DNA of 63,997 nucleotides, the filler included, from Malassezia furfur (taxonomy: Eukaryota), in the NCBI GenBank assembly GCA_052055015.1. It is 13 parts of 13 records of this genome, joined end to end, with 100 filler letters (N's around TTAATTAATTAA, not from the genome) between each part and the next. Parts side by side here need not be neighbours in the genome. Positions count along the whole stretch, not along the records: positions 1 to 5,079 come from JBQJIT010000630.1; positions 5,180 to 10,250 come from JBQJIT010000631.1; positions 10,351 to 15,393 come from JBQJIT010000633.1; positions 15,494 to 20,524 come from JBQJIT010000634.1; positions 20,625 to 25,606 come from JBQJIT010000635.1; positions 25,707 to 30,659 come from JBQJIT010000636.1; positions 30,760 to 35,711 come from JBQJIT010000637.1; positions 35,812 to 40,742 come from JBQJIT010000638.1; 5 more parts are not named here. One strand, given 5' to 3'. The position numbers were made by a program, and so were the translations under genes. Numbering within the stretch: the stretch's first letter is position 1; each line of letters starts with the position of its first letter. Below are positions 1-63,997 of this stretch, one piece after another. Below the pieces are notes generated by a model, which was not told the DNA's origin, searched no databases, and worked only from the letters and a program-made list of their open reading frames with translations.

Positions 1-77
1 CCCCTTCCCTCCCCCCCATCCTGTGCAGGTACTGACAGTGCATAGACAGCGCCCACGCGCTCGCCGTCAATAGGAAC

Positions 78-2343
78 ATGGATCCCACGAATGCAGTACG
101 GCATCCGACGCCCGAGAAAGTCGCGGACGATGCCGCATCTGACGCGGACGCTGCGGACGACGTGTCGCTGACGCGTGTCGCGGCGCAGGTGCGGCGTCGG
201 CAGCGCATCGTCGCGGCGCTGAGCCGCTTCGCGCCGGTCCTGCGGTACGTCGTTGTTGCGCTCACCCAGCGCTGCGCTCGTCGGTGCGGCACTGATCTGG
301 CTCGTGCTCCTTGCGGTGCCCGGCCCGCCGTTTTCGCGCGGCGTGTATGTGGACGAAAACGCGCTGCAGCCCGGGCAGGTGAAGCGGGCATGGGACTGGG
401 ACGACGTGCACTACGCGGACCGCGCCTCGGACGCACTCGAGGCGTTTGCACGCGCCAACGACACGGCGGGGCGCATCGCGTACCTGTGCACGGAGCTGGA
501 GCGCCTCGGCCTCGAAACGCATACCCAGAACTACACCTTCCACGTCCCGCATGGCGCGCCGATCCGCGGCACCAACGTGTATGCGCGCATGCGTGCGCCG
601 CGCATCGACGGGCGCGAGGCGACCGTGCTCGCCGCGAGCTGGCTGAGCCGCTGGAAGGACCCCCGCGCAAACGGCACGGGGCTGCCCTACACCGCGCCCG
701 GCTCCGTGCGGGCGGTCAACGTGCGCGGCGTTGCGATCACACTGGCGCTCGCGCGCCGCCTGTCGATGTCGGCGTACTGGAGCAAGGACCTGTTCGTGGT
801 GCTCAGCGACGGCTTACTGGACGGGATGCAGGCGTGGGCGACGACGTACTTTGCCAAGCCGCAGCCGACGCTGGTCGCCGACGAGGTGTTCAGCGGCGGT
901 GCGCAGATCTGGAATGCCGTCGCGCTCGACTATCCCGCCGACTCCTACTCCTCCCTGTCGCTCCTGCACGAAGGACGCGACGCGCAGCTGCCGAACCTCG
1001 ATACCCTGAACTCGGTGACGCACATCCTTCAAGGGCTCTACTTTGAGCCGCGCATGGGCCTGCACGGCGTGACGTACGAAGAAGAGAAGCATGTCGTGCC
1101 GACGCTCGACACGCTCGTCGCCAAGGGCGTGCCGCGTGCGCCGCTCACCTGGCTCGAGCAGCGCGTGCTGACGCGCGGCGCCGTGCACCGCTTCCTGGCC
1201 GGCTGGCGCGCGCTCGCGGCGCAGTGGCGCCTGCAGCTCGCTGGGCATCCCAGCGGCGTGCATGGCGTCCTGCTGCCCTTCCACGTCGACGCGCTCACGC
1301 TGTTTGCCGAGCCGGCGCCCGGCCCGTTGGGCTTCCACGACCTCGGCGGGGTAGTCGAGCTGACACTGCGCGCGTTTTCGAACCTGCACGAGCGGCTGCA
1401 CCACTCGCAGTTCTTCTACCTGCTGCTCTCGCCGCGGCTGTTTGTGCCGATCGGGACGTACCTCGTGGTGCCGCTGCTCCTCGGCGCGGCCCTGACGCTC
1501 ACGGGCCTTGCGCTGTGGAACGCGCTCGGGGCCCGCCGCGACCGGCTGCGCACCAAGCTCGTAGAGCGCGTCGTGCCTGCGTCGAGCGCGCCGCATCTCG
1601 AGCGCCCCGTGTACGCCGAGCTGGAGCGCGACCTGGCCGGCGTGTCTGCCGAGCTGCGCGGCATTGCGCTCCGCGCTTACTGCGAGATGGCGCGCCCGGT
1701 GTGGTCGGCGCTTGCGTGCATTGCCGTAGCGCATGCGGGGGGCCTGCTGTGCCTCGCAATCGCGGTGCATGCGCCCATCGACTGTGCCGAGCGCGGGTGG
1801 GGCGCGTGCCATGCGCTCCTGTGGCTCGGTGCGGTGCCGGCGGTGCTGCCGTGGGCGATGGCCGGCGCGGCGCGCGCCCTGCGCCTCGACCTCGTGCAGC
1901 TCGGCGCGTGTGTGCAGGCGTTTGCGCTGCTGCACGCGGGCATGGTGGTGAGCGTGCTGAGCACGCTCAACTTTGCGCAGGCCACGACCATGGCGCTGCT
2001 CCTGACGCTTGCGCTGTACCCCCTTGTGCCGCCGTGGGGCATGCAGGCTGCTGCGCCGATCACGCGGGGCTGGGCCGCGCGTGTGCGCTACCTTGTGGGC
2101 TATGTGCGGCTCGTGCTCGTGACGCCCGTGGCGCTCGTGGCGCTCGTGGCGTTGGCGGTGTCGTGGGCGCCGGCGTCGCACACGCTGCAGTACGTGCTTG
2201 CGCAGCTGCCGGCCACGATCGACCTGGCCGCGTGGGACTACCATGTGCTGCGCGCCTCGGCGCTGCACATAGTGCTACTGGGCTACCTGCCCGTCGTCGT
2301 CGAGGGCGCCGCGGCGTGCTGTCTGTATGTACTGGCCGTGTAG
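78..2343 (+). CDS. GAA1: GPI transamidase subunit Gaa1; exons 78-244 and 270-2343
   Basis: Motifs YVDENALQPGQV, GTNVYARMRAPRIDGREA, YWSKDL, QLPNLD and NLHERLHHSQFFYLL, plus C-terminal TM helices. A 25-nt intron at 245-269 (GTACGT...CTCACCCAG) joins ORF 78 to ORF 253 in frame. Confidence 0.93.
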
Positions 2344-2371
2344 GAAGGTAGGCCCTTGGCTTCTTCTCCAC

Positions 2372-3448
2372 ATGATCCGCCCCCCGTGCCGGTGGGCTGC
2401 GCCGGTGTCGCGCGCCGTGCGCCGTGCGCCGTGCGTGCCGCGTGCGCTGCACACGTCGGTCGCGCGCGCAAGCTACTCGTCGATCGACCCCGCGGACATT
2501 GCCCACTTCAGCCGGCTCTCGGAGCACTGGTGGGACGAGGACGGGGAATTTAAGCCGCTGCACCGCATGAACCGCGTGCGCATCGAGTTTATGCGCGAGA
2601 AGCTCGACGAGATGCGCGGCTGGGACGCAGCGATGGCCGACGTGCTGGGCAAGGAGGTGCGGCCATCGCCGCCGCCCGCGTCGTTCCTGTCCGGCCTGTC
2701 GATGCTCGACATCGGCTCGGGCGGCGGCATCCTCTCGGAGAGCGCCGCGCGCCTCGGCGCGTGCGTCACGGGCGTGGACGCCTCGGCAGAGAACGTCAAC
2801 GTGGCCACCGTGCACACGCAGCAGGACCCCGGCCTGCGCCTGCGCGCGGACCCCGGCGCGTTTGAGCCGCATTCCCTGGCGTATGTCGCAGCGACCGCCG
2901 AGGCGCTGCGCGACGAGGGCAAGCAGTACGACATTGTGACCGCGATGGAGGTCGTCGAGCACGTCCTGGACCCCGCCGAGTTCCTGCGGTGCGTCGCGGA
3001 CCTCGTGCGCCCGGGCGGGATGGTGTTTATGTCGACCATGTCGCGTACGGCACTGTCCTACTTCCTGACCATCTTCCTCGCCGAGGACCTGCTGCGTGTC
3101 GTGAGCCGCGGCACGCACCGGCATGCGCAGTACATCAACCCCGAGGAGCTCGTGGCCTTCTTCCGCGACGAGCTCCGTTGGTTCCAGCCCGAGGCCGCGC
3201 AGCCGACCGGGCGCGCGACGCTGCCCGACGGTGCGCCCGTCGCGCCGCTGCCGCTGCGGCTGCAGTACGAGACGCGCGGGACCATGTATCTGCCGCTGCT
3301 CGAAAAGTGGGTGCTTGCGCGCCCCTCGGTCGCGGACGCAGCGGCGACCGCACAGCCCGTGACGTCGTGGGTGCCGCCGCTGCTCGGCGGCACGCAACGG
3401 TGGACGGAGCAGTGCAACTACTTCTTCTACGCACGTAAGCCTATGTAG
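2372..3448 (+). CDS. COQ3: Ubiquinone biosynthesis O-methyltransferase, mitochondrial
   Basis: HFSRLSEHWWDEDGEFKPLHRMN, SAM motif LDIGSGGG, MEVVEHV, GTH. Arg-rich presequence from ATG 2372. Confidence 0.95.
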   Translation: MIRPPCRWAAPVSRAVRRAPCVPRALHTSVARASYSSIDPADIAHFSRLSEHWWDEDGEFKPLHRMNRVRIEFMREKLDEMRGWDAAMADVLGKEVRPSPPPASFLSGLSMLDIGSGGGILSESAARLGACVTGVDASAENVNVATVHTQQDPGLRLRADPGAFEPHSLAYVAATAEALRDEGKQYDIVTAMEVVEHVLDPAEFLRCVADLVRPGGMVFMSTMSRTALSYFLTIFLAEDLLRVVSRGTHRHAQYINPEELVAFFRDELRWFQPEAAQPTGRATLPDGAPVAPLPLRLQYETRGTMYLPLLEKWVLARPSVADAAATAQPVTSWVPPLLGGTQRWTEQCNYFFYARKPM

Positions 3449-4925
3449 CCAGCAGCAGCGTATTCCGGAACCAGCGCGTGTCGCGCAGGTCGCAGTCGTC
3501 GCGCACGATGCGCGTCGTCTGCTGCGCGACGGTGTGCAGCAGCTCAGAGAGCAGCGCAAGCGGCAGCTGCTCGGTGGCCGCGAGCTGCAGCGTGGTCTGC
3601 GGCGTAGCAAGGTGCTCGTACACGCGCGCCTCGAATTCCGCGTCTGCAAAGCGGGGGGTATACAGGATCGTGCGGCCCGAGCGCAGCACGCGCAGCGTGA
3701 TCGGCGGCTCGGTGACCTCGGGCAGGTACGCCACGGCCTGGCGCAGCACCTTGGGCGAGACGAGCGCTGGATTAGGACATCACGTACCGGTGCCGCGCGC
3801 GCGGTTCCACAGGCCCCACACCTCGTCGAGCGCCAGCATGCCGCGGTCGAGCATGCCGTTCGGCGCCGTCAGCAGGCTCGCCAGCTCGCGTGCCAGCTCG
3901 ACATGGTACTCGCGCTCGCTCTTGACCATTTCGGGGGTCACGGCGGGCGCCGCGAGGCCGAGCTGCACGAGCGCCGACTGGATCATCGAGCCAGTTTCGT
4001 CGTGCGACTGCTGTCCGTCGCGTGCCAAGACACGCTCGCGGCGCTCGAGCTGCGTACGCAGCGTCGCAGCAAGGTCGACCATCTGCTTGGCCTGCTTCAT
4101 CAGCGCCTCGAGGTCCTGGAACGCATCGGGTGCGGGCGCCACAGGCGCCGTGTCCTGGATCAGCACGCCGTCGATGCCTGCGGCCGGCCGCCGGCGCCGC
4201 GGCTCGGCAAGCCACGGCTTGGACTGCAGCGTAGACCGCAGCTGTGCATAGAACGCCTTGTCGCCGCCTTTGCGGAAACTGAGCTTGACATAGGGCGGAG
4301 CGGTGGGCGCGGGAGCAGGTGTAGGCGCGGGCGTGGGCGCGGGCGCTTCTACTGGCGCGGGCGCCGCAGCTGGCGCGAGCGGTGCCTCACACATCTCGCA
4401 GTGCGTCATGGCCGGGTGGTTGAGAAAGGTGCAGCGTGGACATCCTTTTTCGGGGCCGGCAGACGCAGGTGGGGCACTCACTGGTAGAGGAGCCGCCGCA
4501 TGGCCACTTGGCGCCGCCACGGCCGCATCTGCGGGCCGTGCGACACCACATAGTGCACACACGTCGAGGGACGTTGCGTTGGTATTCTGGAAGCCGCACA
4601 CGGCACACGTCCACGGCCCGGCGGGTGCCGCGGCCTGCTCACGCAGCATCACGGTAATCTTGGGGCTGCTCTTCAAGAAGCCCGCATAGTGCTCCGTCTG
4701 CCGGATCGTATCGAGGCGCACAAAGCACGACTGCTCGGCGCGCGCCGCGTCGACGTACGCGAGGCGGTGCGTGGTGAGGACGGCGGTGCCAGCCGCGCGC
4801 AGCGGCGCCTTCTCCTGCCGGTCGTACATGCCGACGCCGCCCTGCTCGGCGAGGAGCGCCTCACCCGGCGCGAGCGCCGCGCGCACGTCCGCGGCGCGCA
4901 TCTCCCAGCGCTCCCAGCGCTCCAT
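3441..4925 (-). CDS. VPS36: ESCRT-II subunit Vps36; exons 4925-3788 and 3766-3441
   Basis: Split GLUE domain (LTTHRL, GFLKSSPKI, YVKLSFRKGG) with two NZF fingers (WTCAVCGFQN, CPRCTFLNHP). A 21-nt intron at 3767-3787 restores WNRARGTALVSP. Confidence 0.93.
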
Positions 4926-5003
4926 GCTGCGGGGTGTGGAGGTTTTGTCAGCGTTAAGCCGGTCCAAGTCCGCGCGCTCGGAGCAAGGTTCTTCTTGCGC
5001 AAA

Positions 5004-5079
5004 ATGGACGAGGCAGGGTCGACTCCCGTGGACGCAGAGGCCCAGACGTTTGAGCTGCAGCTGCGGCTGCCGGCGCGGC
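5004..5079 (+). CDS. N-terminal fragment of a gene cut by the spacer (MDEAGSTPVDAEAQTFELQLRLPAR); product uncertain, weakly reminiscent of the Clu1/Tif31 N-terminus
   Basis: AAAATG start divergent from VPS36 and open to the gap; only 25 codons visible. Confidence 0.3.
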
Positions 5080-5179
5080 NNNNNNNNNNNNNNNNNNNNN
5101 NNNNNNNNNNNNNNNNNNNNNNNTTAATTAATTAANNNNNNNNNNNNNNNNNNNNNNNNNNNNNNNNNNNNNNNNNNNN
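5080..5179. other. Artificial contig spacer
   Basis: 44 N + TTAATTAATTAA (stops in all six frames) + 44 N. Confidence 0.99.
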
Positions 5180-6144
5180 AGAGGAAGAGGAGCAAGCCGT
5201 ATGGATTGGATCGGTGTCGAGTGCCTTTTGGCTATACCCCTTGATTGCCGGCAGCTACCTCATCGCCTCGACCTGGACCATGGGCGTCGCCGAGGCGGCC
5301 CATTCGGCCCAGAATCTGCACGTCCCCGACATGCGCGAGCGGCTGCAGCACACGTCATGGGTAGAGCATGTGAGCCGTGCGGTGCTCATCGCCAATTACT
5401 CGCTCGTGTGCTTGGCGCTGCAGTACGTCCCCTGGATCGGACCGGCTCTGGCGTTCCTGGTGATGTCCCTGGTCGACGGCTACTTTTGTTTCGAGCAGGT
5501 CTGGGCCGTACGGGGCTGGACGTTTGAAAAGGTGCGTTGCCTTGCTACTCACACAGCGCCTGCGGTTCAGCGAGTCGCACTGGTCGTACCTGATCGGCTT
5601 TGGCGTTCCGTCCACGGCCGTGTCCTTCTTCCACCCGAGTGGACTGCTCAACCTGATGTTGTTCATGCTCGTGTTCCCTGTGTGCACGGTGCTGGCCCTG
5701 CTCGCCGAGCCAATGCCCACGAGCTCCTCACTGGGGTCGCAGGCGACGATGCTGCCGACCGGCCCGCAGAACGACCGCTCCAAGGAACTGTCGACGCTGA
5801 TGCCCGCGCGCATCCCCTTGTTTTGGCCCACCGTGCGCGTGCGCCGTATGCTGCTGACCCTGGTGCCGCGCGTCGCCCCGCTCGGTGCAGGGGCCCGCGC
5901 AGCACCCAAAAAGTACGACCGGCCGGGTATGTCTCCCCGCATGCCGCGGCAGTCTGCGGCGCAGTTTGTTGGCGGCGCATGGACAGGCTCGCCTGTAGGC
6001 TCGCCCGCGCCGTCGGTGCCGTCAACGCCGGCTCCGAGTGCCTCGGCAGGCTCCGCGGCGCCGTGGCTCGCGTCGTCGGTCAGCATCCCCATGGCGATGG
6101 ACCAAGGGTCGCTGGGGGCGCGCAAGTTCCACAAGACGCAGTAG
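5180..6144 (+). CDS. EI24/PIG8-family membrane protein, 5' partial
   Basis: Hydrophobic helices and GYFCFEQVW...WTFEK|RLRFSESHWSYLIGFGVP, joined by a 25-nt intron at 5532-5556. Confidence 0.75.
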
Positions 6145-6173
6145 GGAAGGCGAATGGAGTCCACATTGTGTGT

Positions 6174-8588
6174 CTATGACGAGGACGGTAGCGCGCCTTT
6201 GAGCGGCAGTTCGCGCGACGATGAGCCGACCCAGACCGAAATTTTGCCGTCCGGCTGCAGCCATTGCTGGTGCGTGGCATTCCACACCGACACGTCGTAG
6301 TGGCTCAGGACGTGCGATACGGTACGCTGTTCGCCGCGCGGGATCCACACGCGCTCAAAGCCGCGTAGCACCCGCGGCGGCTCCCCACTTGCGTGTGGGA
6401 AGCCGAGGTACAGCTGTGGCACTTCGTGTCCGTCGCGTTCGCCTGTGTTGCACACCGTGTAGGTGATGTTGTACAGCGGCTCGAACAGCCAGTCCGGCAG
6501 GCCCTCGGGCGCCGTCTTGCCGTTCCAATCGTGGTTCCGCATGCGCTTGTGGTGCAGGTGCTCAATGTGCAGGCCGTCGTACGTAAACGACGTGTACGAC
6601 AGCCCATACCCAAACGCGAAGCGCGGCTCGATGTCGTGTGCATCAAAGTGGCGATAGTCGACCATGATGCCCTCGGTAAAGTTGATTTGCGGATGTGTCG
6701 CATTGTCGTTGTACAGCACATCGGCACTGTAGTCCTCGCGGCGCCGCGCGATGGTATACGGCAGGCGCCCAGAGGGGTTGTAGTCGCCCCACAGCACATC
6801 CACCAGGCTGTTGCCGCTCTCGGCGCCGGGCAAATTCGCCCACACCACCGCCGTGACGTTGGGGTGCTCGATCCACTCCTCCATCAGGACAGGGCCGACC
6901 GCGTGCACAACGACGATGGTGTTGTTGCTTTGGCTCGCGACCGCATGGATGAGCTCTTCGCCGCCACTCCACAGCGTCAGGTTGTTGCGGTCGCCCATGT
7001 TGCCCGAGAGGCCCTCGGGCACAGTACCGAACCCTTCACCGGACAGCGAGGTGACAAACACGAGCGCCGCATCCGTGTAGTTGGCCACGGCCTGGGCATT
7101 TTTGAGGTCAAAGTCGTCCATGGACCAGTTGACCGCCGTGCGGTCCTGACGTGCGCGGCGCTGAATCGCCTCGTACGGCGAAATAAAGTAGCTGTAGTCC
7201 ACCGTGCCGGAGCCCCACCCCTCGCCGAGCGTGCCATAGGGCCAGCCGATCCGGTCCTCGTAGTAGTTGGGCCCTTTCAGCAGCGGACCGGCATCTGAGC
7301 CGATCAGCGCAATCTTGCGCGGCTTGTGCAGCGGCAGTGTGCCGTTGGTGTTCTTGAGCAGCACCGTACCGGCCGCTGCCACACGGCGCGCAACCACGTC
7401 GTGATCCTTGGTCGCGTCGATCGCACCGTTCGTCTTGGGGTCGAGCCAGTCGAAAAAGTTGAAGTTCACCTCCGGGTAGTCGCAGTCCTGGTGCAGGAAG
7501 TAGGTGCCAGACAAAACGCGCGTCGCCATGTCGTCCAGGCGCGAGCGAGGAACGCTGCCGTTGTTCACCGCTTCGGTCAGGTTGGGGCCCCAGAAACTCG
7601 CCGTGACGTTGAAGTCGCAACACGACGTTCCACCGGGCATTGACAGGTCAAGACCTGCAAGCGCGGATGCGACGCCCGAGTGGTGCGCGCCCCAGTCGCT
7701 CATGACGTAGCCTTGGAAGCCAAGCTCGGTCTTGAGCCGGCCATTGAGCAGCTCCGAGTTCTGGCACGCCCACGAGTTGTTCACGAGGTTGTACGAGCAC
7801 ATCACCGAGACGGCGCCCGCCTGGATGCCGCGCATAAAGGGGTGCAGGTAGATCTCGCGCTCCGTGCGCTCATCCAGGTTTGATGAGCCCGTGTTGCGGA
7901 AGTGCTCCTGCTCGTTCGCCAGGTAGTGCTTCAGCGTGGCCTGGACGCCCTGATCCTGGACGCCGAGCGTTGTATAGTAGGCACCCTCGCCGTTCAGGTA
8001 AGGATCCGCGCCAAAGCCCTCCCAGTTGCGTCCAGCCGATGGTGCACGCATCACATTGATCATCGGACCAAGAAAGACATGGACGCCTTTGGTGCGAAAC
8101 TCGTCGCCGATGGCCACGGCACGCTCGTAAATGAGCTCCTTGGAAAACGTTGCCGCGGCTGTGATCGCATCGGGGAACACAGTCGAGCGGTCGACGTGGC
8201 GCAGGCCAGACGGACTGTCTTGCAGACACAGACCTTTGAATCCAATCTTCTCGACGGGCGGAGTATTGCCGACACACCGGCCAAAGCCGTAGCCGACGCC
8301 GGTCACGATCGACACGAGCTCAGTGACGTTGAGTTGCGCGACATCTGAACGCGCACGCGTCACAGCCTCGTCCCAGTACCCCCGTGTCGAGGTGTTGGGT
8401 GAGGGGTACACAGGTGGACTGTACGGCAGCGAGTCGTTGCCGAGGAACGGAACCTGCGGAATGTGGGGTAAGCCGGGCGCCATGTCAGGCTGCTCGGGTC
8501 CATGACTATCGTCGCGTGGACGCAATGTATCCTGTGCACTTGCAGAGGCCAGGAAGAGGAGTGGGAGTACGTAGGGCACCAAATACAT
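6174..8588 (-). CDS. Secreted GH3 beta-glucosidase
   Basis: Signal peptide, CLQDSPSG, GRNWEGFGADPYL, KHY, nucleophile motif VMSDW, SGEG, FGYGLSYT and a C-terminal Fn3-like domain. Intronless, 804 aa. Confidence 0.96.
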   Translation of the reverse strand: MYLVPYVLPLLFLASASAQDTLRPRDDSHGPEQPDMAPGLPHIPQVPFLGNDSLPYSPPVYPSPNTSTRGYWDEAVTRARSDVAQLNVTELVSIVTGVGYGFGRCVGNTPPVEKIGFKGLCLQDSPSGLRHVDRSTVFPDAITAAATFSKELIYERAVAIGDEFRTKGVHVFLGPMINVMRAPSAGRNWEGFGADPYLNGEGAYYTTLGVQDQGVQATLKHYLANEQEHFRNTGSSNLDERTEREIYLHPFMRGIQAGAVSVMCSYNLVNNSWACQNSELLNGRLKTELGFQGYVMSDWGAHHSGVASALAGLDLSMPGGTSCCDFNVTASFWGPNLTEAVNNGSVPRSRLDDMATRVLSGTYFLHQDCDYPEVNFNFFDWLDPKTNGAIDATKDHDVVARRVAAAGTVLLKNTNGTLPLHKPRKIALIGSDAGPLLKGPNYYEDRIGWPYGTLGEGWGSGTVDYSYFISPYEAIQRRARQDRTAVNWSMDDFDLKNAQAVANYTDAALVFVTSLSGEGFGTVPEGLSGNMGDRNNLTLWSGGEELIHAVASQSNNTIVVVHAVGPVLMEEWIEHPNVTAVVWANLPGAESGNSLVDVLWGDYNPSGRLPYTIARRREDYSADVLYNDNATHPQINFTEGIMVDYRHFDAHDIEPRFAFGYGLSYTSFTYDGLHIEHLHHKRMRNHDWNGKTAPEGLPDWLFEPLYNITYTVCNTGERDGHEVPQLYLGFPHASGEPPRVLRGFERVWIPRGEQRTVSHVLSHYDVSVWNATHQQWLQPDGKISVWVGSSSRELPLKGALPSSS

Positions 8589-8753
8589 GGTGGAAAGTGT
8601 GCGGTCCCCGCATCACCCCACACAGCGCGTCAGGGCCGCCAGAGGCCCGAGTGCAGGGACCACCGATGCGCGGTGCGGAGTAATCCACGTGGTGCCGCGT
8701 GGGCGGCGCGCGGTAGCCCGTGCGCAGCGCCACCAGGCGGCATCCCCACGGCC

Positions 8754-9021
8754 ATGAGCGATCCAAACGAGCAGTTTTCCATTCAGCCGCACCCGGCCAA
8801 GAGTAGGTGCAGCGGCTTACCCAGGCAACAACCCGGTCTCGGACCCAAACGTGGGCGGTGACCGCCAGATGGGCACGGGTGTGCCGTCCGGCCCCGGCAT
8901 CCAAATCCCCGATAAGGATACGGCGAGCCAGCTCGAACAGCCGGCGTGTACGTATGCGCGCGCCCCGCTGACGCCAGCCAAGGAGGAGCTCGCCAAGCGC
9001 ACGGCGGAGCTGAACAAGTAG
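8754..9021 (+). CDS. Small 71-aa protein; exons 8754-8802, 8825-8947 and 8978-9021
   Basis: Removing introns 8803-8824 and 8948-8977 gives MSDPNEQFSIQPHPAKSNNPVSDPNVGGDRQMGTGVPSGPGIQIPDKDTASQLEQPASKEELAKRTAELNK*. Not in the ORF track. Confidence 0.75.
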
Positions 9022-9072
9022 GAGGAGATGGGGCAGTATGTTGCATTGTGTAGACTACAAAGTGGCGCCTCC

Positions 9073-10250
9073 TCACGCAACGGTGCGGCGCGCACGCAGG
9101 CGCCGCACGGCGAACCACGCCGCGAGGCCTGTGAGGCTCACGAGGCCGAGTGCCCGGAGCACGAGCGTGACTACGAGGGCACGGCGGACCGAGGAGCTGG
9201 ATGTGAGAAACAAAACGTACTAGAAGGCGGCAAGCGCCAGGCCCGACCAGTGTGCGCGGCGCTCCATCTCGGTGCCGATGCTCCGCTGCCACCCGCGCAG
9301 GATCACGCGGTAGCGCCAGCCAAACACCCAGATCCAAAAGTTGACATCGGGGTAGCTAAAGTGGGGGAACACCTCCACCACGCTGGGCGTTTTGCGCGTG
9401 AGCGCCAGCTCGGTCGGCGCGCCGAGCAGGTAGCTCGACGGCGTGTTGGACAGGATGCGCTCGAGCATGCCCTTATCCTGCTCCGCCGACCTAGAGGGCT
9501 GCATCTGGTAGGTGCCCATGTGCGTGAGGAAATCGAGGGTCATGCCGAGCGTCAGGCCCCAGAGCTGCAGGTGCGGCGTGCACTGCTCGAGGTAGTCCTT
9601 TTCGGACTCGGTGAGAATCCGCGTGGTGTCGCCGTTGCCATCGCTGAGCGTCTCGCCCGGCTCCTCCTCCTTTTCGGGGAGCATTGCGTGCGGCACAAGC
9701 GCCTCAGCATCGCTGTCGCTCTCGGCGACGGCGTCCGGCCGATTCGGCAGCTGCACGGAGCGGAACGACATCTTGCCGATCAGCACGGTGAGCAGCACGC
9801 GCAGCACCGAGTTGCGCGGCGCATGCCGCGCAAAGTCGATGTGGATCGTGCCCCAGTTCGGCGTGGGTGTAAAGAGCCGCTGGAGCGGCACCCACTGGAG
9901 CGACTCGACTTCGCTGGCCTGTAAATGCGGGCGCTCCGAGAACGGCGAGAGTTGCAGGAACACTGTGTGAGCAGCACACGTACCATACGGGCTCAGGATC
10001 ATCAGGAGGCGCTTGCCGAGGCTGCTTGTGATCTCGCGGTCCTCGAGATGGCCTACCTGGAGGAACTCCTTCTCGGCGAGGTCGATGCCGACCTCCTCCC
10101 AGGTCTCGCGCATCGCCGTGTACAGCCCACTCTCGTCTTCTTCATCGCGGCGCCCGCCGGGAAACGCAACATGCGACGACCACTGGTCGTTCTCGCGCAC
10201 GGCGCGCTTGATGAACAGCAGCTCCGCCGTCCCGCGCTGGACCCACGGCA
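9073..10250 (-). CDS. Nudix hydrolase (CoA-pyrophosphatase-like) with C-terminal TM anchor, 5' partial
   Basis: HVAFPGG...AMRETWEEVGIDL Nudix box and LWGLTL. Introns at 9963-9983 (21 nt) and 9197-9220 (24 nt). Confidence 0.85.
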
Positions 10251-10350
10251 NNNNNNNNNNNNNNNNNNNNNNNNNNNNNNNNNNNNNNNNNNNNTTAATT
10301 AATTAANNNNNNNNNNNNNNNNNNNNNNNNNNNNNNNNNNNNNNNNNNNN
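10251..10350. other. Artificial contig spacer
   Basis: Same 100-bp N/TTAATTAATTAA/N linker. Confidence 0.99.
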
Positions 10351-10392
10351 CAGGGAGAGAGGGGGGAGAGGGAGGGAGGGGGAAATACGTAC

Positions 10393-11253
10393 CGTTACCC
10401 ACGTCGGAACGAGGTCCACCTTGTTGAGGATATACACGAGATGCTTGTGCGGCGTCTCTTCGCGGATGTGCCGCTCGACGTTGCGGCACCGCGTGCCCAT
10501 CGGATCGCGCGCGTCGAGCACGTGCAGGATGACATCGGAGCTGTCAATCACCTTGTACAGCTCGCCCCAGATGCGGCGCGACTGGCCCTTGCTGTAGATC
10601 GGCTCGGAGCGCCCGCGCTGCACCGGGATCGAATAGAGCTCGTCAGGGTGCGCAATGTGGTCCATGTCCGACGACCCCAGCGGGATCTCGCGGTCCGCCG
10701 GCACCAGTCCCTCGCCGCTGGCCTTGGCCTCGAGCGCGGCGCGTTTTTCGTCTTCTTCCTCGCCCTGCACGCGGCTCGTCTCAGCGAGGTCCGCGAACGA
10801 CGACATGCCCTGCTCGAGGCGCGGGCGCTTGCGCTGGGCGCCCGGCCCAAACGTCTGCTGGAACGGCTCGACGTCGGTGAGCGAGGGCCCTTTGCCCTGC
10901 GTCGGTTCCTGGATGAGCGACATGGGCAGCTTGTTGCGGCGCAGAATCATCGAGTACGGGTCGTTGACCTTGGCGCCAAGCGCCGTGCGGAAGTGGTCGA
11001 GTGCGTCCTGGCCGATCACACGCGTGTTGCCGAACCAGCGGCGGTCCGGCTGGACGCGCCCCGGCTTCGCCTCGGAGCTCTGGTACTCGGCGGCCTGCAC
11101 GACATTGCCCTTGCGGTCGCGTGTGGCGCACGTCGACTTGCTAAACTTGGAATGAAGCTTGACACGCTTCGCCGCCTTGGCATCGCGGTAAAAGTTTTCG
11201 CCTTTCACCGCCTTGATGCCCGGCGTGTGCGTCGAATTTTTCTGGACGCCCAT
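10393..11253 (-). CDS. NOG2: Nucleolar GTPase Nog2, 3' partial
   Basis: KGENFYRD, RVQPDRRWFGNTRVI, KGQSRRIWGELYKVIDSSDV, NKVDLVPTW. The exon ends at a GTACGT donor at 10392. Confidence 0.95.
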
Positions 11254-11291
11254 GGCGGTTGCGGCACAAGAAAAAAAGTGGCGCAGTGTCG

Positions 11292-11299
11292 CACGTGAC
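11292..11299. promoter_or_regulatory. GTCACGTG E-box (Cbf1-like) in a 58-bp divergent promoter
   Basis: Motif lies between the NOG2 ATG (11253) and ATG 11312 and recurs in other promoters. Confidence 0.55.
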
Positions 11300-11311
11300 G
11301 TTCTCCGTACC

Positions 11312-12709
11312 ATGTCGGTCGCGCCCCGTGCTGAGAATCCGCCGCCGCCGCCGCCGCGGAGCAGGGCGCGCCGCGCGCCGCGCGTCCCCAAGGACGGCTC
11401 CGACGGCGCGGAGGAGGTGGAAGAGGTGCCCAGTGCGCCTGACGCATCCGACGAGCCGCGCGAGCGCGACGAGCGCGACGAGCGCATCGAGCAGCTCACC
11501 CAGGAGCTCGACTCGGTCAAGGCCGCGCGCGACGACCTGATCGAGCGCAGCTCCGACTGGCTCCAGGAACGCGAGGAGCTGCGTGCGCATGCACGCGACC
11601 TCGTCGAAAAGGTCAAGGCCGAGCAGGAGCGCGCCGATGCCGCCGAAGAGCGCGTGCGCGAATTGCGTCGCACCGCCGAGGAGAGCCGTCGTGCGATCAT
11701 GCGCCTCTCCTCGTCCAAGGCCAAGGCCGAGGCGCAGCGCGGCGACACCGAGGCCGACGTGCCGCGCCGACCGGGCAGCAGCCTCAGCTCGCTCACCAAC
11801 CGCCCGCTGTCGGCGCTGCACTTTGACGACGGCGAAGAGACGCGCGGGCTCAAGGGCTTGCGCCTCTCGAGCGGCAGCTCGGTCACCTCGCCAACCCCGC
11901 CGGCGACCGAGGCGTTCGGCAAGGACGACGACGCGTCGGCGCGCAACTCGGCGACGACGACGCCGGCCGACACGCCAGACCTGCCGCAGGGCGAGTTTAC
12001 GCCGCGCGACGAGGAGCCGCCCACCTCGAACGAGACGGTGAAGGGCGAAGAGGCGACGGCGACAGCGACGCATGCACCCAACGCGTTCACATCCATGTTT
12101 GGCAAGTCGTCGTCGCTGTTGCGCCCGACGTTCTCGTCGCTGCTCCGCAAGCCGCTGCCCACCGCGCCTGCCGAGGCATCGGTGCCGGCGCCAGCGCCCG
12201 CCGACAGCGAGGAGGCGGCGCCCGAGTCGGTGTCGCGTGCGGACCTCGAGCGGGCCCAGGGCGAGCTCGCAGAGCTGCGCATGCAGTTTGCCCTGCTGCA
12301 GGACCAGCTGACCGAGTCGCGCGAGGCCGAGCAGGCGAGCGAGATGCTCATCCGCTCGCTGCGTGAGTACATTGTCAACTCGCAGGGCGCGGGCGACAAG
12401 GAGGCCGTGACAGAGGCGCCTGCCGAGGCGGACGTCGCCGGCGAGGCGATGGTCACGGAGACGATTGCCGCGCCCGAGGCCGAGACGGGCGACGTGGCCG
12501 ACGCTGCGCCGCAGGCGGATGCTGTGCCCGCGGCGGAGGCGCAGGCCGGTGCGGGAGCCGAGGCCGAGTCCAAGGCAGAGGCGGAGGCTTCGACCGAGGC
12601 CGCCGACGAGGCCGCCGACGAGGCCGGCGCCACATCCGATGCCGCCACGGCCGAGGAGGGGCAGGACGAGACTGGCGACGATGCCGCGTCCGCCGCCGAT
12701 TCTTCCTAA
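11312..12709 (+). CDS. Coiled-coil protein of unknown function with an acidic Ala/Glu tail
   Basis: Strong GC3 bias, two heptad-rich segments, ACCATG start. Confidence 0.75.
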   Translation: MSVAPRAENPPPPPPRSRARRAPRVPKDGSDGAEEVEEVPSAPDASDEPRERDERDERIEQLTQELDSVKAARDDLIERSSDWLQEREELRAHARDLVEKVKAEQERADAAEERVRELRRTAEESRRAIMRLSSSKAKAEAQRGDTEADVPRRPGSSLSSLTNRPLSALHFDDGEETRGLKGLRLSSGSSVTSPTPPATEAFGKDDDASARNSATTTPADTPDLPQGEFTPRDEEPPTSNETVKGEEATATATHAPNAFTSMFGKSSSLLRPTFSSLLRKPLPTAPAEASVPAPAPADSEEAAPESVSRADLERAQGELAELRMQFALLQDQLTESREAEQASEMLIRSLREYIVNSQGAGDKEAVTEAPAEADVAGEAMVTETIAAPEAETGDVADAAPQADAVPAAEAQAGAGAEAESKAEAEASTEAADEAADEAGATSDAATAEEGQDETGDDAASAADSS

Positions 12710-12783
12710 TCTTGTATAGGCGCGCATGTAGCGTATCCTCCCTACCCTGATCGGCGGCGTTGCCCCACCTCCACTTCGACGCG

Positions 12784-14615
12784 ATGTTGGCCTACGTGTC
12801 GCTGGCGCTGAGCCTGTATGCGCTGGTGACCTATCTGCTGCGCGGTGCAGGAGCGCCGCCCGCATTCGATGCGGACGCGGTGCCGATCTACCTGCGCGCG
12901 CCCTCGCAGGGGTATGCGCCCGCGTTCTCGACGCACGGCGCGGAAGGCGCCGTGACGTGCGAGGTCGACGTGTGCTCGTACGTGGGCGCTTATCTGCTGT
13001 CGAAAGGTGGCTCGGCGAGCGATGCGGCGACGGGCGCATCGGCGTGCGTCGGTGTGATCCACCCGTACCACTCGGGCATCGGCGGTGGCGGATTTGCGCT
13101 GGTCAAGACGAACCGGAGCGAGCCGGTGATGGTCGACTACCGCGAGACGGCGCCGGAGGGCGCCCACCGCACCATGTTCCTGAACACGTCGAAGGAAGAG
13201 ATGTACCATGGGTACGTCACTCGCTAACCCAGGGGCCTCGCGGTTACCGTGCCGGGCGAGGTGCGGGGGTGGCAGGCGATGCATGCGCTGTACGGCCGTT
13301 TGCCGTGGGCGGAGCTCCTTGAGCCTGCGATTGAGATCGCGCGCCGCGGCTTCCGCATCCCGCCGCAGCTCAAGTATGCAATGGACACGCTGGGCGACAA
13401 GCTGTGCGAGGCGCCGCGCCTCGGCGACATCTACTGCCCCGGCGGCGTGATGAAGGCGCTGGGCGACACGGTGCGTCTCCCTGCGCTGGCCGATACGCTT
13501 GAGCAGATTGCGGTGCAGGGCCCCGACGCGTTCTACAGCGGCCCGATTGCTGAGCGCACGGTCGCGACCGTGCGCGAGCGCGGCGGGATCATGGACCTGG
13601 CGGACCTGCAGCGGTTCCGTGTGCTGTTCCGCTCCGCGCAGTCGATCGACTACCGCGGACGCTACCGCATCTGGTCGACGACCGCGCCGAGCTCCGGCGC
13701 AGTGTTGCTGTCGGCGCTGCGCACGCTCGAGAACTACCCCGACCGCCCGTACGACCGGCACAACGTCCTGCAAACGCACCGCGCGATCGAGGCGGCGAAG
13801 TTTGCGTACGGCGAGCGGACGCGGTACGGCGACCCCGCGTACCTCTCGAACGTGTCCGCGTACGAGCACGATGCGCTCTCCGAGGAAGGCGGGCGCACGC
13901 GCTTTACCAAGATCGACGATACGCGCACCTTCCCGGCGTCCTACTACAATCCGTCGTACGAGGACTCGGGCGAGGACCACGGCACGTCGCACCTCAACGC
14001 CGTGGACGCGACGGGGATGGCGGTGAGCATCACGACGACCGTCAACCTGTGGTGGGGCAGCCTGGTGCAGACGCCCGACGGCATCCTGCTGAACGACGAC
14101 ATGGACGACTTTAGCACGCCCGGCACGCCGAACAAGTTTGGGTACAAGCCGTCGCGCGCGAACTACATTGAGCCACGCAAGCGCCCGCTGTCGAGCATGT
14201 CGCCGCTGCTCATCGAGTCGCTCCCGAGCGGCGAGACGCAGCTCATTGCCGGCTCTGCGGGCGGCTCGCGGATCATCACGGCGAACCTGCAGATGGCGTA
14301 CACCTACCTGTCGCACTACGGGCGCGTCGACATGCAAGAGGTGATCCGCCATCCCCGCTGGCACCACCAGCTGATGCCCGCCGAGACGTACTTTGAGTAC
14401 GCCATCGCCGAGCTGCCCGACGTGCACGGCTACGACAATGTGTATGTGCAGTGGACTGACCCAGGACGGTGGCTGGCCTGGCGGCCCTGGGGCACACCCC
14501 AGCGTGGATCATGCCCGGCTCGTCGGCCGCGCAGGCGATCCAGCGCCTCGCCAACGGCTCGTGGGCCACGGCAAGCGAGTCGCGGCAGCCCGAGGCGCGC
14601 GGCGGCGCCGTGTAG
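12784..14615 (+). CDS. Gamma-glutamyltranspeptidase (glutathione hydrolase)
   Basis: SGIGGGGF, DYRETAP, VPGE, autocleavage site G/TSHL, LNDDMDDFS, KRPLSSMSP, GSAGGSRI. Introns at 13212-13232 (21 nt) and 14442-14464 (23 nt). Confidence 0.94.
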
Positions 14616-14617
14616 GA

Positions 14618-15393
14618 CTAGTAGCGCAGCGCGCGCATCCGCATCCGCGCAAACACCAGGCCAGCGAGCAGGCCGCCAACGTGCCCGACCGAGTCGATGT
14701 GGTTGTCCTGGCGCGGGAAGCTCGCCGAGTACAGCTCGTATGCCAGGATGCCCGCGACGCACATGCGCGCCGGCACGGGCACCACGTAGAAGAGCAGGAA
14801 GAGTGCGTCGGGGCGCATCGCCGCAAACGCGGACAAAATCGCATACACCGACCCGCTCGCGCCGAGCGACATGCCGAAGCGGCGGCGGCGCAGCGACTTT
14901 TGCTCGCCGTGCAAAATCGGGTCGACGATGTAGGGCCAGGCGAGGCTCGTCAGCGACGCCGTGAGGCCTGCGCCGACGTACAGCGTGAGCATCTGCGGCG
15001 CGCCGATGATGGGCAGCAGGGCGGGCGCCGTGAACGCAAAGGTGAGCATGTTGAACGCAAAGTGCGGCAGGTCCTGGTGGCTGAAGCACGCGGTGAGCAG
15101 CGTCCACCACCGCCCCTCGCGCAGGTTCGGCTCGCCTGAGGTGAAATTGCGCATCATGAAGCGGTACAGCCGCAGGTCGCCGTACCGCGTCGCATTGTCG
15201 CGCGCATACCACCACACGCCAAAGACGGCGGCGTTGATGCCGAACAGCACGAACAGGATCGTCGACGAGGTGCGCGGCGCGCGCTGGAAGGCCGCGCGCG
15301 TGCGGACGCCGCGCGCAGGGAGGCTCGGCGTGTGCGGCGCGAGGCGAGCGAGCAGCGGCGTGCGCAGAGGCGCGGGGCGGGAGAGCAGGTGCA
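14618..15393 (-). CDS. Rhomboid intramembrane serine protease (mitochondrial Pcp1/PARL-like), 5' partial
   Basis: WWTLLTACFSH, HFAFNM, catalytic GASG and GHVGG. Confidence 0.88.
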
Positions 15394-15493
15394 NNNNNNN
15401 NNNNNNNNNNNNNNNNNNNNNNNNNNNNNNNNNNNNNTTAATTAATTAANNNNNNNNNNNNNNNNNNNNNNNNNNNNNNNNNNNNNNNNNNNN
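15394..15493. other. Artificial contig spacer
   Basis: Same linker. Confidence 0.99.
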
Positions 15494-18400
15494 TGGGCGC
15501 CGCCTCCACTTGGTCGGCGCGCGCGGCAAAGAGCCGGCCGAGGTGCACGAGGTTGCGCACGATCTGCAGCGTGAGGGCATCGTCGAGCGTCGCGCCATGC
15601 AGCTGGGCGACGAGCTGCTTGGCGGCACGGACGTGCATCGTGTGCTCCATCGGGTACGACGCGGCGAACAGGGCGCCGACGACACGACTCGCGGCGATGC
15701 GGACCCATGCATGTGGATAGGTCAGTAGCGTCAGCACCTCGTCTGCGGTCGTCGCAGGCAGCATCGTGAGCGTGCGCGGTGCGTCGGCATTGAGCAACGT
15801 CTGCAGCGTCTGCAGCGCCTGGTATGTGATGCGCCACGCGTCCTCGTCGGCGTCGTCGGCGTCGGCGTCGCCCGCGCCGTCGGCAATCGCGCGAGCGACG
15901 ACGGGCATCGCGTCGGCTGCGACGCGGAAGCCGTCGGAGCGCGCGAGCGCGAGGTCGTAGACGCGCAGCGCGACGGCGACGAGCTGCATCGCCTGCGCCG
16001 AGGCGTGCGGCGCACTTGCCCATTTGTGCGTCATGCCCATGACGTGCGCAAAGCGGCGGTCGTCGAGCGCGGCGAGCAGGATGCCGAGGACGTACGCGGC
16101 CTGCTGCTTGCATGCGACCGCCTCGTCGTTGCACAGCTGCATGACGAGCGCCACAAAGAAGAGCTCGGCGTGCGCGTTGACGACCTCGGCGCTGAACTTG
16201 GCAAGCACGGCGCCGAGCAGCTCGAGCACACTGCGGCGGCCCGACTCGGTCTCGTACGCGAGGTTCTTGGCGAGGAACTGCAGCTGGCTCTCGAGGCGCC
16301 CCTTGCCCTGCGGGTAGTCGAGCAGGAACTGGAGGTAGAGCGCGCGGCACACCTCGCGCACCTGCGCGTCGTGGCTCGTGACGAGCAGCTCGGCGATGCG
16401 GTCCATCACGTCGTAGATCTCGGGCACCACAAACGCGCGCGACACGACCGCGCGCAGCAGCGCAAACACGACCGCCTGCACGTCGGGGTCATCGACGTCG
16501 GGCGCCACGAGGCGCAGCAGCTCGGCGAGCTGCTGCTCCTGCGGCGCGACCGCCTTGCAGTCGCGCAGCATCACCGCCAGCGCACGCACCGCCGCCTGGG
16601 CGACCGCCGAGTGCAGGCCGCCCGTGTGCCGCAGGATGGCGAGGATCTGGCGCTGGATCACCGGGAGCGCCTTTTCCAGGTTGGGCAGCGGCACGCGGCT
16701 CAGCGCCGCCGCCGCGCGCAGGCCGCGCTCGACGACCGCCGCGTGCCGCGCATAGAGCGTCTCGCCGACCGCCGGGAGCAGCGGCATGAGCTTCGCGACG
16801 GTCGCCTCGTCGTGCACGTCGAAGCGCGAGCGGCGCAGCGCCGTCGTGAGCATGTCGAGGCCAAAGTCGACAAACAGGTGCGCGTTCTGCGCGAGGTGGT
16901 CGTGGTCGACGTGCTCGGCGTCCTTGCGCGAGGACTGCACCTCGTGCTTGTCCTTGCGCCGCTTGGTCGCGCGCGGTGCGCTGCCGAGCGCACTCACGCC
17001 GCGTGCAATCAGCGTGTGGCACAGCACGAGCAGCGCGCCCGCATCCAGGTGCTCGTTCGCGTTGACGCCCGACGCGATGCGCCGCAGGCACTCTTCGGCG
17101 GTGCGCAGCGTCTTGGGCACCGACGTGCCGCTCAGCACATCGCGCAGCGGGAGGAGCAGCTCGTTGAGGCGCGTCGGCGCCGCGAGCCGCGCGAGCTGCT
17201 CGAGGGTATCCAGGCTCTTGCTCTGGCGCATCTCGCGCACCTTGGTCTTGTTCTCGATCGCCTCGCGGTCCTCGCCGGTCTCGCCAAAGATGTCCTCGAC
17301 CGCGGCAGCGACCACGTCGTGCACGCCGTCGTCGACGAGCGTCAGGAGCGGCGGCAGCGTCGGCGTCTTGGTGCTGAGCGCCACGAGCAGGCTGTGCACG
17401 CTGAACGCACACACGGCCCGCTGCGGGCCGCGCGACAGCGTGCGCCGCAGCTCGCGCACGAGCGGCGCGAAGTACTGCGCACCAATCGCGCGCACGAGCT
17501 GCAGCGCAATGTCGCGCGTCGTGTCGCGCGTCGACTGCAGCTTGCTCCGCAGCGCCATCGCCACGCCAGAGAACGTCTTGAACAGCTCGGTGCGCCGGCG
17601 CTCGTCGGGCAGGTGCTGTGCGACGCGCGCGGCACCTACGAGCAGCGGCAGGCGCAGCGGCAGGCGGTCCTCGTCGCGCGTGTCGAGCGCGCTGTGCAGC
17701 TGTGGCAGGACACGCTCGGTGACGACCTGGGCGATCGCCGCGGGCGACACGACACGGCGCACGCGTGCGGGTGCGGCCGTGAGGTCGGCGGCAGCGCCGG
17801 CATCGGCCGCGGCATCGGCGGCGTCCTCGCCGTCGTCGGCGTCGGCGTCGGCGTCGTCAGCCTCGCCGGCATCGTCGCCCTCACCGGCGTCATCGCCAGC
17901 ACCGTCGCCGTCCTCGTCGCCCTTGTCCTCCTCCATCTCCTCTGCGTCCATCGCAAAGTGGAACGCCTCGAGCACGCCGACCGTGCCGCGCACGTGCAGA
18001 CGCTCGGCGGCAGATGCCTCCTCCTTCTTGGTGTGCTCCTTGACCTCGCGCAGGAAGCGCGCGAGCCAGTGGTAGTAGTGGCCCCACTGCAGCTGCGCAC
18101 AGATGCGCTTGATCATGCCGAGCGCCTCGTTGACCATGTTCATGTCGTACCCTCCGCTCGCGTTCGGCTGCAAAAAGGCCCACACGAGCGGCACAAACAG
18201 CTCCGAGAGCGTCTTGGAGCGCAAGGCGCCCGCTTCGGCGAACTCGGCAAGGCGGTGCAGCGCACGCACGCGGCGGTGCGCCTGGATGTGGTACAGGTTC
18301 GCAAACACGCTCGCCTCGTCGTCGCCGCCGACGAGCAGGCACTGCAGCTCCTGGAGCGGCGGCACCGCCGGCGCCAGGCGCGCGACCGCCTTGCCGAGCA

Positions 18401-20524
18401 GCGCAAACACCTCCTTGCGCACCGTCTCGGCGCGCGCGTGCAGGCGGCGGCGCAGGCCGGGGAGCAGCACCTTGTACACGAGCGGCACGCCGTCCGGCAC
18501 TGCGTCGCGCACAAAGCGCTGCAGGATCGACGCGCCCGTCGTGCGCATCGCGAGCTCCTCGGTGTCGGTCACGAAGAACAGCGCATTGTACAGCAGGGCG
18601 TGCCACTCGTCGACCGTCACCTGCGTCTCGGGCGCGAGGATGGCGTCCGCGGCCGCGAGGCGCGCGTCAAAGTCGATCTCGCCGATCGCACGGTGCGTGT
18701 ACGCATTCAGGCCGCGCACCCACTCGGCGGCGCGCGCGAGCGACGGATTCGCGGGCACGAGCTGCGCAAACGCCGCGGCGTACTGCGCGCGCGCGTTCTG
18801 CGAGCGCAGCTCGGCGCCGAGGCGGCAGAAGAGCGCGTACAGGTCGGCAAACGCGTCGCCGTCGAGCGGCGCGAGCGGCAGCAGCGTCTCGAACGTGCGC
18901 AGCATCTCGAGCTTCGTGCGCTCCGGCACGGCGCGCGCGCTGTGGCGCATGAGCGGCACAAGCAGCGCCAGCACCGCCGCGGCGTCCTCGCCGTGCTCCA
19001 TGTACGCGCCGAGCGACGTGAGCAGCGCCATCTCGCGGCGGAGCAGCTCGTCGCGCGCGTGCCCGCCGAGGGTATAGGTAAACTCGCTGCGGATCGTGCG
19101 CTGCACCAGCGCGGACAGGTCGGCAAGCAGCGGCGCGACGCTCGTGCGCACGAGCTGCGCCTCGGCGAGCGTGTGCTCGGCAATGTCGAGCACCGCGTGC
19201 GCGACCGCCGGCTTGATGCTGGCGCTGCTCAGGCACGCATACACCTGCGGCAGCACACTGGCGTCCGTGAAGAACAGGCGCATCGTGTCGCCGCGCTGCG
19301 CCCACGTCTGCACGAGATCGAGCAGCGCCGAGGGCGACTGCACGCTGTCCTGCGCAAGCGTCGCGAGCCGGGGGTGCACGAGCCGCGTAAGGATGGTCGC
19401 CGCGTACGGGCCCCATGCGGGCGCCTGCGCAAACTTGACCGCGTCCGCGAGGCGGCGCAGGCCGAGCCGGTAGATGCTCTTCTCGGCGTCGTGCGCCGCA
19501 TGCGCCGCGAGCGTCACGACCGTCTCGACGATGCGCGGCATCTCGCGCTCGAGCGGCGTGCCGAGGCGGCGCAGGACGTCCCCAAGGAACGTCAGCACAC
19601 CCACCTGCTGGCGTGCCGTGGCGTGCGGCGCCGCACCGATGCAGAACGTCCCATCGCGCACCGCGCCGTGATCAGGGAACGCGTGCAGCATCAGGTCGAC
19701 CAGCAGGCCGAGCTCGTCGGCGCTGCACTCGTACAGCGCGTCCAGGATCGCCGTGCGCCGCGCGTGCTGCCCTGCGCCCGAGGTGCGCGTCGCACGGCGC
19801 GACACCATCAGGCCGTATAGCAGGCGGATGACGATCGGCATGAGCTCGGCGCGGTGCAATGCAAACATCTCCGCGCCCGCACGCAGGTCGAGCTGCGCGA
19901 GCGTCTCGCGGAACTGCACGGGGTCCAGCAGGTGGCGCAGGCGGTCCGCGTGGTGCTCGAGCCACGCGTGCTTCCACGCAAGCAGGCAGGTGAGCGCACC
20001 GCGCTGGATCGGCAGCTCGGGGTGCGCACACAGCGCCACAAAGTGCGTCCACAGCGTGCCGGAGGCGTGCAGCGACGACATGGTGCGCACCTCGCCAAAC
20101 ACGCCCAGCAGCCGCTCGAGTCGCGCAAGGCGGTGCTTAAGCGGCGCATGGCCCGTGTCGGCGACGAGGCGCGGCCATTGCGCCAGCACATGCTCGACAA
20201 ACGGCGTCGCATGCTTCTCGACCAGCACAATGTGCCCTTCGTAGACCTGCAGCAGCTGGTCCGCATAGTGCCGCGCCTCGAACCGCACCTCGGGCGCACG
20301 CAGCAGCGCCTCCATGGCGTGCTGCGCGGCGTCGGTGGGGTACATGAGCGACAGCGCATCGCGCAGCGTCGCCAGGCGCGCACGCAGCTGGGGGTCGTCG
20401 AGTGTCGGGTCGAGGGGCGCATCGAGGGCCTCGGCAGCGTCCGTGCGGCGTGCACGGTCGGCGGCCTCGGCGTCGTCGGCGGCGTCGGCGGCGGCGTCGT
20501 CGTCCTCGCCTTCGTCTACGTCCG
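15494..20524 (-). CDS. UTP20: U3 snoRNP/SSU processome HEAT-repeat protein Utp20, partial at both ends
   Basis: More than 1600 aa helical-repeat ORF with DFDARL, DDEASVFANLYHIQAHRRVRAL, FLLDYPQGKGRL, NLAYETESGRRSVLE and YPHAWVR. Confidence 0.92.
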
Positions 20525-20624
20525 NNNNNNNNNNNNNNNNNNNNNNNNNNNNNNNNNNNNNNNNNNNNTTAATTAATTAANNNNNNNNNNNNNNNNNNNN
20601 NNNNNNNNNNNNNNNNNNNNNNNN
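20525..20624. other. Artificial contig spacer
   Basis: Same linker. Confidence 0.99.
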
Positions 20625-20679
20625 CGGCCAGCACCGCTGTGCCCGTGTAGGAGCCGTTCACCGGCGCACCGAGCAGCAC
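20625..20679. repeat. 55-bp exact direct copy of 21012-21066 at the contig end
   Basis: CGGCCAGCACCGCTGTGCCCGTGTAGGAGCCGTTCACCGGCGCACCGAGCAGCAC occurs at both positions, 387 bp apart. Confidence 0.9.
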
Positions 20680-21541
20680 GCCGGGCTCCTCTGCCGCCGG
20701 CACCGTGGCCAGCGCCGCAGCAAGCGCGCGCACCACGACGATCACGAGTGCGAGCACATTGCCGGTGACCAGGCCACCCACCGCGCCGTACACGCACGGC
20801 AGGGGCCACGTCTGCCAGACGCGCCCCCAGTCCAGTGCCACGCCCGCGGCGCCGACGAGCGTGCCGAGCGCCGCGCACACGGCGGGCACGAGCACAAGCA
20901 CCTCGCGCGGCGTCGCGAGGCTCGGCGCCGCGAGCACACGCGTCCACATGGGCGACGGCGGTGTACCGAGGATGTGCACCACCGGAAACAGCACGATCAG
21001 CGCAAAGTAGGCGGCCAGCACCGCTGTGCCCGTGTAGGAGCCGTTCACCGGCGCACCGAGCAGCACCAGCACCGCGAGTGCCGCGGCCCAGAGCAGCGGG
21101 AATGCAAATGTCGTCATCACGAGACGCTGTGTGAGTTGCCCTGCACCCCATGGCCCCACCTACCTCGAGCTGCTGGCCCACCGAGTGCGCCTGCTTTTGC
21201 GCGTTCTTGCGGTTCGCGCCGCCCTCGTACGCCTCCGACACGCTGTGCCAGCTTGCCATGCGCGCACAGAACCACGCCTGCGTGATGTACATGCCCTGCA
21301 GCGAGAGCGCCGCCTCGCGCAGGAGCGCCGCGCCCGTCGCGGGCGCGTCGCGTCCGACGCCCGGACGCAGGATGCGCGAGACGTGCGCAAGCACGCGCAT
21401 CACGAGCGAGTCGGCCGTGTCTGGCCACGCGCGTGCGAAGTCGACCAGCGTAAGAAGAAGAAGGAGCGGCTGGAGCACAAGCATCACAAATGCGAGTTGC
21501 ACATCGTGCCGCACCGGCCACGCTGCCGCGCCCTGCGCCAT
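20625..21541 (-). CDS. GPI11: GPI biosynthesis protein PIG-F/Gpi11, 3' end unresolved
   Basis: LVLLGAP and ALDWGRVWQTWPLPC. A 37-nt intron at 21127-21163 joins the two frames. Confidence 0.85.
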
Positions 21542-21660
21542 GCTGGAAGAATTGGGCAAATTTGTGCAGCGCCCCCGCGCCCGCTGCGCTGGTTCCTCCA
21601 CTTGTCCCCGCCAACGACCGTGGGCGCATCGAACCGGTGTACGCTTCTGGGTGTGCGACG

Positions 21661-22945
21661 ATGGAGTCGCCGGACCAGTCGGACTCGTTCGACCGGGGAC
21701 TCGCTGCATACGCAGAGACACCGGACCTCAATGTGCCGTATATTACGTCGCTGGCGCAAGCCGAGCAGCCATCGCGGCGCCCGCGCCTGAGCTCGCCGAT
21801 CCCCTCGGCGGACGCGCAGGCCATGCACGACGAGCTTGCGCACGAGTCGCCCTTGTCGGCAGACACAAGTGCCCAGAGCGATGCGTCGCGCCGTAACACA
21901 CTGCAGCGCAACCGCGCCATCTACCGGAGCCGTGCCTCGCCCGTGCACTCCGACTCTTCCAGCACGGCGCGCAGCGCACGGCTGCAGCGTGCCGGCTCCA
22001 AAAGCCTCACGGCCTCGCCCACCACCTCGGCATCGGTGCACTCCGACCGCCAGTCGCCCGACATCACGGCACACACGGCGTACTCAACGCTCTCGCCGTC
22101 CGCCAGCCGGCCGTCGCTCGACAGCCCGTCGGTGTCGCGCCAGAGCAGCACCTCGACGCGGCCTGCGGGACTCGGCATCGAGGGACTCGAGTGGGCAGCG
22201 CGCACACAGTCTACCAGCACAACGCCCGTGGTCCCGCCGCCCGCCGCTTCGCGTACGGGCTGGCCAGTGGCCGGCACCGCCCCAACGTCCACGCCGCTGC
22301 CGATGGCGCCCACGTCGGCGCCTTTACCCCACACGCCGCAAAAGAACGTGCAGGGTGCCGCAAAGACACCACCGTACACGGACCCTGTTTCTCCCGCGTC
22401 GTCGTACGGCGGGGACGCGTCGCCTCCGCCGGAGCCTAGTGCGCCGTCGCTCTCGGCGCAGCGCATGCACGAGCGCTTTGTGTCGGCGCCCGCACCGCCG
22501 CCTGACACGAGCGTGGGGCAGGCCGCATCGCCCCCGTCGGCCCAGCGCACGCCCAGCGACGTGCACCCCACGCCGCGCCTCGGGTACACGGACGCGGCGG
22601 CCGCGATGTCGCCGTCGCCGTCGCCGTCGGCGGTCCATGTGAACAGCGTTGGTGGCCCGGCGCTGCCCACCATCCAGCCGCTGCGCATCGCCAACCAGCG
22701 CTCTAGCCTGCCCTACTCGTCGCCCGTGTCGAGCGTGCGCGAGCGTTCCTCGCCCGCCGACACCCCGTCGCGCGCACGCACCGCCGAAGTGCCGTCGAGC
22801 CCCCTGGCACCGGCCACGGCGCCGCGTGCGCCGCACCCGCTCATGTCGATGCCTGGTCGCGCGGCCGAGTCGAAGCCGATGGCGTCCGTCGCGGATGCGG
22901 CCCCTGCGTCCGCAGGGCCGCCCGCCGTCTCTCCGGTCGCGCCGC
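21661..22945 (+). CDS. Ser/Pro-rich N-terminal part of an unidentified protein, broken off at the TRA1 junction
   Basis: Long ORF with coding-type GC3 bias from ATG 21661. It runs into the antisense of TRA1 near 22940. Confidence 0.6.
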
Positions 22946-25574
22946 CGCTGCCGCGCCGCTGGCCGGCTCCGGCTGCTTCTGCCGCGCGGCGGCGCGCTGG
23001 TGCGCGACGAGCGAGTTGCGCTTCGCGAGCACATAGTCCTCCTTGGCCGTGCGCAGGTAGTAGTAGAGCGACTGCGGGAACGACTTGGCGATCTGCATCA
23101 GCAGCTTGCGCACGAAGCGCGCGTGCTTCACCGAGAGGAACTGCAGCAGTTGCGGGATGAACGTGATCCAGTACCACACGGGCGTCTCGCCGTGGAAGTT
23201 GTCGCACGTCTGCCACAGCGTGCCCTGGCCGTCGTCGCACGACAGCAGCCACAGGATGCGCACGAGGATCTTGCGCGACTTGGCGTTCTTGTACAGCCCG
23301 GCGGCCTGCAGGTAGCAGCTGATCGCGTTGGCGGCGAGGTGCATCGACGTGGGCTTCTCGCGGAAGAGGCGGTCGCTGTACCTTCCCCACTCGGTCCACG
23401 ACTTGGGCAGGTTGAGGTCCATCTGGATCGCCGTCGCGAACGCCTGGTTCGCCTCGTCGCCGAGGCCGAGCTTGTTGAGGAACATGCCCTTCAGCGAGAA
23501 GAACTCGGCCTTTTGCGCCGCGGCAAAGAACATGAGGTTCGTGTTGTTGATCACGTTGAGGCCCTGCGTGAGCTCGTTCGGGTTGTGGTAGTGGCACCGC
23601 GCCTGCTCGCGCAGCTTCAGGAACGCCTCCTGGATCTCGATGTTGGGCAGCGTGTAGATCTTGGTCAGCGACGAGATGCACACGTCGTCCAGCCCGTGCT
23701 TCCGCGCGACGTGCGCAAAGCGGTTGATGATCCACGCGGTCTCGTGGTAGCCGCGGTACGCGTACGAGTTCGTGCTCGAGCCCGGCCCCTCGGTGCGCTG
23801 GATGAGCGGCACGAGCGGCAGGTACGCCTTGTTCACCGAGCTGAACACGTGCTGCCGCCACGCCACGAGGTCGCTCCACGCGTTGATGTCGTCCCAGAGG
23901 TTCGGCAGGCGCTCGCGCCACGTCTGCATCAGCGTCTTGAGCTCCGCGCTGCGGTGGTTCAGGTTCGCGGCGTTCGTGTGCGCGAGCGAGGCAAACACCG
24001 TGCTCACCTCCTGCAGCTCCACAAACTGCTGGAACACCTCGAGGAGCGGCACGTGCGCCTGCGACACGTGGCGGGGGAGCGTGTACCACTTGTACAGCGT
24101 CAGCTGGATCGCCTCGTCGCAGATCCGCCCGAACTCGGACGGCTTGTCGGGCTGCGCCTGCGACTTGAGCAGCGCGAGGTACGCCTCAAACACCTTGCGC
24201 CGCGGCGTCGCGGTGCCCGCCAGCGACGCGACCGAGCGCTCGAGCGACTCGCGGTCCGCCGTCCAGTCGGCGAGCCGCCACGCACACTCCAGCGCCAGGT
24301 CCTCGTTCCCCTCGAGCTTCGCCAGGTCCGCCAAAATGTCCCACTGCTGCAGCTCGAGCGCAGAGAGCACCCAGTGGTCGTCCCACACGTTGTACTCCGC
24401 CTCGGTCAGCGGCAGGCCGCTCGTGCGCCCCTTGACCTGCGCCGCCTCGTACAGCACCTGCGCCTCGGCGTACAGCCCGTTCTGCTCGTACGCCAGCGCC
24501 GCGTTCGTCTCGGCAAACACGCACCGCCGGCGCCACAGCCCGTAGAAGTAGTCCGACTCGCTCAGCTCCGCGTACAGCTCCGCGAGCGCGTCCTGCGTCG
24601 ACTCGCGCACCGCGTCGTCGCCGCGCAGCGCCACCAGCTGGCCCTGCAGCAGCTCGAGCGCGGTGTACCACGCCTCGAACGTCTTGCCCAGGTACTTCAC
24701 CACGTGCGGCGGCAGCTCGAGCGCAGGCGCGCACGGCAGCGCGCCCGCAAGCAGCGTCTGCACAACGTTGGGGCGCATCGGCGCCTGGCGCAGCAGGTAG
24801 TCGCGCGTCAGGCACCCGATCAGCGCACGCGCCACGTCGCCCTGCCCGCGCCGCGGCGTCGCGCGCCACACGCACGGGAAGAGCGCCACCCACAGCGCGT
24901 GCGCGCCGTCCGCGTCGTCGTACTGCAGCACACGCAGCGCGTCGAGCAGCGGCTGCACCGTGCCGCGCTGCAGCTGCGCGGCAAACGCGTCCGGCGCGTC
25001 GGTGGCGGGCGCGCCGACGAGCAGCTGCGTGCCGTCGAGCGCAGGCAGCAGCAGGTCGAGCAGCTGGTGCACAAAGTACGTGTTCGCCACACACTCCCAG
25101 CTCTGGAAGCCGAGCAGGTGCAGCAGGCGCCCCGACACGCTGCGCGTCAGCGTCTTGTCGAGCAGCGCCCCAAACGCGCGCCGCTGCGCCGCATCGGCCG
25201 AGCGGCACCCGCGCAGGAACGCCGACTCGAGCCGCGCGGTCAGCTCCGTGCGCGCGAGCGCCGGGCGCTGGTAGATGGCGAGGATCACGTCGAGGTACGC
25301 GTGGAACAGGCCGGGATCGCTGCGCTGCTCAAAGCACAGCATCTTGAGCAAAATGCCCGCCTTCTCCTTCACCGTCGGGAACGGCTCGCGCGCCTCGAGC
25401 ACCCACGTGCGCATCATGTCGAGCAGGAAGCGCGCCAGCGCGCCGCTCGGCGACTTCTCCACCAGCTGCACCACGGCGCTCAGGAACCAGCGCCGCTGGT
25501 CGCCGAGCTGCGAGATGCGCTGCTGCAGCAGGCCGAGCGTCATGAGCAGCAGCGGCACGTGGAGCTCGGTCGGG

Positions 25575-25606
<32 letters not shown>
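22945..25606 (-). CDS. TRA1: Tra1/TRRAP (SAGA/NuA4 subunit), FAT-domain fragment
   Basis: LPPHVVKYLGKTFEAW, DYFYGLWRRR, WRERLPNLWDDINAWSDLVAWRQHVF, AYRGYHETAW, IYTLPNIEIQEAFLKLREQA, WITFIPQLL. Confidence 0.95.
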
Positions 25607-25706
25607 NNNNNNNNNNNNNNNNNNNNNNNNNNNNNNNNNNNNNNNNNNNNTTAATTAATTAANNNNNNNNNNNNNNNNNNNNNNNNNNNNNNNNNNNNNN
25701 NNNNNN
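25607..25706. other. Artificial contig spacer, preceded by a (GCC)n run
   Basis: Same linker. Confidence 0.99.
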
Positions 25707-25833
25707 TGGCTAGGGGGGGAAGAGGGCCGTCCTGTCGGCCACGCGGCGAGCGCAGGTGGAGGGCATCGGCGAAGGCCGATCGGTGCGCGCGCCAATTTTT
25801 TGTGTCTCCGGGCGACGGTGGCTGCATCCGAGA

Positions 25834-28827
25834 ATGCCGTCCATCGCCATTCAGAAACGGCCACGCACCGAAGAGGAGTGCGTGGCTGCCTATACCAAGT
25901 TCAATCGCAAGACGGCGCGCGGCAAGGTGCTCAAAGTCTTGCGCGAGACGTACCACCGTGACGATATTCCGTGCGGCAGTGTCGCGTGTGCGACGTGCGA
26001 TGCGTCCGTGTACGAGGCGGAGTGCGCCGGCACGAGCATGCCGATGCGCCATCCTGTGCTCGACAAGCAGGGGGCCGTGAACAACTACGGTGGCAAGCCC
26101 CACTACGTCGTGATCGATACCAATGTCGTGCTCCACCAGATGGATGTGCTCGAGAACCCCGCGTTCACCAACGTCGTGGTGCTCCAGACGGTGTTGGACG
26201 AGGTGCGCAACCGCAGCCTGCCGCTGTACAACCGTCTGCGTGCGCTGATCAGCGACCCGGACCGCAAGTTCTGGCAATTCTACAACGACTTCCACCGCGG
26301 CGCCAGCGTCGTGCGCAATGCGCACGAGTCGCCCAACGACCGCAACGACCGCGCAATCCGCGAGGGTGCGGCGTGGTACATCGAGCACCTGCGCGAGGCG
26401 CACAGCGGCCTCGGCGTCGTGCTCGTGAGCGACGACGTGGAGAATGTGCACAAGGCCCGGAAGCAGGGCTTGACGGCGTGCAGTGTGCGCGAGTACATTG
26501 CGGGCTTTGCGAATGCGGCGCAGCTGCAGGAGCTTCTGTCTGCGCGCGAGGGCGCGTCCGAGGCGAACGCGGAGCTCGTCCGCGGCGCGCATGTCTTTGA
26601 CGAGTATTGGGACACGGCGGAGCTCGAGGCCGGCGTGCGGGGAGGCACGCTGCATCGCGGCTTCTTCAACGCGAACGCATACAACTACCTTGAAGGCACG
26701 GTGCGCACCGACGCACTGCCGAAACCCATCCTGCTGCAGGGTCGCGAGGCGATGAACCGTGCCGTGGACGGCGATGTGGTGTACGTTGCGCTCCTGCCCG
26801 AGTCCGAGTGGAAGGGCGCGACGGATGCAGTGCTCGAGTCGGATGCCGCGCAGCGCAATGACGATGCACGTGAGGACGACGACGACGATGAGGAGCCGGA
26901 GGCGCCGGAAGTCGAGCCGAGTCACGATGACAGCAAGAAGCAGCCGACGGGCCGTGTCGTGGGCATTGCGCGCCGCAACTGGCGCTCGTATGTCGCACAC
27001 ATCGACGCGACCTCGGTGAACGAGGGCGCGATCGCGAGCCTCGGCCCGCAGACCGTGTTTGCGTCGCCCGTGGACCGCAAGATCCCCCGCATCAAGATCC
27101 GGACGCGCCAGGTCGGCGAGCTGCTCGGCCAAAAGATCTTGGTGACGATCGATGCGTGGCGCGCCACGAGCCGATACCCCGAGGGCCACTTTGTGCGTGC
27201 GCTGGGCGCGGCCGAGAGCAAGGAGGCCGAGCAGGAGAGTCTGCTGTTGGAGTACGACGTGCCGTACCGGCCGTTTAGCAAGGCGGTGCTCGCGTGCCTG
27301 CCGCGCGAGGGCGACCACTGGGTGGTGCCGCCGCGCAGCGACGAGAGCCCCGCGTGGCGCAACCGCGAAGACTTGCGCGAGGAGCAGATCTGCAGCATTG
27401 ACCCGCCCGGGTGCCAGGACATTGACGATGCGCTGCACGCGAAGCCGCTGCCGAACGGCAACATTGAGGTCGGCGTGCACATCGCCGATGTGTCCTACTT
27501 TGTGCGTCCCGACACGCCCATGGACGCCGAGGCGGCGTCGCGCGGCACAACGGTGTACCTGGTGGACAAGCGCATCGACATGCTCCCGCATCTGCTCGGC
27601 ACGAACCTGTGCTCGCTGCGTCCGTTTGTGGAGCGTCTCGCGTTCAGCGCGCTGTGGGAGATGACGCCGGACGCGAACGTGGTGTCGGTGCGCTTCACCA
27701 AGTCGGTGATCGCGAGCAAGGCGGCGTTCACCTACGAGGACGCACAGAAGCGCAAGGACGACGCGACGCTCGACGACCCGATCACGACGAGCATCCGCCT
27801 GCTCAACAAGCTGGCGATCCAGCTCAAGCAGCGGCGCATGGCCGCCGGCGCGCTCAACCTCGCGTCGCCCGAGGTGCGCATCCAGATGGACTCCTCCGAG
27901 TCCTCCGGCCCGATCGATGTGGAGCAAAAGCAGCTGTTCGAGACCAACAGCCTGGTGGAGGAGTTTATGCTCTTGGCGAACACGTCGTGTGCGCAGCGCA
28001 TCTACGAGGCGTACCCCACCACCGCGGTGCTCCGTCGGCACGCACCGCCCCCCGAGGACAACTTCGAGACGCTCAAGGACATCCTCAAGAAGCGGCGCGG
28101 CATGGAGCTCGACACGTCGAGCTCCGGCGCGCTCGCCGCGTCGCTCGACCGCTGCGTCGACCCGAGCGACCCGACGTTCAACACGCTCGTGCGCATCCTC
28201 GCGACGCGGTGCATGCTCGCCGCCGAGTACTTTTGCACAGGCAGCGTCGCGCGCAATGCGTTCGGGCACTATGGTCTCGCGATGGGCATGTACACCCACT
28301 TTACGTCGCCGATCCGGCGCTACGCCGACGTGCTGGCGCACCGGCAGCTCGCCGCGGCGATCGGGTACGAGCCGCTGCCGTCGTCGCTGTACAGCAAGCA
28401 GTACGTCGACGACGTGCTGAACGTCGTCAACAAGCGCCACCGCTTGGGACAGCTCGCGGGCCGTGCCTCGGTCGAGTTCTACGTGGGCCTGTCGATCATG
28501 GCGCGCAATGCAGAGCGCGGCGCAGATGCGACGCACGTCGGCAAGGGCGGCGAGACGCGCCTGCTGCGTGCCGATGCGTACGTCGTGCGCACCTTCCGCA
28601 ACGGCCTCGCCGTATTTGTGAGCAAGTACGGCCTCGAGGGGCTGATCACCTTCAAGCAGGACTGCGAATTTGACGCAGACACCTACCAGGTGACCGTGCC
28701 CGCGCAGGTGTCGGGCCTTAGCCGCGACGTGACGCTCGGCATCTTTGACCGGTGCCAGGTGGAGATTGGCGTCGAGAAGGACCGGAGCACCAAGCGCTGG
28801 CGCGTCAAGATGGCCCTGGTTCTGTAG
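25834..28827 (+). CDS. DIS3: Exosome catalytic subunit Dis3/Rrp44
   Basis: CR3 motif, PIN domain (IDTNVVL, ESPNDRNDRAIR), RNB domain (SIDPPGCQDIDDALH, YTHFTSPIRRYAD) and S1 domain. Confidence 0.97.
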   Translation: MPSIAIQKRPRTEEECVAAYTKFNRKTARGKVLKVLRETYHRDDIPCGSVACATCDASVYEAECAGTSMPMRHPVLDKQGAVNNYGGKPHYVVIDTNVVLHQMDVLENPAFTNVVVLQTVLDEVRNRSLPLYNRLRALISDPDRKFWQFYNDFHRGASVVRNAHESPNDRNDRAIREGAAWYIEHLREAHSGLGVVLVSDDVENVHKARKQGLTACSVREYIAGFANAAQLQELLSAREGASEANAELVRGAHVFDEYWDTAELEAGVRGGTLHRGFFNANAYNYLEGTVRTDALPKPILLQGREAMNRAVDGDVVYVALLPESEWKGATDAVLESDAAQRNDDAREDDDDDEEPEAPEVEPSHDDSKKQPTGRVVGIARRNWRSYVAHIDATSVNEGAIASLGPQTVFASPVDRKIPRIKIRTRQVGELLGQKILVTIDAWRATSRYPEGHFVRALGAAESKEAEQESLLLEYDVPYRPFSKAVLACLPREGDHWVVPPRSDESPAWRNREDLREEQICSIDPPGCQDIDDALHAKPLPNGNIEVGVHIADVSYFVRPDTPMDAEAASRGTTVYLVDKRIDMLPHLLGTNLCSLRPFVERLAFSALWEMTPDANVVSVRFTKSVIASKAAFTYEDAQKRKDDATLDDPITTSIRLLNKLAIQLKQRRMAAGALNLASPEVRIQMDSSESSGPIDVEQKQLFETNSLVEEFMLLANTSCAQRIYEAYPTTAVLRRHAPPPEDNFETLKDILKKRRGMELDTSSSGALAASLDRCVDPSDPTFNTLVRILATRCMLAAEYFCTGSVARNAFGHYGLAMGMYTHFTSPIRRYADVLAHRQLAAAIGYEPLPSSLYSKQYVDDVLNVVNKRHRLGQLAGRASVEFYVGLSIMARNAERGADATHVGKGGETRLLRADAYVVRTFRNGLAVFVSKYGLEGLITFKQDCEFDADTYQVTVPAQVSGLSRDVTLGIFDRCQVEIGVEKDRSTKRWRVKMALVL

Positions 28828-28857
28828 TGGATGCCAGGTAGTATGTCTATGGGACAT

Positions 28858-29553
28858 CTAGTTGTCCGCCATCACCTGGTCCCACGCGGCGGGGGTGTAG
28901 GAGGCGATCTCCTTCTCGCCGAACCAGAGGCCGATCTCCTTGGTGGCCGACTCGAAGCCGTCCGAGGCGTGGATGATGTTGCGGCCCACGCTCACGGCGT
29001 AGTCGCCGCGGATCGAGCCGGGGAGCGCCTGCAGGGGGTTCGTCGCGCCGACCATGTTGCGGCCCTGGCGGATGACGTCCTTGCCCTCCCAGACCATGGC
29101 GATCACGGGGGTACCCGACGTGAGGTACTTAATCAGCGAGCCGAAGAACGGCTTCGAGGCAAGGTCGCTGTAGTGCTCGCGCGCCAGCTCCGTCGACGGC
29201 AGCACCGACTTGATGGCCACGAGCTTGTAGCCGCGCTCCTCAAAGCGGGTGATGATCTTGCCGACAATCTGGCGGTTCACGCCGTCCGGCTTGATCATGA
29301 TGAAGCTGCGCTCGCTCGGCGTAGTGAACGTGCCGGCGATCGTCGTGGGGCGCGACAGCGCGTCGGCGCCCGCGTTGGAGACCACCTGGTCGAGGTGCAC
29401 CGACGGCTGGGCGTACAGCGACGCACCGGCCACGGCCGTCGCCGCAGCGACGGCGAGGGGCACACGCGAAGCGCGCACGGCAGGCGCAGCGCGCGTCGCG
29501 AACATGCGAGCAGCGCCACGGAAGGAGGCAGTCGACGCAAACGTAGAGAACAT
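28858..29553 (-). CDS. YNK1: Nucleoside diphosphate kinase with mitochondrial-type N-terminal extension
   Basis: ERSFIMIKPDGV, GATNP, RGD and RNIIHASD. About 80 aa of Arg/Ala/Ser-rich presequence. Confidence 0.95.
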   Translation of the reverse strand: MFSTFASTASFRGAARMFATRAAPAVRASRVPLAVAAATAVAGASLYAQPSVHLDQVVSNAGADALSRPTTIAGTFTTPSERSFIMIKPDGVNRQIVGKIITRFEERGYKLVAIKSVLPSTELAREHYSDLASKPFFGSLIKYLTSGTPVIAMVWEGKDVIRQGRNMVGATNPLQALPGSIRGDYAVSVGRNIIHASDGFESATKEIGLWFGEKEIASYTPAAWDQVMADN

Positions 29554-29609
29554 CGTAGACACAAACGACGTTCGGACCGGCCGGCGCACGGTTGAACCCC
29601 ACGTCCCGT

Positions 29610-29617
29610 TCACGTGA
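29610..29617. promoter_or_regulatory. TCACGTGA E-box in the 103-bp NDK/RPC37 divergent promoter
   Basis: Palindromic motif midway between the two ATGs. Confidence 0.5.
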
Positions 29618-29656
29618 GGCCCGATCACGATCGGGCTTTTTTTTGGCTGGCCCACC

Positions 29657-30524
29657 ATGGACGAGGAGGACGAGCTGGTTGCGTCGCTGCCGGTGTTCCT
29701 GAACGGTGCGCCGGGCGGCGGCGCGCCGGCAAGCGAGCAGGACGCGGTGCGCACGCCGCGGCTCGAGCTGTTCCAGTACCCGTTATACCAGCGCGACCAC
29801 GCGCTGCCCGTGCCCGCGTCCGCGGCGCAGCGCGGCCAGGCGGTTGCGAGCCGCTGGCGTCCGCAGGCGAACCGCGTCGAGATGGAACTTCCGCTCGATG
29901 TGCGGCCCACGGTGTACAATGCCGAAAAGGGCACCGAGTATGCCGAGGCGACCGAGCGGCTCGGCAAGATCCCCGTGCCCGGTCAGGTGAAGCAGGAGCG
30001 GCCGATGACCGACACGCCGCGCTTTGACCGCATGCGCCTCGAGAGCGCCGCGGTGCCGAACGCAGCCGAGTACATGATCTGCACGGTGAAAAATGGTGTG
30101 TATGCGGCGTCGACTGACACCAGGCGAGTTGCACCTCACGCCCCTGCACGCCGTGCTCCAGATGCGGCCCTCGATGCAGCACGTGGATATGCTCCACGAG
30201 GCCGAGGCGAACGAGCGGCACGGCCGCGCACCCGCCTCGGACGACGATGGCGATGCACAGCAGCAGCAGCAGCAGCAGCCCGCGGCCGACAAGCGCGCTG
30301 GCGTCGTCTCGCTCAACGTATCTGTGCGCACCGACACGCCGCGCGCCGGATTGCAGTCGGGGCGCGCGCCGCACCAGGCGCACGACGCCGATGCCGAGCG
30401 CTGGGTGGATTTGCGGTGGGTCGACGAGTCGGCGCCGGGCGCATGGGACGCTGCCGAGGCCCAGCTGCTCTCGCCCACGCGCACGCCGCTCTACTGCAAC
30501 ACCCGTGCGCGGGATTTCTTGTAG
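29657..30524 (+). CDS. RPC37: RNA polymerase III subunit Rpc37/RPC5 (Sin-like)
   Basis: DELVASLPVFL, LFQYPL, VEMELPLD and ELHLTPLHAVLQMRPSMQHVD. A 28-nt intron at 30096-30123. Confidence 0.85.
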
Positions 30525-30535
30525 ATGTACACTAG

Positions 30536-30659
30536 CTATGAGCCACTCGCCTCCGGCGCCTTGCCGGTATGTGTGTCGGCGGCGGGCGACGTCTCGGGCG
30601 CATCGCCTGCGGCGGCGGGCGTGGTGCTCGCCGCGGCGGCGCTCTCGGCGCGCGCCTCG
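30536..30659 (-). CDS. C-terminal fragment of an unidentified gene
   Basis: Ala/Thr/Pro-rich open frame from the gap to a TAG at 30536. Confidence 0.35.
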
Positions 30660-30759
30660 NNNNNNNNNNNNNNNNNNNNNNNNNNNNNNNNNNNNNNNNN
30701 NNNTTAATTAATTAANNNNNNNNNNNNNNNNNNNNNNNNNNNNNNNNNNNNNNNNNNNN
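30660..30759. other. Artificial contig spacer
   Basis: Same linker. Confidence 0.99.
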
Positions 30760-30926
30760 CGACGCTCGCCGAGCTTGCGCGCGAGCTGCCGCACACGCCC
30801 GCCGCGACGCCGGGCGTGGTCCGGCACGTGAGCACGGCGTTCGACACGATCCTGTGCGTGACGGCGGGGTGCCGTGCGGCGGCGCGCGCCGACGAGCAGG
30901 TGCAGGTATGGCATTTCGCTTCGTAG
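30760..30926 (+). CDS. C-terminal fragment of an unidentified gene (...VRHVSTAFDTILCVT...QVQVWHFAS*)
   Basis: Open frame from the gap ending 5 bp before the SPC105 stop. Confidence 0.35.
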
Positions 30927-30931
30927 CTATG

Positions 30932-33900
30932 TCAACGGAGGAGGGAGCGCCGCGCCTCGACCAAGGCGTCGCGCAGCGCCCACGGCGCCGCCTCGAGCGA
31001 CGCCTGGACGCGCGCGGCAAACGGCGCCGCGTACGCCGCGTCGCCGTACACGGCCTCGGCGTGCACGCTGTTCGCAACGAACGGCGCGTCGCGTGCGAGG
31101 TCGATCCTGATGCCGACGCGCAGTTTGGTCGCGACGCGCGCGAGCAGCACCGTGGCCGTGAGCGCGAGTTGCGTCTCGCCGTGCGCCAGCACGACGGTGA
31201 GCGGCGTGTGCGCACACGCGCGCGCGACGGCCGTGCGCACCTCGCGGTACGTGCCCCAGGAGCGCGCGACGGTGCGCAGCACCACGGGCACGCTCGCCGC
31301 CGCTGCGGCCGGCTTGACCTGAGCACGGACCACGGCGAGCGCCGCGGCGTGCAGGTGCGACGCCTCGACGGGCCGCACGGGCGACACGGCGACGCGCTTG
31401 ACGCTCGAGCGCCGCGCGTCCATCTCGAGAGTGACGTGCAGCGCGTCGGCGTGCGTCAGCTGCAGCAGTGTCGCGGTGCGGTTCGTGATGCGCCACGCGA
31501 GCAGCCGCTCGAGCTGCTCCACCTGGCGCTGCAGGCGCATTGCCTCGCCGGGCGAGCACCCGCGGATCTGGTCGGTGATGGCGCGCGCCGCGCGGATCGC
31601 GTCGTGCGTCTGCGCACGCTTCGTCTCGACGTCCGCGAGGCGCGTGTGCACGCGCTGCAGCTGGTTCACAACGTCCGCGTGCTTGGCGCGCATCGTCTGC
31701 AGAATCGCGCCCTGCTCTTCGATCGAGGCGTGCAGCTCGCGCAGCTCCTCGGGGTCGCATGCGGCAATCGCTGCCTGCCGCGCGCTGGTGCGCAAGCGCC
31801 GCGTGGCGCGCGCGCAGCGCGGGCAGCTGCGTGTCGTACAGCTGCGCACGCCGCTCGTCGACCGTCGCTGCGTCGCGGCGCAGCACGTCGCGGTGCCGCG
31901 CGAGCAGCTGCGCGAGCTCCTCGTCAAACTGCATGTCGGTGCGCCACCCATAGTAGTCGTGCATCGCCGCCGCGCGCGCCGCCTGCTTGTGCACATGCAG
32001 CTGCCCCTTCATGCTGCGCCGCATCTCGTCGTCTTCCAGCTGGCCCCACTCTTGCACGAACGCGGGGGGGCGCGTGTAGAAGTCGGCCTCCATCGCCTGC
32101 AGCCGCAGCCGGCCGTCCTCGACGTGCTGCTTGAGCTCGGCACACGCGTTGCGCAGCGTCAGCAGCATCGGCGCCGCACCGCTCGCCAGACGCGCACCGT
32201 CCACGAGCGAGACAGGCGCCACGGCCAGCTCCGTGGGGCGCTCGGCGCGCGAGCGCGACGCCGTCATGTCCTCGTGGAACTTGAGGCCGACCACCTGCAG
32301 GAACTCGGCAAGCTGCATGTGGAAGGAGGCATCCGACACACTCTCGTCCGCCACCTCGCGCACGGGCGACGACGGCCGCCCGCGCTGCCGCAGCATCGAG
32401 TGGATGAACGGCGAGCGGGGGAAGCCCGCACCGCCCTCCATCACCCCGATCGACGCACGCGTGCCGACGACGTCGCGCACGGGCGACGCCCGCCGCGCCG
32501 TCGCAAAATGCACGGGCGTACCAGGCGGCGGCGTGCGTGGCACCTCGCGCCGCGCAGGCGAGTGCTGGTAGTGCGGCGACGGCACACCGCCGCGCAGCGA
32601 CTGCCGGAACCGGGTCGGAGAGCCGGGGCCGGCGCTCGGCGGCGTCGATACAGCGGGTACGCTGCGTGGCGTCGACACAGCGGGCGCACTACGTGGCGTA
32701 GACACAGCGGGCGCGCTGCGCGGCGTCGACGGCAAGGGAGGCACTGGTGTGGTCGCGCGCGGCGTCCCGAGGCGCTCGGGCGTGATGGCGCGCGGCGTCG
32801 CGGACCGGCGCTCGGGGGTCACGGCGCGCGGCATCGGGACGTCCCTGGGCGTTGGTGCGCGCGGCGTCGCAGCTTGGAGGGGGCTTGCATCCTGTTCCGC
32901 CGGGGGCACAATCATCTCTTCCCGCAACACCATCGTCTGGCGGCGCTCGGGTGAGCGCCGTGGCGACGACAGCGAACGGTCCGGCGACGTACGCGCGGCA
33001 TGCGCAAACTTGCCCCACGTCGCGGTCATCTCCATCGCCGACTCGTCCATCGCCGACTCGTCCATCGTCGACGCCGGGTCGGTCGTGCGGTCCATGGACG
33101 TGTCGTCGGCGATACTGGGCGACGTGGGTGCGGGCGCCTGTGTGGGTGCTGCAGCGTACGCCTGCGTAAACTGCATCGACATGGACGCATCTTTGTCGTC
33201 GTCGTCGTCGTCGTCCTCCTCCTTCTCCTCTTCTTCCCACGTCTGCGCCGAGACGCCCGTCATGTCCATCGCACTGTCACTCGTCATATCCATCGCGCTC
33301 GTGCTCGTCTCTGCCATCTCGGGCTGCGCGTGCCACGCGTTCGTCATCTCCATCGTTGCGCTCGTATCCGACGCGAGTGTCGAGTCGTCCGAGTCCATAG
33401 TGAGGTCCATCGACACCTCTTCGCTGCTGGTCGTCGTGTCGGCCTGGCTGCCCGGCACGGGTGAGCCGCGGTCCATGAGTCGCTGTGCGGGACGGATGCT
33501 CATTGTCGGCTCGTCTTGCTCAAAGTCGGTCTTTTCCTGGTGCGCACTGAACGTGACGCGACGCTGTCGCCGCGCGCGCTCCGGCGACGTGCGCGTCGGC
33601 ACGACGGCGACCGTGTGTTCGTGCCGCCCGAGCGGCGCCATGGACCCTGTGGCCTTGGTGGGCGACGCCTTGGTGGGCGACGCCTTGGTGGGCGAGCGGT
33701 ACAGCGCCGGAAACGGGTTTGGCAAGCCCGGCGAGTGGGCCGGTGCGTCGTGCTCCCACACGCCCTGCAGCGAGGTGCGCGTGGTCGTCTCGACCATCTC
33801 GGCGATGTCGGACCAGCCGGTGGTGCGGATGTGCTCGCGCTCCGTGTTGGGCCCAAGCGCCGTGGGGCTCAGAAACACCTGCGGGGTCGCGCGAATCGCG

Positions 33901-34073
33901 CTTTTGCGGGGCTGCGTGAGCTGTGGAGCACGTACGGCGCGGGCCTTGCGCGCGGGGCTGGGTGGCAGGGCGCCCATACTCGCCGCGCGCTTCCTGCGTG
34001 CCTTGGCGGGGCTCGTGTTCTCCTTGTTCGGCGACGACGCGCCGGGCATCGACGGCCGCAGGCGCGCGTGCAT
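30932..34073 (-). CDS. SPC105: Kinetochore scaffold Spc105/Spc7/KNL1, with an apparent frameshift near 31780
   Basis: PP1-docking KSAIR and RRVTFS, about seven MELT-like motifs (MDLT, MEMT, MDMT, MQFT), Spc7 domain (FLQVVGLKF, YYGWR). Coiled coil and RWD-like tail lie in a second frame. Confidence 0.9.
32641..32730 (-). repeat. 27-bp coding tandem repeat (STPRSAPAV, about 3 copies) in SPC105
   Basis: GGCGTCGACACAGCGGGCGCACTACGT-like units. A 15-bp KASPT x3 repeat also occurs near 33652-33696. Confidence 0.8.
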
Positions 34074-34107
34074 GGTCCCTGCTCGCAACCCACAACACGA
34101 CGCGTCG

Positions 34108-34117
34108 GTCACGTGAT
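34108..34117. promoter_or_regulatory. GTCACGTGAT E-box in the 48-bp SPC105/DUS divergent promoter
   Basis: RTCACGTG on both strands, with an adjacent ACGCGT (MCB-like) at 34100-34105. Confidence 0.55.
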
Positions 34118-34121
34118 ATAC

Positions 34122-35164
34122 ATGGAGCGGCCATGGTACCGCTACGGCGCGGCGCCGATGGTGAACCAGTCGGACCTCGCGTTCCGGCTGGCCGTCGTGC
34201 AGATGGGCGCGACAGCGACGTGGACGTAGGTCGAGGACGCTTATTTAGCCAAATGTACACCACGCATGATCTCGAGGACAGAGCCGTGCGCGAGACGCTC
34301 CTGCAGGCGCTGCAGCTCGGCCGCGACGCGCCCGAGAGCCGCGACCGCGTGACGGGCGCACGCACGCCGCAGATTGTGCAGCTTGCGGGTGACGACCCGG
34401 ACGCACTAGTGCGCGCCGCACGGCATGTCGCGCCGCTTGCCGACGGCATCGACCTCAACCTAGGGTGTCCACAGCGCCGCGCCAAGGAGGGACACTATGG
34501 CGGCTACCTGCTGCACCCGCGCGACTGGCCGCTGCTTGATACGATTGGTATGTGCGCACACTGACGCGCAGTGGGTGCTCTGGCGCACGCGACGCCGCTG
34601 CCCGTCTCGGTCAAGATCCGCCTGTGCGACTATGCGCCGGACACGCCGAAACTGGCGGTGCGCCTTGCGCACGCAGGCGCGTCGGTCGTGACGCTTCATG
34701 CGCGGCACGTCGCGATCCACCGGCGGCGCGCGCACGCCGCCAAGCTCGAGTACGTTGCACAGGTGCGTACCGCGCTCGACGATGCACAACTGCACGCGTC
34801 GCAGCCCGGCGGACACTGTCGCGTGCTAAGCAACGGCAATGTGCGCACGTTTGACGACATCACACGCAACCTGCACGACACGCACGCGGACGGCGTCATG
34901 GTCGGCGAGCCGCTGCTCGACTGCCCGCACGTGTTTGCGCCGTCGATCGGCGCGTCGCTCACCGCACACGACGCGATGCGTACCTATCTGCGCCTGTGCG
35001 AGGCCTACCCCCTCGAGGCGCGCGTACCGTACGTGCAGCAGCATCTGCAGTCCATCGTGCACGCGGGCTATGCGCCAAGCCGCGACACTCGTCTTCTCCT
35101 CGATACCCTGCGCGCTGCGCCGTCGGTCGCGGCGATGCGCGCCTATGTAGATACGCTCGCCTAG
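34122..35164 (+). CDS. tRNA-dihydrouridine synthase (Dus family)
   Basis: APMVNQSDLAFR, VQLAG, IDLNLGCPQ, VSVKIR, TLHAR, SNGNV, DGVMVGE. Introns at 34226-34248 and 34548-34571. Confidence 0.92.
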
Positions 35165-35165
35165 C

Positions 35166-35711
35166 TTACGGCCGCCGCGCCTGCGCCGCAAGCACACGCC
35201 GTGCGTAGGGGTGCTCGAGGATGCGCGGCTTCGCACGGCGCACGGGCCGCCCACTCTGCGCGAGCTGCTCCCACTTGTGCGCCAGCGAGCAGATTGCGTC
35301 GCGGCGTAACGCCAGCGCATCCGCACGCAGCTCCTGCACGCGGGGGAGCAGCGTCACCACAAACAGGTAGAGCGGCAGCGCGACGTAGGTATACAGGGCA
35401 CTGGGTGCATGCGGTCGCGCCGGCGGCGCCTCAGCCTCGGGCTCGCCAAAGTCGTGTCGCGCCCAATGGATGCGCGGCACGGCGTCATGCGTCGCGTCGT
35501 GCACAAAGCCCATGGCCTGCTCCTCGTCCACAAGACCATAGTACGCAAGCGCCTGCTCCCAGCGCGTCGGCGCCCACCACGGACCGACGGGCGCGCGCGA
35601 CGGCAGGTGCGGCAGCTCAAGCACGGCAGCACCCAAGTCTGCGTCGGCGCCGGCGGCGTCGCGCACCGCACGCTCGGCTGCCGGTGCCGACGCCGATGTG
35701 CCGGCGGGCGT
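35166..35711 (-). CDS. C-terminal part of a membrane protein of uncertain family
   Basis: ORF open from the gap with one hydrophobic helix (LYTYVALPLYLFVVTLLP). Confidence 0.55.
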   Translation of the reverse strand, partial: TPAGTSASAPAAERAVRDAAGADADLGAAVLELPHLPSRAPVGPWWAPTRWEQALAYYGLVDEEQAMGFVHDATHDAVPRIHWARHDFGEPEAEAPPARPHAPSALYTYVALPLYLFVVTLLPRVQELRADALALRRDAICSLAHKWEQLAQSGRPVRRAKPRILEHPYARRVLAAQARRP

Positions 35712-35811
35712 NNNNNNNNNNNNNNNNNNNNNNNNNNNNNNNNNNNNNNNNNNNNTTAATTAATTAANNNNNNNNNNNNNNNNNNNNNNNNNNNNNNNNN
35801 NNNNNNNNNNN
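35712..35811. other. Artificial contig spacer
   Basis: Same linker. Confidence 0.99.
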
Positions 35812-36635
35812 GCCTCTGCACTTTGAGCACGCCGCCGCCCAATGCGCTGCGTGCGCTGCACACACTCCATCTACAGGACAATGCGCTTGACATGGACACG
35901 GTCGTCGATGCCCTTCGCCCACTTCCAAACCTGCAGCGTCTGATCCTCACACACAACCGCGTTACGTCGGTGCAACGTACTTCGCCCTTCCCCGCCTTGC
36001 ATACCCTCGCACTACAGGGCAACGCGCTCGCCGACTGGCCCAGCATCGAGGCGCTCGAGTCGTTCTTTGCCACGCCTTTTGCGCTTACCCTCGATACGCC
36101 TGCAGCGCTCGCGTCCGACGAGCGCGCCTTTCGCACCGAGGCCATTGCGCGGCTCGGCATGCTCGCCTCCCTGAATCACACGCTCGTCTCGCCCGAGGAG
36201 CGGCAAGACGCCGAGCGCTACTTTCTCACGCGCGCGCCCTCGGATGCACGCGGCTCGCCGCGCTACCGCGCGCTGTGCGCACAGCACGGTATGGAGCCGC
36301 CGGTGGACCGTGCGCCGGCGACATGGCAGGCCAAGCTCGTGCACGTCGGCGTCCTGTGCCTCGACCATCTCCCAGCGCCAGACGAGGCGGCGGCGCTCCT
36401 CGATGCGCCGCACGCACAAGCCGCATTGCTGTGTACTATGCCGCTGCGGGCCGTGCGCCGGCGTATCCAGGCGACGTGCCAACGTGCGAAGCCCCGCGAC
36501 CCGCTTCTGGCGCTCTTACGTACACCATCGAGCGAGGTGCTTGTCGTGCCGCTTGAGGATATGACAAGCACCTTGGATAACTATGGTATACACGATGGTG
36601 ACGCATTGGTCGTGGTTAGTCCAGGTCGAGACTGA
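35812..36635 (+). CDS. PAC2: Tubulin-folding cofactor E (LRR + ubiquitin-like), 5' partial
   Basis: LxxLxLxxN repeats, LNHTLVSPEERQDAERYFL, RYRALCAQHG and C-terminal LDNYGIHDGD. Confidence 0.82.
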
Positions 36636-37751
36636 TGGGGTTCGTACGGGTCCCCTGAGTATGCTTGTCGAACCACTCCGAGGCTAACTGCGCCGAGTCC
36701 AACCCCATGCTAAAGTAGGACGTATTCACGCGCGCTTGAAACATGGACGTGTGCGCGGTGATCTCATCGATCGTGGACTGCGTCAGCAACACACGTACTG
36801 GAAAGTCAAGCGGCGAAAAGTGAACCGCATACGGCTGGTGCTCGTCCGGTAGCAGGATAAAGGTGCGCTGCGTCGGGTCCAGCGGCCCCGTCGGCTGGGG
36901 CCCCAGCGACCCCGGGCGTGGGCGCAGCCGTGTATAGAAACAGTGGAAGGGGATCTGGTGTGTGCGGCAGTCCTCGAGCCGCTGCGACATGGCATCGACC
37001 TCCCACAGGTTGCGCACAAATGCCAGATGTTCCGTCACCCACCGGTACGACTCGTCCACGGGATTGGTTTTGTTGATCACCGCCGACGCCACCGCCGTAC
37101 CGATCGCTGCAGCCGCCGCCGTTCCAACACCAGTCCATGCCGCGTTGGACAGACGCGATGAAGTTGTAGGCACCCCATTCGGGCCCTGGGCGGAGCGCGA
37201 AGCAAACTGCGCCGCGAGACCGCCACCAATGGGACTCAGCACCGCACCGAGCTTCAGGGCCGAATTCGCATAACCATGGTAGGTCGAGAACTGGTTCTTA
37301 AATACATGTGGGTGTACTTTGTCAGGTACTGCACCTACCGCCCAGATATGGCGAGTCGTACGCAAGCACGCCAATGACGCGTGGCCACATCTCCTTCCTC
37401 TGCGTCGTACTCCGCTGCAGCTGGAGCGCCGCGTCCATCGATACGAGCCCGCCCATCGAATGTCCACACAGCAAGACGCAAGTACGCCCATGCTTTTGCT
37501 CGTAGGTACTCACCTCGGCCGTGAGCCACGCAATCAGGCTGTCGACCGCGGCCTCGAGCGAACCACGTGTCTCGTACGTGGGGTAGACGCGGGAGGCGAT
37601 CGCCGCCCGTGGGTGCGTCTGCAGCAGGAGATGCGCAAGCCGGTCGGGGAACTGTTCAAACGTCGACTCGGCACTACCTTTGAATCTGTGTCAAACGTCT
37701 TCTATCCTACCCGTGCACGAACACCACCAAAAGCGCGCCCGCGTCCGTCAT
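36616..37751 (-). CDS. Alpha/beta-hydrolase, DUF676/lipase-like
   Basis: Spliced product MTDAGALLVVFVHGFKG...YPTYETRG...GHSMGG...YDSPYLGVHP...DEITAHTSMF. Introns at 37686-37710, 37317-37338 and 36778-36798. Confidence 0.85.
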
Positions 37752-37778
37752 CGATGCACGAGCAACCACCTCCACATT

Positions 37779-39278
37779 CTACGCTACGTCCTCGACCCAG
37801 CGCAAACCAGCCCGCGTCGCAGCTCGTGCAGCTGCCTTCTCGCCTATGCTGCGGCCCCAACTCAGTCGCAAGGTGCCACCAGCCATGGGGCAATTCTGCA
37901 TCTCGGCAATGGCACGCGCGGCATCTTCCTTCCGGGCAAATTGCACGAACCCACAGTCCTGACCACGAGGGATGTTGACCGACAGGATAGGGCCGTACGG
38001 AGAAAAGAGCGAGTAGAGAGTTGCCTCGGAAGCCATCGTAAACAAACTCCCCACAAAGACGGTCGTGTTGTTGGGATCAAGCGCACTGGATGTGTGCGCA
38101 ACGGCGAGCGCAGACGCCAGCATCGGGGCGCCCGACTTGGTTTCGCCATCTTCGCCTTGCACGAAGGTCAGAGTGGTGGGGACACGGGGCGCCGAGGCCA
38201 CGCTATCAGGCACAGAAGACGGACGGTTCGGATCCGAGGTGTGCCTTCGAGGTCCAGAGCGACGTGACGACGGTTCGCTCTGTGAAGTCGTCGACCGCTG
38301 TACACGTGGCCGAGATCGTCGTTCAGGAGGCGGCGGCGTCGCCGCAGCCGTACTCAGCAAGACACGAATAGGGTTCCACGGCGTTTGCTTCGGGATAAGC
38401 GTCGTGTGTTGCATCTCCACAAGCGCACGCTCGCTGTCCTGTGGGGACGTGAAACGCACTTCGGCCTGGGACATGCTGCCCTGGCGTATAATGCGCACCG
38501 ACTGCACCCCAAACGGCTCTGGTGAGACGGGCAAAACCGCCCGCATTTTTTCCGAGACTTGCGCGTATGCGCGACGCATGGGATGGCTTGTAGGCCATTC
38601 GGGTGGGTGGGAAAAGTGCTGCTCAACGTCGCTCTCCGTGACATTCCCGTCTAGGCGCTCGATGAGCAACACGCAACTAGATGTCGTTGAGGCGACGCTT
38701 GCCGTTTCCGAGTTTGTGTCACGACCGACGGAGGACATTTCACTCGATGGCAAAGTATTGTTCTGGGTCGAAGAGGCACTGGGCGATCGCCGTTCGTTCT
38801 CAGGGTTGCTCATGCAAGCCGGACGCTCCTCCACGGCCTTGGACCATCCTTGGGATGGGTCGACACGAAGTGCGGGGAACGAAATGGGAGATGCGCTGGA
38901 AAGGGGTGGTTCGTGGAGCGATTCGAGCTGCGTTTGCGGCTCTCTAACGAGTGTGTCGACCTGCTCCGCAGCTTGGCCCGAATCCCAAGAGTCAATGGGA
39001 CCAGGTGTAAGGAAGGAAGAGGGACTTCCATTTTCACGGCGGATACCACAACTCATTGCAAGGTCGCTCGGAAGCCAAACTTCAGGCCGGGAGTATGCAA
39101 GGGAGTCCGTGTCCATCGCAGGACCATCCAAAGTGAAACTGGGTTCGAATGCGCGAGTGCAAGTTGCGTGCGACATTGTGGGGGCAATTTGCGGCAGCTG
39201 CACTATATACCTGCCGTCGAGCCCCTGCGCTGGAAATATGGAACTTTGCGGCGCAATGGTGCATGCTGAACGATTCAT
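37779..39278 (-). CDS. RRM RNA-binding protein, Nam8/Ngr1/Csx1-like; start uncertain
   Basis: DPNNTTVFVGSL...CGFVQF...LRLSWGRS C-terminal RRM plus a degenerate upstream RRM. Confidence 0.8.
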   Translation of the reverse strand: MNRSACTIAPQSSIFPAQGLDGRYIVQLPQIAPTMSHATCTRAFEPSFTLDGPAMDTDSLAYSRPEVWLPSDLAMSCGIRRENGSPSSFLTPGPIDSWDSGQAAEQVDTLVREPQTQLESLHEPPLSSASPISFPALRVDPSQGWSKAVEERPACMSNPENERRSPSASSTQNNTLPSSEMSSVGRDTNSETASVASTTSSCVLLIERLDGNVTESDVEQHFSHPPEWPTSHPMRRAYAQVSEKMRAVLPVSPEPFGVQSVRIIRQGSMSQAEVRFTSPQDSERALVEMQHTTLIPKQTPWNPIRVLLSTAAATPPPPERRSRPRVQRSTTSQSEPSSRRSGPRRHTSDPNRPSSVPDSVASAPRVPTTLTFVQGEDGETKSGAPMLASALAVAHTSSALDPNNTTVFVGSLFTMASEATLYSLFSPYGPILSVNIPRGQDCGFVQFARKEDAARAIAEMQNCPMAGGTLRLSWGRSIGEKAAARAATRAGLRWVEDVA

Positions 39279-39647
39279 GTTCGAGAAGCAAATGTCGACG
39301 CTCAATGGTTCGATGTAGTGTCTGTGTCACCGCCGTATCGCAATCGGATGTCTTAATCCAATCTGTCACGAATAGCAGGGAGCATTAAAGTGGGAATATG
39401 GAAACTAGAGGACCAAGACGATGTAGCTATTTCGGCCGCAGCAGCAGCCATACCGCGTCGCGGTCCAGCGACGCCAACGACAAGTTTGGCTACGCAAACG
39501 ACACAGGGAATCGTAATCCAACCTATAACGTTGCGCGAAAGAATTTTAAATTATTTGCGCATTTACAAGGCACTGGCGGTAATATTAGGGAATGCGTGCC
39601 CCGCAGCTTGGCGATCATGCCCCCCTGTTGGTCGTGCGGGTTATCAA

Positions 39648-39655
39648 CACGTGAT
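39648..39655. promoter_or_regulatory. ATCACGTG E-box just upstream of SAP18
   Basis: CACGTGAT 12 bp before ATG 39668. Confidence 0.5.
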
Positions 39656-39667
39656 TTTACGCCCACC

Positions 39668-40317
39668 ATGTCAATGGCGCAGTCAGAAGACGCCGATGTA
39701 CGACCCCGAGTAACGACTCATAGTACAGAATGCGCCACTGTTGGTTCCGTGCATTTTATCGCAACCAGAGTTTCGGTACGTATTCGTTTTAAGACTTGGC
39801 GCTAATATTAGACATCCGGATGATCTTGGGTCTGGGCGGATAGCTCAGTCGCAGGAATATGGAATCTACGCATGGTACAGTGGTGTCCGAAGCTCACGTT
39901 TTCCACAGGCCCACCACTTCGCTGCGCGAACTAGCAAATTTGATCTACGTGGCTAATCCAGCGTCCTCGCATCCCCACTCACCCCACGACTTTCGGGTAT
40001 TACTTTTCGATCTCGATGCAGGCACGTATCGGGCATATCCGCCGATTAGGGGCGTCACGCGCGTGACCCCTCGTCAAGTTGAGGCATTACTCGGACCTGC
40101 GCAGGAACCATTGGATGCTCGCGCAACTCTCCGCAGAACCGATCATGCAGATGCGGGTGACAGAAAAGACCCTGCGTCGCAAACGCTGATGGACTTGAAC
40201 TTCTCTCCGGGGGACATAATTGAGTGTGTCGTTCACGCGCCACGCACCGGGCGCGACCGAGAAATAAAGGGAAACCCTCACCGACGAGCTGACCGTCCGC
40301 ATCGACAGTTCATGTAG
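39668..40317 (+). CDS. SAP18: Sin3-associated polypeptide SAP18; four exons
   Basis: Removing introns 39698-39728, 39776-39811 and 39875-39908 gives ...APLLVPC...EYGIYAWPTTSLRELANLI...TLMDLNFSPGDIIECVV, matching the SAP18 pattern. Confidence 0.78.
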
Positions 40318-40629
40318 CTGCCAGCAGCCTTCTGTTTGCGGACAACCGGTGCGGCGACATGATGTTGCTATTTCATACCACCGCAGTCTAGCATGGATCA
40401 TGCCTTCAGTTGCTACCACTTATAGAAATGGCACACAATGCACATGATGCCATTGCAAAGGACAAATCGCATATAAGCTTTTTTTTTGGGCGGCTATTGA
40501 AGTTAGGGCCATACGAGTTGCAAACAGTCACTGCCGTTTGCAAAGCTGCAATCGACATAGCCAATCACACCGATAGCGCCTAATTCCAGGCCGCGGAGGA
40601 TATGAACCGGCATTGTTCATAGAACAACT

Positions 40630-40742
40630 TTAGGCGCGCTGGCTCTTGAAGTACTCGAGAAGCACGTTCAGGCCCTCCGAGTCCTCACCGTAGTCGCGGA
40701 CGACCACGCACGAGCAGCCAACAACCTTCCGGGGGTTGCCCT
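40630..40742 (-). CDS. RPS12: 40S ribosomal protein eS12, C-terminal fragment
   Basis: [36 protein letters not shown]. Not in the ORF track. Confidence 0.93.
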
Positions 40743-40842
40743 NNNNNNNNNNNNNNNNNNNNNNNNNNNNNNNNNNNNNNNNNNNNTTAATTAATTAANN
40801 NNNNNNNNNNNNNNNNNNNNNNNNNNNNNNNNNNNNNNNNNN
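40743..40842. other. Artificial contig spacer
   Basis: Same linker. Confidence 0.99.
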
Positions 40843-41600
40843 TGCGCCAGGTCCACCGACCACCCCGCGTCCGCGTCGCGCGCCGCCTCGGGCGCGCCCT
40901 CGCGCACACGCGCCGACGCACTCGCGGCGCTCCGCTCCTCGGCGCGCTGCGCGCGCGCAATCTTGCGCTGCGCACGCAGCTCCTGCTGCAGCTTGTCCTC
41001 CGCGGACGCAAAGTGCGAGCGCGCATAGTTCTCGTCCTCGTACCGCGGAAAGTGGCGCCACACCGCCGACCGCGACGCATACAGCGCGGGCGTCGCCTCC
41101 ATGTCGATGCGCGTCCGCCGCGGCGCAAACAGGTCCGCGAGGTACTCGGCCTGCGCGGCCTCGCGCTCGTTCCACGTGCGGCCCAGGCTGCGCACCGTCG
41201 TGCCGACCGGCACATGGATCGTGTAGTCCGCGCCGCGGCGGCCGTGCAGCCAGTCGCCCTGGCCGTGCGTGCCGTTCTTCGCGATCGCCTGCTTGTGCAC
41301 GCGCGCGAGCGAGTGCAGCGTCGGGTCCGCACGCACGTACACCGACCCGCCCGCGCCGCCGTTCCCGCCGCCCGCGGGGCCCATCTGCACGTACTTTTCG
41401 CGGTGGAACGACACACATCCATCGCCGCCGTGCCCGGCCTGCACGTCGACGACGACGTGGTCGACAAAGTGCCGCGCCTTGCGGTTGCGGAACACGTCGG
41501 CCTTGCGCCGCGCGGCGTCCGCGCCGGCGTCCGACGTGTACAGGCGCGCGGCGTGCCGGAGCGCGACGGGGGCAGGCGCCGTCGTGCGCACGAGCCACAT
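40843..41600 (-). CDS. MTG2: Mitochondrial Obg-family GTPase, 3' partial
   Basis: FVDHVVVDVQAGHGGDGCVSFHREKY...GGNGGAGG...HGRRGAD...VPVGT Obg fold, preceded by a presequence. Confidence 0.9.
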
Positions 41601-41711
41601 GCTTCTTCGTGCACAGGAAGGACCGAAAACCCCGGCGTGGAGGCGCGCTGCGTGGAGGCGGCGCCCCCAGGGCCGCCAGCCGCCCTGCGCTGCCCCCGTG
41701 TGGAGTCCACG

Positions 41712-43247
41712 ATGGGCGCCGTCCTGTCCCTGCCGGCGCTCCTTGCGCCCGTCGCGCCGCTCGCGACGTGCTGCGGCGCAATGTGCGTGTCGATGTGCAC
41801 CTCGACGGCCGCATCGGCCATGTGCAAGTCGTGCAACTGCCAATCGTCCATCGCGACGCGCGTCGGCTACGCCCTCCTCTTCTGCTTCAACGCGCTGCTC
41901 GCATGGATCAGCCTCACGCCCGCGCTCGTGCGCACACTCGAGCGCTACTCGCTGCACTACATCCAGGTGCATTGCGAGCAGCAGGAGTCGTGCTTCGGCG
42001 TGATGGCCGTGCACCGCATCCTCTTTGCCGCCGTGCTCTTCCACCTCGTCTTGGCGGCGCTCCTCGTCGACGTCCACGACACACGCACGCCGCGCGCCGC
42101 GCTCCAGAACGGGTGGTGGGGGCCGAAAGTCGCTGCGCTGCTCTCGCTGATTGCGCTGAGCTTCGTGCTGCCCAACGGCTTTATCGTGTTCTGGGCGAAT
42201 TGGATCGCTCCGCTGCTCGCATGCGTCTTCCTCCTGCTCGGCCTCGTGCTGCTCGTCGACGTCGCACACACGTGGTCCGAGACGTGCCTCGAGCAGTGGG
42301 AGCGCGAGGGCGCCGACGTGTGGATGTACCTGCTCGTCGGCACCACCCTCGGCCTGTACCTTGCCGTGCTGATTGCCGTAGTGCTCCTGTTCGTGTACGT
42401 CGCGCCGAGTGGGTGCGCGCTGAACCAGACACTGCTCAGCGTGCACCTCGTGCTCGGCGCGGCGCTCACGCTGCTGTGCGTGCACCCCGCGGTCCAGGAG
42501 GCGAATCCGCGCAGCGGCCTCGCACAGAGCAGCATGGTGCTGGCCTACTGCACCTACCTCCTCGCCTCGGCGCTCATCAACCGCGACGACAAGCACTGCA
42601 ATCCGGTCGCCCGGGGACGCGGCGACGCCACGCGCTCGACCACCGCGCTCATCGGCGTCGTCTTCACGTTCGTCGCCATCGCCTACTCGACGACTCGCGC
42701 AGCGACACAGTCCAAGCTGCTCATGGGCACCGCCGACGCCGCCGACGCTCCGCGCGGGTACGAGCCGGTCGCCCTGCACGCGCCCATTACCGAGCAGCCG
42801 CGCGCGACCGAGCCGCTGCGCATCCAGGCGATCCGCAGCGCCGTGCAGGCCGGATCGCTGCCGCAGTCGGCGCTCGACGACGAGCTGCGCAGGCGCCAGG
42901 TGCTGGGCGACGACGACGATGACGAAGACGACGACGAGACCGCCGCGCCGGGCGGCGCCGTGCGCCTGCCGGCGAACGACGACGAGCGGTCGGGCACGCG
43001 GTACAACTACGTCTTCTTCCACCTGATCTTTGCGATGGCCGCGAGTTATACGGCGATGCTGCTTACCGACTGGAACTTTGTGCGTGTCGGCGCGCCGCCT
43101 GCGCCGCACGACGAGCCGGTCGCATACATCGGTGTCGGCTCTGCGTCCATGTGGATCCGCGTCGCGAGTAGTTGGGCGTGTGCGGCGATCTATGCGTGGA
43201 CGCTGCTGGCGCCGGCGCTGCTTCCCGATCGGTTCGGATATGTGTAG
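41712..43247 (+). CDS. TMS1: Serine incorporator (Serinc/TDE/Tms1) membrane protein
   Basis: MGAVLS, SSIATRVGYA, CFGVMAVHR, RAALQNGWWGPK, NPRSGLAQ, YNYVFFH, WTLLAP. Confidence 0.95.
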   Translation: MGAVLSLPALLAPVAPLATCCGAMCVSMCTSTAASAMCKSCNCQSSIATRVGYALLFCFNALLAWISLTPALVRTLERYSLHYIQVHCEQQESCFGVMAVHRILFAAVLFHLVLAALLVDVHDTRTPRAALQNGWWGPKVAALLSLIALSFVLPNGFIVFWANWIAPLLACVFLLLGLVLLVDVAHTWSETCLEQWEREGADVWMYLLVGTTLGLYLAVLIAVVLLFVYVAPSGCALNQTLLSVHLVLGAALTLLCVHPAVQEANPRSGLAQSSMVLAYCTYLLASALINRDDKHCNPVARGRGDATRSTTALIGVVFTFVAIAYSTTRAATQSKLLMGTADAADAPRGYEPVALHAPITEQPRATEPLRIQAIRSAVQAGSLPQSALDDELRRRQVLGDDDDDEDDDETAAPGGAVRLPANDDERSGTRYNYVFFHLIFAMAASYTAMLLTDWNFVRVGAPPAPHDEPVAYIGVGSASMWIRVASSWACAAIYAWTLLAPALLPDRFGYV

Positions 43248-43328
43248 AAGAGCGGGGCTGGGGGGCGCTCACGTTGGGGATGAGGTAGCTGTGGTAGTAT
43301 GTACAGTGTAGTGATGAGGAGCGGGCGA

Positions 43329-43390
43329 GATGTGGTGGGTGTGGGATGTGTGGGTGCGGGATGTGGTGGGTGCGGGGCGTATTGGGTGCG
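43329..43390 (+). repeat. TG-rich degenerate tandem repeat (about 15-16 nt, GATGTGGTGGGTGYGG) with seven G3+ runs
   Basis: G-runs start at 43337, 43343, 43352, 43358, 43368, 43374 and 43384. Confidence 0.7.
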
Positions 43391-43922
43391 GAATGACGGT
43401 GTACGAGGCGGCGCAGGGGCGAAATGGCAGGAATACCGAGTCGCAGTTGTCGCGCAAGGCAGTAGGGCGCGTCGCTGGCCCTTGGGGCTCTACGTGGTAG
43501 TGCATATCCGGATGGCCGTGCAACGATGCGCTGGTTCGTGTGTGTGTCCGACGTCGTGTGCTCTGGCGCGCTGCCAAGACCGACACGGCTCGGCTGCTGT
43601 GTCGCGTGCTGCCCCTCCCTGTCGGCCCAGGTCGGATCTTTGCCGGGCACGCAGGGCCAGCTCCGATCGGAGCCCTCTCTGTCCAGCGCATCCAAGTGCC
43701 GAACATCTCTTGGCCATTCCTCGTCGGGCGCTGCACTTCCTGTCCGGCTGCGCACATCCCGACTCCTCATGCCCGACTGTCTCGCATCCGACCCCACCTA
43801 CCCCCGCTACCGCCCTGTCCCTTGGCGCACTCGAGATCGACGCACAGCACACTTGCTCCTTCTGCTACGAAGCGCCGCCTTCGCCTACGCGCCTTTTGTG
43901 CTATTACCCCGGCTCGCACTGT

Positions 43923-45757
43923 CTACGCACTGGCGCCCGGCCCCCTGACCAGCGCATCGGCGGTCCGCACCGCATCGACGGCCGCCTCGACGTCGTGCAC
44001 ACGGATCACATCGACGCACCGCGTCGCGATCGCCGCCGTGCACGCCGCCAGCGTCGCATACACCCGCGCCTTGGGCTCCGGCAGCGGCGCATCGGGCGCG
44101 CGGATCAGGCGCCCCAAGAACGCCTTGCGGCTCACGCCGAGCAGCAGCGGAAAGTGCGCGAGCGACGCGTTCGGCGCCGCGGCGTCCACGTCCACCAGCC
44201 CCGCCGCGTACGTCGCGCGCGTATCGATCGCGCCGCGCGTCCCGTCGCCAACGAGCCGCGGCAGCGCACGAAGGAGCGCGACGTTCGCCGCGGCGTCCTT
44301 CGCGAACCCGATGCCGGGGTCCACGACGAGGTTCCAGCGGCGCACGCCCGCAGTCAGCGCCGCCCGCACGCGCGCACCGAGCTCGGCAGCGACCGTGCCG
44401 GGCACGTCGCCGCCATAGTCGGTGCACTGCGTCATGGTCTGTGCGTCGCCGCGCATGTGCATCGCCACGTACGCACACCGCCGCGCAGCGACGAGCGGGA
44501 GCATCGCGGCGTCGCGCATGCCGCCGCTCACGTCGTTCACCATCGCGGCGCCCGCATCGAGCGCCGCGGCAGCGACCGACGCGCGGTACGTATCGACCGA
44601 GATCGGCACGCCGACGCCGCGCGCAACGAGCGCCTCGACGACGCGCACGACGCGCGCACGCTCCTCGGCCTCGGGCACCTCGGGCGCGTGCGGCGCCGTG
44701 CTCTGCCCGCCGACGTCCAGCACGTCGGCACCGGCACGCACCATGCGCTCGGCGGCCGCCACCGCCGTGTCTACAGAAAAGTGCTCGCCGCCGTCCGAGA
44801 ACGAGTCGGGCGTCGCGTTGAGGATGCCCATGACGTACGTGCGTGCGCCCCAGCGCCACACGTCCGTGCCGACCGGCAGCACACGCGCGAGCTCGTGCGG
44901 CGCATACGCCGGCGTGTGCGACAGCGCATGGAGCAGCTGCGCGACGGTGCGCTGCAGCGTCGGCACCTCGGCGTGCGGCGCCACATCGGCGAGCGGCAGC
45001 AGCACAAACGCACGCTCGGCGAGGCGCGGGTGCGGCACCACGAGCCGCTCGCCGTCCGAAATGACCGCGTCGCCATACAGCAGCAGGTCGACGTCGACGA
45101 CGCGGGGGCCGTTGCGGGGGACATTGGTCTTGTCGCGGCCCACGTCGGTCTCGATCGCCTGCGTGAGCGCCAGCAGGTCGTGCGGCGCCAGGCGCGTGAG
45201 GATGCGGCATGCGCCGTTCAGGAAGCGCGGCTGGTCCGCATAGTACATCGGCTGCGTCTCGTAGAGGAAGGAGGTGTCGACGACGCGCACGTCGGGGTGT
45301 GCGTCGAGACGCGTGAGTGCCGCGTCGATGTGTGCGACGCGGTCACCGAGGTTCGAGCCGAGGGCGAGCAGGACGCTGGTCCAAGGGGATGCTACGGCGG
45401 TGGGGGCCACCTTGAGGGCGGCGTGCGGGGGTGCCTCGCGGGCGGCCGATTCCGACCCCGGGACACGTTCCGCACCGGGCACAGGGGCTGACCCCGGGAC
45501 ATGTCCCGTACCGGGCACAGAGGCCGCTTCCGGAACACGTTCCGCACCGGGCACAGAGGCCGCCTCCGGAACACGTTCCGCACCGGGCACATCCTCCAAG
45601 GTCCCTGCCTGGCCCTCCAAGGTCCCTGCCTGGCCCTCCAAGGCAGGGGCCTTGGCCTTGAAGGTCCCTGCCTTGGGCCCCTCGGGTTCTGCCTGGCCGT
45701 CCAAGGTCCCTGCCTTGGCATCCAAGACCCCTGCCTTGCCCCCCAAGGCCCCTGCCT
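43923..45757 (-). CDS. FOL1: Folate synthesis protein (HPPK + DHPS domains), 5' partial
   Basis: HPPK: LALGSNLGDR, FLNGA, GPRVVDVDLLLY, PHPRLAERAFVL. DHPS: MGILNATPDSFSDGG, SVDTY, NDVSGG, MHMRG, DPGIGFAK, SRK, RVHDV. Confidence 0.95.
45461..45590 (-). repeat. 36-bp minisatellite (VPGAERVPEAAS, about 3.5 copies)
   Basis: GGAACACGTTCCGCACCGGGCACAGAGGCCGCYTCC units. Confidence 0.85.
45594..45757 (-). repeat. 21-bp minisatellite (AGTLEGQ-like, about 8 copies) running into the gap
   Basis: CTCCAAGGTCCCTGCCTGGCC units with variants. Confidence 0.85.
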
Positions 45758-45857
45758 NNNNNNNNNNNNNNNNNNNNNNNNNNNNNNNNNNNNNNNNNNN
45801 NTTAATTAATTAANNNNNNNNNNNNNNNNNNNNNNNNNNNNNNNNNNNNNNNNNNNN
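45758..45857. other. Artificial contig spacer
   Basis: Same linker. Confidence 0.99.
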
Positions 45858-47460
45858 GCCGGCGCGTCCGCCGCCGGCGCCTCGGCCGGCGCGCTCGGCA
45901 CCTCGCCGACCTGCGCATTCACGTACGGCCCGAGCGCACGCTCGATCGCGAGGCGGCGCTCCTCCGGGAACGCCTCGTCGCGCGCCTGGTCCGCACGCAG
46001 CTGCTTCAGCTTGCTCGGCGGCACACGCAGCACCGTCGCGGTGGTGTCGTTCACCGGGTCGTACTCGTTGCGCGCGACCTGCAGGCCGAGGCGCGTGCCG
46101 AGCTCGGCGAGCAGCGCCTGGTCCGCGTCGCTGAGCGGCGACGCAAACGCCGCTTCCGTCTCAGCCGTGTCGGGGTGCGTCTCGAAGGCGAGCGCAAAGC
46201 GCTGCAGCTGCGCAATCCACGCGCGCTGCTGCGGCGTGACGACGACGGTGCGCGCCGCGGCCTTCTTGGGCGCACGCTTCTTGCGCCGCGCCGCCGGCTT
46301 GGCGCGCGTCAGCTCCGGGTGGTCCTTGAGGAAGTTGGCGCGCTCCAGCGCAAACAGCTCGTTGATCACGAGCTGCAGCCGCTCCGGGCGCAGCGTGCCG
46401 TGGTCGTTGAGGTAGCCGCCCGCGGCAGGGAGCACCTTTTCGTAGATGCGGAAGAGCAGCTCGATCGCGCCCTCGTTGATGTGCAGGCCGGGCAGGTGCG
46501 GCAAGAAGTCGTTGCCGACAAACAGGTGGAGCAGGATGTAGTCGTCGATGATACGCTCCAGATCGAAGCCGAACGGCAGCTTGTCGCGCAGGCCCGCGAA
46601 CTCGAGCTCGAGGTACTCGCGCAGGAGCGAGATGTGCAGCAGGTAAAAGGTCTGCGTCTCGAGCGACGCCGTCTTTTTGCCGCGCTGTGGGCCGAAGATG
46701 ACCTCTTCACGCAGCAGCGCAAAGTGCGGGTCGTGGCTCAGCAGGCCGAGCATGATCAGGTCCGCGTCCAGGCCGTACAGGCAGTGGCGCGTGTTGGGGT
46801 TGTAGTCGGGCTGCGCCTTGATGGTGCGAATGAACTCCATGATCTTGTGCTCGCCCTCGCCGACGGTGTCGTGCCCCGACAGGATGACCTGGACGTTGCG
46901 CCAGTTCGCGTCCTCGGACACCTTCTTGGCGATAAAGTACTCGAGCTGCAGCGAGAGCTTCTGCATAAAGATGGTGCCCGGCGTGATGCAGTTCGAGTCG
47001 AACGGCGCCGACTCCGGGATCGCCTCGCCGCGCCGCCGCGCCTTTTCGAGGTTGTCTTTCGCCTCTTGTGCGGTGCGGAAGCGCCGGCTGCGCTGCTGGT
47101 TCATCTTGGCGCGCGGCGCCACGCCGTCGATCGCCAGGAAGAAGACCTTCTGCGGGCGGATCTTGGAAAAGAGGTGCTCGATATACGCAAAGATGCCCAG
47201 GAATATGTCCTCCTCGGAGATGCGGAACGTCGCCTCGTCGTCGCGCGGGTGCGAGCTGTGGGTTAGCGAGCGGGCGCGGCGCACCAATTGTGGATGATCC
47301 CGTTCATGTCTGCGGGTGAGCGCGCGTGGCGTACCAAGATATAGGTTATCGAACTCGGGTATCCTGTTCTCCTCCACGAGCTGCATGATGACTGCGTCAG
47401 CGGCACACACGCACGCGGATACCGCTCCGAGAGCCATTTGAAGTATTTCGGCACCCCCAT
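45858..47460 (-). CDS. XRN1: 5'-3' exoribonuclease Xrn1, 3' partial
   Basis: Spliced MGVPKYFKWLSERYPLIMQL...FDNLYLDMNGIIHNCSHP, then IDGVAPRAKMNQQRSRRF, GEGEHKI, YGLDADLIML and VGNDFLPHLP. Introns at 47392-47414, 47310-47334 and 47256-47284. Confidence 0.96.
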
Positions 47461-47504
47461 CGTGCGCCGTCGTCGTACAAGCGGAGCCCTGCCGGCGACG
47501 TGCG

Positions 47505-47512
47505 CACGTGAC
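47505..47512. promoter_or_regulatory. GTCACGTG E-box in the 117-bp XRN1/lipase divergent promoter
   Basis: CACGTGAC between the two ATGs. Confidence 0.55.
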
Positions 47513-47577
47513 CTCCACCGGACGTGCGCACGGCGCGGCGGAGCGCGGCGGCGCGGCCCGAGCGCAACCCCACCGCT

Positions 47578-50075
47578 ATGCCGCCGCGTGGGGAGCCGGA
47601 GTTGGAGCGCGACTATGTCAACTGGGACGATGTCGAGGCGTTCGCGCGTGCGATGGAGACCGAGGGCGAGACGGGCACTCTGCTGCCACAACCCGACGCG
47701 GACGTGCGTGACCAGCGCGCGATGCGCATTTCTGCCGCGTCCGACTTTGCGCCGATCCACGAGAAGGTTGCCAAGGGCGAGGGCGACCGCAACGTGAAGC
47801 TGCGCTCCGTGGACCGCGGAATCCCCGAGGGGATCATGTACTATGCGCTGCGGTGGCCCATGCTGCTGCTCGTGTGCTGGCTCATCTTTTCCGAGTTCCT
47901 GCTGTACGTCTTTATCCGGCAGGTGGTCAACATGATCGAGGTGACCATCTCGTGGCGCGGGCACGCGGGCACGCTGCGCAAGCGCATGCGCTCTGCACAC
48001 ACCTATGGCGAGTGGAAGCGCGCGGCGCTCGAGCTCGATCGCTACCGCGACCACAACGCGTGGAAGGCCAAGGACAGCAGCGCCTACTACGACTGGCGCC
48101 TGATCCAGCGCGTGGTCGCCGCGCTGAAAGGTGTGTGCTGCTTGCTGACCCAGTGACGCGCGAGCAGGGCGACACGCACGCGCTCATGGGCGTGCTCAAT
48201 CTGTGCCTCAAGAACAACTTTGCCGGGATCGAAAACTTCTCGCTGTACAGCCAGTCGTTCCACGGCACCAAGCACCTCATCGAGCAGTACTACCAGGAGG
48301 TGGAGCGCGCGCTCTACTACCTCGAGAAGTCGTCGCTCGACGTGCAGGTCAAGCGCACGTTTTACCGCGTCGCCGCGAAGAACTTTGGCAAAACGGCGCT
48401 GTGCCTGAGCGGCGGCGCGAGCTTTGCCTACTACCACTTTGGCGTGGTCAAGGCGCTGCTCGACACCAACCTGCTGCCGACGATCGTGAGCGGCACGTCC
48501 GCGGGCGGCCTCATCGCGGCGCTCGTGTGCACGCGCACGAACGACGAGCTCAAGGAGCTGCTCGTGCCCGAGCTGGCGGCCCGCATCACGGGGTGCGACG
48601 AGCCGATGCACGTGTGGCTGTGGCGCATGTACAAGACGGGCGCGCGGTTCGATGCGGTGCGCTGGGCGTCGAAGTCGATGTTCTTTACGCGCGGCTCAAT
48701 GACCTTCCGCGAGGCGTACGAGCGCACCGGCAAGACGCTCAACATCAGCGTGGTGCCGTTCGACCAGCACTCGCCCGCGCAGCTGCTCAACCACATCACC
48801 GCGCCCGACTGCCTGATCTGGAGTGCGGTGATTGCGTCGGCGGCGGTGCCTGGCATCCTGAACCCCGTGTTCCTGATGCAGAAGCTGCCCGACGGCTCGC
48901 TTCACCCCTGGAGCTGGGGCTACAAGTTCCGCGACGGCAGCCTGCGCGTCGACATCCCGCTGCAGCAGCTGCACTCGATGTTCAACGTGACCTATCCGAT
49001 TGTGTCGCAGGTGAATCCGCACGTGCACCTCTTCCACTACGGCAACAAGGGCGCGCCCGGGCGCCCCACGGCGTTCCGCAGCGGGCGCGGGTGGCGCGGC
49101 GGCTTTTTGCTGTCGGCGGCCGAACACATTGTGCGTGTCGATGCTAACGCAGCTCAAGCTGAACCTCACGACCAACTTTAGTAGGTGGAGGCACTCACCC
49201 AGAAATCCTGCGCGACCTCAACCTGATGCCGCACTTTCTCGGGCAGGACTGGTCGTCGGTCTTTTTGCAGCCCTTCCACGGGGCGGCGACGATCTGGCCC
49301 AAGACGCGCGTGCTCGACTGGCCGCGCATCCTGACGGACCCCACGCCGCAGGACATGCGCCGCCTGCTGTTTGTCGGGCAAAACGTCACCTTCCCCAAAC
49401 TCGTACGTGCGCCGACGCTCACGCACGCAGCACATGATCAGCAACCGCATCCACCTCGAGCGCGCCATCGCGCGCGGGCGCGAGTACGTACGCACCGAGG
49501 CGGTCACACACGCCGACGACGACCTGCGCGCGCGCATCGGCACCCTGTCGCGTCCCGGCTCGTCGCTGTCGCTGCACAGCGAGCGCAGCGAGCGCAGCGA
49601 GCCGAGCGACGCCGAGAACGCAGACGCGCGCGACCGAACGACGCCGCGGCGGCGCACGCAGCGCAGGCGGCCGCAGGACCTGCGCAAGGGCCTCGTGGGC
49701 GGCGACAGCAGCGTGCTCGAGACCTACTCGCCCGAGTGGTTCCAGTTCCTGCACGCGGCCGACTCGCCCATGGCCGGCACGCCGTACGAGTCGGGTGCCG
49801 AGGACGATGTGCCACGCGGCACGTCGATCCGCCGCGCACTCACGATGCCCGCCGAGCCGCATGCGTGGCGGCACCGTGGCTCGATGCTTGCCGACGGCAC
49901 GCTCACTTCGCTGGCGCATGCCGAGGATTCGTGGGACGCCGAGCCGGGGCACGCCGAGCCGGAGCGCGAGCCACTTGAGCAGGACGATGGTGCACAGTAC
50001 GACGTGGACCGTGAGCACAATGCACGCGGCGACGCCGTCGACGTGGACAGGAGCAGCTCGCCCAGCGATCTGTAG
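47578..50075 (+). CDS. Patatin-domain triacylglycerol lipase (Tgl3/4/5-like)
   Basis: LSGGASFAYYHFG, GTSAG, DGS, VSQVNPH. Introns at 48131-48153, 49131-49152, 49181-49202 and 49403-49430. Confidence 0.93.
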
Positions 50076-50191
50076 AACGTGCATAGGCGCCGCAGGGCGC
50101 GGCCCGCCGGCGTGTGGGGAAACAGGGTATTGTTTAGTCAGCGTCGCCCGCGCGGTGCGACGCCCTCCATCGCGACCGAGTGAGGCGCCCA

Positions 50192-50771
50192 ATGGATCCG
50201 GTGCGCCCAGGATACGGCGGAGGCGCGAGTGCTGCGCCGCCGCACGCGATGCAGCGGACGGCGCGTGAGGCGCCGGCCAGCAACGCACGCAGTGATCCCC
50301 ACGTCGCGTCGCCCGTGAGCAGCGAGCGCCGCGGCACGCCGTCGGTGAGCTCGCCGTCGAGCACGGTAAACCACATGGAGTCGTCTGTGACGCGCCTGCT
50401 GGTCGCGACCAAGATGCTGCTGGAGTCACTCACGAGCTGGTCGCTCGGGACACAGACCGAGTCGCAAGTGTCGGAGATCTACGTGCGCCTCGGCAACGAC
50501 TTCAACGCAGCGCTCGCCGCATTCGCCGGCTACGGCATCGATATGAGCGACATGTACTCGGTGCCCGCGGATCTGCGCGTGTGTCTCGAGACATGCTTGT
50601 CGGAGCGCGCGTCGCCCGCGACGCTCGAGCAGTACCTGCCGCGCATCCGCGAAATCATCATCCGGCTCCTGCAGGGGCTCAAGGTGAAGCAGGCGAGCTA
50701 CAAGCAGCTGCTTCTCGAGCAGCGCACGCAGGCGGCCGCCGCGCGGCGTGCCGCGGGGGCGCGGCGTGCCA
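50192..50771 (+). CDS. BUD6: Actin-interacting polarity protein Bud6/Aip3, N-terminal fragment
   Basis: MESSVTRLLVATKMLLESLTSW...VSEIYVRLGNDFN...LEQYLPRIREIIIRLLQGLK. Confidence 0.82.
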
Positions 50772-50871
50772 NNNNNNNNNNNNNNNNNNNNNNNNNNNNN
50801 NNNNNNNNNNNNNNNTTAATTAATTAANNNNNNNNNNNNNNNNNNNNNNNNNNNNNNNNNNNNNNNNNNNN
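50772..50871. other. Artificial contig spacer
   Basis: Same linker. Confidence 0.99.
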
Positions 50872-51534
50872 CCCGCCCTACCCAACATTTGGTAACGACA
50901 ACTTTATTTCCGCACGCCACCCACATGTATGCGGGGTCACACGACAAACACAAAAATCCCCCTCGTATCACGTGTTCTCCACGCGAGCACCGGCCATATG
51001 TGGCGTGGCGGGCGATGCAGCAGCCCTCCGACCCCTCTGAGTAAAAAGTCTGAGCGCACCCCTCGAATCGTATTCGGTCCCTGTCGTTTCGGCGCCAAGG
51101 ATTGGGCCAAGACATTGACGTGTCGGAGTACGTTTGGATTGGTCTATCGGCACGCGATCGCATCTGTTTACGATGACAAAGCGGACAAAGATCTCTTTTT
51201 CATTGGTTGTAATTTATATCAATGGAACACAGTCCGATGAATAAACAAATGTTTGACCGTGCTACGTAACCTGCACGAGATTCGGCCCGGGCACAATCGC
51301 CCCGTTCTGAAATTGCGGTGCACGGGTCGGGCAAATGAAAAGGAGGGAACGGGCCTTTGCGGGTGTGCGCGCTGGCATTTGGCCGGAACTTCGGTAGATC
51401 AATGAGCAATTGAGGGACCCTAGTGCCGATCCCTGCGAAAAACTAGGGTGCCGACCCAGAAACAGGGACGCGCAACCGGCAAAGATCGACGCTTCATTCG
51501 CGGCAGGTACACACCGCGTTTAGACCGTCAAACC

Positions 51535-51542
51535 TATAATAA
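51535..51542 (+). promoter_or_regulatory. TATA-like box followed by a CT-rich leader
   Basis: TATAATAA about 100 bp upstream of ATG 51642, then a pyrimidine-rich tract and TCAAAATG. Confidence 0.55.
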
Positions 51543-51641
51543 GGAGACCGTTTCTCCACGCCCCCTTCTCTTCACCAACTTTTCCCTCAACACTTCCCTT
51601 AAGCGGCAGGCAACGCTCTTCCTTCTTCCTTCAAAGTCAAA

Positions 51642-52025
51642 ATGCGTGCTACTCTTTTCCTGACCATTCTCTTTGCTCTCGTGAGCGTTGCGTTCGCTGC
51701 CCCTGCCCAGCTCCAGCCCCGCGGTGGTCGTAACGGTCGTGTTACGTACTACTCGGGCTACATGATGGCCGAGCCTGCCTGCGGTGGCGCGACCCCCAAC
51801 GACGAGGACCTCGTCGCCGCTGTCCGTGCGGACTCGCCTTTCAAGTGCGGTGACAAGGTCACCCTGATGCACAACGGTAACAAGGTTACCGTCAAGGTTG
51901 TCGACCACTGCGACAGCTGCACCTACGGCGAGTGGTTCGACCTGTCCAAGTCGGCCTTCAAGAAGCTCGGCGCTCTCGAGCTCGGCATCATCGACGACAT
52001 TATCTTCTGGAAGCACGACAACTAA
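51642..52025 (+). CDS. Small secreted RlpA-like double-psi beta-barrel (expansin/loosenin/barwin-like) protein
   Basis: Signal peptide, GRVTYY, ACG, LVAAV, CGDKV, VKVVDHCDSC and FDLSKSAFKKL. Confidence 0.88.
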   Translation: MRATLFLTILFALVSVAFAAPAQLQPRGGRNGRVTYYSGYMMAEPACGGATPNDEDLVAAVRADSPFKCGDKVTLMHNGNKVTVKVVDHCDSCTYGEWFDLSKSAFKKLGALELGIIDDIIFWKHDN

Positions 52026-52420
52026 GTGTTACGTGCATTTTCCACCTTCTTGTTCAAAAAATTATACGGGTTTTCATGACACGGTTTCCCAACCGCTTTT
52101 GTATGTTTGACGCGATGCCCTTTTTGGAGCATTTGATGATTTTCTGGTGATGAACTGTGCTACGCAATTACCATGGCGGGTCTATGGTACTACAATCTTT
52201 GTGGATAGCATTCTAGTGTCCCATTGTTGATACTTTTTTACTACTTTTTGCGTGTAGTCCCGTGTGCTTGTTTTACCCGCTGCTGAAAGTCTATGTTTGG
52301 CTTGCCCGGGGCTAAATACGCGTGCACCCACATAGCCGACCGACACCGCCGTGGATTCCACGTGGCATTTTGGCAATTGCGGGTCTGTGCCCCCAAATTG
52401 TGTTTGAGTGCAACACGAAC

Positions 52421-55171
52421 ATGGACCGCGACGTGGAAATGGCTCGCGCGGCACTCGCGAACGTCTCAAACATGCCAGAAGAGACGATCGCATCGAATCT
52501 CAACGAGCTAGGAAACGACGGTGCAGAGACCATGTCGCCTAGTGCGCAAGAGCCGTTGACTGATGTGTCTTCGGTGCCGATCCAGGACTCGGTTGCGGAG
52601 TCGTCGCTGATCGATGAGGACCCCATGCTGGCTGCGAAGCAGCCATCGTATGCAGCACATCTAATGGATGACACGGCTGCACAGGTGCCTGCATTCCAAC
52701 CGGCCTCGGTTGTCGAAGCGTCAGTGCCCGCATCTGCGCCGGCGGCGGAGGCACCGCTCCTTGCGACGGAGCCTTTGGCGTCGAGCATGACGTCGACCAC
52801 CGATATGGCTGCTGCCGCTGTCCAGCCACTGCCGAACCGGCTCCAGCTAATCGACGAGCACCAGCACTTTCATACCCAGGCTTTCCGGAAGCAGTTGGGT
52901 GAATGGGGCATGGCCGATGTTGGGTTCGGCTACGACCTGTGTGCCGTGTTGGGCTCACAGTCGACGGGCAAGTCGACGCTGCTGAACAAGTTGTTCGGCA
53001 CCAACTTTGATGTGATGAACGAGCGCGTGCGGCAGCAGACCACCAAGGGCATCTGGCTGAGCCGTGGCATGAATCGCAACGTACTGGTCATGGATGTCGA
53101 AGGCACCGACGGCCGCGAGCGCGGCGAAGACCAAGACTTTGAGCGAAAGTCGTCACTATTCGCGTTGACAACTGCCGAGTGCTTGATTGTGAACATGTGG
53201 GAGAACCAGGTGGGACTGTATCAAGGAGCGAACATGGGCCTACTCAAGACCGTGTTGGATGTGAACCTGTCGCTCTTCCAGTCCGGCCGCGCGCGTTCCG
53301 GTGCAGCGATCGACAAGACGCTGCTGCTGTTTGTCATCCGTGACTATGTGGGTGCAACGCCACTGGAGAATCTTGAGGCCACAGTGCGCGCCGATTTGGA
53401 GCGTATTTGGGCGAGCCTTAGCAAACCGGCGAACCTGCCTGACGCGCGGCTGAGTGACTTTTTCGACGTGATGTTCACCGCGCTCCCGCACAAGATTTTG
53501 CAGCCGCGCGAGTTTGATGCGGGCGTTGACGCGCTGCGAACTCGCTTCGTCGACCGCAGCGACGCCAACTACGTGTTCCAGACGCACTACCACAAGCGGA
53601 TCCCCATCGATGGCCTGCCGCACTACCTCGAGGGCGTGTGGGAGCAGGTTGTGCAAAACAAGGATCTCGACCTACCCACGCAGCAAGAGCTCCTGGCACA
53701 GTTCCGCTGCGACGAAATTGCCGAGGCCGCCGTGCGCCCCTTCCTTGCGGCAATCCAGATGCTGCGCAAGGTGCAGGATGCTGGTCAGGTGCACCCGACG
53801 CTAGGTCAGGACATGGGCACGCACCGTGCGGCGGCGCTCGCAGCCTTCGACAAGGACGCGAGTCGCTATCACCAGGGTGTGTACACGCGGAAACGTGCTG
53901 AGCTCGTCGACAAGCTCAACACTGCACTGCTGCCGAGTGTGCTAGCGCAGCTCAAGAACCTGCACACGCACCTCACGCAGCGCTTCCGCACCGGTGTCGT
54001 CGACGCCATCCGTCAGTCGGCGAACTACAACTTTGGCAACATTGTGCGCGAGCAGCACGATGCGGCGCTCGCGGCCTTTGACGAAACGACGCAGGCGATG
54101 CTTCTACCGGATACCGATTGGAGCGTCGACGACGAGCGTGCGCAACTAGACGCCGAGCTCACTAAGACGGCCCAAACGCTGCGTGCTGATGAGTCGAAAA
54201 AGCTCGCGGCGCAGCTCCAGCGTGAGATGGGCAAGAAGTTCGCCGAGCCTGTCGAGCTGTCGCTTGGCCATCCGTCGCCGACGATGTGGGACGACGTGCT
54301 GCGCGCCTTCAACGACATTGTGGCTGACGCAAGTGCATCGTACCTGCAGCGCGCGGCTTCGCTCAACAGCACGCCCGAGGAAGATGCTGCGGGTCTGCAC
54401 GCGCTACAGCGCGGCGGGTGGCGCCAGCTGCAGGCGAAGGTGCACCAGCAAACCGCAGATGCGGTGCTGTCGGTGCGCCTGCGCGCCTACTTTGAGGAGC
54501 GCTTCCGTTACGACCAGGACGGAGTTCCGCGCGTCTGGAAGCCCACGGACGACATCGACGGCGTGTTTGTCAGCGCGCGCGACGCGACACTGCGCCTCCT
54601 CCCGCTGTATGCACGGATTGCCCCGACCGATCCCACCCTCCTAGCCAAGGTCGAGCAGAGCGAGCAGGATCCCGTGTACGTCGAGTCGGTACGTGCGGGC
54701 GATGAGGAGCCGTTGGACGTAGCCGACTCGCTGCAGATCCTCTCAGAGCTGCACACGGCCGAGGTCGGGCAGCGCTTCCGCAAAGACGCCGACGCCTTCT
54801 ATGTGGAGGCAAAGCGCAGCACGGTGTCGAGCATGTCGAGCGTGCCGTGGTGGATGTACGCGATGCTGCTCGTGCTTGGCTGGAACGAGATGATGGCGGT
54901 GCTGCGCAACCCGCTCTACTTTACGCTACTGTGCATGCTGCTTGCCGGCGCTTATGCCGTGTGGCGCCTCAACATGAGCGGGCCGCTGATGCGTGTCGCA
55001 ACGACACTCGCGCGCGAGACGCAGCAGACCATCGAGGACCAGTTGCGCGCATACCTCGTCCCGCCGGCCGCTGCCCAGGTGCGACCGCTACACCAAGAAC
55101 AACACGAGATGCGGCCTGTCGGCGAGCAGCGCGACGTGGCAGCCGTGCACGCTACCCCCGTCGCCCAGTAG
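52421..55171 (+). CDS. SEY1: Atlastin-like ER fusion GTPase Sey1/RHD3
   Basis: GSQSTGKSTLLN, QQTTKGIW, MDVEGTDGRERGEDQDFERK, FVIRD, and C-terminal TM hairpin LLVLGWNE...LRNPLYF. Confidence 0.97.
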   Translation: MDRDVEMARAALANVSNMPEETIASNLNELGNDGAETMSPSAQEPLTDVSSVPIQDSVAESSLIDEDPMLAAKQPSYAAHLMDDTAAQVPAFQPASVVEASVPASAPAAEAPLLATEPLASSMTSTTDMAAAAVQPLPNRLQLIDEHQHFHTQAFRKQLGEWGMADVGFGYDLCAVLGSQSTGKSTLLNKLFGTNFDVMNERVRQQTTKGIWLSRGMNRNVLVMDVEGTDGRERGEDQDFERKSSLFALTTAECLIVNMWENQVGLYQGANMGLLKTVLDVNLSLFQSGRARSGAAIDKTLLLFVIRDYVGATPLENLEATVRADLERIWASLSKPANLPDARLSDFFDVMFTALPHKILQPREFDAGVDALRTRFVDRSDANYVFQTHYHKRIPIDGLPHYLEGVWEQVVQNKDLDLPTQQELLAQFRCDEIAEAAVRPFLAAIQMLRKVQDAGQVHPTLGQDMGTHRAAALAAFDKDASRYHQGVYTRKRAELVDKLNTALLPSVLAQLKNLHTHLTQRFRTGVVDAIRQSANYNFGNIVREQHDAALAAFDETTQAMLLPDTDWSVDDERAQLDAELTKTAQTLRADESKKLAAQLQREMGKKFAEPVELSLGHPSPTMWDDVLRAFNDIVADASASYLQRAASLNSTPEEDAAGLHALQRGGWRQLQAKVHQQTADAVLSVRLRAYFEERFRYDQDGVPRVWKPTDDIDGVFVSARDATLRLLPLYARIAPTDPTLLAKVEQSEQDPVYVESVRAGDEEPLDVADSLQILSELHTAEVGQRFRKDADAFYVEAKRSTVSSMSSVPWWMYAMLLVLGWNEMMAVLRNPLYFTLLCMLLAGAYAVWRLNMSGPLMRVATTLARETQQTIEDQLRAYLVPPAAAQVRPLHQEQHEMRPVGEQRDVAAVHATPVAQ

Positions 55172-55227
55172 GAAAAAAAAAACCGTATTTTGTACAAGTT
55201 CTACGGCATCGCGGTTGACACGCACCG

Positions 55228-55784
55228 CTAAGCAGCGGCGTGCGCACCACGCCCTCCGCGGTGGCCACCGTGGCCGCGCGGGGCACCGCCGCGTTCGGCG
55301 GGGCCGCGGCGTTTCTCAATCTGCACAGTCGACGCACCCACCTGCAGAGAGCCCGCTGCCAACGCCTTGCGTGCGGCCTCAGGCGCAGTGAACTCGACAA
55401 ATGCAAAGCCCTTGGCGGCGTTAACCTGGCATTCCTTGGTCGCGCCAAACTGCGCCTCGAGCGCCTGCTTCAAGGCGTCGTTTGCGGCGAGCTCCGGAGC
55501 GACGTTCTTCACAAACACCTGCGCACCCGGCACGGCACCAGCCGCGCCCCCGGCCTGGGCACCGCGTGCGGGCTTTGCGCCAGCGCCCGCAGCAGCGGCG
55601 GGCTGCGCAGCCGTAGCGGACGCGGCCAGCGCCGCAGCCGGCTTTCCGCCCGCAGGCGCAGGCGCAGACGACCATTTGCCTGCGCCCGTCGCTGCAAGGT
55701 TCGCCCATGTCTTGCGCGCCGGCTGCTGCTGCTGCGCCGGGGCTGGGGCAGCGGCCGGCTCCGAGGCGGACGCCGCGGGCGCGA
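55228..55784 (-). CDS. G3BP/Bre5/Nxt3-like protein, C-terminal RRM + RGG fragment
   Basis: KTWANLAA motif, RRM (VFVKNV, KGFAFVEF) and RGG tail. Confidence 0.75.
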
Positions 55785-55884
55785 NNNNNNNNNNNNNNNN
55801 NNNNNNNNNNNNNNNNNNNNNNNNNNNNTTAATTAATTAANNNNNNNNNNNNNNNNNNNNNNNNNNNNNNNNNNNNNNNNNNNN
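55785..55884. other. Artificial contig spacer
   Basis: Same linker. Confidence 0.99.
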
Positions 55885-56056
55885 ACGAGGCGTCCGCGAC
55901 GCTCTCGCCGGGGCACGACCTGCTGATGCCCCTGTCGCCAGCCCAGCTGCCGTAGCGCTTATCGAGATACCGATAGGGAGTGATCGGGCGTGCCCGATTG
56001 GATCAGCCTTGGCGCCTTTGCTTATCTTGGCACGGTGCGGCGTGTGACTGTCCTTC

Positions 56057-56584
56057 ATGCCATTCCTCGAGCATTTCCAGCGCGGGAAGAAGACGGAGCG
56101 GGAGGACACGCCGGAGCGCGGCCGCACCATGACTGGGACGGGCCGCGGCGGCGCCGGAAACGTGCGTGAAATCGGCTTACCCCAGATCCATTACGCAAGC
56201 AAGAACGCCACGAACGACGAGGACGACGCGCCCAAGGAGACGCCGGCTATCATGCACGTCGGCCGCGGTGGCGTCGGCAACGTGCGCTCCCCGTCGCGTG
56301 ACCCCATGGACCGGCGCCGTGAGGAGCGCGACGAGCGCGAGCTCGACGAGATGCAGGACGCCGAGCTTCGGCAGCACGTACACGCGACGGGGCGTGGCGG
56401 CCGCGGCAACGTGCCCATCGCCAACGATGAGGAGCGCGGACGCAACACCGCACCCTCGGGACCCGCCCGCGTCGCAGGACTCGTTCGGTCCTTGTCGCGC
56501 TCGCGCTCGCGCGAGCCGTCCGACGCAAGGCGCCGCGAAAGCTCCACGACGCGCCGTTCCAACCTGAACCAGGTCGCAGAGTAG
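56057..56584 (+). CDS. GRGGxGN-repeat protein (DUF3602/Par32-like)
   Basis: TGRGGAGNV, VGRGGVGNV and TGRGGRGNV. Confidence 0.75.
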   Translation: MPFLEHFQRGKKTEREDTPERGRTMTGTGRGGAGNVREIGLPQIHYASKNATNDEDDAPKETPAIMHVGRGGVGNVRSPSRDPMDRRREERDERELDEMQDAELRQHVHATGRGGRGNVPIANDEERGRNTAPSGPARVAGLVRSLSRSRSREPSDARRRESSTTRRSNLNQVAE

Positions 56585-56629
56585 GGGCACAAACATATGG
56601 GATTGGGCTCGGTTATTGCAAGGGAATAG

Positions 56630-58875
56630 TTAATCGGTAGGTTCATCTAGGAAGAGCACATCACGCGAGGGGCTGGGGCGGCCCTGCGGATCGTGGGGTA
56701 GCACCAGCGCGACCCGCTGCGGCGCCGCACGCCGCCCGTTCGCCCGGAATTTCTTGTAGTTGCGCACCGCCGGCGCGCCGGGGGGCGCCGCACGCACAAG
56801 CGGCGCGTACCGCACCTGCACAAACGACGTGCGCTGCAGCGACGTGTCCATCGACGCACTCGGTGGGGTCGCCGAGCGTGCACGTGAATCCGGTGCGCCC
56901 GGGGGGGTCGCCGAGCGTGGGGGGGGTATAGGAGACGGCGAACGATCCGCCCCGGCCGCGCCATCTGTGGCCGGCGGGGGGGTGTGCGCCGCCGGTGTGG
57001 GGCGCTCGTGCCCGGACTGCGACGGCGTAGGCACCGACGCAGCGCGCGGCGGCTCCTGCGTCAGACCAAACAGCTCGTCCAGGAGCAGCGAGCGCCGCGC
57101 CTGCCGCGTTCCGGCGAGGCGCTGCAGCGCAGTGGGCGGCGGCGTGCTCGATACAGGCGCACGCCCTGACTCGGCATGGTCCTGGAAAGGACCGGTCGCA
57201 GGCGGCAGCGCACGCACCTCGTCCGCATGCCACGGCGTCTCGGCGCTAGACACGCCAGGTGCCGTGCTCTGGAATGTCTCGCGCTCAGGTAGGGGTATAG
57301 GATCGGGCGACGCCGCACGATGCGCCGCGCATGGCGAGTCGGCCGGCGAGTCGGGCGCCCCAGTGGACGACCCACGCCGCGGTGCGGCCGGCGGCTGGAA
57401 GGCACGCAGGGCCCCATGCTCTGGCTCGGCGCCAGCGCCTTCGAGGGTCGGATCGGTAATGTCCTCCAGGCTCGGGCTGTCCGACAATGGCATCTCCTCT
57501 GTGAGGTCCATCGTCACATCGTGGGGCCGCTGCTCCGGCGAGTACAGCGAAATGTCGCCCGCGTAGACGGCCGGGCCGGCAGGCTGCGTCGGCGGAAACA
57601 CGTCCAGGTCCTCCTCGTGCCGCGCTTCGTCGGCGGGTGCACTGGGCGGGGAGGCGCGCGCTTGGGTCCCAGAAAGGAGCAGCGTCGCATCGTCCTCGGG
57701 ATCATGCGCGCCCTGTCCTGCGACGTACAGCTCCGCACACGACTGTGCCTCGAGGATGCACTCGGCGACGGCCGTCACGCCCTGCGGCATCACACGGATC
57801 CGGGAGCTGCGTAAATCGGCCACGTACCGCTGTGCCGCCTCGGCCACAGTCGCGGCCCAGGGCGCCGCCGCGTCGCCGCACAGCACGTATGTCTCCTGCA
57901 CAGGCACGGGGGTCGACTGGGCGGCCCAGTGAGCGTCGGCCGCCGCCTGTGCTTCGCGCAGCATCTGCTCGGCATCACGCACCGTGTGCAGCGGATGCCT
58001 TCGGAGGTCGTGCACCACGACGTGGCCCTCGGCCGCAACGGCCAGTTGCTCGAAGTCCGTCTGCGTTAGTCGGGGACCTACATAGCGCCGCTCGAGGCCA
58101 GGGAGCACAAACACCAGCGTCGTGCCTCGGAAGAGCGTCGCGCGCTTCGGCGACGGCGCGAGCTGCGACGTGGACAGCGGCGTATCGAGCGCAATACGCG
58201 CGTCCAGCGGCGGAACGTACAGTCGGCTGTCCGGCCACGCACTTTCCGCCGGACACGCGATGGCGGCCTCGACGTACGCAGCCGTCACAATGGGGATCCC
58301 GCGGACGAGTGCAAGCAGCTGGGTGCGGTTGGGACGGACGTGCGCGACGCACAGGTGCGTGCAGCGCACGTCCAGCGACTCGCGCACCACCACCAGGTGC
58401 ACGCCGCTCGCGCACGCCCGGCGGCGGACGTCCTCGGCTTCGAGCGACGGCACCCGGACAATGCCGACCGTGCATGGCACCCAATGTAGCTCGAGGGACA
58501 CGTCGTTCACGAGGCGGACGCGCGCGCGGTCGGTGAGCGGAATAGGCGTCTCGACGCGGATGCGCTGCTCCACGCGGTTTTTTCCACGGTACGTCTCGAC
58601 CAGAGAGCCCGTTTTGCTGCGCGCGTGCATGATCCAGCACACTTGGGGGATATACGAGGGATCGCCGAGCTGCTCGGCCGTCATCGACGCGACCTGCAGC
58701 GTGCCTGCCATACGGCTCACCCGGAGCATCGGTATACATAGGTCCACGGCGCCCTCTTTGCGGCCCACCGTGTACTCGCGGCCCGTATGGAGGACGCGTG
58801 AAGTTGGCGGCGCTGCGCGTGAGGGCAGGCAGACGTACCATCCTCGCCATCGAACCACGAGTGCACGAACCACAT
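56630..58875 (-). CDS. NBS1: Nibrin/Nbs1 (FHA-BRCT, MRN complex)
   Basis: Spliced start MWFVHSWFDGEDAPP, FHA (YTVGRK, VSR, SKTGS), BRCT (CTHL...ALVRGIPIVT) and C-terminal NYKKFR Mre11-binding-like motif. Introns at 58813-58838, 58061-58081 and probably 57807-57827. Confidence 0.8.
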
Positions 58876-59297
58876 CCACGCCGGGCTCTGGCGGCCTCCA
58901 CCCGTCAAGAAGGTGGATGTGGGCCAATTTGGCCAATTGTCCCCCTCCACTCGTAGTCCAGACGAGGAGCGAAGACGTCGATGGTGACAAGGTGGCAGAA
59001 TGCGCGCCTCGTACGCACACGCTGTCCAATCCAGGCACCCCCTTGTGACGCCCATAGACATGGTGGACCGTGCCGTTAGCAGGATCGTCCATTGCGCCCA
59101 TTGACACAGATTTTCTCTCTACGTATGGCCCGGCCAAGGCCCCCGTGTACATCGCGTACACACCTCCCCTCTATAGGACCTCGCTCACACTTGCTGGGCC
59201 GCCGCCGAGTCTCCGCGGCGCGGTCCGCAGGCGCGTGGGCGCAGCGCGTCCTGCGTCGATGTGGAGGATCCGCGCGTGGGGCGCGCGCCGACGGCGT

Positions 59298-59305
59298 GTC
59301 ACGTG
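59298..59305. promoter_or_regulatory. GTCACGTG E-box upstream of GGA
   Basis: 31 bp before ATG 59337. Confidence 0.5.
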
Positions 59306-59336
59306 CCCGAGAGGACGCGGCTTGTGCTCAGCGGTG

Positions 59337-60786
59337 ATGTACAACTATCGGCCGCGGGACGGGCGGCCACAGCCGTACTTGAGCCGGTCTTCGGGCATGC
59401 GCACGTCCGAGTGGGGCGCGCGCAGCCTCGACTTGGATGTGCGCCTGACGCCGATCCAGTCGTATGTCGGTACGTGTGTCTACTGACGAAGAACGCTGCT
59501 GTGAATCCGGTTCGGAGACGCTCAACTTGCCGCTTGCGCTCGAGCTCGCCGACTATGTGAACACAAAACGCGCAAACAGTGCGCGCGAAGCCGTATTTGA
59601 GACGCTTGGAAAAATCAACTCGCGCGTGCCGCACGTCGGCCTGCTCGGCCTCGATGTACGTAGTCCGTTCGGCTGACCCAGCTCCTCGACATTCTCGTGA
59701 AGAACTGCGGGTACCCCGTGCACCTCCAGCTCGGCACGAAAGAGTTTCTGAACGGGCTCGTGCGCCGCTTCCCGGAGCGCCCGCCGATGCACCCGAGCCC
59801 TGTGATGATCAGAATTCTCGAGATGATCCACGAATGGCGGCAGACGATCTGTGTCACGAGCAAGCACAAGGAAGACCTCGTCCACATCCGCGACATGCAC
59901 CGGCTTCTCATGTACAAAGGCTACCGGTTTCCCCGGGTGGATGCGCGCAACGCGTCTGTGCTCAACAACGATACGGCGCTGCAGTCGCCCGAGGAGCTCG
60001 AAGAGGAGAACCGCATTGCCCAAGGCGCCAAGCTCCAGGAGCTGATCCGGCGCGGCACGCCGCGGGACCTGCAGCAGGCTCAGGAGCTGATGAAGATCAT
60101 GTCGGGCGCCGAGCCCGAGGCCAACGCGCAGACCAAGCATGTGATCAAGGAGCTCGACAAGGTGCAAGCGCGTGCGAAGCTGCTCAACGACATGCTCGAC
60201 CAGGCGAAGCCCAACGAGAAGTTTGTCTCGGGCGACGCCTATGACCAAGTCGCGTCGAACCTGCGCAGTGTCCAGCCGCGACTGCAAAAGTGGATCAACC
60301 AGGCCGAGGAGGAGGAATCCGACCAGCTCCAGCGGTTCCTCGAGGTGAACGACCTGATCAACCAGTCCCTCACGCGCTACGATGCGCTCTTGGGCGGTGA
60401 CACGACCAAGGCGCAAAAGTCCAAGGCCAAGATTGATCTGATCTCGTTTGACGACGAGGAAGAAAGCGCCAGCGCACCGCCGCCCGCGCAGGCGTCGTCC
60501 TCCAACCTGGGCGCGCTCGACGAGCTGGCTTCGCTGTCGCTCGGCGGCGCTGATGCGCCACATGTCTCGCGCTCCGTCGCGGCGCAGGCGGCGAGTGCGG
60601 CACCGACGCCGGCGCCGCCACCGCAGCTGCCGCCGCCGCACGACGCGCCCGCGCCAAAGCCTGCGCTGTCGATCGACGACATCATCCGGCGTGCGAACGA
60701 GGCGAACGAGGCGCAGCAGCGGCTCGAGGCCGAGGAAGCCGCGCGTGCCGCGCAGGCCGCGGCGGACGCCGAGGCGCGCGCGGCGA
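59337..60786 (+). CDS. GGA-type VHS-GAT adaptor, 3' partial
   Basis: LALELADYVN, LLDILVKNCGYPVHLQ, RRFPERPP, HIRDMHRLLMYKGY and AKLQELIRRGTPRDL. Introns at 59470-59491 and 59656-59681. Confidence 0.92.
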
Positions 60787-60886
60787 NNNNNNNNNNNNNN
60801 NNNNNNNNNNNNNNNNNNNNNNNNNNNNNNTTAATTAATTAANNNNNNNNNNNNNNNNNNNNNNNNNNNNNNNNNNNNNNNNNNNN
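60787..60886. other. Artificial contig spacer
   Basis: Same linker. Confidence 0.99.
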
Positions 60887-61101
60887 CGCCGTCACCGGCG
60901 CCGCAGCCGAAGCCCGCAGCGAGCAAGCCGAGCGCCTTTGACCTGCTGGGCGACTTTGATGACGCACCCGCACCCTCTCCGAGCGTCGCAGCATCCACCC
61001 CACGCGCCGGCACCCCCAGCGCGGCGCCGATGGGCACGCCGAGCGCCGCGCAAGCCGCCGCGCCGCACGACCCCTTTGCGGGGCTCGACTTGCTCAGGTA
61101 G
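60887..61101 (+). CDS. C-terminal fragment with DLL and DPF adaptor-type motifs
   Basis: ...KPSAFDLLGDFDD...HDPFAGLDLLR*. Confidence 0.6.
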
Positions 61102-61105
61102 TAGG

Positions 61106-61113
61106 CACGTGAT
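61106..61113. promoter_or_regulatory. ATCACGTG E-box in the 36-bp spacer before the PPR gene
   Basis: CACGTGAT followed by a T8 tract. Confidence 0.5.
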
Positions 61114-61137
61114 ACCTTTTTTTTGGAAGCTTCCCCC

Positions 61138-63786
61138 ATGTGGCGACGCACGGTGCCGACGGTGGTGCGTGCGGTGCGCCGCGCGCCTGTGCGTGCGGTG
61201 CACGCAAGCGCCGTGCTCGGCGCACGTACGCCGCGCAGCAGCTCGCTCCGTGCGCGCGAGTCGGAGCTGCAGCAGGAGATTGCGCAGCTCGAGCGCGAGC
61301 TGCAGTTTGTGGAGAAGCAGGAACAGGTCGCGCGGCTCACGGCGCATCTGCCGCCCGTGGACGACGCGCTGCTCGAGGCGATCTATCGCGACCTGCTCGA
61401 AGCGCCCAAGGCGCCCGAGGTGAAGCGCCTTCCCGATCCGACGCCGCGCGCCCTCGAGCGCCTCGCGTTGCGGCTCGGCATGCACGCAGAGCTCGACGTA
61501 CAGGACGCGCCGATGGACGCGGCGGCGGACGTGGAGAGCGAAGCGCCACGATCGGTAGACTCGCCAGGCAGTGCTGCAGAGGAGGCGGTCGCGGGGGTCG
61601 GTGACGACACGGAGCGCCCTGCCGAGCGTGACGTGCCGACCGACGCGCCGACCGACGCGCCCGACGTGCCCGGCGACATGGCAGCGCGCGCCGAGCGGCA
61701 CGTCGCGGAGCGCGCCGAACGCGCCGCACGCCGTGCCGAAATGCTCGAGCGTCTGCGTGCGTACGTGGCAGATGACGTGGATCGCGACGTCGAGACGGTG
61801 CTCGAGGTGGACGCGAGCGCTGCGGCGCCCGCGTCGCACGACGACACGCTCCTGCCCGACGTCCCTGCAGACGAGTGGGCCGCTCTGGCCGTGTCGAGTG
61901 CGCACGACGGCGATTTAGAACAGACGCTCGCTACGCTTGATCTGATGGCAGCGAGCGGCAGTGCGCCGGCGCCCACGCTCTACGCGCATGTCCTGAACGC
62001 ATTTGCGAACCGCGGCGCCATCGATGCGTGCGTTGCGCTGAGTGCACGCATGGAAGAGCGCGGGATTGTGGCCGGCGCGCCGATGAAGCACGCGATGGTC
62101 AAAGCATACGTGTACGGCGACGAGCTCTACTCTGCGCTGCAGTACCTGCAGGCATGGGAGACGAGCGAGCCGGCGCCCGTGTCGGCGTACACGGTGCTGA
62201 TGGAGCACCTGCTCAAGCACCCCGTGCGTGGCCTCCACAGCCTCGCATGGTCGCTGTTCTACCACATGCGCCTCGTCGCGCACCCGGTCCCGGATGCGGC
62301 GGCGTTTGCGCTGATGATCCGCGCGTGCGCCGCCGGTGTGCCGCAGCCAGGCGCGCGTGTGCGCGGTGCGCCCGAGGCGGATGCGGAGCGTGCGCTCGAC
62401 CTGTTCCGCGAGATGACGACGCGGCATGCGATCCGGCCGAACAAGGAGGTGTACGACAGTTTGATTTTGACGTGTGCGCGGCGCAAGGAGCACTATGGCG
62501 ACGCCGTGCGCCTCGTGCGTGAGCTGCTGGACCAGTCGTCCGAGATCCTCGCGCCCGAGACGAAGCGCGCCATGTGGGCCGATACCTATACCTTTAATGC
62601 CCTGCTGCAAGGGAGTGCACGTACCGGCGACCTGCGCACGGCGCGCTGGGTGCTCGCCGAGATGCTACGCGCGACGTACGACGGCGACGTACACTGCCGC
62701 GTCAACGAAGAGACGATGGCCAACGTGTTTTGGGCGTACGCGACGTATGTGCCGCCGCTGCGCTCCGACCAACTTCGCACGGCCCAGGTGGAGGGCGGCG
62801 CCAAGGGGACTGAGGGGGCCAAGGGGGCGGTCGCAGCGGGTGCGACTGCCGCCGACGCTGCCCCCGCCGATGGCCCCGCCGCCATCGACGCCGTTGACGC
62901 CGCCGACACCGAGGTGGCGCCGTCGACGTCGGTTGCCGACGCCGCCTCCGAGCCGGCCGAGTACGACCCCCCGCCCATGTTCACGCACGCGATGCCGCAG
63001 ACGGCGCAAGAGGTGCTGGGCGAGGCGCGTGCGCTCCTCGCGCGCATCCTCGCCGACCAACGTGCGCCCGACGCCTCGCTCGCGGACCATCCGCTGCACA
63101 CGGTCCACGTCACGCCGCGGCTGCTCAATGCGTTCCTGGCGGTGCTCACGCACCACCTGCCCGCCGAGCAGCAGCTGCGTGCGCTCGTTGACGCCGTCGA
63201 GGGCGCCGACGGCGTGTTTGCGCAGGCGGGCGTCGCGCCCAATGGGCACACGCATGCGCTTGTGCTGGAGGCGTGTGCCGCGAGCCGTGCGCGGTCCGAG
63301 GCAGACAGCGTGGCGGACCGAGTGTGGGCGCGGTACGAGGCGCTTGTCGCCGAGGCGCCGAATGCGCCGTCGGCCGGCACGGACGCCAAGACGCTGGCGA
63401 AAATGTGGGCGCTGTACATCCGCAACAAGGCGAAGTCGTTCGAGATCGATGCGGCGCTCGAGCTGCTACGGACGTTCTACGCACGCTATCCCCCCCGACC
63501 ACGCGGCACGGAGCGCACAGAGCGCGACGGCGAGCGGGCGCCGCCGCGGCCCGCGCCGAGTGTCGACCTGATGCCGGTGCCGCCGCCGCGCGCGACGCTC
63601 GACCTGCTCGCGAGCGTGCACGGGATGCACGCCTCTGCGCCGCACTACCCCCCGCTCGCGCCCGCGCGCCCCACGCTGCGGTTCCGCGAGCTCGAGCTGC
63701 TCCACCACCGGTGTGTGGCGCTGCGGCGCACCGACGGCGTGCGCCTGATTACCCACGTGGACCGTGCATATACCCACGCGACGTAG
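61138..63786 (+). CDS. Mitochondrial pentatricopeptide-repeat protein (Ccm1-like)
   Basis: Arg-rich presequence and PPR motifs (PDAAAFALMIRACA, ALDLFREM, PNKEVYDSLILTCA, DTYTFNALLQG). Confidence 0.85.
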   Translation: MWRRTVPTVVRAVRRAPVRAVHASAVLGARTPRSSSLRARESELQQEIAQLERELQFVEKQEQVARLTAHLPPVDDALLEAIYRDLLEAPKAPEVKRLPDPTPRALERLALRLGMHAELDVQDAPMDAAADVESEAPRSVDSPGSAAEEAVAGVGDDTERPAERDVPTDAPTDAPDVPGDMAARAERHVAERAERAARRAEMLERLRAYVADDVDRDVETVLEVDASAAAPASHDDTLLPDVPADEWAALAVSSAHDGDLEQTLATLDLMAASGSAPAPTLYAHVLNAFANRGAIDACVALSARMEERGIVAGAPMKHAMVKAYVYGDELYSALQYLQAWETSEPAPVSAYTVLMEHLLKHPVRGLHSLAWSLFYHMRLVAHPVPDAAAFALMIRACAAGVPQPGARVRGAPEADAERALDLFREMTTRHAIRPNKEVYDSLILTCARRKEHYGDAVRLVRELLDQSSEILAPETKRAMWADTYTFNALLQGSARTGDLRTARWVLAEMLRATYDGDVHCRVNEETMANVFWAYATYVPPLRSDQLRTAQVEGGAKGTEGAKGAVAAGATAADAAPADGPAAIDAVDAADTEVAPSTSVADAASEPAEYDPPPMFTHAMPQTAQEVLGEARALLARILADQRAPDASLADHPLHTVHVTPRLLNAFLAVLTHHLPAEQQLRALVDAVEGADGVFAQAGVAPNGHTHALVLEACAASRARSEADSVADRVWARYEALVAEAPNAPSAGTDAKTLAKMWALYIRNKAKSFEIDAALELLRTFYARYPPRPRGTERTERDGERAPPRPAPSVDLMPVPPPRATLDLLASVHGMHASAPHYPPLAPARPTLRFRELELLHHRCVALRRTDGVRLITHVDRAYTHAT

Positions 63787-63812
63787 CTCCGTAGTCCGTG
63801 CGCCCTGGGACG

Positions 63813-63997
63813 ATGGCCGCGCGCGACGCCCGCGGCGCGGGTCTCGTCTCGTTCAACCTGCTCGATGACCGCGACGAGCGGCGTGCGGCGCCGGGCGCAT
63901 TCGCGTCGCTGTTTGACCGGATGCGCGCGGCGTTTGTGACGCACGCCGAGCGCGACGCGGCGCCGGCCCCTGAGCGCGACGCGGCGCCCGCGATGGC
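63813..63997 (+). CDS. N-terminal fragment running off the window (MAARDARGAGLVSFNLLDD...FASLFDRMRAAF); weak resemblance to Fab1-type N-termini
   Basis: ATG 26 bp after the PPR stop, open to the window end. Confidence 0.4.
   Translation, partial: MAARDARGAGLVSFNLLDDRDERRAAPGAFASLFDRMRAAFVTHAERDAAPAPERDAAPAM

Follow-up and report, generated by a model that had tools for sequence, protein, structure and literature searches.

Ultra-short U2-type introns of Malassezia furfur and a lower limit that appears to lie in the donor-to-branch distance

Short introns in the genus Malassezia have been published before. In the text of the M. sympodialis report (Zhu et al. 2017, PMC5389616), the curated set of 5350 introns, 99% of them supported by RNA-seq, has a mean of 30 bp, compared with a mean of 33 in the M. 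furfur training set described here (~0.9 introns per gene). Besides the mean, that text offers a cumulative curve (Fig. S8); mode, floor and branch geometry are absent from it, and in the literature text consulted a floor and branch geometry for Malassezia were not found. Figure S8 itself may already show a lower edge. A fungal intron-evolution survey relied on an earlier annotation of M. sympodialis that listed 3244 introns rather than the curated 5350. Introns of ~22–27 nt have been reported in trichomonads and myxozoans; with the M. sympodialis mean, this makes introns of about 20 nt less surprising than in the initial annotation of this DNA, which had treated them as mainly a ciliate and nucleomorph trait.

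A further comparison is with the introns of Stentor coeruleus (15–16 nt, branch A at +10/+11), for which a steric clash has already been proposed (PMC9505925). M. furfur resembles Stentor in the branch A with a 5-nt tail and in canonical U2 and U6 elements, but Stentor introns are described as near-fixed in length, AU-rich and weak in signals, whereas those of M. furfur have the A at +16 or later, run from 20 to >40 nt, are 56% GC and carry strong signals. A ciliate-type (Stentor) assignment was rejected, the likeness in mechanism being limited to the 5-nt tail. Since Stentor branches at +10, nothing universal forbids fewer than 15 nt, and the earlier phrase "near a steric limit" holds for the M. 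furfur lineage only. Trichomonas type B introns (23–28 nt, PMC12316389) and those of Encephalitozoon (PMC2483917) are likewise short, with the branch motif fused to the acceptor, but these genomes are reported to hold dozens of introns and Malassezia thousands. Myxobolid and dicyemid introns (median 22–27 bp, PMC13644364) are similar in length, numerous and served by canonical U2; their described signals are GTa and AG only, with weakly conserved A's at a fixed donor distance, in contrast to the hexamer donor and CTNAC branch of M. furfur. According to Irimia and Roy, short-intron lineages richer in introns tend toward degenerate signals. M. furfur departs from that trend, with 1.4, 0.6, 2.0 and 1.5 bits at donor positions +3 to +6; the 2.0 bits at G+5 and 1.9–2.0 bits at branch C, T and A led us to reject the degenerate-signal type (Paramecium, nucleomorph, dicyemid, myxozoan), in which the donor is cut down to GT(A) and a clear branch motif is absent. 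As in the published account of Yarrowia lipolytica (PMC2483917), the branch motif lies two bases before the AG without a pyrimidine tract; Yarrowia introns are long, however, while those of M. furfur are shortened on the 5' side as well and have a more variable tail (163/284 at -6).

The window, the whole 63,997-nt stretch analysed, comprises 13 short contigs of Malassezia furfur whose genes are present as two copies, 85–91% identical. A gene model with a flat intron-length prior, in which GT/GC and AG ends were imposed and donor positions +3 to +6 learned, was trained on 600 kb of the genome and then applied to held-out DNA. Its raw output for the window was 34 introns, from which four were removed and one donor was shifted (36778-36794 to 36778-36798), leaving 30 introns of 21–37 nt, median 23.5 (21x6, 22x5, 23x4, 24x4, 25x4, 26x2, 28x2, 29, 30 and 37). 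Comparison with the second copy shows exon-like conservation or a lost donor for two of the removed calls, 3390-3412 and 31785-31839, both of which are also traversed by open frames; the other two, 22547-22698 and 38156-38353, were removed on low posterior. The 17-nt call at 36778-36794 (posterior 0.6) is nested in a 21-nt alternative of normal geometry, for which the second copy decides. This set matches 28 of the 31 lengths inferred by hand in the initial annotation; the 36-nt one is probably 39776-39811, and those of 31 and 34 nt could not be located, the initial annotation having given coordinates for only two introns. Both of these, in VPS36 and GGT, are present as described, the former on the minus strand, which had not been recorded. 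The introns, and the one candidate outside the set, are as follows.

245..269, + strand: GAA1-like gene, 25-nt intron; branch A +20/-6; frameshifting; second copy keeps intron
3767..3787, - strand: VPS36, 21-nt intron; A +16/-6; in-frame stop; second copy 21 nt, middle changed
5532..5556, + strand: gene without Pfam name, 25-nt intron; frameshifting; 25 nt in second copy
8803..8824, + strand: small gene, 22-nt intron; frameshifting; 23 nt in second copy
8948..8977, + strand: 30-nt intron, stop-free 3n; based on motif and second copy only
9197..9220, - strand: 24-nt intron; A +17/-8; retention gives stop; 24 nt in second copy
9963..9983, - strand: 21-nt intron, stop-free 3n; A +16/-6; motif; second copy keeps signals, middle changed
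13212..13232, + strand: gamma-glutamyltranspeptidase (GGT), 21-nt intron; A +16/-6; 21 nt in second copy; contains in-frame stop; alignment with homologs spans it
14442..14464, + strand: GGT, second intron, 23 nt; frameshifting; 25 nt in second copy
21127..21163, - strand: PIG-F gene, 37-nt intron; frameshifting; 32 nt in second copy
30096..30123, + strand: RPC5 gene, 28-nt intron; frameshifting; 28 nt in second copy
33912..33935, - strand: Spc7 gene, 24-nt intron, stop-free 3n; posterior 0.76; motif and second copy only
34226..34248, + strand: dihydrouridine synthase gene, 23-nt intron; frameshifting; 22 nt in second copy
34548..34571, + strand: dihydrouridine synthase gene, 24-nt intron; A +17/-8; in-frame stop; 25 nt in second copy
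36778..36798, - strand: 21-nt intron, stop-free 3n, nested donor (17 nt) inside; second copy keeps outer GTACGT, loses G+5 of nested donor
37317..37338, - strand: 22-nt intron, AAG end; frameshifting; second copy 22 nt, CAG end
37686..37710, - strand: 25-nt intron; posterior 0.40; frameshifting; second copy keeps intron
39776..39811, + strand: putative 36-nt intron, not within a predicted coding region; second copy retains motif
47256..47284, - strand: XRN1 intron 3, 29 nt; 93/102 homologs align across
47310..47334, - strand: XRN1 intron 2, 25 nt; 89/102 homologs align across
47392..47414, - strand: XRN1 intron 1, 23 nt; 84/102 homologs align across
48131..48153, + strand: patatin-family lipase gene, 23-nt intron; frameshifting
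49131..49152, + strand: patatin-family lipase gene, 22-nt intron; frameshifting
49181..49202, + strand: 22-nt intron, preceding exon 28 nt; frameshifting
49403..49430, + strand: 28-nt intron; A +19/-10; frameshifting
56162..56185, + strand: DUF3602 gene, 24-nt intron, stop-free 3n; motif only; posterior 0.86
57807..57827, - strand: 21-nt intron, stop-free 3n; A +16/-6; motif only; posterior 0.79
58061..58081, - strand: 21-nt intron, stop-free 3n; A +16/-6; motif only; posterior 1.00
58813..58838, - strand: 26-nt intron; frameshifting
59470..59491, + strand: VHS/GAT-domain gene, 22-nt intron, AAG end; frameshifting
59656..59681, + strand: VHS/GAT-domain gene, 26-nt intron; frameshifting

If retained, 23 of the 30 would shift the frame or introduce an in-frame stop; seven are stop-free 3n, including four of the six 21-mers. 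The window contains 23 matches to a strict donor-branch-AG motif no longer than 30 nt, whereas 60 order-4 Markov simulations gave 0.8 +/- 0.7 and never more than 3. An Rfam profile search of the window returned 0 families. Tested against homologs, removal restores the conserved protein in XRN1 (three introns), GGT (two) and, beyond the window, DcpS (a 20-nt intron), with less clean junctions in GGT, where a gap falls within 4 residues in 42/101 and 21/104 homologs. The spliced XRN1 start is identical in independent annotations of other Malassezia, and the public M. furfur models lack 10 residues of DcpS at the 20-nt intron and residues of GGT at both introns. A metagenome scan for other Malassezia covered 80 loci, one of them Malassezia-like; the XRN1 introns measure 55 and 43 nt in one Malassezia-like contig from outside M. 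furfur, so the degree of shrinkage may differ between clades.

The median of 24 nt and the sharp lower edge described in the initial annotation are borne out by 520 pooled introns (600 kb plus held-out DNA; the pool counts both gene copies and takes in loci chosen for donor-like patterns), with a median of 24, lengths of 21–26 nt commonest, 54 introns at 21 nt, one genuine at 20 nt and none shorter. Posterior counts over the 600 kb were 0.0 at 20 nt, 37 at 21, 46 at 22, 46 at 23 and 34 at 24; the held-out DNA gave 237 introns, 22 at 21 nt and one at 20. The edge persists with the branch model off (5.6 summed over 10–20 nt, 19.8 at 21, 39.9 at 22). When training introns were cut to 15–20 nt, 151/160 to 220/220 were recovered, and 201–224 of 228 were recovered with the A moved to +12 to +15; the edge is therefore no artefact of the method. 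A shorter call, of 19 nt at C8:5534-5552 (posterior 1.0), was rejected: it is without a branch motif, and its second copy is without the AG and has changes that read as coding. A 10-nt call in L137 (posterior 0.6) probably gives way to the 21-nt alternative of normal geometry within which it sits. Small excesses in raw motif counts at 16, 17, 19 and 20 nt are gone once frame is modelled, as nested donors would predict.

That the introns and their edge derive from assembly indels or gene-model bias is very improbable. The assembly is indeed fragmented (1856 contigs), and the model made false calls (the 19-nt intron, and two in the window at 0.97). Against this stand the motif excess, the flat prior, the recovery controls, the independently annotated XRN1 start and the gene copies, which keep the signals and confine indels to the introns: among 69 intron pairs, 31 have unequal lengths (the difference not being a multiple of three in 26) and no intron is shorter than 21 nt; identity drops from 0.91 in exons to 0.66 in the linker and reaches 0.99–1.0 at +1, +2 and +5 and 1.0 at the T and A of the branch element. 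On this sequence evidence, short introns with a sharp lower edge are confirmed as real. The claim that none is shorter than 21 nt stands as to the sharp edge, but 21 nt as an absolute floor is corrected by the 20-nt intron at L148:1951-1970.

The edge is better described by branch position, as assigned from motifs. A branch motif, CTNAY or TTNAC, lies near the end of 455 of the 461 introns of 40 nt or less; in these 455, the A never falls before +16, and 71 have it at +16. Extra branch-like matches before +16 occur in 26 of the 455, in every case alongside one at +16 or beyond. All 54 21-mers have the A at -6, all 75 22-mers at -7 or closer and all 86 23-mers at -8 or closer. The initial annotation had put the branch A about 16 nt from the donor; this agrees with the shortest introns, and the spacing, rather than the length in which the floor had been worded, appears to be the actual rule. 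Two spacings, independent of each other, thus emerge from the sequences: the branch A is preceded by at least 15 nt and followed, in most introns, by 5 nt, with the limit set by the former whatever the distance from A to AG. A floor on total length, for instance a joint footprint of donor and acceptor factors that branch position merely follows, would fit 21 nt as the shortest common class (54/520, one intron shorter). We consider it improbable: minimum length grows with the tail (-7, at least 22; -8, 23; -9, 24), and tail length depends on intron length (p = 1.6e-14), not on A position (p = 0.75). The 20-nt intron, in the DcpS gene and confirmed by protein homology, combines an A at +16 with a -5 tail, the AG being one base closer. 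If 21 is 15 + A + 5, a tail one base shorter gives 20; a floor on donor-to-branch distance therefore allows such an intron. Overall, the earlier interpretation is partly supported.

Donors among the 520 introns are mainly GTACGT (255), GTATGT (84), GTGCGT (48) and GTAGGT (40), and acceptors CAG (459) and TAG (44). U12-type introns have an RTATCCTT donor and a TCCTTAAC branch, and non-spliceosomal (tRNA- or IRE1-type) introns have hairpin ends without GT-AG; both classes were rejected on the donor and branch counts, which are U2-type. The extended donor consensus and a branch motif complementary to U2 GUAGUA support real spliceosomal introns of the major (U2) type. The proposed inventory of snRNAs for losses or truncations found U2 (one copy, GUAGUA intact) and U6 (two copies, ACAGAGA intact) at full length. 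For U1, an Rfam RF00003 search returned none; the pattern ATAC[AGT]TACCTG has 19 matches, all lacking the canonical T and mostly opposite-strand donors; a second pattern has 109, of which 30, in 29 loci, were scored and none scored as U1. The best-looking candidate is a donor within a coding gene. METTL16 is linked to the donor +4 preference, but its loss does not explain the C/T at +4, two METTL16 copies being present. The RED N-terminal family PF07808 gave no match, which carries no evidential weight because no positive control matched either.

We consider it probable that these are ordinary U2-type introns shrunk to their signals, with an edge set by a minimum donor-to-branch spacing. The shortest, as read from their sequences, start with the donor GTAYGT at +1 to +6 and an unconstrained linker of ~4 nt; the branch element NRCTNAC follows, its A no earlier than +16, and usually a single base separates this element from the final YAG. 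In a compact genome, deletions would shorten introns until donor and branch element cannot both be held, and alleles under the limit would be purged. The donor would be read by U1 and then by the U6 ACAGAGA box, while U2 GUAGUA would pair with the branch element; without a pyrimidine tract, the AG used may be the first YAG at least 5 nt past the branch A. As the limiting step we would tentatively propose the stage at which the U6-donor and U2-branch helices have to be present together. Alternatively, the edge could reflect no physical limit, merely abutting signals from which further deletions would remove bases. Donor (6), branch element (7) and tail (4) do fill 17 of 21 nt, and the branch element shows weak preferences at its positions -5 and -4. 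This is nevertheless unlikely, as the linker is unconserved (0.66 between copies, mixed composition), so that 4–6 nt could go without touching any signal, yet counts fall from 71 at +16 to 0 at +15.

In human, the donor-to-branch minimum is given as ~52 nt and attributed to the B complex, where helices of 17 and 14 nt are separated by 15 nm (Keiper et al. 2019, PMC6692369). There too the limiting quantity is donor-to-branch distance, not intron length, but the 15 nt of M. furfur could not span that arrangement. A ruler of 15 nt, sharp to one nucleotide, might conceivably reflect a remodelled assembly route that bypasses the human/yeast-type B-complex arrangement, possibly lacking the RED/Smu1 bridge and using a divergent U1 whose 5' end tracks the GUACGU donor; we hold this idea only tentatively. 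If true, M. furfur would be the first transformable, editable fungus to have such a system.

Gene finders that demand longer introns get these M. furfur genes wrong. How introns of 15–25 nt are spliced, when the human spliceosome needs ~52 nt from donor to branch, is a question posed so far in ciliates, microsporidia, trichomonads and myxozoans. T-DNA and CRISPR tools are reported for M. furfur (bioRxiv 10.1101/638429), and together with strong signals and a one-base limit they make it a target for a simple reporter series, proteomics or cryo-EM. A lower limit this sharp would offer a test of the smallest loop that the splicing machinery can handle.

The M. furfur assembly contains 1856 contigs and 13,683,795 bases, and proteins labelled Malassezia furfur are 100% identical to the GGT and XRN1 exons of the window, with 95-97% of the query covered. 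The 13 contigs of the window, ~5 kb each, are unrelated and are joined by N44-TTAATTAATTAA-N44 (5080-5179 and 11 more), and genes flanking such a linker are not genomic neighbors. Much of the window has a second copy (85-91% identity) elsewhere in the assembly; the portion of PMC4634964 consulted describes doubled, probably hybrid M. furfur assemblies. These copies were used as a built-in comparison for the window introns. A search of the assembly found none for 40843-50771 and 55885-60786, unlike most of the window, and one parental copy of these contigs may have been lost or collapsed.

A strict motif of ≤30 nt occurs 23 times in the window, versus 0.8 in simulations. An HMM gene finder whose intron-length prior was flat from 10 to 200 nt, trained on 600 kb (contigs 1-20), called 34 window introns; four were dropped and one donor was moved, leaving 30 introns of 21-37 nt (median 23.5). 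Nineteen of these shift the frame, four more carry stops and seven are stop-free multiples of three. The VPS36 (3767-3787, minus strand) and GGT (13212-13232) introns quoted in the initial annotation were both found in place, and its three XRN1 introns also held up, with the spliced start aligned across by 84, 89 and 93 of 102 more distant homologs, a few of which may be Malassezia, and nearby gaps in 3, 4 and 11 of them. The regions around the GGT junctions are looser, and a nearby gap is present in 42 of 101 and 21 of 104 homologs. A second copy was compared for 17 of the 30 introns; in all 17, both ends and the branch motif are kept and the flanking 45 nt align without gaps; length differs between copies in five. 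Frame, homology and the two gene copies together argue strongly that these tiny introns are real. Small exons of 57, 25 and 28 nt (47335-47391, 47285-47309 and 49153-49180) separate ultra-short introns, and thus two spliceosome targets can lie within ~75 nt. Elsewhere in the window, a low-GC stretch (37779-40600, 56-63%), handled poorly by the HMM, has a 515-codon open frame with an RRM domain at its end, and no feature was identified upstream. A small gene without introns (51642-52025) lies in an AT-richer island; its product begins with a hydrophobic segment, has a DPBB_1 (expansin/RlpA-like) domain and is probably secreted.

Across the 600 kb, the HMM posterior counts for lengths of 19 to 27 nt were, in order, 1.0, 0.0, 37, 46, 46, 34, 31, 22 and 10. 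Posterior exceeded 0.9 in 283 of 327 calls (median 24, mean 33). The lower edge was already present in the first HMM round with a vague motif and persisted with the branch model turned off. Introns shortened in silico to 15, 16, 17, 18, 19 and 20 nt were recovered in 151/160, 195/195, 212/212, 212/218, 220/220 and 220/220 cases, and taking out all called introns left little new signal below 41 nt. A 19-nt call (C8:5534-5552, outside the window) was false, having no branch motif and a second copy without AG. In 110 held-out sequences outside training, posterior exceeded 0.9 in 237 of 287 calls; these 237 introns include one of 20 nt, 22 of 21 nt, 32 of 22 nt and 42 of 23 nt. The pooled set of 520 introns, in which both gene copies are counted and some loci were chosen for donor-like patterns, has 405 of ≤30 nt and 59 of >40 nt. 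Among pooled introns of ≤40 nt, in-frame stops occur in 67 of 141 multiples of three versus 90 of 320 of other lengths, a pattern resembling selection against stop-free multiples of three but possibly due in part to detection bias.

The proposal of a sharp 21-nt floor is borne out by the steep edge at 21 nt, but not strictly, as there is one 20-nt intron (GTACGCTGCGCACTCACCAG; L148:1951-1970, outside the window) in the scavenger decapping gene (DcpS), with the branch A at +16 from the intron start and a tail of -5, counted from the intron end. Its removal restores a stretch that is gap-free in M. vespertilionis, Exobasidium and Puccinia homologs; the public M. furfur model of this gene skips 10 residues there. 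Overall, short-intron sites are skipped or read through in the public Malassezia models P0242, P0121, P0009 and P0250 (DcpS, GGT, XRN1), indicating annotation errors in these models.

The ~16 nt from donor to branch A suggested initially proved the more exact quantity. CTNAY or TTNAC lies near the end of 455 of 461 pooled introns ≤40 nt, and taking the last match (26 pooled introns have an additional earlier one), the A falls at +16 in 71 of the 455 and before +16 in none. Minimum length climbs with the tail, from 21 nt with the A at -6 to 22, 23 and 24 nt at -7, -8 and -9; tail class shows no dependence on where the A lies (p = 0.75) and depends strongly on intron length (p = 1.6e-14). Introns with the A shifted in silico to +15, +14, +13 and +12 were still detected in 221, 224, 201 and 218 of 228 cases.

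Of 69 gene-copy pairs, length differs in 31, by non-multiples of three in 26, yet no copy falls below 21 nt, and in six of seven pairs containing a 21-mer both copies are 21 nt; intron length therefore drifts freely above the limit and halts at it. At +1, +2, +5 and the branch C, T and A the copies are 0.97-1.0 identical; in exons identity is 0.91, and in the linker 0.66.

U2 and U6, for which losses or truncations had been considered, are complete at 192/192 (one copy) and 105/105 (two copies) model positions, with U2 GUAGUA and U6 ACAGAGA intact. The identical U6 copies (L101:1501-1605 and L102, outside the window) carry GCAGTA, a loop of six bases instead of the usual five, in the internal stem-loop, and a 3' hairpin ahead of the U tract. 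METTL16 is present in two copies and itself carries a 21-nt intron. U1 snRNA was not found genome-wide by Rfam or two patterns in this fragmented assembly, and the canonical U1 5' 11-mer (ATACTTACCTG) has no match in the genome. Donors are mostly GTACGT, and fungal U1 ends vary; U1 may have diverged, may have changed to fit the donors, or may be absent from the assembly. A search for RED, run with no positive control, was blank. In a 157-nt intron (L114:1504-1660, outside the window) the C/D-box snoRNA Afu_335 matched weakly and below threshold (E 0.62); snoRNAs may be housed in some of the rare long introns.

The sequence itself demonstrates two spacings that are independent of each other, conserved signals, a linker free to vary and canonical U2/U6 pairing elements. 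Deletion pressure in a compact genome would shrink the introns down to a hard minimum at which the donor and branch element can still be held together, and the first YAG past the branch would serve as the acceptor. With the A at +16, the donor occupies +1 to +6 and the U2-paired element +11 to +17, leaving four bases between. Donor-to-branch distance, rather than length, is also limiting in the human B complex, where the part of PMC6692369 consulted gives a requirement of ~52 nt; the human arrangement therefore cannot form unchanged in M. furfur. Stentor splices with the branch A at +10 (PMC9505925, consulted in part) as against +16 or later here, so 15 nt is a property of the M. furfur spliceosome and not of splicing chemistry.

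Short introns in Malassezia are already published: extracts of the relevant reports show a mean of 30 bp with 99% RNA support in curated M. sympodialis (PMC5389616) and annotation of M. restricta with the minimum intron set to 20 and 15 (PMC6473144). M. globosa annotations have mean introns of 76-79, and a metagenome contig (L158, 50% GC) 99% identical to a Malassezia-like XRN1 has introns of 55 nt (L158:76-130) and 43 nt at the same positions as the 25- and 29-nt introns of M. furfur. A literature search, with subscription journals mostly outside it, found nothing on the mode or floor of intron length or on branch geometry in Malassezia, nor did the portions of PMC3560662, PMC8476143 and PMC12506658 covered; in a recent survey of introns below 30 nt, the exceptions listed are ciliates, microsporidia and dicyemids, with Malassezia not named in the part consulted (PMC13644364). 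There is good support in the genome sequence that the tiny introns of M. furfur, which by extrapolation would number in the thousands, keep full signals and obey a donor-to-branch minimum sharp to one base, and it is this combination that would be new relative to the tiny introns already known.
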